NCBI GenBank assembly: GCA_046293555.1
Contig: JBKBOT010000021.1
Coordinates: 1 to 24,514 of the forward strand
From: Pyrobaculum sp.
GTDB taxonomy: Archaea > Thermoproteota > Thermoprotei > Thermoproteales > Thermoproteaceae
Length of the DNA stretch: 24,514 nucleotides
Direction of reading: 5' to 3'
Shown: in pieces, positions 1-24,514 of the stretch
Layout: the number at the start of each line of letters is the position of its first letter
Position numbering within the stretch: position 1 is the first letter of the stretch
Translations under genes and position numbers: made by a program
The notes under the pieces: model-generated
Told to the model about the DNA's origin: nothing
Database searches by the model: none
The model's input: the letters and a program-made list of their open reading frames with translations, nothing else

Positions 1-136
1 GAAACCTTAACCTTTATAAAATGGGTGTACCTTACTTTTGTAGATTCAAGCTACATAGGCGGAGTGAAGTTGGTCAAATGGTAAGCAGGGATATGTGGGG
101 GAGGTTGTGGAAAAAATGGAACTGAGTTGTCAGTAG

Positions 137-229
137 TTATGCCGGCACTAACGCCTTTCTTTTTTTACATTCTTGCTCATTTTCGTCTTTACATTCTACC
201 TCCTCTTTGAGCGCCTCTGCGAGCGACAT
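137..229 (-). CDS. 30-aa micro-ORF (MSLAEALKEEVECKDENEQECKKRKALVPA), not in ORF track
   Basis: Translated by hand. The ATG lies exactly 33 nt from the conserved promoter motif at 249-262. Its first six residues (MSLAEA) are identical to those of ORF 1259..1606. Confidence 0.55.
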   Translation of the reverse strand: MSLAEALKEEVECKDENEQECKKRKALVPA

Positions 230-248
230 GTCTATATACTCAAGGGGG

Positions 249-262
249 TTTATATACGTCAC
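249..262 (-). promoter_or_regulatory. Conserved BRE-TATA-like promoter motif GTGACGTATATAAA
   Basis: One of 12 copies; start codon at 229 (33 nt away). Confidence 0.75.
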
Positions 263-297
263 CGTTGGCTTTAAATTTCCCGTGGAGTCTATGTCCC

Positions 298-459
298 ATG
301 TCTGTAGAATGTCTCAAGAGGTGTAGGGAGGGCTGTCTGGACAGCTGCTATCTTGAGTGTAGCGGCATGTGGTCCGAAGTGGATTTGGAGGGCTGTCTGG
401 AGAGCTGTGGCGTGGGCTGTGTGGAGCGGTGTGAGAAGTGGTGTGGTGGAGGACCATGA
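298..459 (+). CDS. 53-aa Cys-rich peptide, (CX3)4C-X11-(CX3)4C
   Basis: ATG 298 lies about 28 nt after TTTAAA (270). Ten Cys at regular i+4 spacing. The stop overlaps the PCNA start (ATGA at 456-459). Confidence 0.7.
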   Translation: MSVECLKRCREGCLDSCYLECSGMWSEVDLEGCLESCGVGCVERCEKWCGGGP

Positions 460-1196
460 GGCTTGTCTACCCCTCCGCGAAGGAATTCGCCTACATTGTA
501 GACGCAGTCGCCGCGTTGGTGGACGAGGCCGAGTTTGTGGTCAGGCGGGACGGTCTGTACCTAAGGATGTTGGACATGTCCAGGACGGCCATGGTGGACC
601 TCGCCATCCCCAGGGAGGCCTTCGAGGAGTTTCCGGATGTGGAGGAGCTCAGGGTTGGCCTCAACCTCAAGGACCTGATGAAGATCCTCCGCCGCATCAA
701 GAAGGGCGATAAGATCGCCATTGAGCCGGGGGAGGGGAGGGTCAGGGTGAAGCTGGTGGGCAAGTCCACGCGTTCCGTGGCCCTCCGCCCGGTGGAGCTC
801 ATACCGGAGGAGATGCCTAGGCCCAAGTTCACCGTGGCGGCCACGTTGAGAGTTACATCCGCCGTGTTGTTAACCATGTTGAGAGACGTGGCTGTGGTAG
901 GCGACGAGGTGAGGTTCGAGGCCAGCATCGACGCCTTTGTGGCAAAGGGCGTAAGCGATAGGGGCGAGGTCGAGGTGAGGCTTGAGAGGGGGAGCGAGTT
1001 TGTATATGGATATGAGGTTAGGGAGCCCGCCTCTGCAAAATACTCCCTGGACTACTTGTTGAAGATGGCGCAGAGGGGGGCCAAGATCTCCGACGTGGCC
1101 ACACTGGAGTTCGCCACGGCGAGGCCCGTGGCGTTGACCTTCGACCTGCCGTCAGGCGTGGCGTTGACCTACTTCCTGGCGCCGCGTGTGGAATGA
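456..1196 (+). CDS. pcn: DNA polymerase sliding clamp (PCNA)
   Basis: 246 aa. PCNA motifs LVDEA-F, MLDMSRTAMVDL-IP-EAF, G(L)NL-DL-KIL-R, GDEV-F, A-YSLDYL and C-terminal YFLAPRVE. GGAGG RBS before ATG 456. Confidence 0.95.
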   Translation: MRLVYPSAKEFAYIVDAVAALVDEAEFVVRRDGLYLRMLDMSRTAMVDLAIPREAFEEFPDVEELRVGLNLKDLMKILRRIKKGDKIAIEPGEGRVRVKLVGKSTRSVALRPVELIPEEMPRPKFTVAATLRVTSAVLLTMLRDVAVVGDEVRFEASIDAFVAKGVSDRGEVEVRLERGSEFVYGYEVREPASAKYSLDYLLKMAQRGAKISDVATLEFATARPVALTFDLPSGVALTYFLAPRVE

Positions 1197-1225
1197 CCTA
1201 TTTTTACCTTGACATCCCCCCAACA

Positions 1226-1239
1226 ATAACGTATTTTTA
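1226..1239 (+). promoter_or_regulatory. Conserved promoter motif ATAACGTATTTTTA
   Basis: ATG at 1259 (33 nt away). Confidence 0.6.
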
Positions 1240-1258
1240 ACTACACATTTTTCCTTCC

Positions 1259-1606
1259 ATGTCTCTAGCCGAGGCGGATCTGTTGAAACGTGTGATTAGA
1301 CAGCTCAGCGGCGACGTGGAAAAAGACGTGTCTAAGATAAAATCCGCGCTGACTAAAGCCGGCTATCGTGTTACAGACGTAAAGACAGAAGACAGATACG
1401 TAGAGGTGGAGTTCACAGACGATCCCAAGGTCTACAGAGTGTGGCTCTACAAGTTATCGCTGGACTTCGACTTCGGCAAGGCGACTTTGACAAAACACAT
1501 AACGGAGAGGTCGAAAGACGGCAAGTTCAAAAACCTGACCGAGACCGTGGCCATACCGCTAGACCTACGGCAAAAGGAAAAAAGAAGGCGGCGGCAGAGG
1601 GTTTAA
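1259..1606 (+). CDS. Hypothetical protein with C-terminal basic tail (KEKRRRRQRV)
   Basis: Clean 115-aa ORF with a motif promoter and an Arg tail like those of the array proteins. Confidence 0.8.
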   Translation: MSLAEADLLKRVIRQLSGDVEKDVSKIKSALTKAGYRVTDVKTEDRYVEVEFTDDPKVYRVWLYKLSLDFDFGKATLTKHITERSKDGKFKNLTETVAIPLDLRQKEKRRRRQRV

Positions 1607-1630
1607 AAAACCGTCGATGCCATATACACA

Positions 1631-1918
1631 TCACCTCACTTGTGTGAATATAAATAACACCAAAACGATGATCGCCAGCCCCCCCAATATGACGTATACC
1701 GCGCTTACGTTTGCCCTCATTTGGTCTAACATGGGCGCCAGCTGAGTTGCATTGGGCCATTGTATAGCCACCAGCCTGTCGGACAGGTCGTACAACATCG
1801 TGAATATTATCGTTGTGACAAAACCCATGGCCATCAACACCGCCAGAAAGATTATTATCTTAATTGGCCCAACGCCGCCTTCATCCCTCTCTACACCTCC
1901 ACCAAACACTATACCCAT
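1631..1918 (-). CDS. Small two-TM hairpin membrane protein (possible minor capsid/pilin-like)
   Basis: Two hydrophobic helices joined by a loop with N-A-T and N-V-S sequons; overlaps the stop of the upstream gene. Confidence 0.65.
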   Translation of the reverse strand: MGIVFGGGVERDEGGVGPIKIIIFLAVLMAMGFVTTIIFTMLYDLSDRLVAIQWPNATQLAPMLDQMRANVSAVYVILGGLAIIVLVLFIFTQVR

Positions 1919-2163
1919 TGTGCCCTCAACGCATACATTATAACCGACCCGACCAGCAAGATTTTCAACACCATGGCGTTGGTCAATATCGAAAATATGG
2001 CATCTACAACGTCGGATAGATACCCAGCGTTTGGGGTCTGCCTCCCAATTTGCGACATTGTGTGGGCCATGGGCAACATCTTTTGAAACATCTGTGCCAC
2101 ATAATCCGCTCCGATCAACACGGCCACGATCAACACGGCGAGCGCCGCGACCTTTACCTCCAT
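1909..2163 (-). CDS. Small two-TM hairpin membrane protein
   Basis: GGTGAT RBS before ATG 2163; two hydrophobic segments. Confidence 0.65.
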   Translation of the reverse strand: MEVKVAALAVLIVAVLIGADYVAQMFQKMLPMAHTMSQIGRQTPNAGYLSDVVDAIFSILTNAMVLKILLVGSVIMYALRAQWV

Positions 2164-2168
2164 GTTTA

Positions 2169-2582
2169 TCACCACTGCTGGTATGGGTTGAACAGCCCGC
2201 GGACGAACTTAGCCACCTCGTAGAACATATACGCCATGGCTATGGCTTGCAACACGACGGCGGCAGACATAGCCGGGGGGTAGAGCCACGGCGCGATGGC
2301 GTCCATGGCAGGTTTGAAGAAGTTGACGAGACTCGGCAGCGCAGACACCATGGAGATCACAAAGCTGTACATCATTGAGCCGAAGTGCGCAGCCTGCAGC
2401 CACCAAGTGGGGTCAGTCGTAACCGTGATGTTGGCAGTGGGGATGTTCAACGGCTCGACGCTCCCAAGCGGCCTCCCCAACGCACCAACAAAAGCCGTGT
2501 TCAAAATTGCAAACATGAGGGAGTAAAGGACGGCGAAATGCACCACCCTCCTCCCAATGGACATCAAAGGCTCGGGAATCAC
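2169..2582 (-). CDS. Multi-pass membrane protein
   Basis: GTG start 33 nt from motif promoter (2602-2615); about 3 hydrophobic segments; N-I-T sequon. Confidence 0.7.
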   Translation of the reverse strand: MIPEPLMSIGRRVVHFAVLYSLMFAILNTAFVGALGRPLGSVEPLNIPTANITVTTDPTWWLQAAHFGSMMYSFVISMVSALPSLVNFFKPAMDAIAPWLYPPAMSAAVVLQAIAMAYMFYEVAKFVRGLFNPYQQW

Positions 2583-2601
2583 ATACGTCCCACAATATGT
2601 T

Positions 2602-2615
2602 TATATATACGTTAC
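2602..2615 (-). promoter_or_regulatory. Conserved promoter motif GTAACGTATATATA
   Basis: Start codon at 2582 (33 nt away). Confidence 0.75.
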
Positions 2616-2660
2616 TGCCTCTAGGAACTACAGCTACGCATTGCAACCATCGTTTTAACA

Positions 2661-2747
2661 AATTTCTTGAATCAAGAAATTCTGGACAGCGACGGCCGCA
2701 TATCGCAGCACATCGACGTGAGATTTTGTTGAAAATTTTCAAGAAAA
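2661..2747. repeat. Two intergenic palindromes (AATTTCTTGA-A-TCAAGAAATT at 2661-2681; TTGAAAATTTTCAA at 2729-2742)
   Basis: Perfect inverted repeats read directly; the second has a near copy at 15471-15484. Confidence 0.6.
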
Positions 2748-2784
2748 AAGTTGTGGTTGCGCCCCCCAGCCTACGCCATAGTCA

Positions 2785-3402
2785 TCACTGTCTCCCCACC
2801 ATGTAGAGTAGAAACGCTGCTAGAAACATGACTGTCATGACGACGTTTGCAACAGGGTTCTGGCCCAGGGCTTGTTGCATCAAGAAGAGCGTTATGCCCC
2901 CAACCACCATCCCTATAGCCAGCTCGGCCCTGCCGCTGTGTAGACTATATATCACAACGCCGAGGACTATAATTGGCGTCAAGATCTTGGAGATCGAGTC
3001 TAACGCCGTCCACGGCCCCCCGACCACGGGGTTCCCCGGCGTGGGCTGCGGGGCGGTCCACTGCACGTATGTACAAGACAGGCTGAAGTGTGTCGTCGGC
3101 GGCGCTTGGACTATAGTGGCCATTGTTGTGGAGAAGGTGTGTGTTCTATACAACGTTGTGGTGTTTACAATGTATTTAGTCTGGGCGTAGGTATACGGCG
3201 TCCCCCCCATAGTCGTGGTGTTGGTGATGGCGATCACAGTGGTGTCGTAGTTAAAGATCGTCTCTGTGGAGGTGATTATGTAGGTGGTCCACGTCGTCAT
3301 GTTTACCCTAGAGACGTAGGTAACTTCAAAACACGTGGCCTGGCCGAGGGCTATGACCGCGACGAGGAGAAGCGCTACTGCCGCGTTCTGTGGGCCAGCC
3401 AT
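2785..3402 (-). CDS. Thr-rich surface glycoprotein with signal peptide and three C-terminal TM helices
   Basis: N-terminal hydrophobic signal; Thr-rich beta-like region with N-M-T and N-T-T sequons flanked by a Cys pair; hydrophobic C-terminus. Confidence 0.75.
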   Translation of the reverse strand: MAGPQNAAVALLLVAVIALGQATCFEVTYVSRVNMTTWTTYIITSTETIFNYDTTVIAITNTTTMGGTPYTYAQTKYIVNTTTLYRTHTFSTTMATIVQAPPTTHFSLSCTYVQWTAPQPTPGNPVVGGPWTALDSISKILTPIIVLGVVIYSLHSGRAELAIGMVVGGITLFLMQQALGQNPVANVVMTVMFLAAFLLYMVGRQ

Positions 3403-3604
3403 CCCAACACGCTTAGGAGGACTCCAACCGAAAACACAAAGATGCCATATTGTGAAAAGTATCTGTAGTCAACGTGGTATGCAAATGGGGCGTTTAACGC
3501 AGATGCGACTTGGTTATGTACCTCAACCAGCTTTGCCTCAAAGAAATACATGAGTATCAACGCTATGGCGAACATGGCTATCAACAGGAGCGCAAATACG
3601 ATGC

Positions 3605-3608
<4 letters not shown>
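3375..3608 (-). CDS. Small two-TM membrane protein
   Basis: ATGA-coupled to the upstream gene; two hydrophobic helices. Confidence 0.65.
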
Positions 3609-4203
<595 letters not shown>

Positions 4204-4207
<4 letters not shown>

Positions 4208-4551
4208 ACCCTCAGCCCAACCCTCCGCCTCCGCCGCCGTGTAGCCTCAGCCACGACTGGAACTTCAAGTGACGCGAGAAACCTGTGGACAAGCCCCCTC
4301 ACCGCCTCCACATCGCTGCCATGTTTAATCGCCAGGGGGATCAAGTAGCGGGCGCGTTTCTTTATCAGCTCGAGGAAGTTCCTATACCCGACGTCAGACA
4401 TGCGGATCGGCCTACATGAGTGGTCATACGTAACGCCAGACCGAAGCTCCTCCCGCATCTTCGACAAAATCGCCGCCGCAGACCTAGACGTGATGTAACT
4501 ATACGGAAGCTTGTAACAAGAGTTGGGCCCCAAATAGATATTTCTACGCAT
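4204..4551 (-). CDS. Basic protein with C-terminal RRRRRR tail (candidate nucleoprotein)
   Basis: ATG 4551 is 34 nt from motif promoter (4572-4585); basic composition. Confidence 0.75.
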
Positions 4552-4571
4552 GTACAAAAAAACAACAAAGA

Positions 4572-4585
4572 TATAAATACGTTAA
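4572..4585 (-). promoter_or_regulatory. Conserved promoter motif TTAACGTATTTATA
   Basis: ATG at 4551 (34 nt away). Confidence 0.65.
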
Positions 4586-4595
4586 CTCCAGACGT

Positions 4596-4886
4596 TTAAC
4601 TGACCCTGGATATGACACAAACCAAATCTCTGACCCAATAGACAAACGACCACTGTACCTCTATATGTGTTCTGTTGACCCCTGAAACATATTGACATGA
4701 CCTACTTCCATTAGATATGCAGACGGAAGTCGTATTGTTTAACTTTGTAACCACGTTGACCCCAGCCACATCGGTCGAGTGTGGTAAGTAACATGAAACC
4801 ACCATGGGAGTTAAAAATATAATTGTAAGACCAAGTGTACATATAAGCAACAAGTCTAATATGGGATCTACCTCATCTCGAGCCAT
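4596..4886 (-). CDS. Small membrane-anchored glycoprotein
   Basis: N-terminal TM; N-N-T, N-G-S and N-R-T sequons; several Cys; TTTAAA box upstream. Confidence 0.65.
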   Translation of the reverse strand: MARDEVDPILDLLLICTLGLTIIFLTPMVVSCYLPHSTDVAGVNVVTKLNNTTSVCISNGSRSCQYVSGVNRTHIEVQWSFVYWVRDLVCVISRVS

Positions 4887-5032
4887 GTGTAAAAGAAATT
4901 AATAAAAATTTAAAAAACCACCCCATCACACGTGAGCCAAAACACAACTCTAAAACAAACAGATATATCACAGACCTGACGGTTTTTATTGGCTATAACT
5001 CGGTCGTTTGTCTCGTGGACACGGCGTGTATG

Positions 5033-5335
5033 TTAAACTCCGAATATGATCCTAACCACCTCGAATAACATGAATCCTATAGAAAATACGAGCATCGCGA
5101 CGCCCATCTTCCAAACGGTTTCGTTAATCGTACAGAGCTTGTCGTATTTATATATCGTCGTGGTGCCAATTACATCGTTGATAGATGTGGCGTTGACGAC
5201 CACCAACTGACATTCCGCAGAGAGGAGCGCGGTGGCTATGGACGGAAGAAAGAGGAGAAATGCGGTCCACCTATGTCCGTAATAATACGCAACAAGACCA
5301 ACAACAAAAAAAGACAGGGGGATTAACCAAATCAC
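5033..5335 (-). CDS. Small membrane protein (3 TM) with glycosylated Cys-bounded loop
   Basis: Overlaps the stop of 5332..5625; N-A-T and N-E-T sequons. Confidence 0.7.
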   Translation of the reverse strand: MIWLIPLSFFVVGLVAYYYGHRWTAFLLFLPSIATALLSAECQLVVVNATSINDVIGTTTIYKYDKLCTINETVWKMGVAMLVFSIGFMLFEVVRIIFGV

Positions 5336-5625
5336 CTAGCTCTGCCGCCGAGGCTTGTAAACGTGGTTATTACCAGGAACACAATTCCAAGCGCCACCAG
5401 TACCATAGGCATAACTTGCATCAAGCTTAGCGAGTTAGTTGTAGTCCGTACAAACTGTTCTACTTGTGTCTTATTGGCGCCTGCTTGGATAGCTATATCT
5501 GCCATCATCGGCACTATCATGTATAACATCAAGCCGACCACTACAATTAGCGAAATTATTGTCAGCCATCTAATCGCTTTTTCTTGGTCTATGTCAATGA
5601 AGCCTCTTACTTTGCCCCTATCCAT
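5332..5625 (-). CDS. Candidate major capsid protein of spindle-shaped-virus type (hydrophobic helical hairpin)
   Basis: Start reassigned to ATG 5625 (33 nt from motif). Basic leader MDRGKVRG; helix 1 ...VGLMLYMIVP; loop with N-K-T; helix 2 SLMQVMPMVLVALGIV. The pattern resembles fusellovirus VP1 by eye. Confidence 0.55.
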   Translation of the reverse strand: MDRGKVRGFIDIDQEKAIRWLTIISLIVVVGLMLYMIVPMMADIAIQAGANKTQVEQFVRTTTNSLSLMQVMPMVLVALGIVFLVITTFTSLGGRAR

Positions 5626-5644
5626 ATGTCTCGGTACTTGGGGG

Positions 5645-5658
5645 TTTATATACGTCAC
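5645..5658 (-). promoter_or_regulatory. Conserved promoter motif GTGACGTATATAAA
   Basis: ATG at 5625 (33 nt away); 5641-5658 is identical over 18 bp to 245-262. Confidence 0.75.
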
Positions 5659-5688
5659 TCCCCGTTTGTACGTCGTATAAATTGTTTC

Positions 5689-6036
5689 TCAAACTTTCTT
5701 CTTGCATAACAACGTGCGCAGATTCTTAATATTGGTTTGTTGTACCACCACAACGGGCGCCCTGTATACAATCTTGTCCACCCTGTCAGATTTCCGCAAG
5801 ACCTCATACTCAATGCCGAATTTCTCCATGGCGTATTTCAACAGCTCTATGAACAACATGTTTTTAGATCCGCCGACCCTCCTGCCACATATCTTCTCGA
5901 GCATTTTTGCAGGCTTGATGGAGGCGTTTCGGCTGTAGAAGTCGTTGGCCAGAGCTATGAGCATATATGCGACCTCCACAGTGGCCGACTCCCACATGTC
6001 CTGCCTTACGTACAGCCTACCCACCTTTATGTACAT
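5689..6036 (-). CDS. Hypothetical basic protein, possibly winged-helix DNA-binding
   Basis: Last gene of the coupled 9868-to-5689 operon; helix-helix-beta-hairpin pattern; the function call is weak. Confidence 0.55.
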   Translation of the reverse strand: MYIKVGRLYVRQDMWESATVEVAYMLIALANDFYSRNASIKPAKMLEKICGRRVGGSKNMLFIELLKYAMEKFGIEYEVLRKSDRVDKIVYRAPVVVVQQTNIKNLRTLLCKKKV

Positions 6037-6412
6037 ACCCCCTCGACCACGCGACGGTGTACATCACATCATCTAGCCACTCCCAGACGACGTCCTCCTC
6101 CTTCCCGCTCCCCGGCCTCACCAAAGCTCTAACCAGAGGCGGCAGTTTACGTCTATATATCCACAGGTCCACACATCTAAACCTCTCCAAAACGCCGAGC
6201 TTGGGCTCCGCCTCAGCCCAGGCCACGAGGAAGTTCCAGAACTTCTTCTTGGCGTGGATGTATATATCCATGGCCTGTCTGGGCACAACCGGAATTGCAT
6301 ATGAGCTGTAGGCAGGTATGTAAATCACGCCGAACCCCCTACCCACCTTGAAGTACTGCCCCCCTCTACAGAGCGCAGCTAGTATTAACTCTATGACGGC
6401 GCCCCTCATCAT
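6017..6412 (-). CDS. Hypothetical protein
   Basis: Start reassigned to ATG 6412, giving an ATGA overlap with the stop of 6409..7128. Confidence 0.6.
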   Translation of the reverse strand: MMRGAVIELILAALCRGGQYFKVGRGFGVIYIPAYSSYAIPVVPRQAMDIYIHAKKKFWNFLVAWAEAEPKLGVLERFRCVDLWIYRRKLPPLVRALVRPGSGKEEDVVWEWLDDVMYTVAWSRGYVHKGG

Positions 6413-7128
6413 CCAAACATAATGCCGAACGACGGCAAAGACATAAATATCAACAGCAATACGACCAACACTATAATTACCATCGCTATGACTCTCGTAA
6501 TTTGCTCCTTCGACCTCCACGCCCTCCCGGCCTCCTTCAGCAGCTCCATGAAGTACTGCGACGTGGAGTACGCCCTGGCGGCTGAAATCATTACGTCTAA
6601 GTTTTGAGACATCATCGCGGCGATATATGTCTTTATCGCAGATGTGAGCCACTCCCGTTTTATATTCGCGGCTATTTCCACCTCGCCGATGTTGGCGAGA
6701 GTGATCTTCTCGCCTGTCTCCTTCTCAAGTATATGTAGAAACCGTTGTAAACACTCCCTTTCCTCAAGCCCCAACTCGCCACATGTGAACGAAATCCACG
6801 GCGGGATCGCGGTCTTGAGGTCAACTCCGAACTCTATATCTTGGATAAACGCAACTGTGTACACAGGCACGATACGTATCTTCCCGAGCGTTGCGACGAT
6901 GCCCCTCTGCAATGCAGAGGGGACGATCACATGTCTAACGCCATATCTGTATATACTATACGCGCCTGTGCGGTACGTCAACGGCGCCAAGTAGACCTCC
7001 CCCCTCTCCGTGATGACCAAAGCGTATTCGCCATGCGGCCCGCGGAATTTATACACCACAAAGAGAATCAATCCAAACGCAGCTATGGAGGTTATCCAAT
7101 CGATCATACCATCGCTGCGGCCTGACAC
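6409..7128 (-). CDS. Membrane protein with N- and C-terminal TM helices
   Basis: Hydrophobic termini and a soluble middle; part of the overlapping operon. Confidence 0.75.
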   Translation of the reverse strand: MSGRSDGMIDWITSIAAFGLILFVVYKFRGPHGEYALVITERGEVYLAPLTYRTGAYSIYRYGVRHVIVPSALQRGIVATLGKIRIVPVYTVAFIQDIEFGVDLKTAIPPWISFTCGELGLEERECLQRFLHILEKETGEKITLANIGEVEIAANIKREWLTSAIKTYIAAMMSQNLDVMISAARAYSTSQYFMELLKEAGRAWRSKEQITRVIAMVIIVLVVLLLIFMSLPSFGIMFG

Positions 7129-7364
7129 CCAGATATAAGTTGGACGCAGAAGTCCTGCCCCCCACTTGCATACAGCTTATCGCTATCCCTACAGATCGGA
7201 TGGCTGTCATCCTCGACGCACTCCTTCAACACCCGCTCCCTACATATGGCGAAGAACTCCTCCACCGTGTCCACCTTCTCGCCAAGCACCCCGCTGAGAC
7301 ATGTGACAAAAAGGGCGTCTGCCCAACTAGAATACGCCCTCGACTGCCACCTATAGAGACTCAT
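7104..7364 (-). CDS. Small Cys-rich (6 Cys) hypothetical protein
   Basis: Overlaps both neighbours in the operon. Confidence 0.6.
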   Translation of the reverse strand: MSLYRWQSRAYSSWADALFVTCLSGVLGEKVDTVEEFFAICRERVLKECVEDDSHPICRDSDKLYASGGQDFCVQLISGCQAAAMV

Positions 7365-8325
7365 CGCCCCTACACAACGCCTCCTTTAAATATTTCAACA
7401 AGTCCACATAGCTGGGCTTGTCCGGCAACACGTCTGGATCCAAGCCGTACTCCATGGCCCTAAAGACGGCATCACTGTGGCGGTATATGGGGTACGTCTT
7501 CGCATATAGGTATTTATACAACTCTTTGGCCAGCCTCTTGTCACAAACGCATTCATGTAGCTCGTTGAGGTCTGCGGGTATCTTGCCGCAAAGCTGTCTC
7601 CACTTCCATTTCCACTTCCTCCTCACTAGGTAGGGCTCTCCCTCCCCCACTTTACCCAAGCTGCTCACCACCTCTCTACGCTTCTTCATCAACGCAGCCT
7701 CCACGTCCAACGGAAGGGCCAACTCAGGCGTGATGGGAAACTCGCCGACCAGCCTCACCTTGAAGACGTTCCACGCATATGACCCCAATTTGCTCTTCAG
7801 ATACTCCTGGTCCACCTTCAACGTGGACATCAGCTTGTAGACCCTCACAACATCGCCCTCCCGCTCCACGAGGTGTGTGTTCAAAACGTTCCAAAGCCTC
7901 TTGGATATATAATGTCTGTTGAAGGTGGTGAAGATCATCCCCCTCTCCGCAATAGCCCCCCTGGCCAGCTTGATCTGCTCGATGAGTTTAGGCCAGGCCT
8001 TCGGCTCCAGCTGGTAGGTGATATTGGCGTCGTCCATAAACAAGAACTCATACAGCTTCCCCCTCTTGGCCACCTTGGCGAAGTGTTGTACAGCCTCGCT
8101 GATAGACGACGGCATGTAGAAATAATGCCTGTAGACATACCTCCTCGCCTCATCCCAATCCGTCACGCGCCCGGATTTGTACACATGCCAAGCCAAGACG
8201 TTGAAGCCGAGGGCCGTCTTGCCGACGCCAGGTCCGCCGTAGAGGGTCAAAATACCATATCTATCAAACCGCTTTAAAAGCTCGTCGAACTGGCTGTCGA
8301 TCTCCTCCAAATTGTAGACGGTCAT
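7351..8325 (-). CDS. P-loop ATPase, fusellovirus B251/pI-Zot-like (candidate morphogenesis/packaging ATPase)
   Basis: Walker A GGPGVGKT, Walker B FLFMDDA, and downstream LARG...GMIFTT...I-KRL. ATPase call is firm; the family call is by eye. Confidence 0.7.
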   Translation of the reverse strand: MTVYNLEEIDSQFDELLKRFDRYGILTLYGGPGVGKTALGFNVLAWHVYKSGRVTDWDEARRYVYRHYFYMPSSISEAVQHFAKVAKRGKLYEFLFMDDANITYQLEPKAWPKLIEQIKLARGAIAERGMIFTTFNRHYISKRLWNVLNTHLVEREGDVVRVYKLMSTLKVDQEYLKSKLGSYAWNVFKVRLVGEFPITPELALPLDVEAALMKKRREVVSSLGKVGEGEPYLVRRKWKWKWRQLCGKIPADLNELHECVCDKRLAKELYKYLYAKTYPIYRHSDAVFRAMEYGLDPDVLPDKPSYVDLLKYLKEALCRGDESL

Positions 8326-8717
8326 ACCCCGATCTCCTTGTAGATCCTGCCCTTCGCCGCAGCCTTCACAATGGCGCCGTATGCCACAACCGCCTTAAAC
8401 ACAGCGTCTATCTCAGGGTCCATATGGGTTTGTATCTCGAAGATCTCCCCAGCCTTCATCCCCACGAACCTAGACACGTCGAGCCCAACCACGTTGAAGG
8501 CCTCCAGAAATGGGAGCAACATGTATTTATCGACAGTTATATTTAAGTCGGCCAGGAGGGAGGCCAACATCTGCAGCTGCTGCGACCTGGCGATACGTAA
8601 CATCCGCGGAAGCTTCATGTCGTAGAGAACGCTCTTGAACAACGCCCCGGCCTCCTCAAACAGCTTGAGGCGGAGGTCCACTGGAGGCGTTGCAGATGGC
8701 AGCCTCTCAGCCGTCAT
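8322..8717 (-). CDS. Hypothetical helical protein
   Basis: ATG 8717 overlaps the stop of the AAA gene (ATGA); also coupled to the downstream ATPase. Confidence 0.7.
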   Translation of the reverse strand: MTAERLPSATPPVDLRLKLFEEAGALFKSVLYDMKLPRMLRIARSQQLQMLASLLADLNITVDKYMLLPFLEAFNVVGLDVSRFVGMKAGEIFEIQTHMDPEIDAVFKAVVAYGAIVKAAAKGRIYKEIGV

Positions 8718-9868
8718 GGACATCTCCTCCAAAACGCGATCTTTATGTCCTCAGTGTTGGCGCAAGGTCTAAGCATTTTCACCAACTTCACAAGCTGCTG
8801 GTCCCTATCGTACCTGATCTTCACTACAGGCAATTTCTCCGAGCCGTGGTGTGGGATGATCAAAAGCCCCCTCGCCAGCGGCTTGGCGTGTTTCACATAG
8901 CTCTGTCCAACCCTGTCGTCCACAACCCCCACCGCGCCGCTGTCCTCAAGGGCGTTGATCACAAACTTCGGATCTCTATCGCCGTAGATGTACCAAACCT
9001 GTCTAGACCCGCCGAAATAGCCCCACGCGACAAGCAACGCGTGGATTGGAGAGACAGCCGCGGTATATACGCCAACCTCCTCGCTCACGGAGACGCCCAC
9101 AGGCTGTGCGGTATATGGAGGCAAAACCTCGTAGTCCACGTCTGTGTACACACCAGCGCCCTTCTTCAGCTCGGCCATGGTCTTTGCGCCGGCCTTAAAC
9201 TCAAGCCCAGTAAGCTCGGCATATATCTTCAACATCTTCTGAGTGGGCAGAGGTATGCGCAACGCCTTAAACCTCCCGCTGGCGACAGCCGCCTGGTCTA
9301 CAAGCTCCGTGGGGACGTTCGTCGTGAGGACCACAACCCCCCTGTGGTTATCCTCAATATGTTCATGCGCCTTGGCCAACATGGCTGACACTATGGAGTT
9401 GTTCTTAAAGCTAAAGCCCCTTCTGGCCACAAGAACCTCCCCCTCGTCGAAAACCAAAACGCCGTTTGTAGACCTAACCCAGGAGAAGTACTTAGCCACC
9501 CTCTTCTCCGTATCGCCAAGCCATTTTATCAAGACAAGGTCAGGCGTGATTACTTTCACCTCCCTCCCCCACTTCTTTGCGAAATACTTCGGCGCATAGG
9601 ACTTGCCAGTCCGCGGGGGGCCAGTTAGGAGGAAAAGGCTGCCCACCTCCCAGTTGGAAAACGCCTTGTCCAACTCCGTGAAGACCTCCCTATATTGTAC
9701 ATATACATCGCCTGTGGATAACTTCTCGGCAATAAACTCATCGCTCTCAACCCGCCTTTCTACTTTAGGCACGTATGAATACTTCGTATATCTCTCCTCG
9801 ATGCATTTCGGCGGGTCTGTATAAATTATCTCAGAATCTCTCTTTATCATGCGGATGCAGGGATACAC
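8714..9868 (-). CDS. AAA+ ATPase, classical (Cdc48/Vps4/PAN-like) clade
   Basis: Walker A LLTGPPRTGKS, pore loop IKWLGDTE, Walker B VLVFDEGE, SRH TTNVP--VDQA---SGRF. Confidence 0.85.
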   Translation of the reverse strand: MYPCIRMIKRDSEIIYTDPPKCIEERYTKYSYVPKVERRVESDEFIAEKLSTGDVYVQYREVFTELDKAFSNWEVGSLFLLTGPPRTGKSYAPKYFAKKWGREVKVITPDLVLIKWLGDTEKRVAKYFSWVRSTNGVLVFDEGEVLVARRGFSFKNNSIVSAMLAKAHEHIEDNHRGVVVLTTNVPTELVDQAAVASGRFKALRIPLPTQKMLKIYAELTGLEFKAGAKTMAELKKGAGVYTDVDYEVLPPYTAQPVGVSVSEEVGVYTAAVSPIHALLVAWGYFGGSRQVWYIYGDRDPKFVINALEDSGAVGVVDDRVGQSYVKHAKPLARGLLIIPHHGSEKLPVVKIRYDRDQQLVKLVKMLRPCANTEDIKIAFWRRCP

Positions 9869-9901
9869 GAAAGTTAATTATTTAAAAAATATATTTATTA
9901 C

Positions 9902-10312
9902 ATGGTTGAAGACAGACGGTACCTATCCTATAGATACCTCACGTCTAAATACGGCTCAGACTTCCTACAGAACATCAAAGACGTCAACTTCCTCATGTTT
10001 GTAGTAGAGCTGCTTTCACAAGACGCCATGTTGTACATACCAAAACCAGACAGCTACGTAGTGGACCCAAAGACGGAGAGGATATACATCGACTACGGCT
10101 GTGCGTCATTGGTGGTAGACATACCACGTAAGGCCATCTACCTCGCCGTGGCGAACAAAGATATACCAACGCCGCTTATCTACAAACCAATACAAAAGCT
10201 GGAGGATATAAGAGAGATAGAGAGACAAATAGCCATATCTAAAGCCGCTGGGGACATGGAAGAGGAGGGTGAAGAGGAGGGTGAAGAGGGAGGGGGGAAG
10301 GAAGAAGGCTAA
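9902..10312 (+). CDS. Hypothetical protein with acidic C-terminal tail (EEEGEEEGEEGGGKEEG)
   Basis: Divergent AT-rich promoter at 9871-9900; the tail is encoded by a 12-bp tandem repeat at about 10259-10294. Confidence 0.8.
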   Translation: MVEDRRYLSYRYLTSKYGSDFLQNIKDVNFLMFVVELLSQDAMLYIPKPDSYVVDPKTERIYIDYGCASLVVDIPRKAIYLAVANKDIPTPLIYKPIQKLEDIREIERQIAISKAAGDMEEEGEEEGEEGGGKEEG

Positions 10313-10314
10313 CG

Positions 10315-10823
10315 TCAGAATACCCGTCGTCTCTTTTTTCCGCCGGATTTGTTATGAGGTTTGTCTCCAGATACCACTTCCTCATGTGATTGTTCTGTAG
10401 ACAATCCGTGTACTTCCACCTCTCTACCTAAGAGTGGATATATGATATATCTACCATACAGATCTGTGTTGTAGTCTCTAATGTATATAGTCACAGAGGA
10501 GTCGTCCGGTTTGTTTAAGCACAACCAAGAATATATATTAAGTTTATACCTCCCGACCTCAGCTATGTATGATAGCAAGTAATTGTATCTACCCTTGTTA
10601 ACTGATAGTAGATATCTAGATACTTACTCAATCCATGCCTATCTGCAAACTCTTTGATGATTTTATCCAACGCCTTTACGACCTCGCGTAATGTATATGC
10701 GGTGACCATCATCTTATCTATCTCACCAAACTCCAAACGGTCCATGGCGCCTTTAAAGACCTCTAGATGTGACCTCAACGCCTTTACGACCTCGTTGACC
10801 AGTTGTTTCAACAGTGACGATAT
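10315..10823 (-). pseudogene. Broken member of the Arg-tail paralog family
   Basis: ORF 10563..10877 matches the family N-half (LVNEVVKALRSHLE...FADRHGL). ORF 10315..10578 matches the C-half (LSY...NI...KPDDSSV...YIIYP...KKRRRVF). One extra base at about 10581 joins them. The expected start position reads ATA. Confidence 0.7.
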
Positions 10824-10827
10824 ACTA

Positions 10828-11382
10828 CTATACTCTCCGTTTACGTCGAGTGTTTTTACGCTGCTCGACCTCGGCACCGCTGTGTTTGGGATATATAGTG
10901 CTGTTTATGTAATTGTGTATATATTGTTTAGCCTTACCTATGGGCACTTTCTCCTCAAACCTCACATTGCTGTATGGCCAGATGGTGTATCTATAGAGTT
11001 TCCCCTCTCCGTGGTCTTCCATAAACACGTCTATAGACGCATCGTCCATCCTCTCCATCGGCATAACGATAAATATGTTAAGCACAACGTAGCGCCCAGA
11101 ATGGACAGAATAGATGTTGTTAGACAATGCGAAGATCTTATCTTTTGTGTTCGGCATTGGCATAATGATGTTAGTCGCACTAGAGAAGCCGTATCTACGC
11201 AAGATCTCTTCGATAAGTTTCGTCACGCTAGCCGAAACATCCGCCGGCGGCCTCTCCTTAACCCACTTCATGGCCCCATCAGGACCTGCCTCCTCTGCCA
11301 CCCTCCTGACCTGCTCTAGGTAGGGCTTGGCCAGCCTCAAGACCCCCCACGCCAACTCGCCCGGGAGCTTACGTAGGGACAT
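10828..11382 (-). CDS. Arg-tail paralog family protein (tail RKNTRRKRRV)
   Basis: GAGGT RBS before ATG 11382; close paralog of 11394..11936 (shared KIFALS, NIFIVMPM--MDDASIDVF). Confidence 0.85.
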   Translation of the reverse strand: MSLRKLPGELAWGVLRLAKPYLEQVRRVAEEAGPDGAMKWVKERPPADVSASVTKLIEEILRRYGFSSATNIIMPMPNTKDKIFALSNNIYSVHSGRYVVLNIFIVMPMERMDDASIDVFMEDHGEGKLYRYTIWPYSNVRFEEKVPIGKAKQYIHNYINSTIYPKHSGAEVEQRKNTRRKRRV

Positions 11383-11393
11383 ATACCTCACTA

Positions 11394-11936
11394 TTACGTC
11401 TTCCGTCTACGTCGAGTGTTTTTACGTGAGCTATCGCCACCCCTCTTACGGAGAGACATTGCGTTCCTTAGGTAGTCGGCTAGGTGTTGACTCACCTCGC
11501 CAATGGGCACAGACTGTTCGAAACTCACGCCGCGGTACGGCCCGACTGTATGTCTATAGCTCATCCCACTCCCACGGTCGTGTACAAACACATCTATAGA
11601 CGCATCATCCATTTTTTTCATCGGCATGACGATAAATATGTTAAACAAGGCGCCGTCTTCCGAATAGACGTTGTAAGACAGAGCGAAGATCTTCTCGTCC
11701 ACATTCGCAATGGGTATCACCGTATCGTAGGCTCTAGGTAGGCCGTATTTATCGGCCAGGTTGTTGACAAACTGTATAAGCCCCCTCAAGAGCCCCATCG
11801 GCGGCCTCCCCATGACCCACAACATGGCGCCAGACGGCCCCACCACATTCACCACATTCTTGACTTGGTCGAAATATGGCCTAACCAACTCGGCGACGCC
11901 CCTCGCCACCTCGCCCGAGAGCCTACGTAGAGACAT
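11394..11936 (-). CDS. Arg-tail paralog family protein (tail RKNTRRRRKT)
   Basis: ATG 11936 is 33 nt from the motif promoter. Confidence 0.85.
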   Translation of the reverse strand: MSLRRLSGEVARGVAELVRPYFDQVKNVVNVVGPSGAMLWVMGRPPMGLLRGLIQFVNNLADKYGLPRAYDTVIPIANVDEKIFALSYNVYSEDGALFNIFIVMPMKKMDDASIDVFVHDRGSGMSYRHTVGPYRGVSFEQSVPIGEVSQHLADYLRNAMSLRKRGGDSSRKNTRRRRKT

Positions 11937-11955
11937 ATGTCCCAATACCTAAAGG

Positions 11956-11969
11956 TATATATACGTCAC
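11956..11969 (-). promoter_or_regulatory. Conserved promoter motif GTGACGTATATATA
   Basis: ATG at 11936; the TGA within the motif is also the stop codon of the upstream gene. Confidence 0.75.
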
Positions 11970-12532
11970 CTCCGCCTGCGGCGACGACGCCTATTGTTGT
12001 CTTCACCCCTATCGACATCCTCCTCGTCAAGTCCCATTCTGTGTAACACATTCATATACTCTCTGTATAGATTTTCGATATCCTCCCAACTATATGTCTC
12101 CTCATCTTTCCATCCATGTAGCGGAAATATGGCATAGCTGTAGACCAACTCATCGGTCTCATCGGCTGGGACATATACGTCCACTATAGCGCTTTTCGGC
12201 TTTTGTAACGATAATGCAACGTTTACTGTAAATAGAACTCTCTCGCCTGTTTCAAGCGTGTACGACATTATGTAGATCTTATGATTGGTGTCTACAATCG
12301 GATCGATTATGCCGATAGCGTCGGGGATCCCGTACGCACTAGCAAAAGCCTTGGCGAATCCGTCTACGGCAGATGCGATTTTCTCCATCGTCATATTGAC
12401 AACATTACGTCTAGCTTGTGATTGAGGCCCCGCCCTTGACATCATCTTTACAAACTCCTTGAGGTGTGGCTTGATGACTTTGGCCACCTCCTCCGCTATA
12501 GCCTTAGCTAACTCGCGTGGATGTTCCATCAT
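11966..12532 (-). CDS. Arg-tail paralog family protein (tail R8)
   Basis: HPRELAKAIAEEVA...YGIP...YSYAIFP family motifs. Confidence 0.85.
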   Translation of the reverse strand: MMEHPRELAKAIAEEVAKVIKPHLKEFVKMMSRAGPQSQARRNVVNMTMEKIASAVDGFAKAFASAYGIPDAIGIIDPIVDTNHKIYIMSYTLETGERVLFTVNVALSLQKPKSAIVDVYVPADETDELVYSYAIFPLHGWKDEETYSWEDIENLYREYMNVLHRMGLDEEDVDRGEDNNRRRRRRRR

Positions 12533-13071
12533 GTCCTTTTGCCACGCCTCCTCCTTTTTCTGTCCTCCCCCTTCCCCTCGCCCCCGCCGCCTCCAAACCC
12601 CCCCTCAGCAAACCTGCGCACTTGTTCTGGCGACAAGACTTGTTCGTGCTCCTCGCCTGTAAACGGCGCAATCGCGTATCTATACACAGAGCCGTCTAAA
12701 CCCCTCACGCCTACAGACACGAAAGAGAGCTCCGGCGCATATATGTTCAACGTGATGATGGCAACCACTCTCTTCATGCCGCCTATAACCCAGCTGTATC
12801 CAACCATGAAGCTCCCCTTTTCTTGATCCACAAAGATGGGCTCTATCACCGAGTACACATCCACGCCATATATCTGCCTAATTGCCGTCGTGACTTTATC
12901 TAACTCCGTTATGATCTTACGTATTGCGTAGAGGGCCGCAAGCGGCTCGTCCAAGCCGACATACTTGGCGTTACGGACACGCCTACGGAACTTATCCAAA
13001 TGGGGATAGGCAACCTCGAGGACGTGATCAGCCACCTCCTTTGCTATATCCATTGGATTTTTGCCTTGCAT
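12529..13071 (-). CDS. Arg-tail paralog family protein (Gly linker + RKRRRRGKRT)
   Basis: NPMDIAKEVA...YRYAIAPFTGE; ATG is 33 nt from the motif. Confidence 0.85.
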   Translation of the reverse strand: MQGKNPMDIAKEVADHVLEVAYPHLDKFRRRVRNAKYVGLDEPLAALYAIRKIITELDKVTTAIRQIYGVDVYSVIEPIFVDQEKGSFMVGYSWVIGGMKRVVAIITLNIYAPELSFVSVGVRGLDGSVYRYAIAPFTGEEHEQVLSPEQVRRFAEGGFGGGGGEGKGEDRKRRRRGKRT

Positions 13072-13090
13072 ATACCCCTACGTCTAGAGA

Positions 13091-13104
13091 TATAAATACG
13101 TCAC
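13091..13104 (-). promoter_or_regulatory. Conserved promoter motif GTGACGTATTTATA
   Basis: ATG at 13071 (33 nt away). Confidence 0.75.
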
Positions 13105-13128
13105 CATTTCGCTTATTCCCAGAGAGCC

Positions 13129-13590
13129 TTAACGCGCCGCTTGTCTGCGCCCCCTCTTCCGCCGTGGCTCCTCGTTGTAGTAAATTCTCGCCTCACCTGC
13201 CCACTTGAGTATGTCGTCTTCTGTAATTACCCCGCCGTCCAGAAACGGAGACTTCTCGTACTTACGCACCACTCTGCCATCCCTCACCACATATGCAGCT
13301 ACAGCCATCGAACCCTTTAGGGACATCACTATAACCATTGTGTGATGATGTCTATTTCTCACAATCAGTTTGTACGTCAAGATAAGTAGCCCCCTCTCTT
13401 GCTCTTCAAACACCCTAGCCACTATGTAGGTCCCCTGCTTTTCCGTAACCGTGTAAATATAGTCGTCAATAAGCTTGTTCACCAACAACGTGATTTTATG
13501 TGACATGGAGACATAGGCACTTCCAACCCTTTTTACAACTCTCCTAACCTCTCCAGCCAGCCTGTCTACAAACCCCCTTAGACCGTCCAC
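13129..13590 (-). CDS. Divergent Arg-tail family protein (tail RRKRGRRQAAR)
   Basis: LAGEV N-terminal helix, beta-rich middle, SPF motif and basic tail. Confidence 0.75.
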   Translation of the reverse strand: MDGLRGFVDRLAGEVRRVVKRVGSAYVSMSHKITLLVNKLIDDYIYTVTEKQGTYIVARVFEEQERGLLILTYKLIVRNRHHHTMVIVMSLKGSMAVAAYVVRDGRVVRKYEKSPFLDGGVITEDDILKWAGEARIYYNEEPRRKRGRRQAAR

Positions 13591-14090
13591 CGCCGCCTCC
13601 TACGCCTAGGCGCAGCTCCCGAAGGCGGTTCAAACACGGGCGGCCTAAGCCCGCCTAGAGGGCCGCCATGTAGCCTCTCGCCGGTGAGCGGGTAGACGGC
13701 GTATGGATATTTACCAAACCCCCCCTTCCAGTCGTATACGTTCACCTTCACCAATGCCTTGTCTATATCATGCGGAGGCACAATCACCTTTATGATGGCC
13801 AGCCAATCGCGTGTGTATATGCTATATGAGTATATGTACTGATTGGGATCAAAGGCGAATCCGAAGTCTAAAATAAGGCGTTCAAACCTAGGCAAGTCGT
13901 AGGTTTTGGCAAAGGCCTCCACAAGACCGTCAAGCGCGTTGCCAACCTCTCCCTTGAACTCACTAAACGCCGCGACCAAGTCCAGGCTGGATTTAGCTCT
14001 AGTCGCCCTCTCCTTAAGCCTCTCTATATACGGCTTTACAACCTCGGCCGCCCCCTCGGCCAAGGCCTTGGCAAGATCCCCAGGATGCAT
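13578..14090 (-). CDS. Arg-tail paralog family protein (tail PRRRRRRWTV)
   Basis: MHPGDLAKALAE...YDLP...YAVYPLTGE; ATG is 33 nt from the motif. Confidence 0.85.
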   Translation of the reverse strand: MHPGDLAKALAEGAAEVVKPYIERLKERATRAKSSLDLVAAFSEFKGEVGNALDGLVEAFAKTYDLPRFERLILDFGFAFDPNQYIYSYSIYTRDWLAIIKVIVPPHDIDKALVKVNVYDWKGGFGKYPYAVYPLTGERLHGGPLGGLRPPVFEPPSGAAPRRRRRRWTV

Positions 14091-14109
14091 ATATCCCAAC
14101 GCCTATGGA

Positions 14110-14123
14110 TATAAATACGTCAT
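14110..14123 (-). promoter_or_regulatory. Conserved promoter motif ATGACGTATTTATA
   Basis: ATG at 14090 (33 nt away). Confidence 0.75.
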
Positions 14124-14137
14124 TTTTTACGATTACA

Positions 14138-14686
14138 TTACTGTCGTCTTTTACGCCTTTTACGCATTAAGTCATACGCCTCTTTTGACCCTCCAGCTCC
14201 AAGTACTTTCATATCTTTTGCAGCTCTCTTGACGGCACGTGTGTATTCCTCTAATGACAATTCGTCTTGCTGCCTCTCGTCAGTGAACGGATAAATTGAA
14301 TACAAATATACTTTCCATCTGCCAAAAGCCGTAACGACTATAGACGAACTGTTTGGATCTCGTAACGGTATGGTGATAGTTATGTTTGCTAACTGCCATC
14401 CCCCCTCTGTGAACAAGTTGTATGTTAATATGTACGTTTCTGTCTCAACGTTAATAACAGGCACTGCGTAGATAAACACTTTCGGCAAGCCGTAAGTACG
14501 GACGACGTCCATCACGACGTTGTTTGACGCCTCTATGATCCCTTTAGTGAGGCCATCTAACGCGGCCAACCCCTCTCTAGAGGTGCCGCCCACCTCAGTT
14601 GTTATTGTCTTATATCTCTCTAAATACGGCCTTACCGCTTTGGCGATATTTTCGGCCAACGTTTTCGCCAACTCTTTGGGATACAT
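14138..14686 (-). CDS. Arg-tail paralog family protein (tail RKRRKRRQ)
   Basis: MYPKELAKTLAE...YGLP...YSIYPFTDE. Confidence 0.85.
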   Translation of the reverse strand: MYPKELAKTLAENIAKAVRPYLERYKTITTEVGGTSREGLAALDGLTKGIIEASNNVVMDVVRTYGLPKVFIYAVPVINVETETYILTYNLFTEGGWQLANITITIPLRDPNSSSIVVTAFGRWKVYLYSIYPFTDERQQDELSLEEYTRAVKRAAKDMKVLGAGGSKEAYDLMRKRRKRRQ

Positions 14687-14705
14687 ATGCCACTACACCT
14701 AAAGA

Positions 14706-14719
14706 TATAAATACGTCAT
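14706..14719 (-). promoter_or_regulatory. Conserved promoter motif ATGACGTATTTATA
   Basis: ATG at 14686 (33 nt away). Confidence 0.75.
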
Positions 14720-14738
14720 TGTGGCATATAGTATTGCC

Positions 14739-14819
14739 TTACACATAGGCCAGACCGCATATCTCTAGGCACTTGTGTCTACTAACAACAAGAGCTTTTG
14801 CTAACTCTTTAGGACGTAT
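14739..14819 (-). pseudogene. Relic 5' fragment of an Arg-tail family gene (IRPKELAKAL...)
   Basis: 14790-14819 resembles 14657-14686; the start position reads ATA and no motif promoter remains. Confidence 0.55.
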
Positions 14820-14902
14820 AAACCACTACCTTAACACATACATGTTCCACACACACCCCCAGACTAGAGGTCCCCCACATGCGGCGGCGCCCACCTCTGT
14901 CC

Positions 14903-15388
14903 TCACACCGCCACCCTCTTACGCTGACGTGTTTGATTTACAGCTGTCTGTGTTGTTAACTCTACCTTCTCGCTCTCCTCGCCTGTGGCCAGGTTTAGCC
15001 TGTATACATAACGCTTATCGCGATGTCTTATGTAGACGGTCATATACGACATCTCCGGCCGATGTGCGTATAAGTCAAGACGTAACTCAAACCACCCATC
15101 GCCCCCCTCCAGTGGATACCCCTCTATTGGATACGCCACAAACCTCCCGCTGAGCTTCAACTGCCCCTCGTCGAGACTTATGTGCTCTACATAATACCCC
15201 CGCGTGTAAATCCTCGTGAAGGCGGCCAAAACCTCCACAATCTCCCTCCACCAGTCGTCAACCTCCTCCCTCATGGTCTTGAGGCTGGGCTCCTCCCTAA
15301 TGGACTTCAAAATCCCCGCCAAAGCCCGTCTCGCGTATGAATCCCTCAAGACAAACGTCGCCGTCCGCCTCGCCCACTCCACGTCCAT
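14903..15388 (-). CDS. Hypothetical protein with basic tail (RQRKRVAV), probably a distant array member
   Basis: Helical N-half and beta-rich C-half with YVYRLNLATGE; ATG is 33 nt from the motif. Confidence 0.8.
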   Translation of the reverse strand: MDVEWARRTATFVLRDSYARRALAGILKSIREEPSLKTMREEVDDWWREIVEVLAAFTRIYTRGYYVEHISLDEGQLKLSGRFVAYPIEGYPLEGGDGWFELRLDLYAHRPEMSYMTVYIRHRDKRYVYRLNLATGEESEKVELTTQTAVNQTRQRKRVAV

Positions 15389-15407
15389 ACCCCCACCTGC
15401 CCATCCC

Positions 15408-15421
15408 TATTTATACGTCAC
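15408..15421 (-). promoter_or_regulatory. Conserved promoter motif GTGACGTATAAATA
   Basis: ATG at 15388 (33 nt away). Confidence 0.75.
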
Positions 15422-15571
15422 TACGACAAAAACACACCATCGACACGCACATCGCCGTTGTTTGAATTTATTGAAATTTTTCAACAAAATGGCTGCAACA
15501 ACGCCGCCGCGCGTGTTCTGTCTGTTGTCCTTATATTGTTGCACATGTGTGGACACATGTCATGTATCTCC

Positions 15572-15886
15572 ATGGCGGGGAGATACCAGACGTTTCTCTC
15601 CGCAGCACGTTGGCGCGTGTCATTTGTGTATAGAGACGTCGAGGAGAAATACTTGAGGGCCAAGAGGCTCGCCAAGGCGTATTGGGGCTTGGTGCACGTG
15701 TTGAAGTACGACACCTGCAGCGGCGTGTTAGTCATGCCGCTCGACAACGGTTTTGAGATAGAGATCGGCGATGTGGTTAGGGTGAGGTTTGGAGACGTGG
15801 TGGTGGAGCTCCCAGACGAGAGGCTGTTGATAAGGATGAAGATCTGTGTGGGGGAGGTATGTCTACAGTCGAGGGCGCGGAGTTGA
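15572..15886 (+). CDS. Hypothetical protein
   Basis: Codon usage is protein-like from ATG 15572 onward; the start is uncertain. Confidence 0.6.
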   Translation: MAGRYQTFLSAARWRVSFVYRDVEEKYLRAKRLAKAYWGLVHVLKYDTCSGVLVMPLDNGFEIEIGDVVRVRFGDVVVELPDERLLIRMKICVGEVCLQSRARS

Positions 15887-16000
15887 TGGACAGACCGGCG
15901 CTGGGCCCGTAGCTGTTGACGTTAAAAGCATAAGCCATCGAGGCGAAGCTGTTGAAAAAGGCGATCTGTAGATGATTTATATAGCCCCCCGATGTGAGAT

Positions 16001-16666
16001 GTGAGCAAGAGGGTGACGCTTGAGTTTAAAGACGGCAATATAACACGCATATATACAATGGACGTACGCCTAGCTGAGTTGATAAAAAACGTTGGAAGCA
16101 AGATAGTGGAGATGCTACGCACCGAGCTGAAAGACACGTTGTTGCTTAGGTGTGTCGGTAGGGAGTGGTTCTGCGACGGCGTGACCGGCGTGTCTATAAA
16201 TACACGCATGAGAGAGCCCGCGCCTGTGGTTAACGAATATCTTTTCTCCATCACTCCCAAATCACACCTCTACCTCAGAATTATCGAATTTATTTACTCT
16301 GCAATTTTACATGTTGGCAGGCTGAGGGGCATGCCGTTGACATATAACAACATACTCGAGGTGATGTATCACATCATGCAACGGGACCCTGAACGCGCCG
16401 CCAGATACATAACGTACTTCGGCCTGGCCTTTTCCAAATCCGCAAGGGAGTTCGGAAGGGAGCTTGAGACAGCTAGGAGGTACCTCGAGGAGTTTCTAAA
16501 GGAGGCTGCAGCCGTATTTCCACACAAGCGGGAAAAAATAGAGCAATACATACAGACGGTCCAAAGCGGCATGCCGCTGACGCGGGCAGAGGCGACGTTC
16601 AGACGACGCGAGGCACAGCCGGAGGCGGCGGCTGCGAGGCGGCGGAGGCGGCGCACAGGCATATAG
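16001..16666 (+). CDS. Hypothetical protein with tail AAARRRRRRTGI; paralog of 17188..17760
   Basis: TTTATATA box 25 nt upstream; shares PLTY--I/M-EV--HI--R-P--AA and FLK-A----P-K---I--Y with 17188. Confidence 0.8.
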   Translation: MSKRVTLEFKDGNITRIYTMDVRLAELIKNVGSKIVEMLRTELKDTLLLRCVGREWFCDGVTGVSINTRMREPAPVVNEYLFSITPKSHLYLRIIEFIYSAILHVGRLRGMPLTYNNILEVMYHIMQRDPERAARYITYFGLAFSKSAREFGRELETARRYLEEFLKEAAAVFPHKREKIEQYIQTVQSGMPLTRAEATFRRREAQPEAAAARRRRRRTGI

Positions 16667-16668
16667 TT

Positions 16669-17184
16669 ATGTACAACGACCTTGCGGCATGGACGCTAGC
16701 TACACTCCTGGCCCTGGCAGGTTGGCGTGATGTAAAACACAGAGAGATAGAGGTATGGATCTTCGCCGCAATGGCGCCGCCAGCAGCATATCTCGTTTTG
16801 GCCAGTTGGCAAGACCCCGTATATCAACTCCAGTTCATGTTAGGCGCCGTATATGCCTTGGCGCTGGTATACATCCGCGCAGGCGCTGGCGACATCTTGG
16901 CGGCGCTGGCCGCAGCGGCGGCCGGGGCAACTCTTACCGTGTTTCTCCTTACGGCAACACTCATAGCGTTAACGCCACTGTGGCTGTACGCGTTAAACAC
17001 CAGGAGGCCTTGCCCCATGTCAAGGCGAGAGAGGGCCACGTATATATGCATACGCCGCGGGGAGTTTGGAAAATACGGCGTCGAGGCTGAGGGGGAGTGG
17101 GCAAAGGCGAGGTACGGCCCGCCGTATGTGGCATGGATCGCCGCTGCCGTTTGCGTGACGTATATATATCACTGTTGTGTGTGA
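16669..17184 (+). CDS. Prepilin peptidase, family A24 (GxGD intramembrane aspartic protease, PibD/FlaK-like)
   Basis: WRDVKHREI (first Asp), GAGD (second Asp), C-terminal PY--I motif and multiple TM helices. Confidence 0.8.
   Translation: MYNDLAAWTLATLLALAGWRDVKHREIEVWIFAAMAPPAAYLVLASWQDPVYQLQFMLGAVYALALVYIRAGAGDILAALAAAAAGATLTVFLLTATLIALTPLWLYALNTRRPCPMSRRERATYICIRRGEFGKYGVEAEGEWAKARYGPPYVAWIAAAVCVTYIYHCCV
17155..17168 (+). promoter_or_regulatory. Conserved promoter motif GTGACGTATATATA
   Basis: ATG at 17188 (33 nt away); embedded in the 3' end of the peptidase gene. Confidence 0.75.
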
Positions 17185-17187
17185 CAT

Positions 17188-17760
17188 ATGGCGCTTAGAC
17201 GTAGAGCTGCGAACGTCGTTAGAGTCAGCTGGGGAGTCCACCCACTTGCACACGACATATGGAAACACATCGGCGGATATGTGAAGGACGTGTTGAGAAA
17301 GGGGCTGAGAGACGCTGCGTTCAACTTGTGCTACGGCGCGTTGACGCATACAATGGGGTGTCCAGACGGCAGCGGTCTGTACGTATACCGCGAGGACGAG
17401 GCACCGATTGGCAACAAGGAGCATCTGTTTAACGAAGGCGGCTGGCGTTTTTACATATACGGCCCACTCTTTGTGACATATGCCGTCAGCCAGTTTGTGG
17501 ACAGAGAAAAAGTGCCGTTGACATACGACGAGGCGATGGAGGTGGTCAGACACATCGCCGAGAGGAGTCCAAAGCTCGCCGCCACCCTGGTGGCACACCT
17601 TGCGTTCCCGCCGAGGAGCGACGAAGACCACATGTACGTCTACGACTTCCTAAAGGCGGCGAAAAAGATCATGCCCTACAAGGAGGGGGAGATAAACGAT
17701 TATGTGTTCTGGAGGCTACAGTCAAAACCGTTCCGCGGCAGGGGAACGTTCACGTTTTAA
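17188..17760 (+). CDS. Hypothetical protein, paralog of 16001..16666
   Basis: Shares motifs with 16001; basic N-terminus MALRRR. Confidence 0.8.
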   Translation: MALRRRAANVVRVSWGVHPLAHDIWKHIGGYVKDVLRKGLRDAAFNLCYGALTHTMGCPDGSGLYVYREDEAPIGNKEHLFNEGGWRFYIYGPLFVTYAVSQFVDREKVPLTYDEAMEVVRHIAERSPKLAATLVAHLAFPPRSDEDHMYVYDFLKAAKKIMPYKEGEINDYVFWRLQSKPFRGRGTFTF

Positions 17761-18491
17761 AACATGTAGTCTAACATAGCGTCTATACATCTCACGTCGA
17801 CAGACTCTTTTTTCACAAGCCTTGCCGTTAGCCTTAACGCCTCGTGGTATGCATGACTACTCCCAGACGTCAGATATGCGGCAAGACTTGACAGAACGTC
17901 TGGCTCTGTGTGAAACAACGTGGCGACACATCTGTTCCAACTGCCGCGACCGAGTCTTTCAACCATATCGAGGACAAAGCCTGAAAGCTTGGAGACATCC
18001 AAGAGGACTGTGCGTTCCACATCTACATATGGCTCTACTCGTTTTACAACATACGCGATTACCTCGTTGAGGTATATGCCAGATGTCGTGATGAAATACA
18101 CTGCGGCCGATAAGTGATCTACGCCGCTCGCGACAACCACGTTCGGCATACGTCTATACATTTTCTTCATATCGCTAATTGACATCTTGTCGTCAGGTAT
18201 TGGTATTAAGTATACCGACATATCCCCATAAAACTTAGCAACGCCGTGTTTATACCCAATGGACGCAAACGCCATATGTTTCGCGTCTAACTTCTCGTTT
18301 CTCAACATGGTGAAAAACACAACGTCTACGTCAGATGCGTCGGACTTAAGTTCAGGCAATCTGTCAACCCCCTCTAAAACATAACCATTCCCCCTCCTCA
18401 TAACTCCCCCCTCACCATCTAACGTATACACAACGCCGTGGAGCACTAGGGTGTTTACCATTAGGTTATCAGTAGGCTTTACTTCCAACAT
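17757..18491 (-). CDS. Hypothetical protein, possibly a shortened Cas8a2/Csa4-like (type I-A large subunit) homolog
   Basis: The CDS is solid (TATA upstream). N-terminal NTLVLHGVV--L...RRGNGY and C-terminal YLTSG----Y-EALR--AR resemble Cas8a2 by eye only. Confidence 0.45.
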   Translation of the reverse strand: MLEVKPTDNLMVNTLVLHGVVYTLDGEGGVMRRGNGYVLEGVDRLPELKSDASDVDVVFFTMLRNEKLDAKHMAFASIGYKHGVAKFYGDMSVYLIPIPDDKMSISDMKKMYRRMPNVVVASGVDHLSAAVYFITTSGIYLNEVIAYVVKRVEPYVDVERTVLLDVSKLSGFVLDMVERLGRGSWNRCVATLFHTEPDVLSSLAAYLTSGSSHAYHEALRLTARLVKKESVDVRCIDAMLDYMF

Positions 18492-18550
18492 ATCGTAAAG
18501 GACATATAGCTATATAAATTCAACATTTAATACAACATATAACGCCGTTT

Positions 18551-19483
18551 GTGTCTGTTTGCATAATCGCTTTAGGCACGCCGCTGGACGCCAAGCCGAG
18601 GCCATGGCTGTATTTTGAAGTGCCCGTTTTGCTCATAAACGCATTAGAAGTAAAGGACAACCCCCGCTCTGTATTACAACATGACGGTAAGCTTTGGATA
18701 GACTCCGGCGGCTATCAGATAATGAGGAAGGGAATTACAATAGACGTTTACGACGTAATTAAAATATACGAGAGGGTAAACGCCGATCTCTACTTCTCTT
18801 TAGACGTGCCTCCCACTCCACAAGACCCGCTTGAATTAGCAAGAAAGAAGTTCGAAAAGTCTTATCAAAACTGGCTAAAACTGTCGAAAAGGATAGAGGT
18901 AGTGCCGGTGTTACATGTGTATAAAGACGCAAAGCTGTTTTTAGAGTATTTAGAGAAATACGAAAACGTCCCCGCTCTTGCTATTGGTGGCGCTGTGCCG
19001 TATGTCCTCACCACACGGGGCGCTTCTAGACAGTTTGCGTTTAGTTTGATCGCAGCCGCCAGGAGGCGGTTTAAAGGTAAGCTACACGTCTTCGGCCTCG
19101 GCAGCCCGGCCATTACGCCCATATTAAGGGCATTGGGCATAGACAGTACCGACACGGCCACATGGCGCCTTAAGGCGGCATATGGAAAAGTGCTTCTTCC
19201 AGGCGGCGGGGAGAGACATGTAACTAAGAGGGAGGTGAAGTTTGGAAAAAAGAAGCCCAAAGACGGCGAACTTGAAGAGCTATACCACTTCCTAAGAGAG
19301 ACGGGATTCCCCCTGGCGGACGCCTTTTTTGAAAGGCTAAACCGCTTTGAATATAGAGCGTTGGTAAACGCGTGGGTTGTGTTGAGACCAGAAAGACCAC
19401 CAAGACCTACCGAATTCAGAAAGCTATATAACACACTCACCAACGGGTTAGAGAAGTTCATAATCAAGGCAGAAAGAGTATAG
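18551..19483 (+). CDS. Guanine transglycosylase (TGT/DpdA-like) family protein
   Basis: WIDSGGYQ, LDVPP, VPVLH, LAIGG, LHVFGLG and GIDSTD-ATW motifs; no CxCxxC zinc site and no PUA extension. Confidence 0.85.
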   Translation: MSVCIIALGTPLDAKPRPWLYFEVPVLLINALEVKDNPRSVLQHDGKLWIDSGGYQIMRKGITIDVYDVIKIYERVNADLYFSLDVPPTPQDPLELARKKFEKSYQNWLKLSKRIEVVPVLHVYKDAKLFLEYLEKYENVPALAIGGAVPYVLTTRGASRQFAFSLIAAARRRFKGKLHVFGLGSPAITPILRALGIDSTDTATWRLKAAYGKVLLPGGGERHVTKREVKFGKKKPKDGELEELYHFLRETGFPLADAFFERLNRFEYRALVNAWVVLRPERPPRPTEFRKLYNTLTNGLEKFIIKAERV

Positions 19484-19620
19484 GCCGGACTGACGGGGAT
19501 AGCCCCCACTACCACTACCCATTCCACCACTCATTACCCCCATATATGTCATTAGACAAGTCGAATGTTTTTTCGCCTTTTCATTGTTACCTACGGCGAG
19601 ATACGCCGTAGTTTTTATTT

Positions 19621-19762
19621 TCTAAACATTCGCGGCATATGTCCAAAGATTTCCAAACATTCACATTTTATTTCCAAAGATTTCCAAAAATTCACACATT
19701 TCCAAACATTTGTGGTTTTGGTCCAAAGATTTCCAAAGATTTGTGCCGTGGCTCCAAAGATT
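19621..19762. repeat. Array of nine 10-bp direct repeats TCCAAA(G/C)ATT (iteron-like)
   Basis: Copies start at 19621, 19642, 19652, 19673, 19683, 19701, 19722, 19732 and 19753, in an AT-rich gap between convergent genes. Confidence 0.85.
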
Positions 19763-19814
19763 CTCTAGAGAATAAGAGAACCGGCCCCCGATAGGATGCG
19801 TGTAGAAAGTCAGC

Positions 19815-20282
19815 CTAGCCTTGCTTCAAGGCCTCGGCCAGCTGGGGGTATTGCGAAATCTTGTCCATTGGGGCTATGTGGCAATACTTCCCATCGCTGT
19901 GCCAGACGTAGACGTATTGTTGTTTATAGTCAGTTCTGACGCCAAGCCGCCCGGGCCGGCCACATTTTGGACATGTGACAAGCGGTCGCCTTGGGTGTGG
20001 GCCGGGCCTCAGCCTTATCCCAGCCTGCCGCAGGTTGTTCTGTATGATGTAAACCGAGACCCCGAGCTCCCTTGCGATTTCCCACAGCCTTAGCCCTTTT
20101 TCGTATAGCTCCAACACCTTGTTGATATCTACAGACCTCCAACGTCTTGTAGACACGCCATATTGCTTGAGATACTTAGAGACTGTGGCTGGATTGTAGC
20201 CAAAAATGCGCGCGATCTTGTTGATAGACATTCCGCTGTCGTAAAGCTTGGCCATCTCCTTTATCCTCTCCTCGAATTTCAT
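19815..20282 (-). CDS. DNA-binding protein with two tandem HTH motifs and a C-terminal zinc finger
   Basis: GMSINKIARIFG---ATVSKYL and GLRLWEIARELGVS---I---L; CPKC...H...CH. Confidence 0.85.
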   Translation of the reverse strand: MKFEERIKEMAKLYDSGMSINKIARIFGYNPATVSKYLKQYGVSTRRWRSVDINKVLELYEKGLRLWEIARELGVSVYIIQNNLRQAGIRLRPGPHPRRPLVTCPKCGRPGRLGVRTDYKQQYVYVWHSDGKYCHIAPMDKISQYPQLAEALKQG

Positions 20283-20371
20283 GTAATGATGTAAATTCCT
20301 AGATATAAATACATTTCACACTTTTTCGCGTTACCTCAACGAAGGGCCCCAGCCTTCACATGGACACGATG

Positions 20372-20385
20372 GTAACGTATATATA
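20372..20385 (+). promoter_or_regulatory. Conserved promoter motif GTAACGTATATATA
   Basis: ATG at 20405 (33 nt away). Confidence 0.75.
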
Positions 20386-20404
20386 CTGGTTTATACATAG
20401 GCCC

Positions 20405-20527
20405 ATGTCAAGTCGAAAGCGTGTACGTAAAAAACACAAGAAGGCGGCAGCTGAGCTGCCGTTTTTAACCCACAGGAGAAAGAGGAGGACTGCGGGCGGC
20501 TGCCGGCGGAGGAGAGTAGCTCGCTGA
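20405..20527 (+). CDS. 40-aa protamine-like basic peptide (MSSRKRVRKKHKKAAAELPFLTHRRKRRTAGGCRRRRVAR), not in ORF track
   Basis: Translated by hand; 18 of 40 residues are R/K; motif promoter at the exact spacing. Confidence 0.7.
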   Translation: MSSRKRVRKKHKKAAAELPFLTHRRKRRTAGGCRRRRVAR

Positions 20528-20569
20528 ATTTATCCGTATGTTTTAAATAAACTACATCTTTTTCCACAC

Positions 20570-21019
20570 ATGGAGAGGCTGATGCGTCTAGTATCGCCAC
20601 ATATCGCCATATTGCTACAAGAGGAGGTCGCGCCGAGGCTGAGGACAGAGGTGGACAAACTGTGGGGCGATCTGACGGCTACACTCGGCCGTGTGGCCGC
20701 AATGAGGTGTCTTGTCTACGCCGTGAGGGTGGGGCCGTTGGAGCTGTCTGTTGAATACACAGACGGCCGCCTCAAGGCACACGGTGAGCTGACCTTCGGC
20801 CAGCTGGTGGAGGCCGCGTGGAGAAACAGCGGCGTGGCGGATCTAGACAGCTATGTGGACTACATCACGAAGATTGCAGAGATCGGGCCTAGGTATGCCG
20901 CAAGACGGATACTATGGCAGGCGGGGCTGCCGGTGGCCTTCACGCCGAAGCCCGTGGAGAGGGAACAGTGGGACGATTTGTTGCAGCCTACAGACAAATT
21001 CGTGGTGACGATCCTATAG
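20570..21019 (+). CDS. Hypothetical protein, possibly a distant relative of 16001/17188
   Basis: TTTTAAATA box upstream and T-rich tract after the stop; IAEIGPRYAA resembles IAERSPKLAA. Confidence 0.75.
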   Translation: MERLMRLVSPHIAILLQEEVAPRLRTEVDKLWGDLTATLGRVAAMRCLVYAVRVGPLELSVEYTDGRLKAHGELTFGQLVEAAWRNSGVADLDSYVDYITKIAEIGPRYAARRILWQAGLPVAFTPKPVEREQWDDLLQPTDKFVVTIL

Positions 21020-21228
21020 CTTATTTTTTAGTTGCTTATTTACGCCGTATCCCCAATCGGGGACTTTCCCCTCTCCCACTCCATCCGTCACGAGGGCCCT
21101 TGTGAGCCGCGGCAGCCGCAAGCCCCCCAGCCCTCGGGGCATGACCCCTCACAAGGCTGGAGGCGCATTCCGGTTCCTACGCCTTATTTTCTCCACAGCA
21201 TTTTTAAATCGACGTATTTTACGCCTCT

Positions 21229-22080
21229 ATGGACAGATGTCCAGCCTGCGGCGGCGGCAGTTTTGTCTACAGCTACGACAGGGGCGAGGTCGTGTGTGAC
21301 CAATGTGGCACAGTGGTACAACAGCTTGTGGACACCGGCCCGGAGTGGAGGAGGGCGGAGCGCGCCAGGGTCGGACCCCCCATGTCGCCGACTGTTACAC
21401 CATTGTTACTCACCTCGATCGACAGGAGGAAAGACACAAAAGGTAGGGAGTTGGGGTTGAGGGTTGGCGCAATGCGGCTAAGGGACTACCAGATGCGGTT
21501 TGGGGTAAGCACCGCGCTTGAGCGTAAATATCTAGACGCGGTCAAGGAGGCCGCCAGAATTGCAAGCGTTATGGGCATACCGAAGCCATGTGTAGACACT
21601 GCGCTCTCCATTATACGCAAGGCCGTTGGACACATCCGAGGCAGGCCGCTTGACGCCTTGGCGGCGGCTGCGCTCTACGCCGCATGTAGGCTTACAAACA
21701 CGCCGAGACAAATCGAGGAGTTTGCGAAATACACAAAGGCGTCAAGGAGACATATCACAAAGAGCTACATGTCGATAGTCGAGACGCTTGGGGTAAAGCC
21801 CCCGCTGCCCCACCCAGCTGTGTACATCCCCAAGATCGCCTCGGCGCTGAGGCTGAGAGATGGCATAGTCAAAATGGCGATAGATATAGCCAAGAGGGCG
21901 AGGGAGGCCAGGTTGACCAGAGGCAAGACCCCCGCCTCCATAGCCGCCGCAGCTGTATACATCGCCATGATGAAACACGGCGTGAGGACAACCATAGAAG
22001 ACGTGGCCAAGGCCGCCAACGTCTCCCCCCCGGCGGTAAAACAGAGGTACGTGGAGATATCCACAAAGCTAAAGATATAG
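21229..22080 (+). CDS. tfb: Transcription initiation factor B (TFB) paralog
   Basis: Zn ribbon CPAC...CDQC, B-reader DTGPEWR, two cyclin repeats (GR----LAAAALYAACR; GKTP-SIAAAAVYIA). Confidence 0.95.
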   Translation: MDRCPACGGGSFVYSYDRGEVVCDQCGTVVQQLVDTGPEWRRAERARVGPPMSPTVTPLLLTSIDRRKDTKGRELGLRVGAMRLRDYQMRFGVSTALERKYLDAVKEAARIASVMGIPKPCVDTALSIIRKAVGHIRGRPLDALAAAALYAACRLTNTPRQIEEFAKYTKASRRHITKSYMSIVETLGVKPPLPHPAVYIPKIASALRLRDGIVKMAIDIAKRAREARLTRGKTPASIAAAAVYIAMMKHGVRTTIEDVAKAANVSPPAVKQRYVEISTKLKI

Positions 22081-22124
22081 AGTTTTTTCTCTAGCCTTTT
22101 TATTTTTGCGATATTTATGTCTTC

Positions 22125-22658
22125 ATGATTCTGGCAAACGACGAGCTCAAAAAGCTGATCTCCCAAGGCAGGCTGGTGGTGACGCCGCTTAGGCCGGACA
22201 CAGTGAGAGAAAACGGCCTCGACCTTAGGGTGGGCGGGGAGTATGCAATATATGCGTACGAAAACGCCGTGGTGAGACCCTGCGAGCTGGAGGAGGCGAG
22301 GCACCTATTCCGCGTGGTGAAGGCAGAGGAGGTGGTGATACCGCCTAGGAATTTCGTCCTGCTGACAACAGAGGAGTACATAAAGATGCCGGAAGACGTC
22401 GCCGGCTTCGCCAACTTGCGTTCTACCTTGGCCAGGTACGGCCTTGTAATCCCACCCACAGTGGTGGACGCCGGCTTTGAGGGCAATATAACAATCGAGG
22501 TGGTAAACGCCTCGCCAAACACCATAGTGCTGAGAAGGGGCATGCGGTTTCTCCACCTGGTGTTGGCAAAAACAGCCGGCAGGGCGGCCTACGCCGGGGC
22601 GTACCAGGGACAGAGGGGGGTGACGCCACCAAAAGGGCTCAAGGGGGAGTGTACATGA
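22125..22658 (+). CDS. dcd: dCTP deaminase
   Basis: ENGLDLR, LLTTEEYIKMP, NLRSTLARYGL, VDAGFEGNITIE and YQGQRGVT motifs. Confidence 0.95.
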   Translation: MILANDELKKLISQGRLVVTPLRPDTVRENGLDLRVGGEYAIYAYENAVVRPCELEEARHLFRVVKAEEVVIPPRNFVLLTTEEYIKMPEDVAGFANLRSTLARYGLVIPPTVVDAGFEGNITIEVVNASPNTIVLRRGMRFLHLVLAKTAGRAAYAGAYQGQRGVTPPKGLKGECT

Positions 22659-22841
22659 ATGGGCTTTGGTATAAATAACCACATGAGACCTAATGCCTGT
22701 CATTTGGTTATGGCGTGGATCACATCGCTTATCTTTCTACCTGCAATATCGACAATCAACACTGTTGAGAGAGGTATAACTGTTGGCGCAAGTCTACTGG
22801 CGCTAGGTGTGATATCTTATCTCTACTGTAAGTATGGATAA
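22659..22841 (+). CDS. Small two-TM membrane peptide (start may be 22683 or 22710)
   Basis: Fills the gap between dcd and the methyltransferase; two hydrophobic stretches. Confidence 0.45.
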   Translation: MGFGINNHMRPNACHLVMAWITSLIFLPAISTINTVERGITVGASLLALGVISYLYCKYG

Positions 22842-24514
22842 CACAATACGTGACAGACCTGCCGAGGTTAGGCACCCGCTGGGGCAGTTCTACACGCCGC
22901 CTTGGGTTTGTGAGTTTATCGTGAGGTGGGCCGTAAGGAGTGGTGACGATGTGGTGTTTGACCCAGGCACTGGCGATGGTTGTTTCATAACCGCCGCATA
23001 TCGCCGTCTGTTGGAGTTTGGCAAGAGTCATGAGGAGGCGATAAGGCAACTCTATGCCGTGGATGTAGACCACGCGGCGGTCGAGGCGGTTGTGGACGCA
23101 CTTTCGGCCAGGGGGCTTCAACATAATATATTCCATGCCGACTTTTTCTCCATCCCTCCGCCAGGGGGCATTGTGTCCGTTGTGCCCAAGGTGGATGCAG
23201 TAGTGGGAAACCCACCATACACCAGATGGACAGAAATACCGGAAAAAACCCGCCAGCTGATAAAACAACAGCTAAAAGACGTCATGAAGAAATACCGCCT
23301 TACGCCACAAGCGAGCAGAAGAGCAGAGCCCGGGATATACGTCTATTGGACTATGCACTCCGCTAGCTTCTTAAAAGAGGGGGGGAGGCTAGGGATGATA
23401 ATTTCAAACACCTGGCTTCAGACAGACTATGGCATTAAGTTTGCAAACTTCCTCCTCGACCACTACAGGATAAAGGCTGTGATCGATTTTTCGGCCAGGC
23501 TTTTCAAAGACGCACTAATAACCACATGCATAATACTGGCAGAGAGAGAAAGCAATGAGGAAAAGAGAAAGGAAAACATCACGGCGTTTATACACATCCC
23601 CGGAGAGGTGGAGACAGTAGACATAGACGAGTTGCTAAAAGCGATAGAAACGGGCCAGTCTGAAAAATACCGCATGAGGCTTGTGAGACAGGGAGACATA
23701 CCACGGGACAAGAAGTGGATAAATCTGTTTTTCGAGACCGCCAATGTTTACAGCCACCCGCTAATGGTCAAACTTGGCGAGCTATTTGAGGTGTCGAGAG
23801 GAAACACCTTCTGGAGCAGATGGGCTTTATCTCATGGAAAAAGGCCAGACCCCGGTGCCAGTGAGTTCCACTACCTCACCCCCTCTGAGGTAAAGGGATA
23901 TAAGCTGGGGAACTGGGCTTACCCTAACGCGCCTCCAAATGAGTTGATATACCCCGCAGTCATCAGCGCCAAACAAGTGCAGTACTTCGTCTTTACAGAA
24001 GCGGACTGGAATGCGCTATATAGGTCAGACGAGGAATGTTACATGTTTATAGGCCACATGCCACGGGACCAGCTCCCAAAAGAAGTGGAAGACTACGTCA
24101 AGAAAGGTGAGACACAAATCTTCACAAAAACCAAGGCGAAACAGCTAGGCGGCAGGGGGAAAAAGGCAAACGAGACAGAGGCGGCGAAAGCCAGGGCTAG
24201 AGAGAGAAAATACTTCTACGGCTGGTATGACCTGGGGGGCGTGGTCTATACGCCAATCTTTGCGACTCGTTACGGAAGATACAAGACTAGGTTTATATAC
24301 GATAGGTTCCCCGTCGCGCTATCTGATAACCTCATAGCGTTAATACCACGCCAGGAGCTAGACGAGCTTCGAATCAAGGCCCTTTTGGCATATCTAAACT
24401 CGAGCTTTGTCCAACACTACATCGAGACAAGCGGCGGGGTGGTCTCCAGCGGCCCCATAGATCTTACGGTAAATACTGCTAGGAAGATGCCTATCCTCGA
24501 CGTGAGGAGGCTAG
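22834..24514 (+). CDS. N6-adenine DNA methyltransferase (Eco57I/TaqI-like, gamma class), 3' end outside the window
   Basis: Translated by hand from ATG 22834 and open to the window edge: GQFYTPP, VFDPGTGDGCF (motif I), VVGNPPY (motif IV), LKEGGRLGMI and TRD-like LLAYLNSS. Confidence 0.92.
   Translation, partial: MDNTIRDRPAEVRHPLGQFYTPPWVCEFIVRWAVRSGDDVVFDPGTGDGCFITAAYRRLLEFGKSHEEAIRQLYAVDVDHAAVEAVVDALSARGLQHNIFHADFFSIPPPGGIVSVVPKVDAVVGNPPYTRWTEIPEKTRQLIKQQLKDVMKKYRLTPQASRRAEPGIYVYWTMHSASFLKEGGRLGMIISNTWLQTDYGIKFANFLLDHYRIKAVIDFSARLFKDALITTCIILAERESNEEKRKENITAFIHIPGEVETVDIDELLKAIETGQSEKYRMRLVRQGDIPRDKKWINLFFETANVYSHPLMVKLGELFEVSRGNTFWSRWALSHGKRPDPGASEFHYLTPSEVKGYKLGNWAYPNAPPNELIYPAVISAKQVQYFVFTEADWNALYRSDEECYMFIGHMPRDQLPKEVEDYVKKGETQIFTKTKAKQLGGRGKKANETEAAKARARERKYFYGWYDLGGVVYTPIFATRYGRYKTRFIYDRFPVALSDNLIALIPRQELDELRIKALLAYLNSSFVQHYIETSGGVVSSGPIDLTVNTARKMPILDVRRL

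Follow-up and report, generated by a model that had tools for sequence, protein, structure and literature searches.

The stretch of DNA analysed here (the window) is the 24,514-nt contig C21 of a Pyrobaculum sp. Between positions 249 and 20385 it carries a 14-nt motif at twelve sites, three on the plus strand and nine on the minus strand. The consensus, RTRACGTATWWAWA, is matched exactly at ten of them, and the copies at 1226-1239 (+, ATAACGTATTTTTA) and 4572-4585 (−, TTAACGTATTTATA) have one mismatch each. The motif has no dyad symmetry. It joins a hexamer, RTGACG, to a TATA-like 8-mer, TATWWAWA, with zero gap between the two in all copies. A start codon begins 33 nt from the first motif base at 11 of the 12 sites (ten ATG and one GTG, the latter at site 2602) and 34 nt from it at site 4572. 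The ORFs headed in this way are 30 to 190 amino acids long.

In the left part of the window, the copy at 249-262 (−, GTGACGTATATAAA) heads a 30-amino-acid ORF (137-229, −), and a T6 run comes after this ORF. The copy at 1226-1239 heads an ORF of 115 amino acids (1259-1606, +) ending in a C-terminal KEKRRRRQRV tail, and the copy at 2602-2615 (−, GTAACGTATATATA) heads the ORF with the GTG start, which encodes a hydrophobic protein of 137 amino acids (2169-2582, −). The ORF at 4204-4551 (−), headed by the copy at 4572-4585, also has an Arg tail; 3605-4207 (−) and 2785-3402 (−) lie downstream of it on the same strand. A pair of genes for membrane proteins, 5332-5625 (−) and 5033-5335 (−), is headed by the copy at 5645-5658 (−, GTGACGTATATAAA).

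A tandem array occupies 10315-15388 (−). It consists of eight paralogues with C-terminal poly-Arg tails and two small downstream genes, in five units that each begin with the motif. The copy at 11956-11969 (−) heads the paralogue 11394-11936 (−); after this gene come 10828-11391, 10563-10877 and 10315-10578, all without a promoter of their own. The copy at 13091-13104 (−) heads the paralogue 12529-13071 (−) and then the overlapping paralogue 11966-12532 (−), and the copy at 14110-14123 (−) likewise heads 13578-14090 (−) and the overlapping 13129-13590 (−). The copy at 14706-14719 (−) heads the paralogue 14138-14686 (−), for the product of which no fold match was found (model pLDDT 84). Finally, the copy at 15408-15421 (−) heads 14903-15388 (−); this gene and its promoter both have a homologue on contig C25 of the same assembly (53% amino acid identity; motif at C25:9333). 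The terminal poly-arginine tags are C-terminal on C21 and N-terminal on C25.

To the right of the array, the copy at 17155-17168 (+) lies inside the 3' end of 16669-17184 and heads 17188-17760 (+), a gene with paralogues on C30, C66, C73 and C52. The last copy, at 20372-20385 (+), heads a very basic ORF of 40 codons (20405-20527, +). Two of the motif-headed ORFs had been described as micro-ORFs, and the motif does head both; however, 20405-20527 contains a hairpin followed by T5 (20443-20466, 62 nt past the predicted start) and may therefore be a short RNA and not a gene. One motif gene had been called capsid-like, and no capsid homology was found for any of the motif genes. Their grouping as a late/virion class in the preliminary description is putative.

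The motif was not found upstream of pcn, the AAA operon, the tgt-like gene, the HTH gene, tfb, dcd or the MTase gene of the window, as had been stated in the preliminary description. Most of these genes have other TATA-like boxes at the same spacing, and about half of the element's transcription units are headed by a motif promoter. The tfb gene (21229-22080, +) encodes a TFB paralogue with a Zn ribbon and two TFIIB repeats and has a non-motif promoter of its own.

In 100 dinucleotide-preserving shuffles of the window, no exact match to RTRACGTATWWAWA was obtained. When up to two mismatches were allowed, the window gave 20 matches, compared with a mean of 2.94 and a maximum of 9 in the shuffles. 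The twelve copies and the fixed 33-nt spacing of the preliminary description are thus borne out, site 4572 being the single exception in spacing. The 1.75-Mb assembly contains 29 exact copies, of which 12 are on C25, 10 on C21, two each on C19 and C30 and one each on C9, C29 and C50; C21 and C25 together have 22 of the 29 on 2.6% of the assembly bases. A start codon is found at +33 in 23 of these 29 copies. Among the 581 TATA-plus-start sites of the whole genome, TGACG is the commonest pentamer flanking TATA, and all 22 TGACG-flanked sites are on four contigs (C25, 10; C21, 7; C19, 3; C30, 2). The 61 other genomes of the order have 0 to 3 copies each, compared with 26 for this genome in that comparison. 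Of 14 copies inspected in the relatives, one has a start codon at +33, and the orthologous loci of that one are without it. Copies off the element were seen on C9 (one) and at another locus, which is conserved in several genomes of the genus and in four metagenome contigs; the conserved chromosomal locus in the genus relatives carries GTGACGTATATATA. In viral and metagenome collections no related locus was found, nor was any RNA run found to contain the sequence. The idea of a private regulon put forward earlier is supported by the four-contig restriction of the pentamer and the low counts in relatives, but the motif also occurs outside 249-20385 and the regulon reaches other contigs of the assembly, beyond the scope of the preliminary description.

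Repeats of this kind might be the by-product of recent tandem duplication, or of chance in AT-rich intergenic DNA. Five of the twelve copies head one tandem paralogue family, and a repeat search joins some of the promoter regions over 36-69 nt (families D2-D4). Against such an origin, the shuffles gave no matches, unrelated genes lie behind the seven other copies in the window and behind the copies of C25, C30 and C19, and the start-codon spacing is exact in most copies genome-wide. Moreover, the paralogues of the array are 19-28% identical to its first member, yet their promoter 14-mers are nearly identical, which points to selection and not to recent copying. The shuffle, unrelated-gene, divergence and spacing counts effectively refute duplication or chance, which we consider extremely improbable.

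The position of the motif was compared with that of promoters throughout the genome. Counted from candidate starts of ORFs of at least 100 amino acids, TATWWAWA peaks at −27, with 86 occurrences there and 5 to 51 at other offsets. In 11 of the 12 window copies the 8-mer spans positions −27 to −20 relative to the start codon, at the genome-wide peak offset, and RTGACG lies at −33 to −28, the BRE position. The hexamer is thus directly 5' of a TATA 8-mer whose distance from the start codon is the host-wide optimum, and its earlier assignment to the BRE position holds. At 26 sites the base at −1 was a pyrimidine in all 26 and that at +1 was A (18) or G (8). Like leaderless BRE-TATA promoters of the Sulfolobus/Pyrobaculum type, the motif promoters have TATA about 27 nt before the start, an adjoining BRE hexamer and a pyrimidine-purine initiator on the start codon.

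The archaeal BRE consensus is RNWAAW. The BRE is described as A-rich and 3-5 bp long in passages of PMC7289017. The six bases 5' of TATA at 68 host sites follow weakly g-n-A-A-n-G, with A-3 in 57%, G-4 in 12% and C-2 in 15%, whereas at 20 element sites T-5 was found in 100%, G-4 in 90%, A-3 in 95%, C-2 in 90% and G-1 in 95%. RTGACG shares with the host preference a purine at −6 and an A at −3; T-5, G-4, C-2 and G-1 are fixed in the element but not in host promoters. The hexamer therefore agrees with an A-rich BRE in position but not in composition. Unlike canonical BRE-TATA promoters, those of the motif have six nearly invariant bases, among them the G-4 and C-2 that the host avoids, and since both are rare at host sites the motif departs from the host optimum. 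A promoter class private to the element or elements, and leaderless as judged from sequence, is well supported.

Of the 296 CRISPR spacers in the assembly, four match C21, four C25, six C19 and one C30. Spacer-targeted contigs (C21, C25, C19, C30, C29 and C50) carry 28 of the 29 motif copies on about 9.1% of the bases (binomial p 2e-28), and the CRISPR repeat type is present in 10 of 17 genus relatives. Within the window, protospacers were found at 3592-3626 (spacer of CRISPR contig C126, 35 of 40 nt aligned, 1 mismatch), 4926-4966 (C117, 41 nt, 1 mismatch), 22743-22788 (C22, 46 nt, 3 mismatches) and, inside the MTase gene, 22966-23002 (C71, 37 of 46 nt aligned, 2 mismatches). A contig from a public run links the stretch 4926-4966 to a CRISPR repeat. 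Since 22743-22788 lies to the right of tfb, this gene is flanked by targeted stretches. No synteny with genus genomes was detected; only pcn, the tgt-like gene and dcd match at the DNA level, at scattered places. Searches for virus or plasmid hallmark genes (capsid, packaging, conjugation, integrase) found none in Pfam (30 window proteins) or PHROGs (10), and no tRNA genes or terminal repeats were found. The DpdA-like, TFB, PCNA, dcd and MTase genes are similar to ones that archaeal viruses carry as accessory genes. The window probably represents a mobile element (a virus or a plasmid) whose host is a Thermoproteales-type archaeon of hot springs, and its foreign nature is well supported, because host CRISPR spacers match it.

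The element also encodes a possible regulator of another kind. The window HTH protein (19815-20282) has a Zn-ribbon domain like that of PSV ORF131, and the same domain is found in a C25 protein (41% identity over 37 amino acids, E 2e-6). Homologues are present on many spacer-targeted or small contigs. RTGACG might therefore be the operator of a separate element regulator, for which the HTH/Zn-ribbon proteins of C21 and C25 are candidates, abutting TATA and either repressing the block, as in a lysogeny-type switch, or recruiting TBP/TFB. Overlap with BRE and TATA is typical of archaeal repressors according to passages of PMC5569661. On the other hand, a motif that has no dyad symmetry and joins TATA without a gap in every copy is BRE-like. 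A separate palindromic motif private to the element, TTTCTTGAAAATTTTCAAGAAA, lies 50-110 bp upstream of some motif promoters and also at the promoter of the C25 Zn-ribbon gene, and is a better candidate site for dimeric HTH/Zn-ribbon regulators. We regard an operator function of RTGACG as unlikely.

The TFB of the window matches the Pfam families Zn_Ribbon_TF (E 7e-12) and TFIIB (E 2e-30, two stretches) and aligns to Pyrococcus woesei TFBc (1D3U, 1AIS) with an E value of 5e-30. According to parts of PMC4581349 and PMC7289017, the BRE is read by the HTH of the second cyclin repeat. The recognition helix has the sequence TEVT[VI]RNRY in 135 of 151 aligned TFBs and SPPAVKQRY in the window TFB, and six positions of the latter carry residues found in only one or two of the 151. 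The protein is at most 49% identical to any TFB of the genus, and among the matches listed by a word-indexed search of a 5.8-billion-protein collection identity was at most 41%. This genome has four TFB genes. Short fragments aside, the full-length matches in 17 genus relatives are one TFB1-like and one TFB2-like protein each, which fits the statement in the portion of PMC3388794 consulted that Pyrobaculum species carry tfb1 and tfb2. A second extra TFB, on the spacer-targeted C35, is 29% identical overall to the window TFB, and its helix shares the SP and K substitutions. The window tfb, overlooked in the preliminary description, would be the most obvious candidate reader of the motif.

Instead, the private promoters might be read by host TFB1 or TFB2, the extra bases marking a strong or specially timed promoter or a cassette spread by recombination. 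Some other role would then fall to the element TFB, which might be, for example, a competitor, or an activator comparable to Sulfolobus TFB3. Since the hexamer retains two features enriched in host promoters, a purine at −6 and an A at −3, it might still be usable by host TFB1. Among the motif contigs a TFB gene is present on C21 only; on C25, C30 and C19, which carry the motif, no TFB is present in the sequence as assembled, and the promoters of C25 would require a different reader should that contig be an independent element. The occurrence of GTGACGTATATATA at a conserved chromosomal locus of genus relatives is in keeping with a host reader. So are statements in the consulted parts of two papers, that archaeal viruses are generally thought to rely on host TBP and TFB (PMC5569661) and that canonical TFB action is not obligatory for TFB paralogues, as in TFB3 (PMC7289017). 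A host reader must contend with the disfavoured G-4 and C-2, however, and with TFB2 in that role the regulon would be expected in TFB2-bearing relatives, in contrast to the few copies and the single +33 start found there. Nor does it account for the rebuilt recognition helix in the TFB of the element. Reading by host factors thus appears rather doubtful.

A leaderless promoter class private to the element, with a BRE variant read by the element's own TFB, is the explanation we prefer, at roughly even confidence. We infer the pairing of TFB and hexamer from their co-occurrence and from the changed helix; the start of transcripts at the ATG and the timing of expression are likewise predictions from sequence. 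The only TBP of the host would bind TATWWAWA (−27 to −20) as the TATA box, RTGACG would take the BRE position at −33 to −28, and transcription would begin at the first start-codon base, as set by the pyrimidine-purine step at −1/+1. The element TFB, made from an ordinary promoter, would then pair with host TBP and RNA polymerase and turn the motif genes on as one block. The products of this block would be orphan proteins, together with membrane proteins and others bearing a terminal poly-arginine tag, and other promoters would serve genes of replication, of the metabolism of nucleotides, of DNA modification and of regulation (PCNA, AAA+ ATPases, DpdA-like transglycosylase, HTH, TFB, dcd and MTase). 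The whole scheme would be an archaeal counterpart of a phage-encoded sigma factor. More tentatively, and at somewhat less than even confidence, we suggest that a TFB with a re-engineered helix and rewritten BREs at about half of the promoters redirect host RNA polymerase, and that the poly-Arg tag is a signal for sorting or packaging common to the products of this regulon.

TFB genes have been noted in other archaeal viruses, including the Sulfolobales viruses YNP1 and YNP2, some rudiviruses, Halorubrum tailed viruses and the Asgard virus JinchiV1 (parts of PMC13700489). As in the window, they often lie beside a queuine-tRNA-ribosyltransferase-like gene and a methyltransferase, and none is tied to a promoter class in those passages. 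Virus-encoded TFBs are about 30% identical to the window TFB, and YNP1 TFB, the one other viral TFB inspected, has the canonical helix VTIRNSY. Extra TFB paralogues address promoter subsets in haloarchaea and in the case of Sulfolobus TFB3 (sections of PMC7289017). Like the haloarchaeal alternative TFB/TBP paralogues and TFB3, the window TFB may be an extra TFB for a promoter subset; those paralogues are chromosomal, whereas here the TFB is on CRISPR-targeted DNA, has a rebuilt helix and co-occurs with a private hexamer. Unlike TFB3, the window TFB keeps the Zn ribbon and both cyclin repeats. The 'GTC' motif of SIRV1/2, downstream of TATA, is common to many virus promoters and absent from the host, according to passages of PMC5569661. 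It too is a short conserved element beside TATA, but the hexamer of the window occupies the BRE position and has a candidate reader encoded nearby. Known regulators of archaeal viruses are small repressors or global polymerase inhibitors (same passages of PMC5569661), and classes of archaeal-virus regulatory sequences are reported to have been used to find anti-defence genes (PMC11065993).

Viral TFB genes have thus been noted in genome annotations, and the literature, as far as it was consulted in part, ties none to a promoter class. The present locus offers a testable pair: at least 26 nearly identical promoters with a six-base BRE change, and one TFB with six changes in its helix, at positions that are normally invariant. 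Together they could reveal how TFB/TFIIB-type factors encode BRE specificity and could yield an orthogonal promoter-factor set for hyperthermophile genetics. The motif is also a practical marker that separates element contigs from host contigs in this metagenome.

Phage sigma factors such as SPO1 gp28 and T4 gp55 serve middle and late promoters. In structural terms, TFB HTH2 bound to the BRE corresponds to sigma region 4 bound to the −35 element, according to passages of PMC4581349. If the proposed pairing is true, archaeal invaders would seize transcription through its specificity subunit, as phages do, and the element would provide a working archaeal/eukaryote-type analogue of the phage sigma-factor cascade. 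Like the phage systems, it would combine a promoter-recognition subunit supplied by the invader with a private upstream element that marks a block of genes; unlike them, it uses in practice a different protein family, in a different domain of life.

The window carries twelve copies of a 14-mer made up of a hexamer, RTGACG, and a TATA box, TATWWAWA. The preliminary description had placed all twelve under one consensus. The twelve sites were confirmed, but RTRACGTATWWAWA as written matches exactly at ten of them (and nowhere in 100 dinucleotide-preserving shuffles), while the copies at 1226-1239 (+) and 4572-4585 (−) each have one mismatch. When up to two mismatches were allowed, 20 matches were found in the window against a shuffle mean of 2.94. 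The fixed spacing was also borne out: 11 sites have their start codon exactly 33 nt from the first base of the motif and site 4572 has it at 34 nt, and the ORFs behind the copies have 30 to 190 codons. As described earlier, the motif is missing before pcn, the AAA operon, the tgt-like gene, the HTH gene, tfb, dcd and the MTase gene; most of these non-motif genes are preceded at that distance by a different A/T-rich box. The copy counts, the spacing and the absence before these genes together confirm the observation.

The evidence on the motif is sequence evidence from one metagenome assembly of 1.75 Mb in 145 contigs, in which the window is the whole of contig C21. The assembly contains 29 exact motif copies, of which the window (contig C21) has 10, contig C25 has 12, C19 and C30 have two each, and C9, C29 and C50 have one each; a reversed control pattern gave no match. 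A start codon followed by an ORF of at least 25 codons was found at +33 in 23 of the 29. Among 581 genome sites with a TATA-like 8-mer and a start codon 26-28 nt further on, TGACG was the commonest flanking pentamer, and all 22 of the sites flanked by it lie on C25, C21, C19 and C30.

These contigs are targets of CRISPR spacers. We extracted 296 spacers from arrays with the repeat GAATCTCAAAGAGAGGATTGAAAG, a repeat type that 10 of the 17 genus genomes also have; large arrays are located on C22, C71, C72, C92, C98, C102, C111, C114, C117, C125, C126 and others. Spacers matched 14 of the 145 contigs (C19 six times, C21 and C25 four, C50 and C35 three, C66, C61 and C29 two, C30 and five others once), so host and invaders were binned together. 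The window protospacers, at 3592-3626, 4926-4966, 22743-22788 and 22966-23002, flank tfb on both sides. The spacer-targeted contigs make up 9.1% of the bases and hold 28 of the 29 exact copies (binomial p ~2e-28), and six of the seven motif contigs belong to the targeted set (Fisher p 2e-6). As spacer targets, the motif contigs C21, C25, C19, C30, C29 and C50 represent foreign DNA in this host lineage.

In 61 other genomes of the order the RTGACG form was found 0-3 times per genome, compared with 26 times here. Among 14 copies fetched from relatives, a single one had a start codon at +33, and this codon was absent from the orthologous loci of other genomes. The motif had been described as private, and these counts, with the restriction of TGACG sites to four contigs, agree with that. 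Public collections gave the same picture. A scan of IMG/VR for motif, spacing and start codon returned 22 unrelated stretches with one match each. Among 80 listed of 92 stretches from a scan of metagenome contigs, multiple copies occurred only in three AT-rich simple repeats, four stretches were a conserved host locus of the genus, and tblastx of the scan stretches against C21, C25, C30 and C19 gave no match. A literature search for the motif string found unrelated primers only. The conserved chromosomal locus, aggtgtatctGTGACGTATATATAatcatgac, bears the same 14-mer in four relatives (G041, G045, G046 and G047; stretches L068-L070 and L075) and in metagenome stretches L081, L083, L099 and L141, and was not found in this assembly. 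Its ATG at +33 is not conserved, so the locus may drive a non-coding RNA. We are highly confident in the motif as a genuine promoter, private to the CRISPR-targeted foreign contigs of this assembly.

The two halves of the motif differ in their relation to host promoters. Before candidate starts of long ORFs in the whole assembly, TATWWAWA has a sharp peak at -27 (n = 86 versus 5-51 at other positions); the host therefore has leaderless promoters with the same TATA-to-start distance as the motif. The six bases 5' of the TATA box are weakly biased at 68 host sites (g-n-A-A-n-G), whereas at 20 sites on element contigs they read R-T-G-A-C-G with 90-100% agreement per position. This comparison puts the hexamer exactly at the BRE position, as had been proposed. 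The preferences at -6 and -3 are common to both sets, and four more positions are fixed in the hexamer; two of these, G-4 and C-2, are avoided by host promoters. In 26 of 26 sites whose start codon lies at +33, position -1 is a pyrimidine and +1 is A or G, in agreement with the initiator rule as described in PMC7289017, and the predicted transcript start of motif promoters would fall on the start codon.

The motif heads twelve units in the window. Five of them head a tandem array of eight paralogues on the minus strand (10828-15388), three of which are the second genes of overlapping pairs. The paralogues are 19-28% identical to the first one, whereas the 14-mers before them are nearly identical, which argues for selection on the promoter and against recent copying. 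Together with the absence of matches in shuffles, this excludes chance or simple duplication as the source of the copies. A profile of the eight paralogues searched against 1.84 billion representative proteins found nine, eight with the lengths of the window's own paralogues and a ninth of 139 aa that was not placed; no relative was placed outside this assembly. The AlphaFold model of 14138-14686 (pLDDT 84) consists of a helical hairpin, a six-stranded sheet and a C-terminal helix, and Foldseek gave no match for it at E <= 0.001 in PDB or BFVD. As Pfam and PHROGs also returned nothing for the motif-headed proteins searched, the earlier label 'capsid-like' is without support. Behind the remaining motif copies lie genes for small membrane proteins, for a Thr-rich membrane protein and for more orphans.

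The products of the motif genes are marked by poly-arginine tags at one terminus. A polybasic C-terminal tail occurs in 7 of the 12 motif-headed window ORFs, including 1259-1606, 4204-4551 and the array within 10315-15388. On C25, 11 of 12 motif-headed ORFs have a polybasic N-terminal tag (M-x-V-R-R-R...), encoded mostly by AGG AGG CGT. This coding places GGAGG just after the leaderless start, so the tags may have a role at the nucleotide level. The micro-ORF at 137-229 (−) is followed by a T6 run; that at 20405-20527 contains a stable hairpin and T5 from 39 nt past the predicted start (dG -19.7 kcal/mol, z -2.4) and may therefore be a short RNA of about 62 nt, covering 20405-20466. Giant orphan ORFs were also seen on spacer-targeted contigs, one of 3775 codons on C30 (L011:8297-19624), with the motif at its head and no Pfam match, and two of 1533 and 1494 codons on C19 (20-4621 and 5431-9915). 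Every window gene that could be assigned to replication, nucleotide metabolism, DNA modification or regulation is on a non-motif promoter. Such a split is compatible with an early/late design, and the earlier 'late/virion' class is a putative one.

By content, the window genes that could be identified are consistent with a virus-like accessory set. Pfam and PHROG searches identified a PCNA and two AAA+/STAND ATPases, whose PHROG matches include a DnaA-like initiator. The set further includes a DpdA-like transglycosylase (40% identity to the STSV1/2 enzymes and ~29% to the SIRV rudivirus enzymes), an HTH protein with a PSV_ORF131-like domain, a TFB, a dCTP deaminase and an N6 methyltransferase. 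Neither capsid nor integrase was found on the window with Pfam and PHROGs among the proteins searched, and scans for tRNAs and terminal repeats found none; the element may be a virus or a plasmid. Nucleotide matches in genus genomes are limited to the pcn, tgt-like and dcd genes, which match at unlinked positions. In a phage collection, neither megablast with the whole window nor tblastn with the paralogue at 14138-14686 gave a match, and related-locus searches of IMG/VR with the TFB and an AAA ATPase found no relative. No end-overlap joins were found among C21, C25, C30 and C19, which may belong to one replicon or to several. Among public runs, the window stretch was found in one, of DNA and probably the source metagenome, and in no RNA run. 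The contigs of this run cover the window at a depth of 7-12, one extends 308 nt beyond the left end, and the run has a CRISPR-repeat junction at 4926. Three dCTP deaminase genes in the assembly (window 22125-22658, C38:2815-3340 and C66:467-990) are 93-95% identical at the protein level, and the C66 gene has an MTase fragment and a 17188-17760 paralogue as neighbours. These copies point to several related elements or to strain variants, which would explain the contig break within the MTase gene.

Other repeats were noted on these contigs. A palindrome, TTTCTTGAAAATTTTCAAGAAA, is a second element-private motif and probably a site for a dimeric regulator. It is located at 2721-2750 and 15463-15492 of the window, at C19:21739, 21842 and 21908, C25:9262 and 11973, C41:317 and C96:1193; of these contigs, C19, C21 and C25 are spacer targets. 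All seven exact cores, TTGAAAATTTTCAA, in the genome are on small accessory or MGE-type contigs. Some RTGACG promoters are preceded by the palindrome at a distance of 50-110 bp, and the C25 Zn-ribbon gene has it at its promoter. Between the DpdA-like and HTH genes, four iteron-like direct repeats (19613-19772, unit ~TCCAAAGATTTCCAAACATT), with a 76% similar stretch at C41:6114-6243, may serve as an origin of replication or as an array for a regulator. Upstream of the PCNA gene, which has no TATA-like box at the usual distance, GGAGGGCTGTCTGGA(C/G)AGCTG occurs twice, 60 bp apart at 327-347 and 387-407, and includes the dyad CTGTC-TG-GACAG.

As for the protein that reads the motif, this genome has four TFB genes, and full-length matches gave one TFB1-like and one TFB2-like gene in each of 17 genus relatives, in agreement with the statement in PMC3388794 that all Pyrobaculum species carry tfb1 and tfb2. 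The two extra genes are in the window (21229-22080, +) and on C35, both spacer-targeted contigs; genus genomes have almost nothing that matches C35 at the DNA level. In the window TFB the Zn ribbon and the two TFIIB repeats are all present, and the protein can be aligned with the P. woesei TFB core of 1D3U and 1AIS. Its identity to genus TFBs reaches 49% at most and, among the matches listed from a word-indexed search of 5.8 billion proteins, does not exceed 41%. We aligned 151 TFBs (120 database hits including the query, and 31 from the genus and this genome). The BRE-recognition helix is TEVT[VI]RNRY in 135 of them and SPPAVKQRY in the window TFB, with residues at six positions that occur in only 1-2 of the 151. 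In its preceding helix, I stands in place of a Q found in 148 of the 151, and E in place of a K/R found in 149. Overall identity between the C35 TFB and the window TFB is only 29%, yet the SP and K substitutions are common to both. The C35 gene (L173:5744-6562) has a degenerate first Zn-ribbon half and the recognition helix TSPSSIKEAV; no private BRE was found for it, and C35 has a single near match, GTAACT+TATTTAAA. The only TBP gene of the genome is on C2, and none is encoded by the element. Autoregulation of tfb through a GACGTAT core 3' of its own TATA box (21211) was rejected as unsupported, since 8 of the 16 GACGTAT copies in the window lie outside motif copies.

A private change at the BRE position and a private change of the BRE-reading protein surface thus occur on the same foreign contig, and this co-occurrence is the core of the proposed mechanism: the element's own TFB, with its altered recognition helix, would read RTGACG at motif promoters. 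We consider this tentatively, at close to an even chance. The motif may instead be read by a host TFB; the hexamer retains two host-favoured positions, and C25, C30 and C19 have no TFB on their assembled sequence. However, the fixed G-4 and C-2 are disfavoured at host promoters, and relatives with the same TFB1 and TFB2 show no such regulon. A separate regulator may also bind the hexamer, since C21 (19815-20282) and C25 (11530-11967) both code for HTH/Zn-ribbon proteins, but the motif is asymmetric and abuts the TATA box in every copy, and the palindrome suits such proteins better. With a sharply defined variant of the BRE and a unique alteration of the TFB helix, the element offers an unusual pair that can be tested directly.

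Virus-specific promoter elements such as the SIRV 'GTC' element (PMC5569661), promoter specificity from alternative TFBs in haloarchaea (PMC7289017) and TFB genes in some archaeal viruses (PMC13700489) have each been described. Database matches placed TFB genes in YNP1/2 and Halorubrum tailed viruses. Unlike the window TFB, that of Sulfolobales virus YNP1 has a canonical recognition helix; YNP1 (L066) has its own repeated promoter classes, with TTTATTTTTTAAC-type boxes before at least six genes and aaaagtttatatactggttaagca before four. The literature consulted on virus TFBs and promoters yielded no invader TFB paired with a private BRE. Like phage takeover through sigma factors, the element's TFB and its private BRE would work by directing transcription to the element's own promoters.

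Follow-up and report, generated by a model that had tools for sequence, protein, structure and literature searches.

The window analysed here is the entire 24.5-kb contig (24,514 nucleotides) of a Pyrobaculum metagenome-assembled genome (MAG); it has the same GC content as the MAG on average (0.51) and is not closed. Its minus strand carries a run of genes for small membrane proteins, soluble proteins and two ATPases (Table 1). Every feature that a preliminary description of this DNA, made from the sequence alone, had listed for the block is present on that strand, as judged from ORFs, hydrophobicity, sequons and Pfam/PHROG matches; these include four two-helix hairpins, a Thr-rich surface protein and a B251-like ATPase. 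The context genes that it had named, for PCNA, TFB, a TGT-superfamily protein, an N6-methyltransferase and dCTP deaminase (dcd; 183 bits, cut-off 92.8), are likewise present.

Table 1. Features of the window. Labels such as c0 denote protein clusters from 79 related metagenomic loci, single loci being labelled L; other C labels are contigs of the same MAG.
Feature	Coordinates	Strand	Basis
95-aa hairpin membrane protein, c10-like	1631..1918	-	2 loop sequons; top c10 HMM match, E 0.012
88-aa hairpin membrane protein	1909..2175	-	no Pfam or PHROG match
137-aa membrane protein, c6-like	2169..2582	-	c6 HMM E 1.2e-4, HMM positions 6-138/145
205-aa Thr-rich predicted surface glycoprotein	2785..3402	-	hydrophobic N-terminus, 3 sequons, C-terminal membrane segments
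77-aa hairpin membrane protein, weakly c25/c42-like	3375..3608	-	c42 HMM E 0.0036; top c25 match E 0.032
Protospacer	3592..3626	.	spacer (40 nt) of CRISPR contig C126: 34/35 aligned bases; blastn 39/42
200-aa soluble protein, N-terminal poly-Gln run, c12-like	3605..4207	-	c12 HMM E 2.2e-5, HMM positions 17-180/199
117-aa basic protein, C-terminal poly-Arg tail, c29 family	4204..4557	-	c29 HMM E 1e-18; tblastn 41% identity to L099
96-aa protein, N-terminal membrane anchor, 4 N-x-S/T sequons	4596..4886	-	no family match
Protospacer	4926..4966	.	spacer of CRISPR contig C117: 40/41 bases
100-aa protein, three hydrophobic segments, c7-like	5033..5335	-	c7 HMM E 1.6e-4
97-aa two-helix membrane hairpin	5332..5625	-	hydrophobic segments ~15-48 and ~64-95; N-K-T sequon, residue 51, in loop
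TATA/BRE-type promoter motif TGACGTATATAAA	5645..5657	-	repeat family D2; ~20 nt upstream of hairpin ATG
115-aa basic soluble protein	5689..6036	-	no matches
239-aa protein, c16-like	6409..7128	-	hydrophobic N- and C-terminal segments; c16 HMM E 9.5e-7
324-aa P-loop ATPase, fusellovirus B251 (DnaA-like) profile family, c0	7351..8325	-	Pfam nSTAND3 E 1.2e-8
136-aa soluble protein, c27-like	8322..8732	-	c27 HMM E 3.4e-6
384-aa AAA+ (Cdc48-type) ATPase, c8	8714..9868	-	Pfam AAA 3.6e-14; phrog_9172 1.3e-23; c8 HMM 4.9e-82
8 diverged paralogues and a split copy (10315-10877)	10315..15388	-	alignment A1; context, outside module
Element-borne TFB (TFIIB repeats, zinc ribbon)	21229..22080	+	Pfam TFIIB 1.6e-30, Zn_Ribbon_TF 6.9e-12; context

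Membrane proteins, promoters and ATPases

The 97-aa hairpin begins, as first described, at the ATG at 5625; its charged N-terminus does not read as a signal peptide, and its C-terminus is short and basic. Given the distance of the promoter motif from this ATG, the transcript is probably leaderless. Across the window there are 16 matches to the motif, as against 0.79 expected (a count reached by 0 of 100 shuffles), with copies at 2602-2614 before the c6-like gene and at 4572-4584 upstream of the c29-family gene. In the paralogue array, for which a search of 62 genomes of the order gave matches in two (one of them weak), each copy ends in a poly-Arg tail and most are preceded by this same promoter motif. 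Thr makes up 35 of the 205 residues of the Thr-rich protein and 30 of the 107 in its ectodomain, as against 5% in all contig proteins; this protein resembles cluster c18 in architecture and composition only, with no HMM match. The 95-aa hairpin and c10 have a GVGP motif in common (hhalign 51.7% over 66 columns), the c7-like protein bears 2 sequons with its middle part sequon-bearing, and the c16-like protein weakly matches locus L099 by tblastn. Glycosylation of window proteins is predicted from sequons only.

The 324-aa ATPase matches phrog_5484 (E 2.8e-9, profile positions 33-219 of 239), the PHROG that SSV1 B251 itself matches at 5e-101; the c0 HMM matches SSV1 B251 at 6e-9, and a metagenomic relative of the ATPase also recovers the B251 PHROG (8.3e-13). 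ATPases of the B251 type carry a replication-protein annotation. The label 'morphogenesis module' in the preliminary description is for this reason too narrow. The second, AAA+ ATPase is 34% identical over its full length to a protein of metagenomic locus L048.

Mobility, host and metagenomic relatives

A phmmer search of 1.84 billion representatives recovered 9 relatives of the 324-aa ATPase, and the organism names given for them, in 2 of 8 clusters, are Pyrobaculum sp. MAGs only. A single metagenome scan then yielded the 79 related loci, whose cluster HMMs c0, c8, c29, c16, c27, c12, c6, c7 and c42 find matches in the window; when the filters were switched off, the top matches of c2, c10 and c25 were three different window hairpins. 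As the profile matches, to about ten genes, span 2169 to 9868, the conserved module extends beyond the 1631-8325 block first delimited and takes in the AAA+ ATPase. L099 is a complete 19.1-kb circle, to judge by its 121-bp terminal overlap. The c64 HMM matches the SSV1 integrase at 3.1e-9, and just 3 of the 79 loci carry an integrase. None of the large family proteins c1, c35, c4 and c11 was found in the window. Among these, c35 (~650 aa) is sequon-rich, begins with a hydrophobic stretch and has membrane segments towards its C-terminus; in c4 (~910 aa), 18 of 20 members carry a Walker A motif and no Pfam or PHROG family was matched, and by eye we take c4 to be a replication protein of the primase-polymerase/helicase type, such as plasmids typically encode. 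The Walker A motif is absent from clusters c1, c11 and c35, and neither the c11 and c35 proteins of L099 nor the L054 member of c1 matches Pfam.

The block is part of a mobile element rather than of the core chromosome, since the ATPase and the hairpin are missing from 60-61 related genomes and the MAG's own spacers match the contig. Specifically, none of 60 related genomes contains a true homologue of the ATPase, in 61 genomes of the order its family profile gave no match longer than a P-loop, and the hairpin profile had no match in 17 same-genus genomes; the single weak ATPase match in the 60 genomes was to a gene that we read as replication factor C. The spacer comparison proposed in the preliminary description gave 4 matches among the 297 spacers that the MAG's CRISPR contigs carry, 2 of them within 1631-8325. 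An ordinary, immobile chromosomal island of host membrane proteins would be in keeping with the GC content and with the host-type dcd, PCNA and TFB genes; however, the spacer matches and the lack of the module in related genomes refute it for practical purposes, the metagenomic relatives include the closed circle, and we give this reading a negligible chance. Host-type genes on the contig are extra copies: the MAG has two more dcd genes with 93-95% identity, one of which sits in chromosomal synteny on another contig (C38), and PCNA has 5 matches in the MAG as against 2 in most relatives. The TFB shares 46% identity with a copy on contig C5. We conclude that the contig belongs to a mobile element not described before, most probably a virus, from a Pyrobaculum-like hot-spring archaeon. 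Its lineage, proposed from the outset as possibly new, is without counterpart in the collections searched: no family member was found in the phage/virus records or the IMG/VR collections, and the family ATPase had no match among 72,556 plasmid records.

The 97-aa hairpin, virion proteins and pilins

With filters off, the c2 HMM ranked the 97-aa hairpin first of ~80 target proteins (E 0.0011, 10.7 bits). It shares with c2 a K-V-R-G motif and the invariant sequon Asn (alignment A4), and the adjoining c7-like gene recalls 6 of 9 loci with both c2 and c7, where the two are likewise adjacent; by score the link is weak, with 10.8% in hhalign of the window hairpin against c2. Taken together, the hairpin is the probable counterpart of c2. 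It had been called VP1-like, an identity that the direct searches did not sustain: there is no match to Pfam VP1_VP3 or His1_capsid or to the fusellovirus VP1/VP3 PHROG, no window protein matches a capsid or virion family in Pfam or PHROGs, and pairwise comparison with SSV1 VP1 gives a z-score of ~2. Against a 14-sequence VP1/VP3 profile, c2 scores 29.9 in hhalign over 29 columns, the 56% probability applying to the family c2 and not to the window hairpin itself. It is the best of 64 clusters (the best of the other 63 scores 25.9; 60 column-shuffled controls reach at most 17.4 and the reversed profile 22.3), and in the reverse direction c2 is again on top at 25.4, with c16 close at 25.2. The nearest named ESM-Atlas clusters, which serve as leads only, are VP1_VP3 (0.84 for the window hairpin, 0.86 for a c2 member) and His1_capsid (0.83). 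The hairpin family also resembles the VP1 proteins of SSV2 and SSV19 in its basic leader, its invariant loop N-x-T sequon and its short polar tail. Homology to SSV1 VP1 is accordingly no more than suggestive, and we regard the hairpin as a candidate major virion (capsid or envelope) protein.

A two-helix hairpin is also the architecture of VirB2 pilins, as stated in the Ted paper (PMC9905601), and Pfam T4SS_CagC (VirB2) matches an over-long 108-aa version of the hairpin ORF at E 2.6e-4. The block could on these grounds encode a conjugative or DNA-exchange pilus of the Ted/Ced kind (T4SS), with the hairpin as its VirB2/TedC-type pilin. For the true 97-aa protein, however, the match falls to E 0.0038 and 17.8 bits, below the 27.9-bit cut-off, and it recurs in only 1 of 16 hairpin-family members; no window protein matches the VirB4, VirD4 or VirB6 family, and PF12846 matches nothing on the contig. 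The hairpin profile retrieved five unrelated chains and no pilin from the PDB sequences, and it is absent from the 17 same-genus genomes, whereas the Ted paper reports TedC as detectable by BLASTP in all five Thermoproteales genera. Window proteins never have more than four hydrophobic segments, and the charged hairpin N-terminus and the large proteins c1, c11 and c35 described above also speak against a pilus. The pilus reading is largely refuted and in our estimate highly improbable; both a T4SS and a core-chromosomal origin, which the preliminary description had itself raised as alternatives, are countered.

A proposed virus-like lineage

On balance, and with a little more than even confidence, we favour virus-like elements of Pyrobaculum that form a new lineage and possess a virion module of membrane hairpins. 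Viral traits are the B251-type matches, the c64 match to the SSV1 integrase, the AAA+ ATPase's likeness to those of large spindle viruses, the VP1-like traits of the hairpin family and the sequon-rich c35; the weak link between the window hairpin and c2, the lack of a matched capsid family, the large family proteins missing from the window, the plasmid-like reading of c4 and the unclosed contig weigh the other way. The window would then hold the greater part of a mobile element's genome, most probably that of a virus from an undescribed family, with the genes from 1631 to 9868 as its particle-building and membrane-associated module. The comparisons above show the element's mobility, its targeting by CRISPR, its gene families and the conservation of the module across the 79 loci, whereas we infer particle production, the identity of the building protein and every role assigned here. 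The 97-aa hairpin would be made abundantly from a strong leaderless promoter and placed with both helices in the cell membrane and its sequon-bearing loop outside, and, after the model of fusellovirus VP1, it may form the main unit of a hydrophobic, membrane-derived virion shell. The remaining hairpins and small membrane proteins would supply minor shell or envelope components, and the Thr-rich and sequon-rich proteins a glycosylated surface. To the B251-type ATPase we assign a tentative role on DNA, in replication start or loading, and to the AAA+ ATPase one in assembly or remodelling.

A non-viral plasmid or integrative element, whose membrane proteins and ATPases serve a function outside any virion, is a real but less probable alternative. 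That function could be transfer by an unknown apparatus other than a T4SS, spread in vesicles, modification of the cell surface or keeping out competitors. Such an element would fit the lack of a recognisable capsid family among the proteins tested against Pfam and PHROGs, the absence from IMG/VR, the c4 protein as we read it, the closed circle and the rarity of integrases. CRISPR spacers, too, target plasmids as well as viruses. Against it stand the match of one ATPase to the B251 profile, the likeness of the AAA ATPase to those of spindle viruses, a conserved hairpin with a sequon and a basic leader whose best profile match is VP1/VP3, the want of any plasmid-record match for the family ATPase, and the burden of some ten conserved proteins, small and membrane-bound or secreted, which a cryptic plasmid would not usually be expected to carry.

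The favoured virus-like lineage carries no implication of the spindle shape first ascribed to it, because the spherical Aeropyrum globular virus 1, as described in a preprint, has an SSV-type integrase, 13 ORFs with transmembrane motifs and a P-loop ATPase that the preprint authors relate to DnaA. The nearest virus-record matches of the AAA+ ATPase are the AAA ATPases of large spindle viruses (ATSV, SMV1 and YNP1/2; ~26% identity). The small membrane proteins and the two ATPases together define a new family that resembles the spindle-shaped viruses only loosely.

A mobile contig with host-derived genes

The contig under study (C21) comprises 24,514 bases within a 1.75-Mb metagenome-assembled genome (MAG) of 145 contigs, and its GC content (0.51) equals the MAG mean. 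It is incomplete, since its right end truncates an N6-methyltransferase gene (variants of which begin other contigs), its ends carry neither a terminal direct repeat nor an inverted terminal repeat, and it has no exact overlap of at least 21 nt with any other contig of the MAG. At the left end, a copy of a promoter motif is directed leftward off the contig, so that a minus-strand gene has probably been cut by the contig boundary. Minus-strand genes occupy 1631-15388, and from 15458 on most genes are plus-strand. Scanning the window with Rfam returned no match, a tRNA search found none, and no integrase family was detected with Pfam among 40 proteins of this incomplete contig. The HMM of an integrase cluster from related metagenomic loci (c64) reaches only the N-terminus, a helix-turn-helix (HTH), of one window protein (19815-20282), which additionally shows a weak match to a PSV_ORF131-like domain; when this HTH protein was tried as a route to relatives, tblastn recovered generic HTH matches only. 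Upstream of its gene we observed four overlapping direct-repeat copies of about 49 nt (TCCAAAGATTTCCAAACATT-like units), which are possibly an operator or an origin, and a stretch resembling these repeats also occurs on contig C41. In the sequencing runs searched, the window stretch occurs only in the probable source sample.

The alternative that the block from 1631 to 8325 is merely core chromosome can be addressed through its distribution and through CRISPR spacers. The ATPase is present in 2 of 61 genomes, namely the MAG itself and one weak match in another assembly (G011:C70), which we rejected as a homologue because the ORFs there are what we take to be replication factor C. A profile of the ATPase family recovers matches of P-loop length alone in 4 of 61 other genomes; with that of the hairpin family, two weak matches turn up in 61 other genomes, and the 17 genus-mates give none. 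Paralogues of the 17 genes from 1631 to 9868 are absent from the MAG, barring weak matches of 4204-4557 and of the AAA domain. The MAG possesses 23 CRISPR contigs (C22, C71, C72, C92, C98, C102, C111, C114, C117, C125, C126 and others) with 297 spacers and one common repeat type; four of these spacers match C21 (see table), and others match C19, C25, C29, C30, C35, C50, C52, C57, C61, C66, C73 and C95. As many spacers thus match other contigs of the same MAG, the bin mixes a host population with mobile elements, several of which have therefore been binned with the host. The spacer matches, together with the near-absence of the ATPase and hairpin families from related genomes, speak against a core chromosomal block.

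The genes named as context in the preliminary description, coding for PCNA, TFB, a TGT-superfamily protein, an N6-methyltransferase and a dCTP deaminase (dcd), were all recovered in the window. The MAG has three dcd copies with 93-95% amino acid identity (on C21, C38:2814-3341 and C66:473-1000), which are 77-87% identical to those of the 17 other genomes of the genus; in 15 of these the gene is single-copy, and the other two show a second partial or split match. The C38 copy has chromosomal neighbors found in relatives and those on C21 and C66 are paired with a methyltransferase, which suggests a recent capture of the host dcd by the elements. PCNA matches number five in the MAG versus two in most relatives. 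The 310-aa TGT-superfamily protein, with copies on C26 and C1 (73-76% identical), corresponds to no more than the TgtA catalytic core (52 bits versus a cut-off of 350) and is possibly a DNA-modifying transglycosylase. A further 171-aa polytopic membrane protein (16669-17184) is 36% identical to a copy on the chromosomal-size contig C5 and matches the type IV prepilin peptidase family Peptidase_A24 below threshold (E 5.5e-4; 20.8 bits, cut-off 26.5). Taken together, the evidence points to C21 being a mobile element with host-derived genes.

Coordinates of features in the window, with counterparts among the protein clusters (c0, c1, ...) of the metagenomic element family; E-values apply to searches of about 80 target proteins
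Positions	Feature	Cluster	HMM E-value
227-262	Leftward promoter-motif copy
1259-1606	Protein with C-terminal tail
1631-1918	Additional hairpin	c10 (filters-off top match; GVGP motif in common)	0.012
1909-2175	Additional hairpin
2169-2582	Protein of the block	c6	1.2e-4
2785-3402	Thr-rich protein
3375-3608	Additional hairpin	c42; c25 (filters-off top match)	0.0036; 0.032
3592-3626	CRISPR spacer match
3605-4207	Protein of the block	c12	2.2e-5
4204-4557	Protein with C-terminal tail	c29	1e-18
4926-4966	CRISPR spacer match
5033-5335	Protein of the block	c7	1.6e-4
5332-5625	Hairpin	c2 (filters-off top match)	0.0011
6017-6652	Putative gene only, overlaps 6409-7128
6409-7128	Protein of the block	c16	9.5e-7
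7351-8325	B251-like ATPase	c0	1.6e-27
8322-8732	Protein of the conserved module	c27	3.4e-6
8714-9868	AAA+ ATPase	c8	4.9e-82
10315-15388	Tandem paralogues with C-terminal tail
10315-10578, 10563-10877	Split ninth paralogue copy
16001-16666	Protein with C-terminal tail
16669-17184	Polytopic membrane protein
18551-19483	TGT-superfamily protein
19613-19772	Direct repeats
19815-20282	HTH protein
21229-22080	TFB
22125-22658	dcd
22743-22788	CRISPR spacer match
22966-23002	CRISPR spacer match
5645-5657, 11956-11968, 13091-13103, 14110-14122, 14706-14718, 17156-17168	Examples of TGACGTATWTATA sites

A membrane-protein and ATPase module and its family

Every component earlier listed for the block was found in the window. 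The hairpin is a 97-residue protein with two hydrophobic segments and an N-K-T sequon within the loop between them; it starts at the ATG at 5625, with a TATA-type motif about 20 nt upstream. It is accompanied by three additional hairpins, five more membrane proteins predicted by a hydrophobicity scan, and a Thr-rich protein whose ectodomain has 30 threonines in 107 residues (versus 5% Thr overall). The ATPase matches Pfam nSTAND3 (E 1.2e-8) and, over most of the profile, phrog_5484 (E 2.8e-9). SSV1 B251 (from NC_001338) matches this same PHROG at 5e-101, and so the designation of the window ATPase as B251-like is justified at the profile level. A metagenomic member of the ATPase family likewise matches it (8.3e-13), and the HMM of its cluster c0 matches SSV1 B251 (6e-9); in BLASTP, the alignment of the window protein with B251 is confined to the Walker A region. 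This nSTAND3/B251-type protein and the AAA protein are the only ATPases in the window.

Conventional searches retrieved no relatives. A word-indexed search of 5.8 billion proteins with the hairpin and the ATPase recovered the window itself only; among phage and virus records, megablast with the whole window and tblastn with the ATPase found nothing, and tblastn with the hairpin found a single chance match (E 4). In IMG/VR, neither the ATPase and the hairpin nor alignments A2 and A3 (the latter of seven ATPase relatives) retrieved relatives, the family being absent from this collection, and a scan of genome contigs with P0003 was equally negative. Phage records likewise yielded nothing for the family ATPase or c1, and plasmid records nothing for the family ATPase. 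Exhaustive phmmer searching with the ATPase across 1.84 billion representatives, on the other hand, returned nine relatives (E 2e-37 to 1e-5), with organism names for two of eight clusters, in both cases only Pyrobaculum sp. MAGs. Using A3, we retrieved 97 relatives from metagenome contigs, of which 79 loci were kept, and clustered 809 proteins from crude ORF calls on them. Among the papers listed by literature searches on Pyrobaculum, fuselloviruses and spindle viruses, none describes this element group.

The long loci display a common gene order: c0 (the ATPase), the small membrane proteins with two to four segments c14, c2, c7, c6 and c10, c1 (~700 aa), c8 (AAA+ ATPase), c34, c27, c16, c15, c12, c5, c21, c25, c18 (Thr-rich), c29 and c35 (~650 aa, rich in sequons, with C-terminal membrane segments). 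Upstream of c0 lies either c4 (~910 aa, with a Walker A motif) or c11 (~550 aa). One locus, L099, is a 19,234-bp metagenome contig with a terminal overlap of 121 bp, which makes it a complete circle of about 19.1 kb; no other of the 38 loci of at least 5 kb shows such an overlap. L099 carries the full module along with c37, a D12-class methyltransferase-family gene, and has neither an integrase nor c4. An SSV-type integrase is present in 3 of the 79 loci. When the HMMs of 64 clusters were searched against the window proteins, nine clusters found counterparts, and with filters off, three hairpin clusters each had a different window hairpin as top match (see table). The module is hence conserved, though reshuffled, and reaches to 9868; c1, c4, c11 and c35 are lacking from the window. 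In the 5.8-billion-protein set, the family of c2, the cluster to which the hairpin is the candidate counterpart, comprises 77 clusters at E <=1e-3, none meaningfully named. The block constitutes the conserved module of membrane proteins and ATPases in a new family of circular, CRISPR-targeted elements of about 19-27 kb, the upper value being that of the longest contig on record for any member of the hairpin family.

Two further features set C21 and a sister contig of the same MAG, C25, apart from the chromosome. The motif TGACGTATWTATA occurs at 16 window sites with at most two mismatches versus 0.79 expected (none of 100 shuffles reaches 16), and most copies lie about 20-30 nt upstream of start codons. 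Among its 20 exact copies in the MAG, nine are on C25, five on C21 and at most one on any other contig. C21 also encodes its own TFB, and the motif and this factor may constitute an element-specific transcription program. Secondly, a C-terminal poly-Arg/Lys tag is borne by 11 of 41 window proteins versus 9 of 735 chromosomal ORFs; on C25 (L033/L034) it is the N-terminus that is tagged (9 of 27 ORFs versus 3 of 735 chromosomal). In the metagenomic family, 43 of 96 ATPases have the C-terminal tag and 17 of 28 c2 hairpins a basic leader. That these tags serve DNA binding or co-packaging is a guess. Tagged proteins include the products of an array of eight tandem paralogues (20-28% identity), with a ninth copy split, for which we found no Pfam family above threshold and, barring one weak match, no relatives among 61 further genomes of the order. 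One more copy resides on C25, which is itself CRISPR-targeted and has this one paralogue in common with C21 (53% identity).

The hairpin protein and the nature of the element

A small two-helix membrane protein could alternatively belong to a conjugative or DNA-exchange pilus, with the hairpin as a VirB2- or TedC-type pilin. The Ted system has been defined by three components, namely TedC, which carries a cleavable signal peptide, TedA, with seven helices, and the VirB4-like TedB; TedC is reported to be detectable by BLASTP in all five Thermoproteales genera (PMC9905601). The one match in favor of a pilin is to Pfam T4SS_CagC, at E 2.6e-4 for an over-long version of the ORF; the true 97-aa hairpin scores 17.8 bits, below the cut-off of 27.9. 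Among the matches listed for a 16-member alignment of the hairpin family, which cover the best 25 of 26 Pfam families (the remaining one being single-member), CagC appears for one member. Single-sequence and profile searches of PDB sequences found no pilin and no relevant chain, and the genus-mates provided no match. Another Pfam match, to Bac_export_2 (FlhB), was shared by 10 of the 16 members but always below threshold (best 23.3 bits versus 24.4), and we judged it compositional, arising from the basic leader and two helices. As for the partners of a pilin, Pfam detected no VirB4, VirD4 or VirB6 family among the proteins of the incomplete C21, a PF12846 search had no match on it, and a hydrophobicity scan found at most four segments in any window protein, hence no VirB6/TedA-type protein of about seven helices. 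The clusters holding the large proteins of L099 (c1, c11 and c35) lack a Walker A motif, and Pfam has no match for c11 and c35 (from L099) or c1 (from locus L054). The combination that the preliminary description had named as refuting a spindle-virus-like module, a VirB2-type match with flanking VirB4/VirD4 genes, is therefore not what the window contains, and the identification of the hairpin as a pilin is not supported.

The comparison with the VP1-type capsid proteins of spindle viruses gave a different picture. In the c2 family, a leader rich in Lys/Arg and a conserved R-G-(S/Q)-x-E-I motif precede helix 1, an invariant N-x-T lies between the two helices, and helix 2 is followed by a short polar tail; this layout is shared with the short VP1 precursors of SSV2 and SSV19. 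In hhalign, c2 aligned with a 14-sequence VP1/VP3 profile over 29 columns spanning the leader and helix-1 region (score 29.9, 56% probability). This was the top score of 64 comparisons (at most 25.9 for c2 against the 63 other clusters); none of 60 column shuffles reached it (maximum 17.4), and the reversed profile scored 22.3. With VP1/VP3 as query, c2 again ranked first of 64, narrowly (25.4 versus 25.2 for c16). The nearest named clusters in the ESM Atlas were VP1_VP3 and His1_capsid for both the window hairpin (0.84 and 0.83) and a c2 member (0.86 and 0.83); as all scores are below 0.9, these are leads only. An Atlas structure search with the hairpin was non-discriminating and returned generic helical hairpins such as the coiled coils of tape-measure proteins and seryl-tRNA synthetase. 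The window hairpin itself has no Pfam match to VP1_VP3 (PF06281) or His1_capsid at E up to 10 and none to any PHROG, whereas SSV1 VP1 and VP3 do match phrog_11172 and phrog_5402; its direct comparison with them yields a Smith-Waterman z-score of about 2 and an hhalign probability of 0.4%, and its link to c2 is weak. At the level of the c2 family profile, a VP1-type hairpin is hence suggestive at most; the window protein taken singly shows no recognizable likeness to VP1 in these sequence comparisons.

For the element as a whole, the principal rival is a non-viral plasmid. It draws on the failure to recognize a virion family, on the absence of the element family from IMG/VR, and on the large Walker-A protein c4, which matches no family and which we presume to be a plasmid-type replication protein. 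On the viral side, the annotated relatives nearest to either ATPase come from archaeal viruses, the metagenomic family has an integrase and ribbon-helix-helix (RHH) regulators in common with SSV1 and two genes with PSV, and there is a large load of conserved small membrane and sequon-rich proteins. We accordingly consider it most likely that the element is viral and that the hairpin protein is a candidate major virion component.

Significance and relation to known systems

To our knowledge, the isolated Pyrobaculum and Thermoproteus viruses are either spherical (Globuloviridae) or filamentous. Against this background we tentatively propose, as a reading that we regard as a serious possibility though short of probable, that the window, at least 79 loci and the 77 hairpin clusters represent a new family-level lineage of Pyrobaculum viruses, whose virions would be made of several distinct hairpins distantly related to VP1; the window member would run a transcription program of its own, with its TFB and a private BRE/TATA motif common to C25, and would bear terminal poly-Arg tags on a dozen proteins, perhaps for co-packaging with DNA. 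If true, this would extend the principle of the hydrophobic-hairpin capsid to Thermoproteales: a conserved, circular family under CRISPR targeting, equipped with VP1-like hairpins and a B251-type ATPase, would enlarge the archaeal virosphere by a new lineage and would make it possible to test whether the hairpin-capsid architecture is both older and wider than the Sulfolobales, halophile and marine lineages. The module supplies named candidates for virion proteomics, and the private promoter motif with the element TFB, along with the poly-Arg tags, offers testable leads on how viruses of hyperthermophiles direct transcription and package proteins.

With the Ted/Ced pili, whose TedC/CedA1 subunits are VirB2-like, the element shares the host order, a small hydrophobic two-helix protein and the weak CagC match. 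It differs in that the window lacks TedB/VirB4 and a seven-helix TedA/VirB6, and in that the hairpin has no signal peptide and no similarity to chromosomal proteins of 17 genus-mates. Further, the window element is CRISPR-targeted and has an episomal relative, whereas Ted is reported to be a domesticated chromosomal system (PMC9905601).

Among virus records, the AAA+ ATPase finds its best matches in the large tailed spindle viruses (ATSV, SMV1-4 and Sulfolobales viruses YNP1/2), with 25-28% identity along roughly half of the protein; their genomes are of 35-71 kb, and what is common to them and the window is this generic AAA+ domain and no other gene. The Globuloviridae (PSV and TTSV1, spherical) infect the same host group. 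PSV has two gene families in common with the metagenomic relatives, c14 with ORF150 (1.2e-14) and c17 with three regulator ORFs, and the c37 HMM weakly matches PSV ORF131 (E 1.7e-4), the cluster HMMs giving no other match; when 41 window proteins were compared with PSV and TTSV1 by sensitive tblastn, nothing fell below E 5e-4, and the match at that value lies outside the structural genes. The PSV and TTSV1 genomes are recorded as linear, whereas L099 is circular, and neither the window nor 38 related loci of at least 5 kb (one of them circular) have inverted terminal repeats. Comparable in its described gene content is Aeropyrum globular virus 1, which is reported to have a circular ~18-kb genome, an SSV-type integrase, a P-loop ATPase likened by its authors to DnaA, 13 ORFs with transmembrane motifs, and a spherical virion with a 28.5-kDa major protein (10.1101/2021.04.21.440749). 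Going by that account, the shape of a virion is not to be read from such genes.

Finally, the spindle-shaped Fuselloviridae of Sulfolobales (SSV1, SSV2, SSV19 and ASV1) share the B251-type ATPase with the window element. Compared with the complete SSV1 genome by tblastn, the window proteins gave nothing better than E 0.18, so that neither VP2 nor VP4 nor any other core gene was identified; by the available tests the element is not a member of this family. The preliminary interpretation is partly supported: it stands as to a mobile, most likely viral element of a new family with a B251-type ATPase, while a spindle shape is not to be inferred. The likeness to fuselloviruses extends to a small hydrophobic protein of two helices, whose loop bears a sequon and which starts with a basic leader and ends in a short polar tail, as in the VP1 of SSV2 and SSV19; to the circularity and ~19-kb size of L099 (fuselloviruses have circular dsDNA of about 14-24 kb); to the SSV-type integrase, found in the 3 of 79 related loci and not on the window; and to the RHH regulators of the metagenomic family. 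Unlike fuselloviruses, the present elements belong to a different host order, possess several distinct hairpin families instead of a VP1/VP3 pair, and additionally encode an AAA+ ATPase, PCNA, TFB, dcd, a TGT-like protein, a methyltransferase and the poly-Arg paralogue array.

Follow-up and report, generated by a model that had tools for sequence, protein, structure and literature searches.

The window (contig C21, the whole 24,514-nt stretch of DNA that was analysed) carries on its minus strand, at positions 10315-15388, nine gene-equivalents of one protein family in ten ORFs, bearing out a sequence-only reading that had claimed a tandem array of about 9-10 paralogs. This array may represent a multigene family evolving by birth and death on a mobile element that is uncultivated and targeted by CRISPR. 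Each gene encodes a predicted alpha+beta module, a flexible linker and a C-terminus of 4-8 Arg/Lys residues. We tentatively propose, with a probability of about 0.35, that the basic tag holds these variable modules on the DNA of the element, perhaps so that both are packaged together.

Layout and paralogy of the array

The family comprises seven clear members, namely six obvious paralogs and the split copy c1, and two distant ones, c6 and c9. The most diverged member, c9 (14903-15388, 161 aa), has its own promoter and shares 60% identity with a paralog at 9352-9789 of contig C25. It is followed by c8 (14138-14686, 182 aa), a single-gene unit and the copy used for the structure model. The next unit is headed by c7 (13578-14090), which has 170 aa from the ATG at 14090, in an ORF opening at TTG 14099, and the same length as its database protein P0006 (170 aa); its end is overlapped by c6 (13129-13590, 153 aa), which is without its own promoter and is missing part of the first helix pair. 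The unit headed by c5 (12529-13071, 180 aa) continues with c4 (11966-12532, 188 aa), whose start overlaps the c5 stop (ATGA). The last unit contains c3 (11394-11936, 180 aa from ATG 11936, ORF to 11945), c2 (10828-11382, about 184 aa from ATG 11382, ORF to 11391), for which c3 is the closest paralog, and the two pieces of c1. Seven small membrane proteins and two ATPases form a block just downstream of the array.

In an all-against-all BLASTP comparison, c2, c3, c4, c5, c7 and c8 were linked. The c2-c3 pair showed 44-45% identity (162 bits over 174 aa at 44%), and the other linked pairs 22-31% (27-69 bits). A family HMM built from these six proteins was searched against all 14,804 stop-to-stop ORFs of the genome (minimum length 50 aa), and it recovered the six core members at E 1e-57 to 9e-78, the c1 halves c1N and c1C at E 6.3e-9 and 2.5e-7, and the next unrelated ORF at E 0.5. 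In this search c6 reached only E 1.9, and c9 was not listed at E<=10. Shuffle tests of these two proteins were performed with the basic tails trimmed. The c6 score of 13.9 bits against the HMM was higher than that of any of 2000 shuffles (maximum 9.7), and the c9 score of 4.0 bits was equalled by 3 of 2000, while the score of the control, a tagged but unrelated protein at 16001-16666, was equalled by 202 of 2000. By hhalign, c9 gave a pair score of 25.2 (maximum 20.1 among 250 column shuffles) and c6 a score of 21.4 (maximum 17.8 among 200 shuffles). Homology of the ORFs, on which the earlier claim had been staked, thus holds, with BLASTP, HMM and hhalign tying the members together. The motifs described before, namely an N-terminal helix with P-(Y/H)-L, YG(L/I)P, (L/M)SY, Y-Y-I-P-(F/L)-TGE and a basic tail, are all visible in the alignments.

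The copy c1 is a single gene that a -1 frameshift divides into two parts. Its N-terminal half c1N (10563-10877, true start uncertain) covers profile positions 3-85, and its C-terminal half c1C (10315-10578), which ends in a KKRRR tail, covers positions 82-156. The two frames differ by -1, with an overlap zone at 10566-10623, and no slippery heptamer was seen at the frame change. The break is also found in a contig of the same run from another assembler (record 3: 4933-11054, 0 gaps). For the two youngest pairs, rough NG86 estimates of dN/dS were about 0.52 (c2-c3) and 0.48 (c9 and its C25 paralog), a rapid pace for coding genes that nevertheless stays below the neutral value of 1. The expansion and rapid divergence noticed earlier are real.

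The family was found nowhere beyond this element. No homolog was present in 1.84 billion representative proteins, the family HMM had no match in any of 28 related genomes from the same taxonomic family, and neither tblastn with c8 nor blastn with the array detected an array homolog among 50,697 records of phages and archaeal viruses. Pfam returned no family match for the array proteins (E<=0.1), PADLOC plus NCBIfam returned 0 families for all eight intact proteins at E<=0.01, PHROGs gave only chance-level rows (E>=0.0059), and the best PDB sequence match was an unrelated peptidase at E 0.096. With no characterised housekeeping family matching, the family is indeed unrecognised, as had been stated. 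The structural proteins of PSV (a Pyrobaculum globulovirus), including VP2 and VP3, were considered as relatives and rejected, the best ORF giving E 0.13 when the HMM was searched against ORFs of at least 50 aa from one 28-kb genome.

Predicted structure and fold comparison

The AF2 model of c8 (pLDDT 83.3, pTM 0.76) shows a predicted helical hairpin packed on an antiparallel sheet of six strands, then a helix, followed by a disordered linker and the Arg/Lys tail. The alpha+beta module has about 150 residues, the linker is Gly- or acid-rich, and linker and tail are disordered in the model (pLDDT 41-54). A low-confidence model of c9 (pLDDT 50.8) has the same order of elements. The invariant residues of the family alignment are A11, P20, Y65, V118, Y127, P133 and tail Arg, and these columns contain no catalytic signature and no acidic residue.

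In a wide VIA-align search, 9 of the 10 top entries were IMPase, SuhB, CysQ or SAL1 chains, and rank 10 was actin-capping protein. The best match, 5yht_A, reached Z 9.5 (rmsd 3.4 A, 119 residues), to be read against a best Z of 7-8 that unmatched models typically reach with this tool. From the IMPase-type chains, the N-terminal part (about 4-130) aligned with 110-127 residues of model positions 1-157. The likeness lies in two long helices followed by an antiparallel sheet (PDB 5yht, 4n81, 2q74 and 5djf; Z 8.2-9.5 over 113-119 residues), but the array proteins have only half of the two-domain fold, an alpha-beta-alpha-beta-alpha sandwich, with 153-188 aa against about 250-300 aa. The IMPase superfamily was not listed in a Foldseek search of the model, and BFVD viral models showed no similarity (best TM-score 0.41). 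The N-terminal domain of IMPase is the sole fold resemblance of the model, and the fold search gives no functional hint. Members of the IMPase/FBPase superfamily share a conserved acidic metal-binding motif. Membership of the array proteins was rejected, as these residues are not conserved (a D-P-I-x-D-like string occurs in c4 alone) and there was neither a Pfam match at E<=0.1 nor a PDB sequence match below E 0.096. A type IV pilin or class III signal peptide was likewise rejected; no array protein has an N-terminal hydrophobic segment by Kyte-Doolittle analysis, the N-terminal helices are charged, and pilin chains reached only Z 5-7.

Terminal tag, promoters and mobile-element setting

All array proteins end in 4-8 Arg/Lys residues at the extreme C-terminus, the longest tail being the eight Arg of c4 and the weakest the RQRKR of c9. 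The charge of the tails is +4 to +7, and the net charge of the bodies ranges from -11 to +6, with c4 the most acidic (net -11). All six Arg codons are used in the tails (CGT 13, AGG 13, CGG 8, AGA 6, CGA 4, CGC 3), which argues against a simple DNA repeat and, at the level of codons, for selection on the protein. On C21, 10 of 44 ORFs end in a run of at least 4 R/K (at least 3 R), compared with 14 of 2085 elsewhere in the genome, and on C25 such a run stands at the N-terminus of 7 of 32 ORFs, compared with 15 of 2097, counts that rest on a crude ORF caller in which c2 was dropped in favour of an antisense ORF. The C21 tag also ends 1259-1606, 4204-4557 and 16001-16666, which have no BLAST link to the array family. 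On C25 the tag stands at the start of six paralogs of about 250 aa, which form another expanded orphan family. Tagged proteins of the element further include one of 905 aa with coiled-coil/VWA character and several small ones. Terminal poly-Arg tags are thus strongly enriched on the proteins of the element, and the basic tail is a modular tag common to unrelated families. The sequence-only reading had missed this, as it had the frameshift in c1 and the specificity of the promoter for the element.

The window contains 12 copies of the motif TGACGTATWWATA, where 0.05 would be expected, and 0 of 100 shuffles reached 12. Exact promoter copies precede c9 (15408-15420, TGACGTATAAATA), c8 (14706-14718), c7 (14110-14122), c5 (13091-13103) and c3 (11956-11968, containing the TGA stop codon of c4), all on the minus strand, and in 5 of 5 cases the spacing from motif end to ATG is exactly 19 nt. 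Five near-identical BRE/TATA motifs divide the array into units of 1, 1, 2, 2 and 3 genes (c9, c8, c7-c6, c5-c4 and c3-c2-c1), in line with the earlier claim of five motif promoters and 1-3-gene units. In archaeal leaderless genes, an A/T-rich TATA element with a purine-rich BRE upstream lies about 25 nt before the transcript start and start codon, and the five array promoters, judged from their sequence, fit this layout. The pattern of motif, 19 nt and ATG was found 10 times in this genome (C21 6, C25 3, C30 1), but the 28 other genomes of the family together had a single match; a reversed control pattern gave 2 matches. This promoter grammar is element-specific and hardly occurs in related genomes. 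A 24-nt element with the palindrome TTGAAAATTTTCAA (15467-15490, inverted repeat I4) lies upstream of the c9 promoter and has a second copy at 2723-2746; it is a possible operator.

C21 is a virus-like mobile element of a Pyrobaculum-type hot-spring archaeon, a mobile-element setting that the sequence-only reading had implied. Four of the 293 CRISPR spacers of the same bin match C21 (3592-3626, 4926-4966, 22743-22788 and 22966-23002) and four match C25, and the array family is absent from the related genomes. One element, or a few allied ones, may extend over C21, C25 and probably C30; no relatives of it were found. The element encodes extra copies of PCNA, TFB and dCTP deaminase. Its PCNA shares 62% identity with the best-matching other copy of the genome, on contig C16, and 56-62% with those of relatives, its TFB is 48% identical to the best other genomic copy, and two further divergent PCNA copies lie on small contigs of the genome, one of them CRISPR-targeted. 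Also on the element are a weak Cas8a-like fragment and a transglycosylase of the DNA-modification type. A small two-TM protein (5332-5658) weakly matches T4SS_CagC (VirB2-like; E 2.6e-4, 21.6 bits, cutoff 27.9), and 16669-17184 weakly matches Peptidase_A24 (E 5.5e-4, below the curated cutoff); on C21, C25 and C30, neither a VirB4/TedB-like nor a VirB6-like protein was recognised. These three contigs also yielded no recognisable hallmark gene for a capsid or for packaging, so that "virus" and "packaging" are unproven and a plasmid is possible. The AAA ATPase next to the array (8714-9868) has its best viral matches in ATSV, SMV1-4 and STSV1/2 (25-28% identity over about half of the protein, E 9e-11 to 4e-5), and C25 encodes large proteins with coiled coils, of which one weakly matches VWA. 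ATV has large coiled-coil/VWA-type proteins. Both features recall bicaudavirus-like large spindle viruses of Sulfolobales; however, the AAA+ similarity is generic, no capsid protein match was found, and the viral records contained no array homolog.

Possible roles of the tagged modules

In the tethering model, the tail would serve as a modular polyanion anchor that holds each module on nucleic acid, most likely the element's own DNA, although RNA and acidic lipids or proteins are further ligands of poly-Arg. The tethered modules might coat the element DNA, or be condensed and packaged alongside it, and their diverged surfaces would do copy-specific work, probably on host factors. Five leaderless transcripts would arise from the stereotyped promoter, which may be read by the TFB that the element encodes. 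The model is favoured by the enrichment of the tag and its presence on unrelated families, the codon usage of the tails, their constancy on variable bodies, the lack of a catalytic signature, the dN/dS values, the mobile-element setting and the promoter pattern. Against it count the weak tail of c9 and the oddity of nine distinct modules being packaged together.

The sequence-only reading had suggested host-conflict effectors or a diversified set of nucleocapsid proteins, and it is partly supported. If the paralogs were structural core or nucleocapsid subunits, they would assemble, perhaps as heteromers (c7-c6, c5-c4, c3-c2), into a scaffold condensing DNA with the Arg tails facing it. Many capsid and core proteins have Arg-rich arms, to which the array tails might be likened, and strong repeated promoters, a tail on every copy, overlapping or translationally coupled gene pairs and the downstream block of seven membrane proteins and two ATPases are consistent with such a role; the alpha+beta layers, C-terminal helix and basic end also loosely recall actin-capping protein heterodimers (VIA Z 7.0). 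However, body charges of -11 to +6 and identities of 20-30% represent more divergence than co-assembling subunits should show, one copy (c1) is broken, and similarity was seen neither to PSV structural proteins (best PSV ORF E 0.13) nor to BFVD viral models (best TM-score 0.41), making this role unlikely. Tandem duplication, fast divergence and gene decay on an element under CRISPR attack, with conserved residues that are fold-determining and not catalytic, would suit unpackaged intracellular host-takeover or anti-defence effectors, each directed at a different host factor or variant (CRISPR-Cas, restriction, chromatin, ribosome) and using the tail to target host nucleic acid or an acidic partner. 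The Cas8a-like fragment and the transglycosylase suggest that the element invests in counter-defence. Most anti-CRISPRs, though, are smaller than the array proteins (about 180 aa), no PADLOC, Pfam or PHROG family matched, and the same tag on unrelated families (905-aa and 250-aa proteins) at either terminus is left unexplained, so that we hold such effectors to be doubtful as well.

Two further possibilities appeared much weaker. Agrobacterium VirB/D4 substrates carry positively charged C-terminal signals, and the charged tails could, very improbably, be export signals of effectors translocated by a conjugation-type or pilus apparatus of the element. The weak T4SS_CagC and Peptidase_A24 matches point in this direction, as does the VirB2/VirB4/VirB6-type Ted system that Thermoproteales possess (PMC9905601); against it, both Pfam hints fall under curated cutoffs, the VirB4/TedB-like and VirB6-like components were not recognised on C21, C25 and C30, and an N-terminal tag in other families misfits a C-terminal export signal. 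It is scarcely credible that the array is a degenerate IMPase/FBPase offshoot, an exapted N-terminal domain still binding a phosphorylated ligand or regulating a phosphatase. Nine of the ten top VIA-align entries (best Z 9.5) favour it, but unmatched models typically reach a best Z of 7-8 with this tool, sequence identity is 5-13%, the whole C-terminal domain and any invariant acidic residue are absent, Foldseek did not list the superfamily, and neither Pfam Inositol_P nor any PDB sequence below E 0.096 matched.

Beyond tethering, terminal poly-Arg might be a general sorting code, by which tagged proteins, whichever end bears the tag, would be drawn onto the element DNA and loaded into a transmissible particle, the array being an arsenal delivered with the genome and the tagged set being switched on by the element-specific promoter and the element's TFB. 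We regard this extension as rather improbable; if true, the diversified array would reach the next host together with the element genome. No tag-based cargo-loading system for archaeal viruses or plasmids was found described in the literature searched. By analogy, the capsid targeting sequence of phage T4 internal proteins, the C-terminal Arg-rich domain of hepatitis B core and the adenovirus core proteins offer terminal peptides of virion proteins, short and separable, that place a protein next to packaged nucleic acid. In the element, too, a short peptide at either end marks proteins of several unrelated families. There is no homology, however, and no capsid, protease or packaging gene was recognised on the element, where binding and packaging would be the putative role of the tag. 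Multigene families of DNA viruses and terminal paralog families of crenarchaeal viruses also show tandem duplication, fast divergence and occasional pseudogenes, and the array resembles them in these features and in lying on a mobile element targeted by host defences. It has no sequence or fold relation to those families, and it differs from them in the terminal poly-Arg tag on each copy and in the copy of one element-specific promoter that most of its units carry.

Paralogy and evolution of the array

The minus strand from 10315 to 15388 carries ten consecutive ORFs, named c9 (14903-15388), c8, c7, c6, c5, c4, c3, c2, c1N and c1C (10315-10578). The sequence-only reading had described this stretch as an array of about 9-10 diverged paralogs, and BLASTP, HMM and shuffle-tested profile scores bore it out as nine gene-equivalents, seven of them clear and two (c6 and c9) distant. 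The four motifs and the basic tail that had been picked out by eye were all present in the alignments. BLASTP linked c2, c3, c4, c5, c7 and c8 at full length; c2 and c3 were 44% identical (162 bits), and the remaining pairs of this core showed 22-31% identity at 27-69 bits. An HMM from these six members was then run on all 14,804 stop-to-stop ORFs of at least 50 aa in the genome, and it recovered its own members at E 1e-57 to 9e-78, together with c1N (E 6.3e-9) and c1C (E 2.5e-7). No other ORF among the 14,804 scored better than E 0.5, suggesting that the family is confined to the array; in the same output c6 stood at E 1.9 and c9 was absent.

Profile positions 3-85 were covered by c1N and positions 82-156 by c1C, and the two frames differ by -1, with an overlap at 10566-10623 in which no slippery heptamer was seen. 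By this coverage and frame difference, c1N and c1C are halves of a single copy, c1, broken by a frameshift. A second assembler's contig from the same sequencing run covers 4933-11054 gap-free, so the break is not the slip of one assembler, although both assemblies used the same reads.

The basic tails of c6 and c9 were trimmed before scoring so that low complexity gave no help. Trimmed c6 scored 13.9 bits with the HMM, which none of 2000 shuffles reached, while the 4.0 bits of trimmed c9 were reached in 3 of 2000 and the 3.8 bits of its paralog on C25, another contig of the same genome bin, in 7 of 2000. The score of a control, the tagged protein at 16001-16666, was reached in 202 of 2000. Profile-profile comparison gave 25.2 for the c9 pair against a maximum of 20.1 over 250 column shuffles, and 21.4 for c6 against a maximum of 17.8 over 200 shuffles; both alignments to the family were in register and colinear. 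The AlphaFold2 (AF2) model of c9 was poor (pLDDT 50.8) and unsuited to a fold search, and its order of structural elements, as in the family, is consistent with membership without being decisive.

The most similar copies, c2 and c3, adjoin each other, promoters were duplicated along with 5' ends (direct-repeat families D2-D4), one copy is decaying, and the c9 paralog on C25 is 60% identical and 5'-truncated. Rough NG86 estimates were dN 0.43 and dS 0.81 for c2-c3, and dN 0.29 and dS 0.62 for c9 and its C25 paralog; synonymous sites of older pairs were saturated. Weak purifying selection acts on the array, which is a birth-and-death family. The half-copy c1N contains a perfect 19-nt direct repeat (10668-10686 and 10776-10794) coding for EVVKAL in each of the two helices. 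A 79% copy of it lies in c7, and recombination between copies may have left this repeat as a trace.

Promoters and transcription units

The window contains 12 copies of the motif TGACGTATWWATA, where 0.05 would be expected. Exact copies were located upstream of c9, c8, c7, c5 and c3, with the ATG exactly 19 nt on in all five, and the claim of five motif promoters dividing the array into 1-3-gene units was thus upheld. Their positions give the units c9, c8, c7-c6, c5-c4 and c3-c2-c1. Leaderless archaeal transcripts follow a motif-to-ATG spacing rule, which the 19-nt spacing fits. By this spacing the start of c7 was corrected to 14090 and that of c3 to 11936, and the start of c2, which has no promoter motif of its own, was moved to 11382, the first in-frame ATG and aligned with c3. 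The TGA stop codon of c4 lies inside the c3 promoter. From these promoters, transcription of the array is predicted to be strong and stereotyped.

The grammar of motif, 19 nt and ATG was found ten times in this genome (six on C21, which is the whole window, three on C25 and one on the further contig C30) and once across 28 other genomes of the same taxonomic family; a reversed control pattern gave two matches. By its near-absence from the 28 relatives, the promoter belongs to the element and is not a general host promoter. C21 encodes a TFB (21229-22080) that shares 48% identity with the best other copy in the genome, on C5; we infer that this TFB reads the motif. A pattern of motif, 17 nt and ATATG matched at least 118 loci in a metagenome collection. 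Among the matches listed, with 1918 ORFs, none fitted the family HMM (best E 2) and none was similar to C21 or C25 proteins at E<=1e-4, and these loci were taken as chance matches.

The module, its tail and their possible role

The AF2 model of c8, made from the six-member alignment (pLDDT 83.3, pTM 0.76), consists of helices 3-32 and 37-64, six strands within 70-144 and a helix at 145-164, followed by a linker and tail at low confidence; a separate single-sequence ESM Atlas model had a pTM of 0.84. Residues A11, P20, Y65, V118, Y127 and P133 are invariant in the alignment, as are tail arginines; the conserved columns include no acidic residue and nothing else that looks catalytic. In each copy a Gly-, Pro- or acid-rich stretch leads into a terminal run of 4-8 Arg/Lys (net +4 to +7), on bodies whose net charge runs from -11 (c4) to +6 (c6). 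All six Arg codons are used in the tails, so the tail is maintained at the protein level. An N-terminal or membrane-anchor segment was predicted in no array protein, and the sole hydrophobic window among them lies in a strand region of c6. Adjoining the array on the opposite strand (9902-10312, +) is a 136-aa protein that ends in a strongly acidic Glu/Gly tail of about 20 residues, and this protein may be a partner or chaperone of the basic tails.

Array proteins had no meaningful match in Pfam, PHROGs, PADLOC, NCBIfam or PDB sequences. Foldseek with the c8 fold found nothing in the PDB at E<=0.001, and in BFVD a single row (8e-4) without meaning at TM 0.22; the ESM Atlas gave no usable feature match, and its structural rows were all at TM <0.5. 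In an exhaustive VIA-align search, nine of the top ten matches were inositol-monophosphatase-type chains and the tenth was an actin-capping protein. The best, 5yht_A, aligned through its N-terminal domain over 119 residues (rmsd 3.4 A) at Z 9.5, slightly above the Z of 7-8 typical of unmatched models. Half of the inositol monophosphatase fold is absent from the array family and the metal-binding residues are not kept, so the likeness is taken as one of fold and not of membership. Descent of the array proteins as ligand binders from such an enzyme is very hard to credit.

The six-member profile, run against 1.84 billion representative proteins, returned its six queries alone, and the family was absent from 28 of 28 genomes of the same taxonomic family. 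Searches of phage and archaeal-virus records with blastn and tblastn gave no match to the array, and scans of IMG/VR with c4 and with the neighbouring AAA ATPase gave no confirmed match. The one full-length homolog of that ATPase (35% identity) lies on a contig of 2.7 kb, so the ATPase offered no route to a synteny comparison with related elements. Ten proteins were looked up, and all were singletons except the ATPase, with one near-identical copy. The globulovirus PSV was set aside, having no homolog, no promoter motif and one tagged ORF only. Full-text literature searches on Pyrobaculum proviruses, paralogs, arginine-rich tags and arginine-rich C-termini of archaeal viruses yielded nothing relevant; bioRxiv 10.1101/2020.01.16.907410 makes no mention of paralogs, multicopy genes, gene families or duplication, and the relevant passages of PMC4158269 describe no such family.

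The tag is a separable polybasic terminus common to several families of one element. With a crude ORF caller, which called an antisense ORF in place of c2, C-terminal runs of at least four R/K were counted in 10 of 44 ORFs on C21 against 14 of 2085 elsewhere, and N-terminal runs in 7 of 32 on C25 against 15 of 2097 elsewhere. Three tagged proteins on C21 (1259-1606, 4204-4557 and 16001-16666) have no BLAST link to the array family. A second orphan family on C25 comprises six paralogs of about 250 aa (in 846-3907 and 17293-20663), each with an N-terminal poly-Arg tag and most preceded by the same promoter motif; the ESM Atlas model of one member (pTM 0.85) had helical bundles as nearest neighbours, at TM <0.5. 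Several small C25 proteins are also N-terminally tagged. C25 also encodes a pair of paralogous coiled-coil proteins, one of 773 aa (6891-9212) and one of 905 aa (14509-17226); the larger bears a basic tag at its N-terminus and matches VWA weakly in its C-terminal part.

From the general chemistry of poly-arginine, our tentative reading, at a probability of roughly one in three, is that the tag tethers the modules to a polyanion, in the simplest case the DNA of the element, where the diversified bodies would work or with which they would travel. Proteins of this element may be compared, by analogy, with T4 internal proteins and hepatitis B core, with Agrobacterium signals and with ATV proteins. 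The array proteins might instead be true structural core subunits, which we consider unlikely. It is likewise doubtful that they are effectors directed at the host and left unpackaged. Exported effectors seem highly improbable.

To our knowledge, few mobile elements are less well understood than the viruses and plasmids of hyperthermophilic Thermoproteales, nearly all of whose genes are orphans. Here a well-folding orphan domain (AF2 pLDDT 83, ESM Atlas pTM 0.84) stands in nine copies on a CRISPR-targeted element, and the separable poly-Arg tag of unrelated families might serve as a nucleic-acid anchor or to load cargo. If it is a sorting signal, it would offer a simple tool with which archaeal particles could be loaded with proteins. 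Together with the element's own TFB, the element-confined promoter grammar would be a natural case of element-specific archaeal transcription.

The mobile element around the array

The window is an entire 24,514-bp contig of a 1.75-Mb, 145-contig, 96%-complete archaeal genome bin, and the data represent one element only, from a single DNA run with the label hot springs metagenome. C21 is a mobile element. Of 293 CRISPR spacers taken from 19 contigs of the bin, with self matches and matches within other CRISPR contigs excluded, four matched C21 (3592, 4926, 22743 and 22966), four C25 and seven C19, with more on further small contigs. The PCNA of C21 (438-1196) shares 62% identity with the best other copy in the genome, on C16, and 56-62% with copies of relatives; two more divergent copies lie on small contigs, one of them CRISPR-targeted. 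The dCTP deaminase (22125-22658) is one of three versions in the bin, the further ones being on C38 and C66. C21 also encodes two ATPases, an HTH protein, a DNA methylase, a tRNA-guanine-transglycosylase-like protein and a weak Cas8a-like fragment; the best viral matches of the AAA member were weak, to large spindle viruses of Sulfolobales. C25 has a PaREP1 match, consistent with the genus Pyrobaculum. Neither a capsid protein nor a terminase, an integrase or a conjugation ATPase was recognised on C21, C25 or C30, and the element may be a virus or a plasmid. The ends of C21, C25 and C30 overlapped no contig by 20 nt or more, and no tRNA gene or flanking direct repeat marked an integration site.

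Seven small proteins with predicted membrane segments form one block (2169-7128, -), which includes a sub-threshold VirB2/CagC-like match (5332-5658); the Arg-tagged protein at 4204-4557 is the first gene of one operon in this block. The Cas8a-like protein (17757-18491, -; 244 aa) weakly resembles Cas8a2/Csa4, the large subunit of type I-A (E 3.5e-7 in PADLOC for residues 143-243; E 7e-4 for PF09703 in Pfam, under the cutoff), and, lying on a CRISPR-targeted element, may be a Cas8a decoy or anti-CRISPR. The tRNA-guanine-transglycosylase-like protein (18551-19483, +) matched phrog_887 (E 4e-28) and, far under cutoff, TIGR00432 (E 3e-14); it could be a DpdA-type enzyme, which would presumably insert 7-deazaguanine into the element's DNA. 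Non-coding DNA at 19613-19772 holds four overlapping copies of a 49-nt unit made of repeated CCAAAGATTTCCAAA(C/G)ATT words, and these iteron-like repeats may mark an origin or a regulator site. C30 contains a single 3775-aa open reading frame (8297-19624) without a Pfam match; this contig shares the promoter grammar, has paralogs of 16001-16666 and is targeted by a CRISPR spacer.

Follow-up and report, generated by a model that had tools for sequence, protein, structure and literature searches.

Archaeal viruses are not known to encode an RNA polymerase, and how they divert that of the host is for the most part poorly understood. In bacteria, alternative sigma factors of bacteriophages, such as gp55 of T4 and gp28 of SPO1, are the products of early genes that are transcribed with the host's own factor, and as replacement promoter-recognition subunits they then redirect the host RNA polymerase to phage promoters that differ in sequence. 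TFB genes are already known from archaeal viruses and other mobile genetic elements (MGEs), namely the Italian rudiviruses MRV1, ARV3 and SSRV1, the Sulfolobales viruses YNP1 and YNP2, tailed viruses of Halorubrum, JinchiV1, PBV300, and thaumarchaeal ICEs. The choice of promoters by an alternative TFB has also been described. Haloarchaeal TFBb/TFB2 selects a promoter subset (the hsp5 promoter) via the core promoter, according to the accessible text of PMC2396416, and the accessible part of bioRxiv 10.64898/2026.09.06.749720 presents Sulfolobus TFB2 as directing division genes, with BREs that appeared similar to those of TFB1 and a different spacing.

The locus described here offers a testable pair, consisting of a TFB altered on its DNA-reading helix and 24 near-identical promoters with a BRE sequence that is rare in the host. 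It lies in a window of 24,514 nucleotides, the whole stretch of DNA that was analysed, which represents contig C21 of a Pyrobaculum bin. A single unitig runs across the tfb gene in the contigs of the probable source metagenome. The gene and the parts of its product are as follows.

21229..22080, plus strand: tfb, encoding the element TFB (P0001, 283 aa, ATG start), from ORF calling
Layout of the element TFB, from sequence and model: Zn ribbon, aa 3-42; shortened B-reader, aa 38-51; cyclin repeats, about aa 93-187 and aa 192-278
21994..22071, plus strand: helix-turn-helix (HTH) at the C terminus, aa 256-281, from the homologue alignment and the AlphaFold2 model

The general architecture of the protein is well preserved. 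Pfam places a TFIIB Zn ribbon (PF08271) at residues 3-42 (E 6.9e-12) and the TFIIB repeat (PF00382) in two stretches (E 1.6e-30), while all the Zn ligands (Cys4, 7, 23 and 26) are retained in a region modelled with three strands. The AlphaFold2 model has a mean pLDDT of 88, with ten helices above 95 in the cyclin repeats, and its core superposes on P. woesei TFBc (1d3u_B) with an rmsd of 1.6 A over 192 columns and a TM-score of 0.88 (target-normalised). The Pfam matches, the four cysteines and the model agree with the first-pass annotation on an intact Zn ribbon and two intact cyclin folds. Its claim of an equally intact B-reader fails. This part is six residues short, with a spacing of 5 within the EWR...R.G.P pattern versus 11 in 197 of 212 homologues, counting only those in which the pattern was found; the element TFB is alone among the 212 in having a spacing of 5, and its residues 35-48 are modelled with a pLDDT below 50. 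Such a shortened B-reader could impair initiation. The EWR motif, R47, G49, P51 and G138/R139 are retained, and in the homologue alignment 53 of the 72 columns conserved at 80% or more are kept and 19 deviate. Judged from motifs and model, the element TFB keeps the predicted requirements for joining host TBP and RNA polymerase in a pre-initiation complex, namely the four-Cys Zn ribbon, EWR, R.G.P, both cyclin folds and a folded HTH.

Further changes concern the terminal HTH, which reads T255-IEDVAKAANVSPPAVKQRY-274. In the model, its two helices span residues 256-263 and 267-281, and the recognition helix begins at P267 (base 22027). Six positions are replaced, giving I256, P267, P268, A269, K271 and Q272 (Q>I, E>P, V>P, T>A, R>K and N>Q). 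The usual residues are near-invariant in the 268 nearest TFB homologues (Q in 259/268, E in 233/268, V in 249/268, T in 260/268, R in 262/268 and N in 226/268), and among the full-length sequences of this set only the element TFB has all six replaced. The host TFB1 HTH reads RTQK..A.AA.VTEVTVRNRYKEL in 29/29 orthologues taken from related genomes. Both the sequence quoted in the first-pass annotation and the substitutions claimed there (Q>I, TEVT>SPPA, RN>KQ) are borne out.

Changes affect 8 of 13 conserved HTH columns versus 11 of 59 elsewhere in the protein (Fisher p 0.0035). In the alignment with human TFIIB, V283 corresponds to P268 and R286 to K271 of the element TFB. We take V283 and R286 to be BRE-reading residues of human TFIIB; likewise, the Gln, Val and Arg of the archaeal TFB HTH are presumably the BRE contacts in the Pyrococcus TBP-TFB-DNA structure. 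On these alignments, the substitutions are concentrated on the predicted DNA-reading helix and less on the parts facing RNA polymerase or TBP. A second MGE-borne TFB of the bin, on contig C35, has a similar S-P-x-x-[VI]-K helix start; no shared motif at the BRE position was found among the 20 ORFs of that contig.

The phylogenetic check proposed with the original observation was run, and it placed the element TFB within a clade holding Thermoproteales TFB1 sequences (support 92/90) on a very long branch, with 2.8 changes per column versus at most 0.4 for the host TFB1 orthologues of related genomes. By this tree, the protein is a strongly diverged descendant of the Thermoproteales TFB1 lineage. 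Its closest match in 40 related genomes is 49% identical, host TFB1 being 46-49% identical, and none of these genomes holds an orthologue. The element TFB is a singleton in protein collections (5.8 billion clusters; 1.84 billion representatives), and no relative more than 44% identical occurs among the 1.84 billion cluster representatives. Relatives that could reveal covariation between helix and motif were found neither in IMG/VR nor in the 40 related genomes or the protein clusters.

The gene resides on DNA that differs from the host chromosome in several respects. Four protospacers of CRISPR arrays of the same bin lie on C21, bracketing tfb at 3592-4966 and 22743-23002. These protospacers (unstranded, from spacer matches) and the recognisable genes are listed below.

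3592..3626: protospacer, spacer on contig C126 (34/35)
4926..4966: protospacer, spacer on contig C117 (40/41)
22743..22788: protospacer, matching a C22-array spacer at 43/46 and the C66 variant at 45/46
22966..23002: protospacer inside the methylase gene, spacer on C71 (35/37)
438..1196, plus strand: PCNA homologue, 61.5% identical to the C16 copy (homology search)
8714..9868, minus strand: AAA ATPase; about 55% of its length aligns, at about 26% identity, with the conserved AAA ATPase found in large spindle viruses (ATSV, SMV1-3, YNP1/2)
19815..20282, minus strand: protein of 155 aa that contains a pair of HTH_7-like motifs and, in addition, a Zn domain resembling PSV ORF131 (Pfam)
22125..22658, plus strand: dCTP deaminase (dcd), an extra copy with a host-type promoter (Pfam, synteny)
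22834..24513, plus strand: N6 DNA methylase, Eco57I-like, truncated by the contig end (Pfam)

A TGT-like gene is also carried by the C21 element. In tetranucleotide composition, C21 is an outlier ranked third among contigs of at least 15 kb, and the contigs closest to it are other spacer-targeted ones. The possibility that tfb is a core host gene standing beside dcd was considered and rejected. In relatives, dcd has other flanking genes, and the conserved host synteny belongs to the copy on C38, which shares 95% amino acid and 91% nucleotide identity with the C21 copy. The claim that the TFB is element-encoded and not a syntenic core tfb is upheld by the lack of an orthologue in all 40 relatives, the singleton status of the protein, the protospacers, the outlying composition and the extra dcd copy. 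Taken together, the sequence data support the view that tfb is carried by a CRISPR-targeted mobile element in the Pyrobaculum population.

A viral nature of this element is only suggested. For the description of the element as a virus there are weak matches (25-28% identity) to large spindle-shaped viruses, one from the AAA ATPase and one from a VWA protein, and the PSV ORF131-like domain, which scores under its cut-off; no capsid gene, integrase gene or tRNA was found. Searches of 50 ORFs of C21 and of a second contig, C25, against Pfam and PHROGs mostly gave no match; in the Atlas search, a 905-aa C25 protein returned VWA only, and a 180-aa paralogue gave nothing usable. IMG/VR held no relative of the element TFB, the AAA ATPase or the 905-aa protein, and the search for the AAA ATPase in relatives returned generic host AAA domains only. 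C21 and C25 share a gene at only 58% amino acid identity (ORF 14903-15388 and its C25 homologue). No end overlaps between contigs were found. The two contigs most likely represent one element or closely related ones. Even if no specificity switch exists, a virus-like Pyrobaculum element with PCNA, dcd, a TGT-like gene, a methylase and a TFB is documented.

The second half of the proposed pair is a stereotyped promoter class. Twelve promoters in the window follow the pattern (G)T[GA]ACG + TAT[AT]TATA, usually 32 nt ahead of a start codon. The 12 TRACG promoters reported in the first-pass annotation are thus recovered, as 12 matches to T[AG]ACGTA+W5, and C25 holds 12 more sites of the class. Those in the window are the following candidate element promoters.

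249..261, minus strand: TGACGTATATAAA, its gene leaving the contig at the left end
1227..1239, plus strand: TAACGTATTTTTA, ATG at +32 (ORF 1259-1606)
2602..2614, minus strand: TAACGTATATATA
4572..4584, minus strand: TAACGTATTTATA, ATG at +33
5645..5657, minus strand: TGACGTATATAAA, ATG at +32
11956..11968, minus strand: TGACGTATATATA, ATG at +32
13091..13103, minus strand: TGACGTATTTATA, ATG at +32 (ORF 12529-13071)
14110..14122, minus strand: TGACGTATTTATA, ATG at +32
14706..14718, minus strand: TGACGTATTTATA, ATG at +32 (ORF 14138-14686)
15408..15420, minus strand: TGACGTATAAATA, ATG at +32 (ORF 14903-15388, the gene shared with C25)
17156..17168, plus strand: TGACGTATATATA, ATG at +32 (ORF 17188-17760)
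20373..20385, plus strand: TAACGTATATATA, ATG at +32 (40-aa ORF 20405-20527)

At 18 of the 24 sites on C21 and C25, the start codon lies exactly at +32, and at 5 more it lies at 30-36. Since the flanks beyond the motif carry less than 0.5 bit per position as far as the start-codon region, the 24 sites are not recent duplicates. Genome-wide, the exact motif has 23 copies, 17 of them on C21 and C25, and each of the 40 relatives has 0-5. T[AG]ACG stands ahead of TAT[AT]TATA in 17/46 cases on C21 and C25, in 3/593 on host contigs and in 3/56 on other MGE contigs; at -32 it is present in 12/36 element ORFs versus 5/918 host ORFs (p 6e-15). The enrichment belongs to the composite of TRACG and TATA only, TRACG by itself giving 99 matches in the window versus 92.8 expected. 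The near-confinement of the motif to C21 and C25 stands beside the finding that 0/40 relatives have the element TFB. A 161-aa protein of the candidate late class likewise occurs in 0/40 relatives.

Within the class, positions -5, -2 and -1 always read T, C and G, respectively, and the host consensus shows no preference there, while a purine at -6 is present in 23/24 sites and A at -3 in 24/24. With a length of 5-6 bp, the motif has no palindromic symmetry and adjoins the TATA box. In sequence terms, this geometry is that of a BRE read by a single HTH.

The tfb gene itself belongs to another class, as its upstream region indicates.

21197..21209, plus strand: tfb promoter of the host type, AGCAT + TTTTAAAT, covering -32..-20 relative to the ATG and without TRACG
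21210..21221, plus strand: near-copy of the element motif, CGACGTATTTTA, between the tfb TATA box and the start codon

The sequence TTTTTAAAT occupies 21201-21209, and the bases at -32..-28 are AGCAT, in agreement with the claim that the tfb promoter lacks TRACG. Host-type promoters are also found at dcd, the TGT-like gene, the AAA ATPase and the 155-aa HTH protein. At the level of predicted promoters, the existence of two classes on the element, with tfb in the host-type one, is confirmed. The near-copy CGACGTATTTTA might possibly serve as an autoregulatory site of tfb.

These features can be combined into a model of gene expression. Host TFB1 with TBP would transcribe tfb and the other host-type genes of the element (dcd, the TGT-like gene, the AAA ATPase and the HTH protein). 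The new TFB, together with host TBP, would then prefer (G)T[GA]ACG abutting TAT[AT]TATA, 32 nt ahead of leaderless starts, at ORFan genes and at large coiled-coil/VWA genes. In effect, a second temporal gene class would arise, as it does with a phage-encoded sigma factor in bacteria. Binding of the element TFB to the motif, its preference for this motif over host BREs and its role as a temporal switch are inferred. The genome has only one TBP gene, and therefore any special factor would be the TFB. That a TFB/BRE specificity switch has taken place, with an accessory TFB of the mobile element preferring the element promoters, is a serious but tentative proposal. The fuller version is put forward with somewhat greater reserve: an orthogonal TFB/BRE pair, in which a captured TFB1 with a re-tooled BRE helix and a trimmed B-reader would be selective for (G)TGACG-TATATATA, act as an early-to-late switch and draw polymerase away from host genes. 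C25 has its 12 such promoters and no TFB gene on the contig.

The best-surviving alternative, although unlikely in our estimate, is that TGACG+TATATATA represents strong canonical promoters for host TFB1 and TBP, the extra invariant bases having some other use, for instance in DNA shape, as a repressor site or for the strength of the promoter. In that case the element TFB would have a different role, either as a competitor that withholds TBP or RNA polymerase from host promoters (host shut-off) or as a generic additional supply of initiation factor. The purine at -6 and the A at -3 are canonical TFB determinants according to the accessible text of PMC11065993, which cites Qureshi & Jackson 1998; because both are kept, host TFB1 may read the element promoters well. 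The invariant T, C and G, at positions for which the host has no preference, are not accounted for in this way. A few motif copies also stand before host genes of relatives without the element TFB, with an ORF at +33 or +34 (for example an orthologous pair in two species, L080 and L083, and L084), but the motif is almost confined to contigs linked with the element TFB. Stereotyped promoters without a viral TFB do exist in archaeal viruses, the early genes of SIRV2 being an example in the same accessible text (PMC11065993). As for competition, the six-residue B-reader deletion fits a factor that assembles on TBP or RNA polymerase and initiates poorly, and the review PMC9501531, in its accessible portion, treats the role of viral TFBs as not established. 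A clustering of changes on the DNA-reading helix, and not on the parts facing RNA polymerase or TBP, would be unexpected for a competitor or a generic copy.

It is improbable that another DNA-binding protein of the element, the double HTH_7 protein at 19815-20282, recognises TRACG as an activator or repressor, with the TFB unrelated to the motif. Its two HTH_7 motifs (E 1.2e-12) and PSV ORF131-like domain, the latter scoring under its cut-off, would suit a regulator, its gene lies 1 kb from tfb behind a host-type promoter, and small HTH or RHH proteins are common regulators of archaeal viruses in the accessible text of PMC5569661. However, homologues of this protein occur on at least eight other contigs of the bin (C54, C41, C52, C50, C70, C27, C19 and C95), none of which shows clustered motifs (a single exact copy is present on C19 and another on C50), and no homologue was found on C25 despite its 12 sites. 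A short non-palindromic motif fixed against a TATA box is more in keeping with a BRE than with the binding site of a regulator that has two HTHs or acts as a dimer. Functionless drift of a captured host tfb, with the helix changes as decay, fits the long terminal branch, the B-reader deletion and the singleton status but is very improbable given the intact 283-codon frame, which a TATA box of its own precedes at the usual distance, the 53/72 conserved columns kept (all Zn ligands included), the confident fold in AlphaFold2 and in the 1d3u_B superposition, and changes that are concentrated on one functional surface, not evenly spread, and are helix-compatible, with S-P-P-A at the helix N-terminus.

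The proposed specificity switch may finally be set against the systems already described. The first-pass annotation knew of no specificity-switched TFB/BRE pair in a crenarchaeal virus; literature searches, which returned no paper pairing a helix change in a viral TFB with a private promoter motif, are compatible with this, viral and MGE TFBs as such having been published. In other words, the new part is the paired signature of helix and promoters.

Host TFB1 of Pyrobaculum and other Thermoproteales, like P. woesei TFBc (1D3U/1AIS), has the same order of Zn ribbon, B-reader/linker, two cyclin repeats and HTH. Compared with it, the element TFB is about 50 residues shorter, with six HTH residues replaced and a B-reader shorter by six, and it is encoded on a CRISPR-targeted mobile element instead of the core genome. 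With the known virus and MGE TFBs it has in common that a basal initiation factor is carried by a mobile element without its own RNA polymerase. YNP1 and YNP2 share their type of AAA ATPase with C21, but their TFBs are only about 30% identical to the element TFB. Unlike the latter, the YNP2 TFB has retained Q, E and R within the HTH (NKTQKEIAETLNISELVLRMRY) and has no N-terminal Zn ribbon. YNP2 was dropped as a parallel case, as no stereotyped BRE was seen upstream of its 42 annotated genes over the 25 kb inspected.

Haloarchaeal TFBb/TFB2 and Sulfolobus TFB2 are encoded by chromosomal genes and resemble the proposed system in that a subset of genes is placed under an alternative TFB by way of the core promoter. 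In contrast to Sulfolobus TFB2, the present case combines an overtly rewritten helix with a candidate BRE of different sequence. If the switch is real, BRE reading could be re-specified by a few helix residues, and a natural orthogonal pair of promoter and factor for hyperthermophilic archaea would be at hand. The likeness to phage sigma factors lies in functional logic only, as these belong to another protein family and another domain of life, and the element TFB is known from sequence alone. Should the proposed switch hold true, the element TFB would be an archaeal equivalent of the phage sigma factor, and the sigma-factor logic of phage development would extend to the TBP/TFB system.

The tfb gene (21229-22080, + strand, ATG start) encodes a 283-residue protein, P0001, with two TFIIB repeats (Pfam, E 1.6e-30) and a TFIIB Zn ribbon (E 6.9e-12). 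Its closest solved structures are those of P. woesei TFBc in TBP/DNA complexes (1d3u_B and 1ais_B, E about 5e-30), to which it aligns without gaps through the C-terminal HTH. P0001 is predicted to be a folded TFB by an AlphaFold2 model, which used 60 homologues, has a mean pLDDT of 88 (>95 across both cyclin repeats), places helices at 256-263 and 267-281, and superposes its core on 1d3u_B with an rmsd of 1.6 A over 192 columns. The first-pass annotation described the Zn ribbon, B-reader and both cyclin folds as intact. This holds for the ribbon, whose four Zn ligands are kept, and for the cyclin folds, but not for the B-reader: the gap between EWR and R.G.P is 5 residues, versus 11 in 197 of 212 homologues, and the region is modelled at low confidence.

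The same annotation was right about substitutions in the terminal HTH, which reads RTT-I-EDVAKAANV-S-PPA-V-KQ-RY. In an alignment of 268 other TFBs from two large homologue searches, six positions of this segment are near-invariant (Q in 259, E in 233, V in 249, T in 260, R in 262 and N in 226), and P0001 is alone among full-length sequences in having changed all six; 202 homologues show no change there, and the next most deviant shows four. The pattern RTQK..A.AA.VTEVTVRNRYKEL is present in 29/29 TFB1 orthologues extracted from related genomes, as well as in the host TFB1. Among 72 columns conserved at >=80%, P0001 retains 53, including the Zn ligands, EWR, R47/G49/P51 and G138/R139. The 19 deviant columns comprise 8 of 13 within the HTH versus 11 of 59 outside it (Fisher p 0.0035), so that the divergence clusters on the DNA-reading surface. 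In the HMMER alignment to human TFIIB, the counterparts of P268 and K271 are V283 and R286, reportedly BRE-reading residues in the work of Lagrange in 1998 and of Tsai and Sigler in 2000.

The gene is not a syntenic core host tfb. The window is the complete contig C21 of a 145-contig bin, whose dcd is 84-87% identical to Pyrobaculum species and in which TFIIB repeats occur in five ORFs: on C5 (TFB1), C18 (TFB2-like), C21, C35 and, as a short ORF, C2. Across 40 related genomes all TFB matches to P0001 are at most 49% identical, and same-genus genomes hold only TFB1-type (48-49%) and TFB2-type (30-37%) genes. In large protein collections P0001 is a singleton, forming a one-member cluster from one contig among 5.8 billion clusters (best other match 41%) and representing itself among 1.84 billion representatives (best other 44%). 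A maximum-likelihood tree places it within the clade holding Thermoproteales TFB1 sequences (support 92/90), its exact place there being ambiguous, on a terminal branch of 2.8 changes per column versus <=0.4 for TFB1 orthologues of related genomes. The short ORF (C2:83324-83557, + strand, about 150 aa) has a Zn ribbon and one cyclin repeat and lies on a host-like contig that also carries a TBP gene.

Many promoters of the element form a distinct class. Twelve TRACG promoters had been proposed for the window; TRACG by itself is at chance level there (99 matches versus 92.8 expected), but the longer T[AG]ACGTA+W5 does occur at 12 sites, and at 12 more on contig C25. The exact composite T[AG]ACGTAT[AT]TATA has 23 copies in the 1.75-Mb bin (eight on C21, nine on C25, one each on C1, C2, C9, C19, C30 and C50), so that 17 lie in 2.6% of the sequence (chance about 1e-22). 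With sites selected on the TATA part alone, T[AG]ACG precedes TAT[AT]TATA at 17/46 sites on C21 and C25, 3/593 on host contigs and 3/56 on other MGE contigs. An ATG or GTG follows the motif T by exactly 32 nt in 18 of the 24 sites and by 30-36 nt in five more, with none in one; a purine directly precedes the motif in 23. Information content is low at the other positions as far as the start-codon region; the sites therefore did not arise by recent duplication. Among 918 host ORFs chosen for a W-rich box at -27..-20, a crude and self-selected set, the consensus has A at -31/-30 (0.51 and 0.54) and then TTTWWAAA, and T[AG]ACG stands at -32 in 5, versus 12 of 36 element ORFs (p 6e-15). Each of the 40 relatives has 0-2 exact copies, save one with 5.

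Genes behind the TGACG class are ORFans on C21 and large coiled-coil/VWA proteins on C25. The tfb promoter, as claimed earlier, lacks TRACG: it is of host type, AGCAT TTTTAAAT, with AGCAT preceding the TATA box. Host-type promoters also serve dcd, the TGT-like gene, the HTH protein, the AAA ATPase and a few more C21 genes. Between the tfb TATA box and ATG, CGACGTATTTTA at 21210-21221 is one base off the element motif; that P0001 acts through it on the tfb gene is pure speculation. Exact motifs also occupy apparently orthologous sites across Pyrobaculum species (genomes L072/L076, L075/L077/L079 and L081/L082), with no ORF at the usual distance; these may be promoters of non-coding RNAs.

The element motif is short, non-palindromic and fixed against the TATA box, a geometry that fits a BRE read by one HTH. 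The changes in P0001 fall on precisely this HTH, and the motif cluster and P0001 occur together in the bin and in 0/40 relatives. The simplest and most likely reading, plausible though short of probable, is a two-step programme. Host TFB1 and TBP, the latter encoded by one gene in the bin genome, would express tfb; P0001, with host TBP and RNA polymerase, would then favour the TGACG class.

Host TFB1 may instead read the TGACG promoters well. If the T following ACG is counted as the first base of the TATA box, the motif carries a purine at -6 and A at -3, and the preferred canonical TFB site has G at -6 and A at -3 according to a single passage of PMC11065993, citing Qureshi & Jackson 1998. 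In relatives without P0001 an ORF follows the motif at +33/+34 in a few cases, among them an orthologous pair in two species, and stereotyped promoters are described in archaeal viruses without their own TFB (PMC11065993, in part). C25 also lacks a TFB; its one gene in common with C21 is only 58% identical in amino acids, so the two contigs may be two separate, related elements. Finally, spacer-targeted C35 carries a second accessory TFB (about 5744-6562, + strand, about 272 aa), whose recognition helix starts T-S-P-S-S-I-K, similar to S-P-P-A-V-K in P0001 (S-P-x-x-I-K), yet no stereotyped private BRE was seen on that contig. The C35 gene has an internal partial spacer match (30/31 aligned bases of a 44-nt spacer). 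P0001 could also be a poor initiator owing to its B-reader deletion, which would fit a competitor role. The double-HTH protein (19815-20282, - strand) is a less likely regulator: members of its family lie on eight or more other contigs that have no motif cluster, and no homologue was found on C25.

The tfb gene lies on a CRISPR-targeted mobile element. CRISPR arrays on 17 bin contigs, of a single repeat type, hold 286 spacers, four of which match C21 on both sides of tfb:
3592-3626, protospacer
4926-4966, protospacer
22743-22788, protospacer
22966-23002, protospacer
C25 is matched by five or six spacers and C35 by four; C19, C30, C50, C52 and C66 are also matched. In tetranucleotide composition C25 is first and C21 third in distance from the bin mean (contigs >=15 kb), and they are mutual nearest neighbours among 35 contigs >=14 kb, followed by C19, C30 and C35. 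One unitig of the probable source metagenome (depth about 10) covers 15284-22241, which takes in tfb and dcd as far as nucleotide 117, past which the assembly graph splits among dcd variants. Most element ORFs are ORFans. Weak links point to large spindle-shaped viruses: the AAA ATPase shares about 26% identity with the conserved ATPase of ATSV, SMV1-3 and YNP1/2, a 905-aa protein on C25 matches the SMV1/2 VWA protein, and a PSV ORF131-like domain falls below its Pfam cut-off. A search of the element found no capsid, integrase or tRNA, and the evidence carries no further than 'virus-like mobile element'. Several related mobile elements are present in the bin. Contigs C19, C30, C50, C52, C41, C54 and C70, spacer-targeted or element-like, share with C21 the families of the double-HTH protein and of ORF 17188-17760.

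Directly downstream of tfb, dcd (22125-22658) is one of three bin copies, the others (C38:2814-3341 and C66:473-1000) being 93-95% identical to it in protein. Relatives' dcd gene order matches C38; the 91% DNA identity between C21 and C38 is confined to the gene, and six relatives' dcd neighbourhoods have no match to C21 apart from dcd. Besides element genes, an Eco57I-like methylase is linked to two of the copies. One spacer agrees with the C66 copy at 40/40 bases, so that CRISPR targeting falls on a mobile copy of a gene also present in the host (about 91% DNA identity).

A TGT (queuine tRNA-ribosyltransferase)-like gene (18551-19483, + strand; Pfam E 9e-6, just under cut-off) has two further bin copies, on C26 (76%) and C1 (73%); part of PMC13700489 reports genes of this kind from rudi- and ahmunviruses, and a role in modifying DNA or RNA is therefore possible. 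Between it and the double-HTH gene, four copies of a 49-nt repeat family rich in TCCAAAGATTTCCAAAC (19613-19772, spacing 31, 49 and 31 nt) could serve as iterons, as an origin or as a regulator array. A PCNA homologue (438-1196, + strand) is 61.5% identical to a C16 copy and 48% to one on C70, which also has double-HTH homologues. Paralogous genes of about 180 aa stand in tandem pairs at 10828-11945 and 13578-14686 (- strand), marked by direct-repeat families D5, D6, D10 and D14; each gene of the 13578-14686 pair has a TGACG promoter, and only the upstream gene of the other. A nearby 180-aa ORF (12529-13071), which may or may not belong to these paralogues, has a confident Atlas model (pTM 0.77) without a known-fold match.

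TFBs of viruses and mobile elements are already known as such. TFB genes of Sulfolobales viruses YNP1/YNP2 and Halorubrum tailed viruses are in databases or print, and the portions of the literature consulted place others in Italian rudiviruses (bioRxiv 10.1101/2020.01.16.907410), in JinchiV1, PBV300 and a subset of rudiviruses (PMC13700489) and in all thaumarchaeal ICEs (PMC6563490). No mobile-element TFB that pairs a rewritten recognition helix with an element-specific motif at the BRE position came up in a literature search, and part of a review (PMC9501531) states that viral TFB preference for viral promoters is not established. Promoter subsets are chosen by TFB paralogues in haloarchaea (PMC2396416, in part) and by one in Sulfolobus (bioRxiv 10.64898/2026.09.06.749720, in part). 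Beside these systems, P0001 and the TGACG promoters offer a testable candidate for a TFB that would prefer element-specific promoters.
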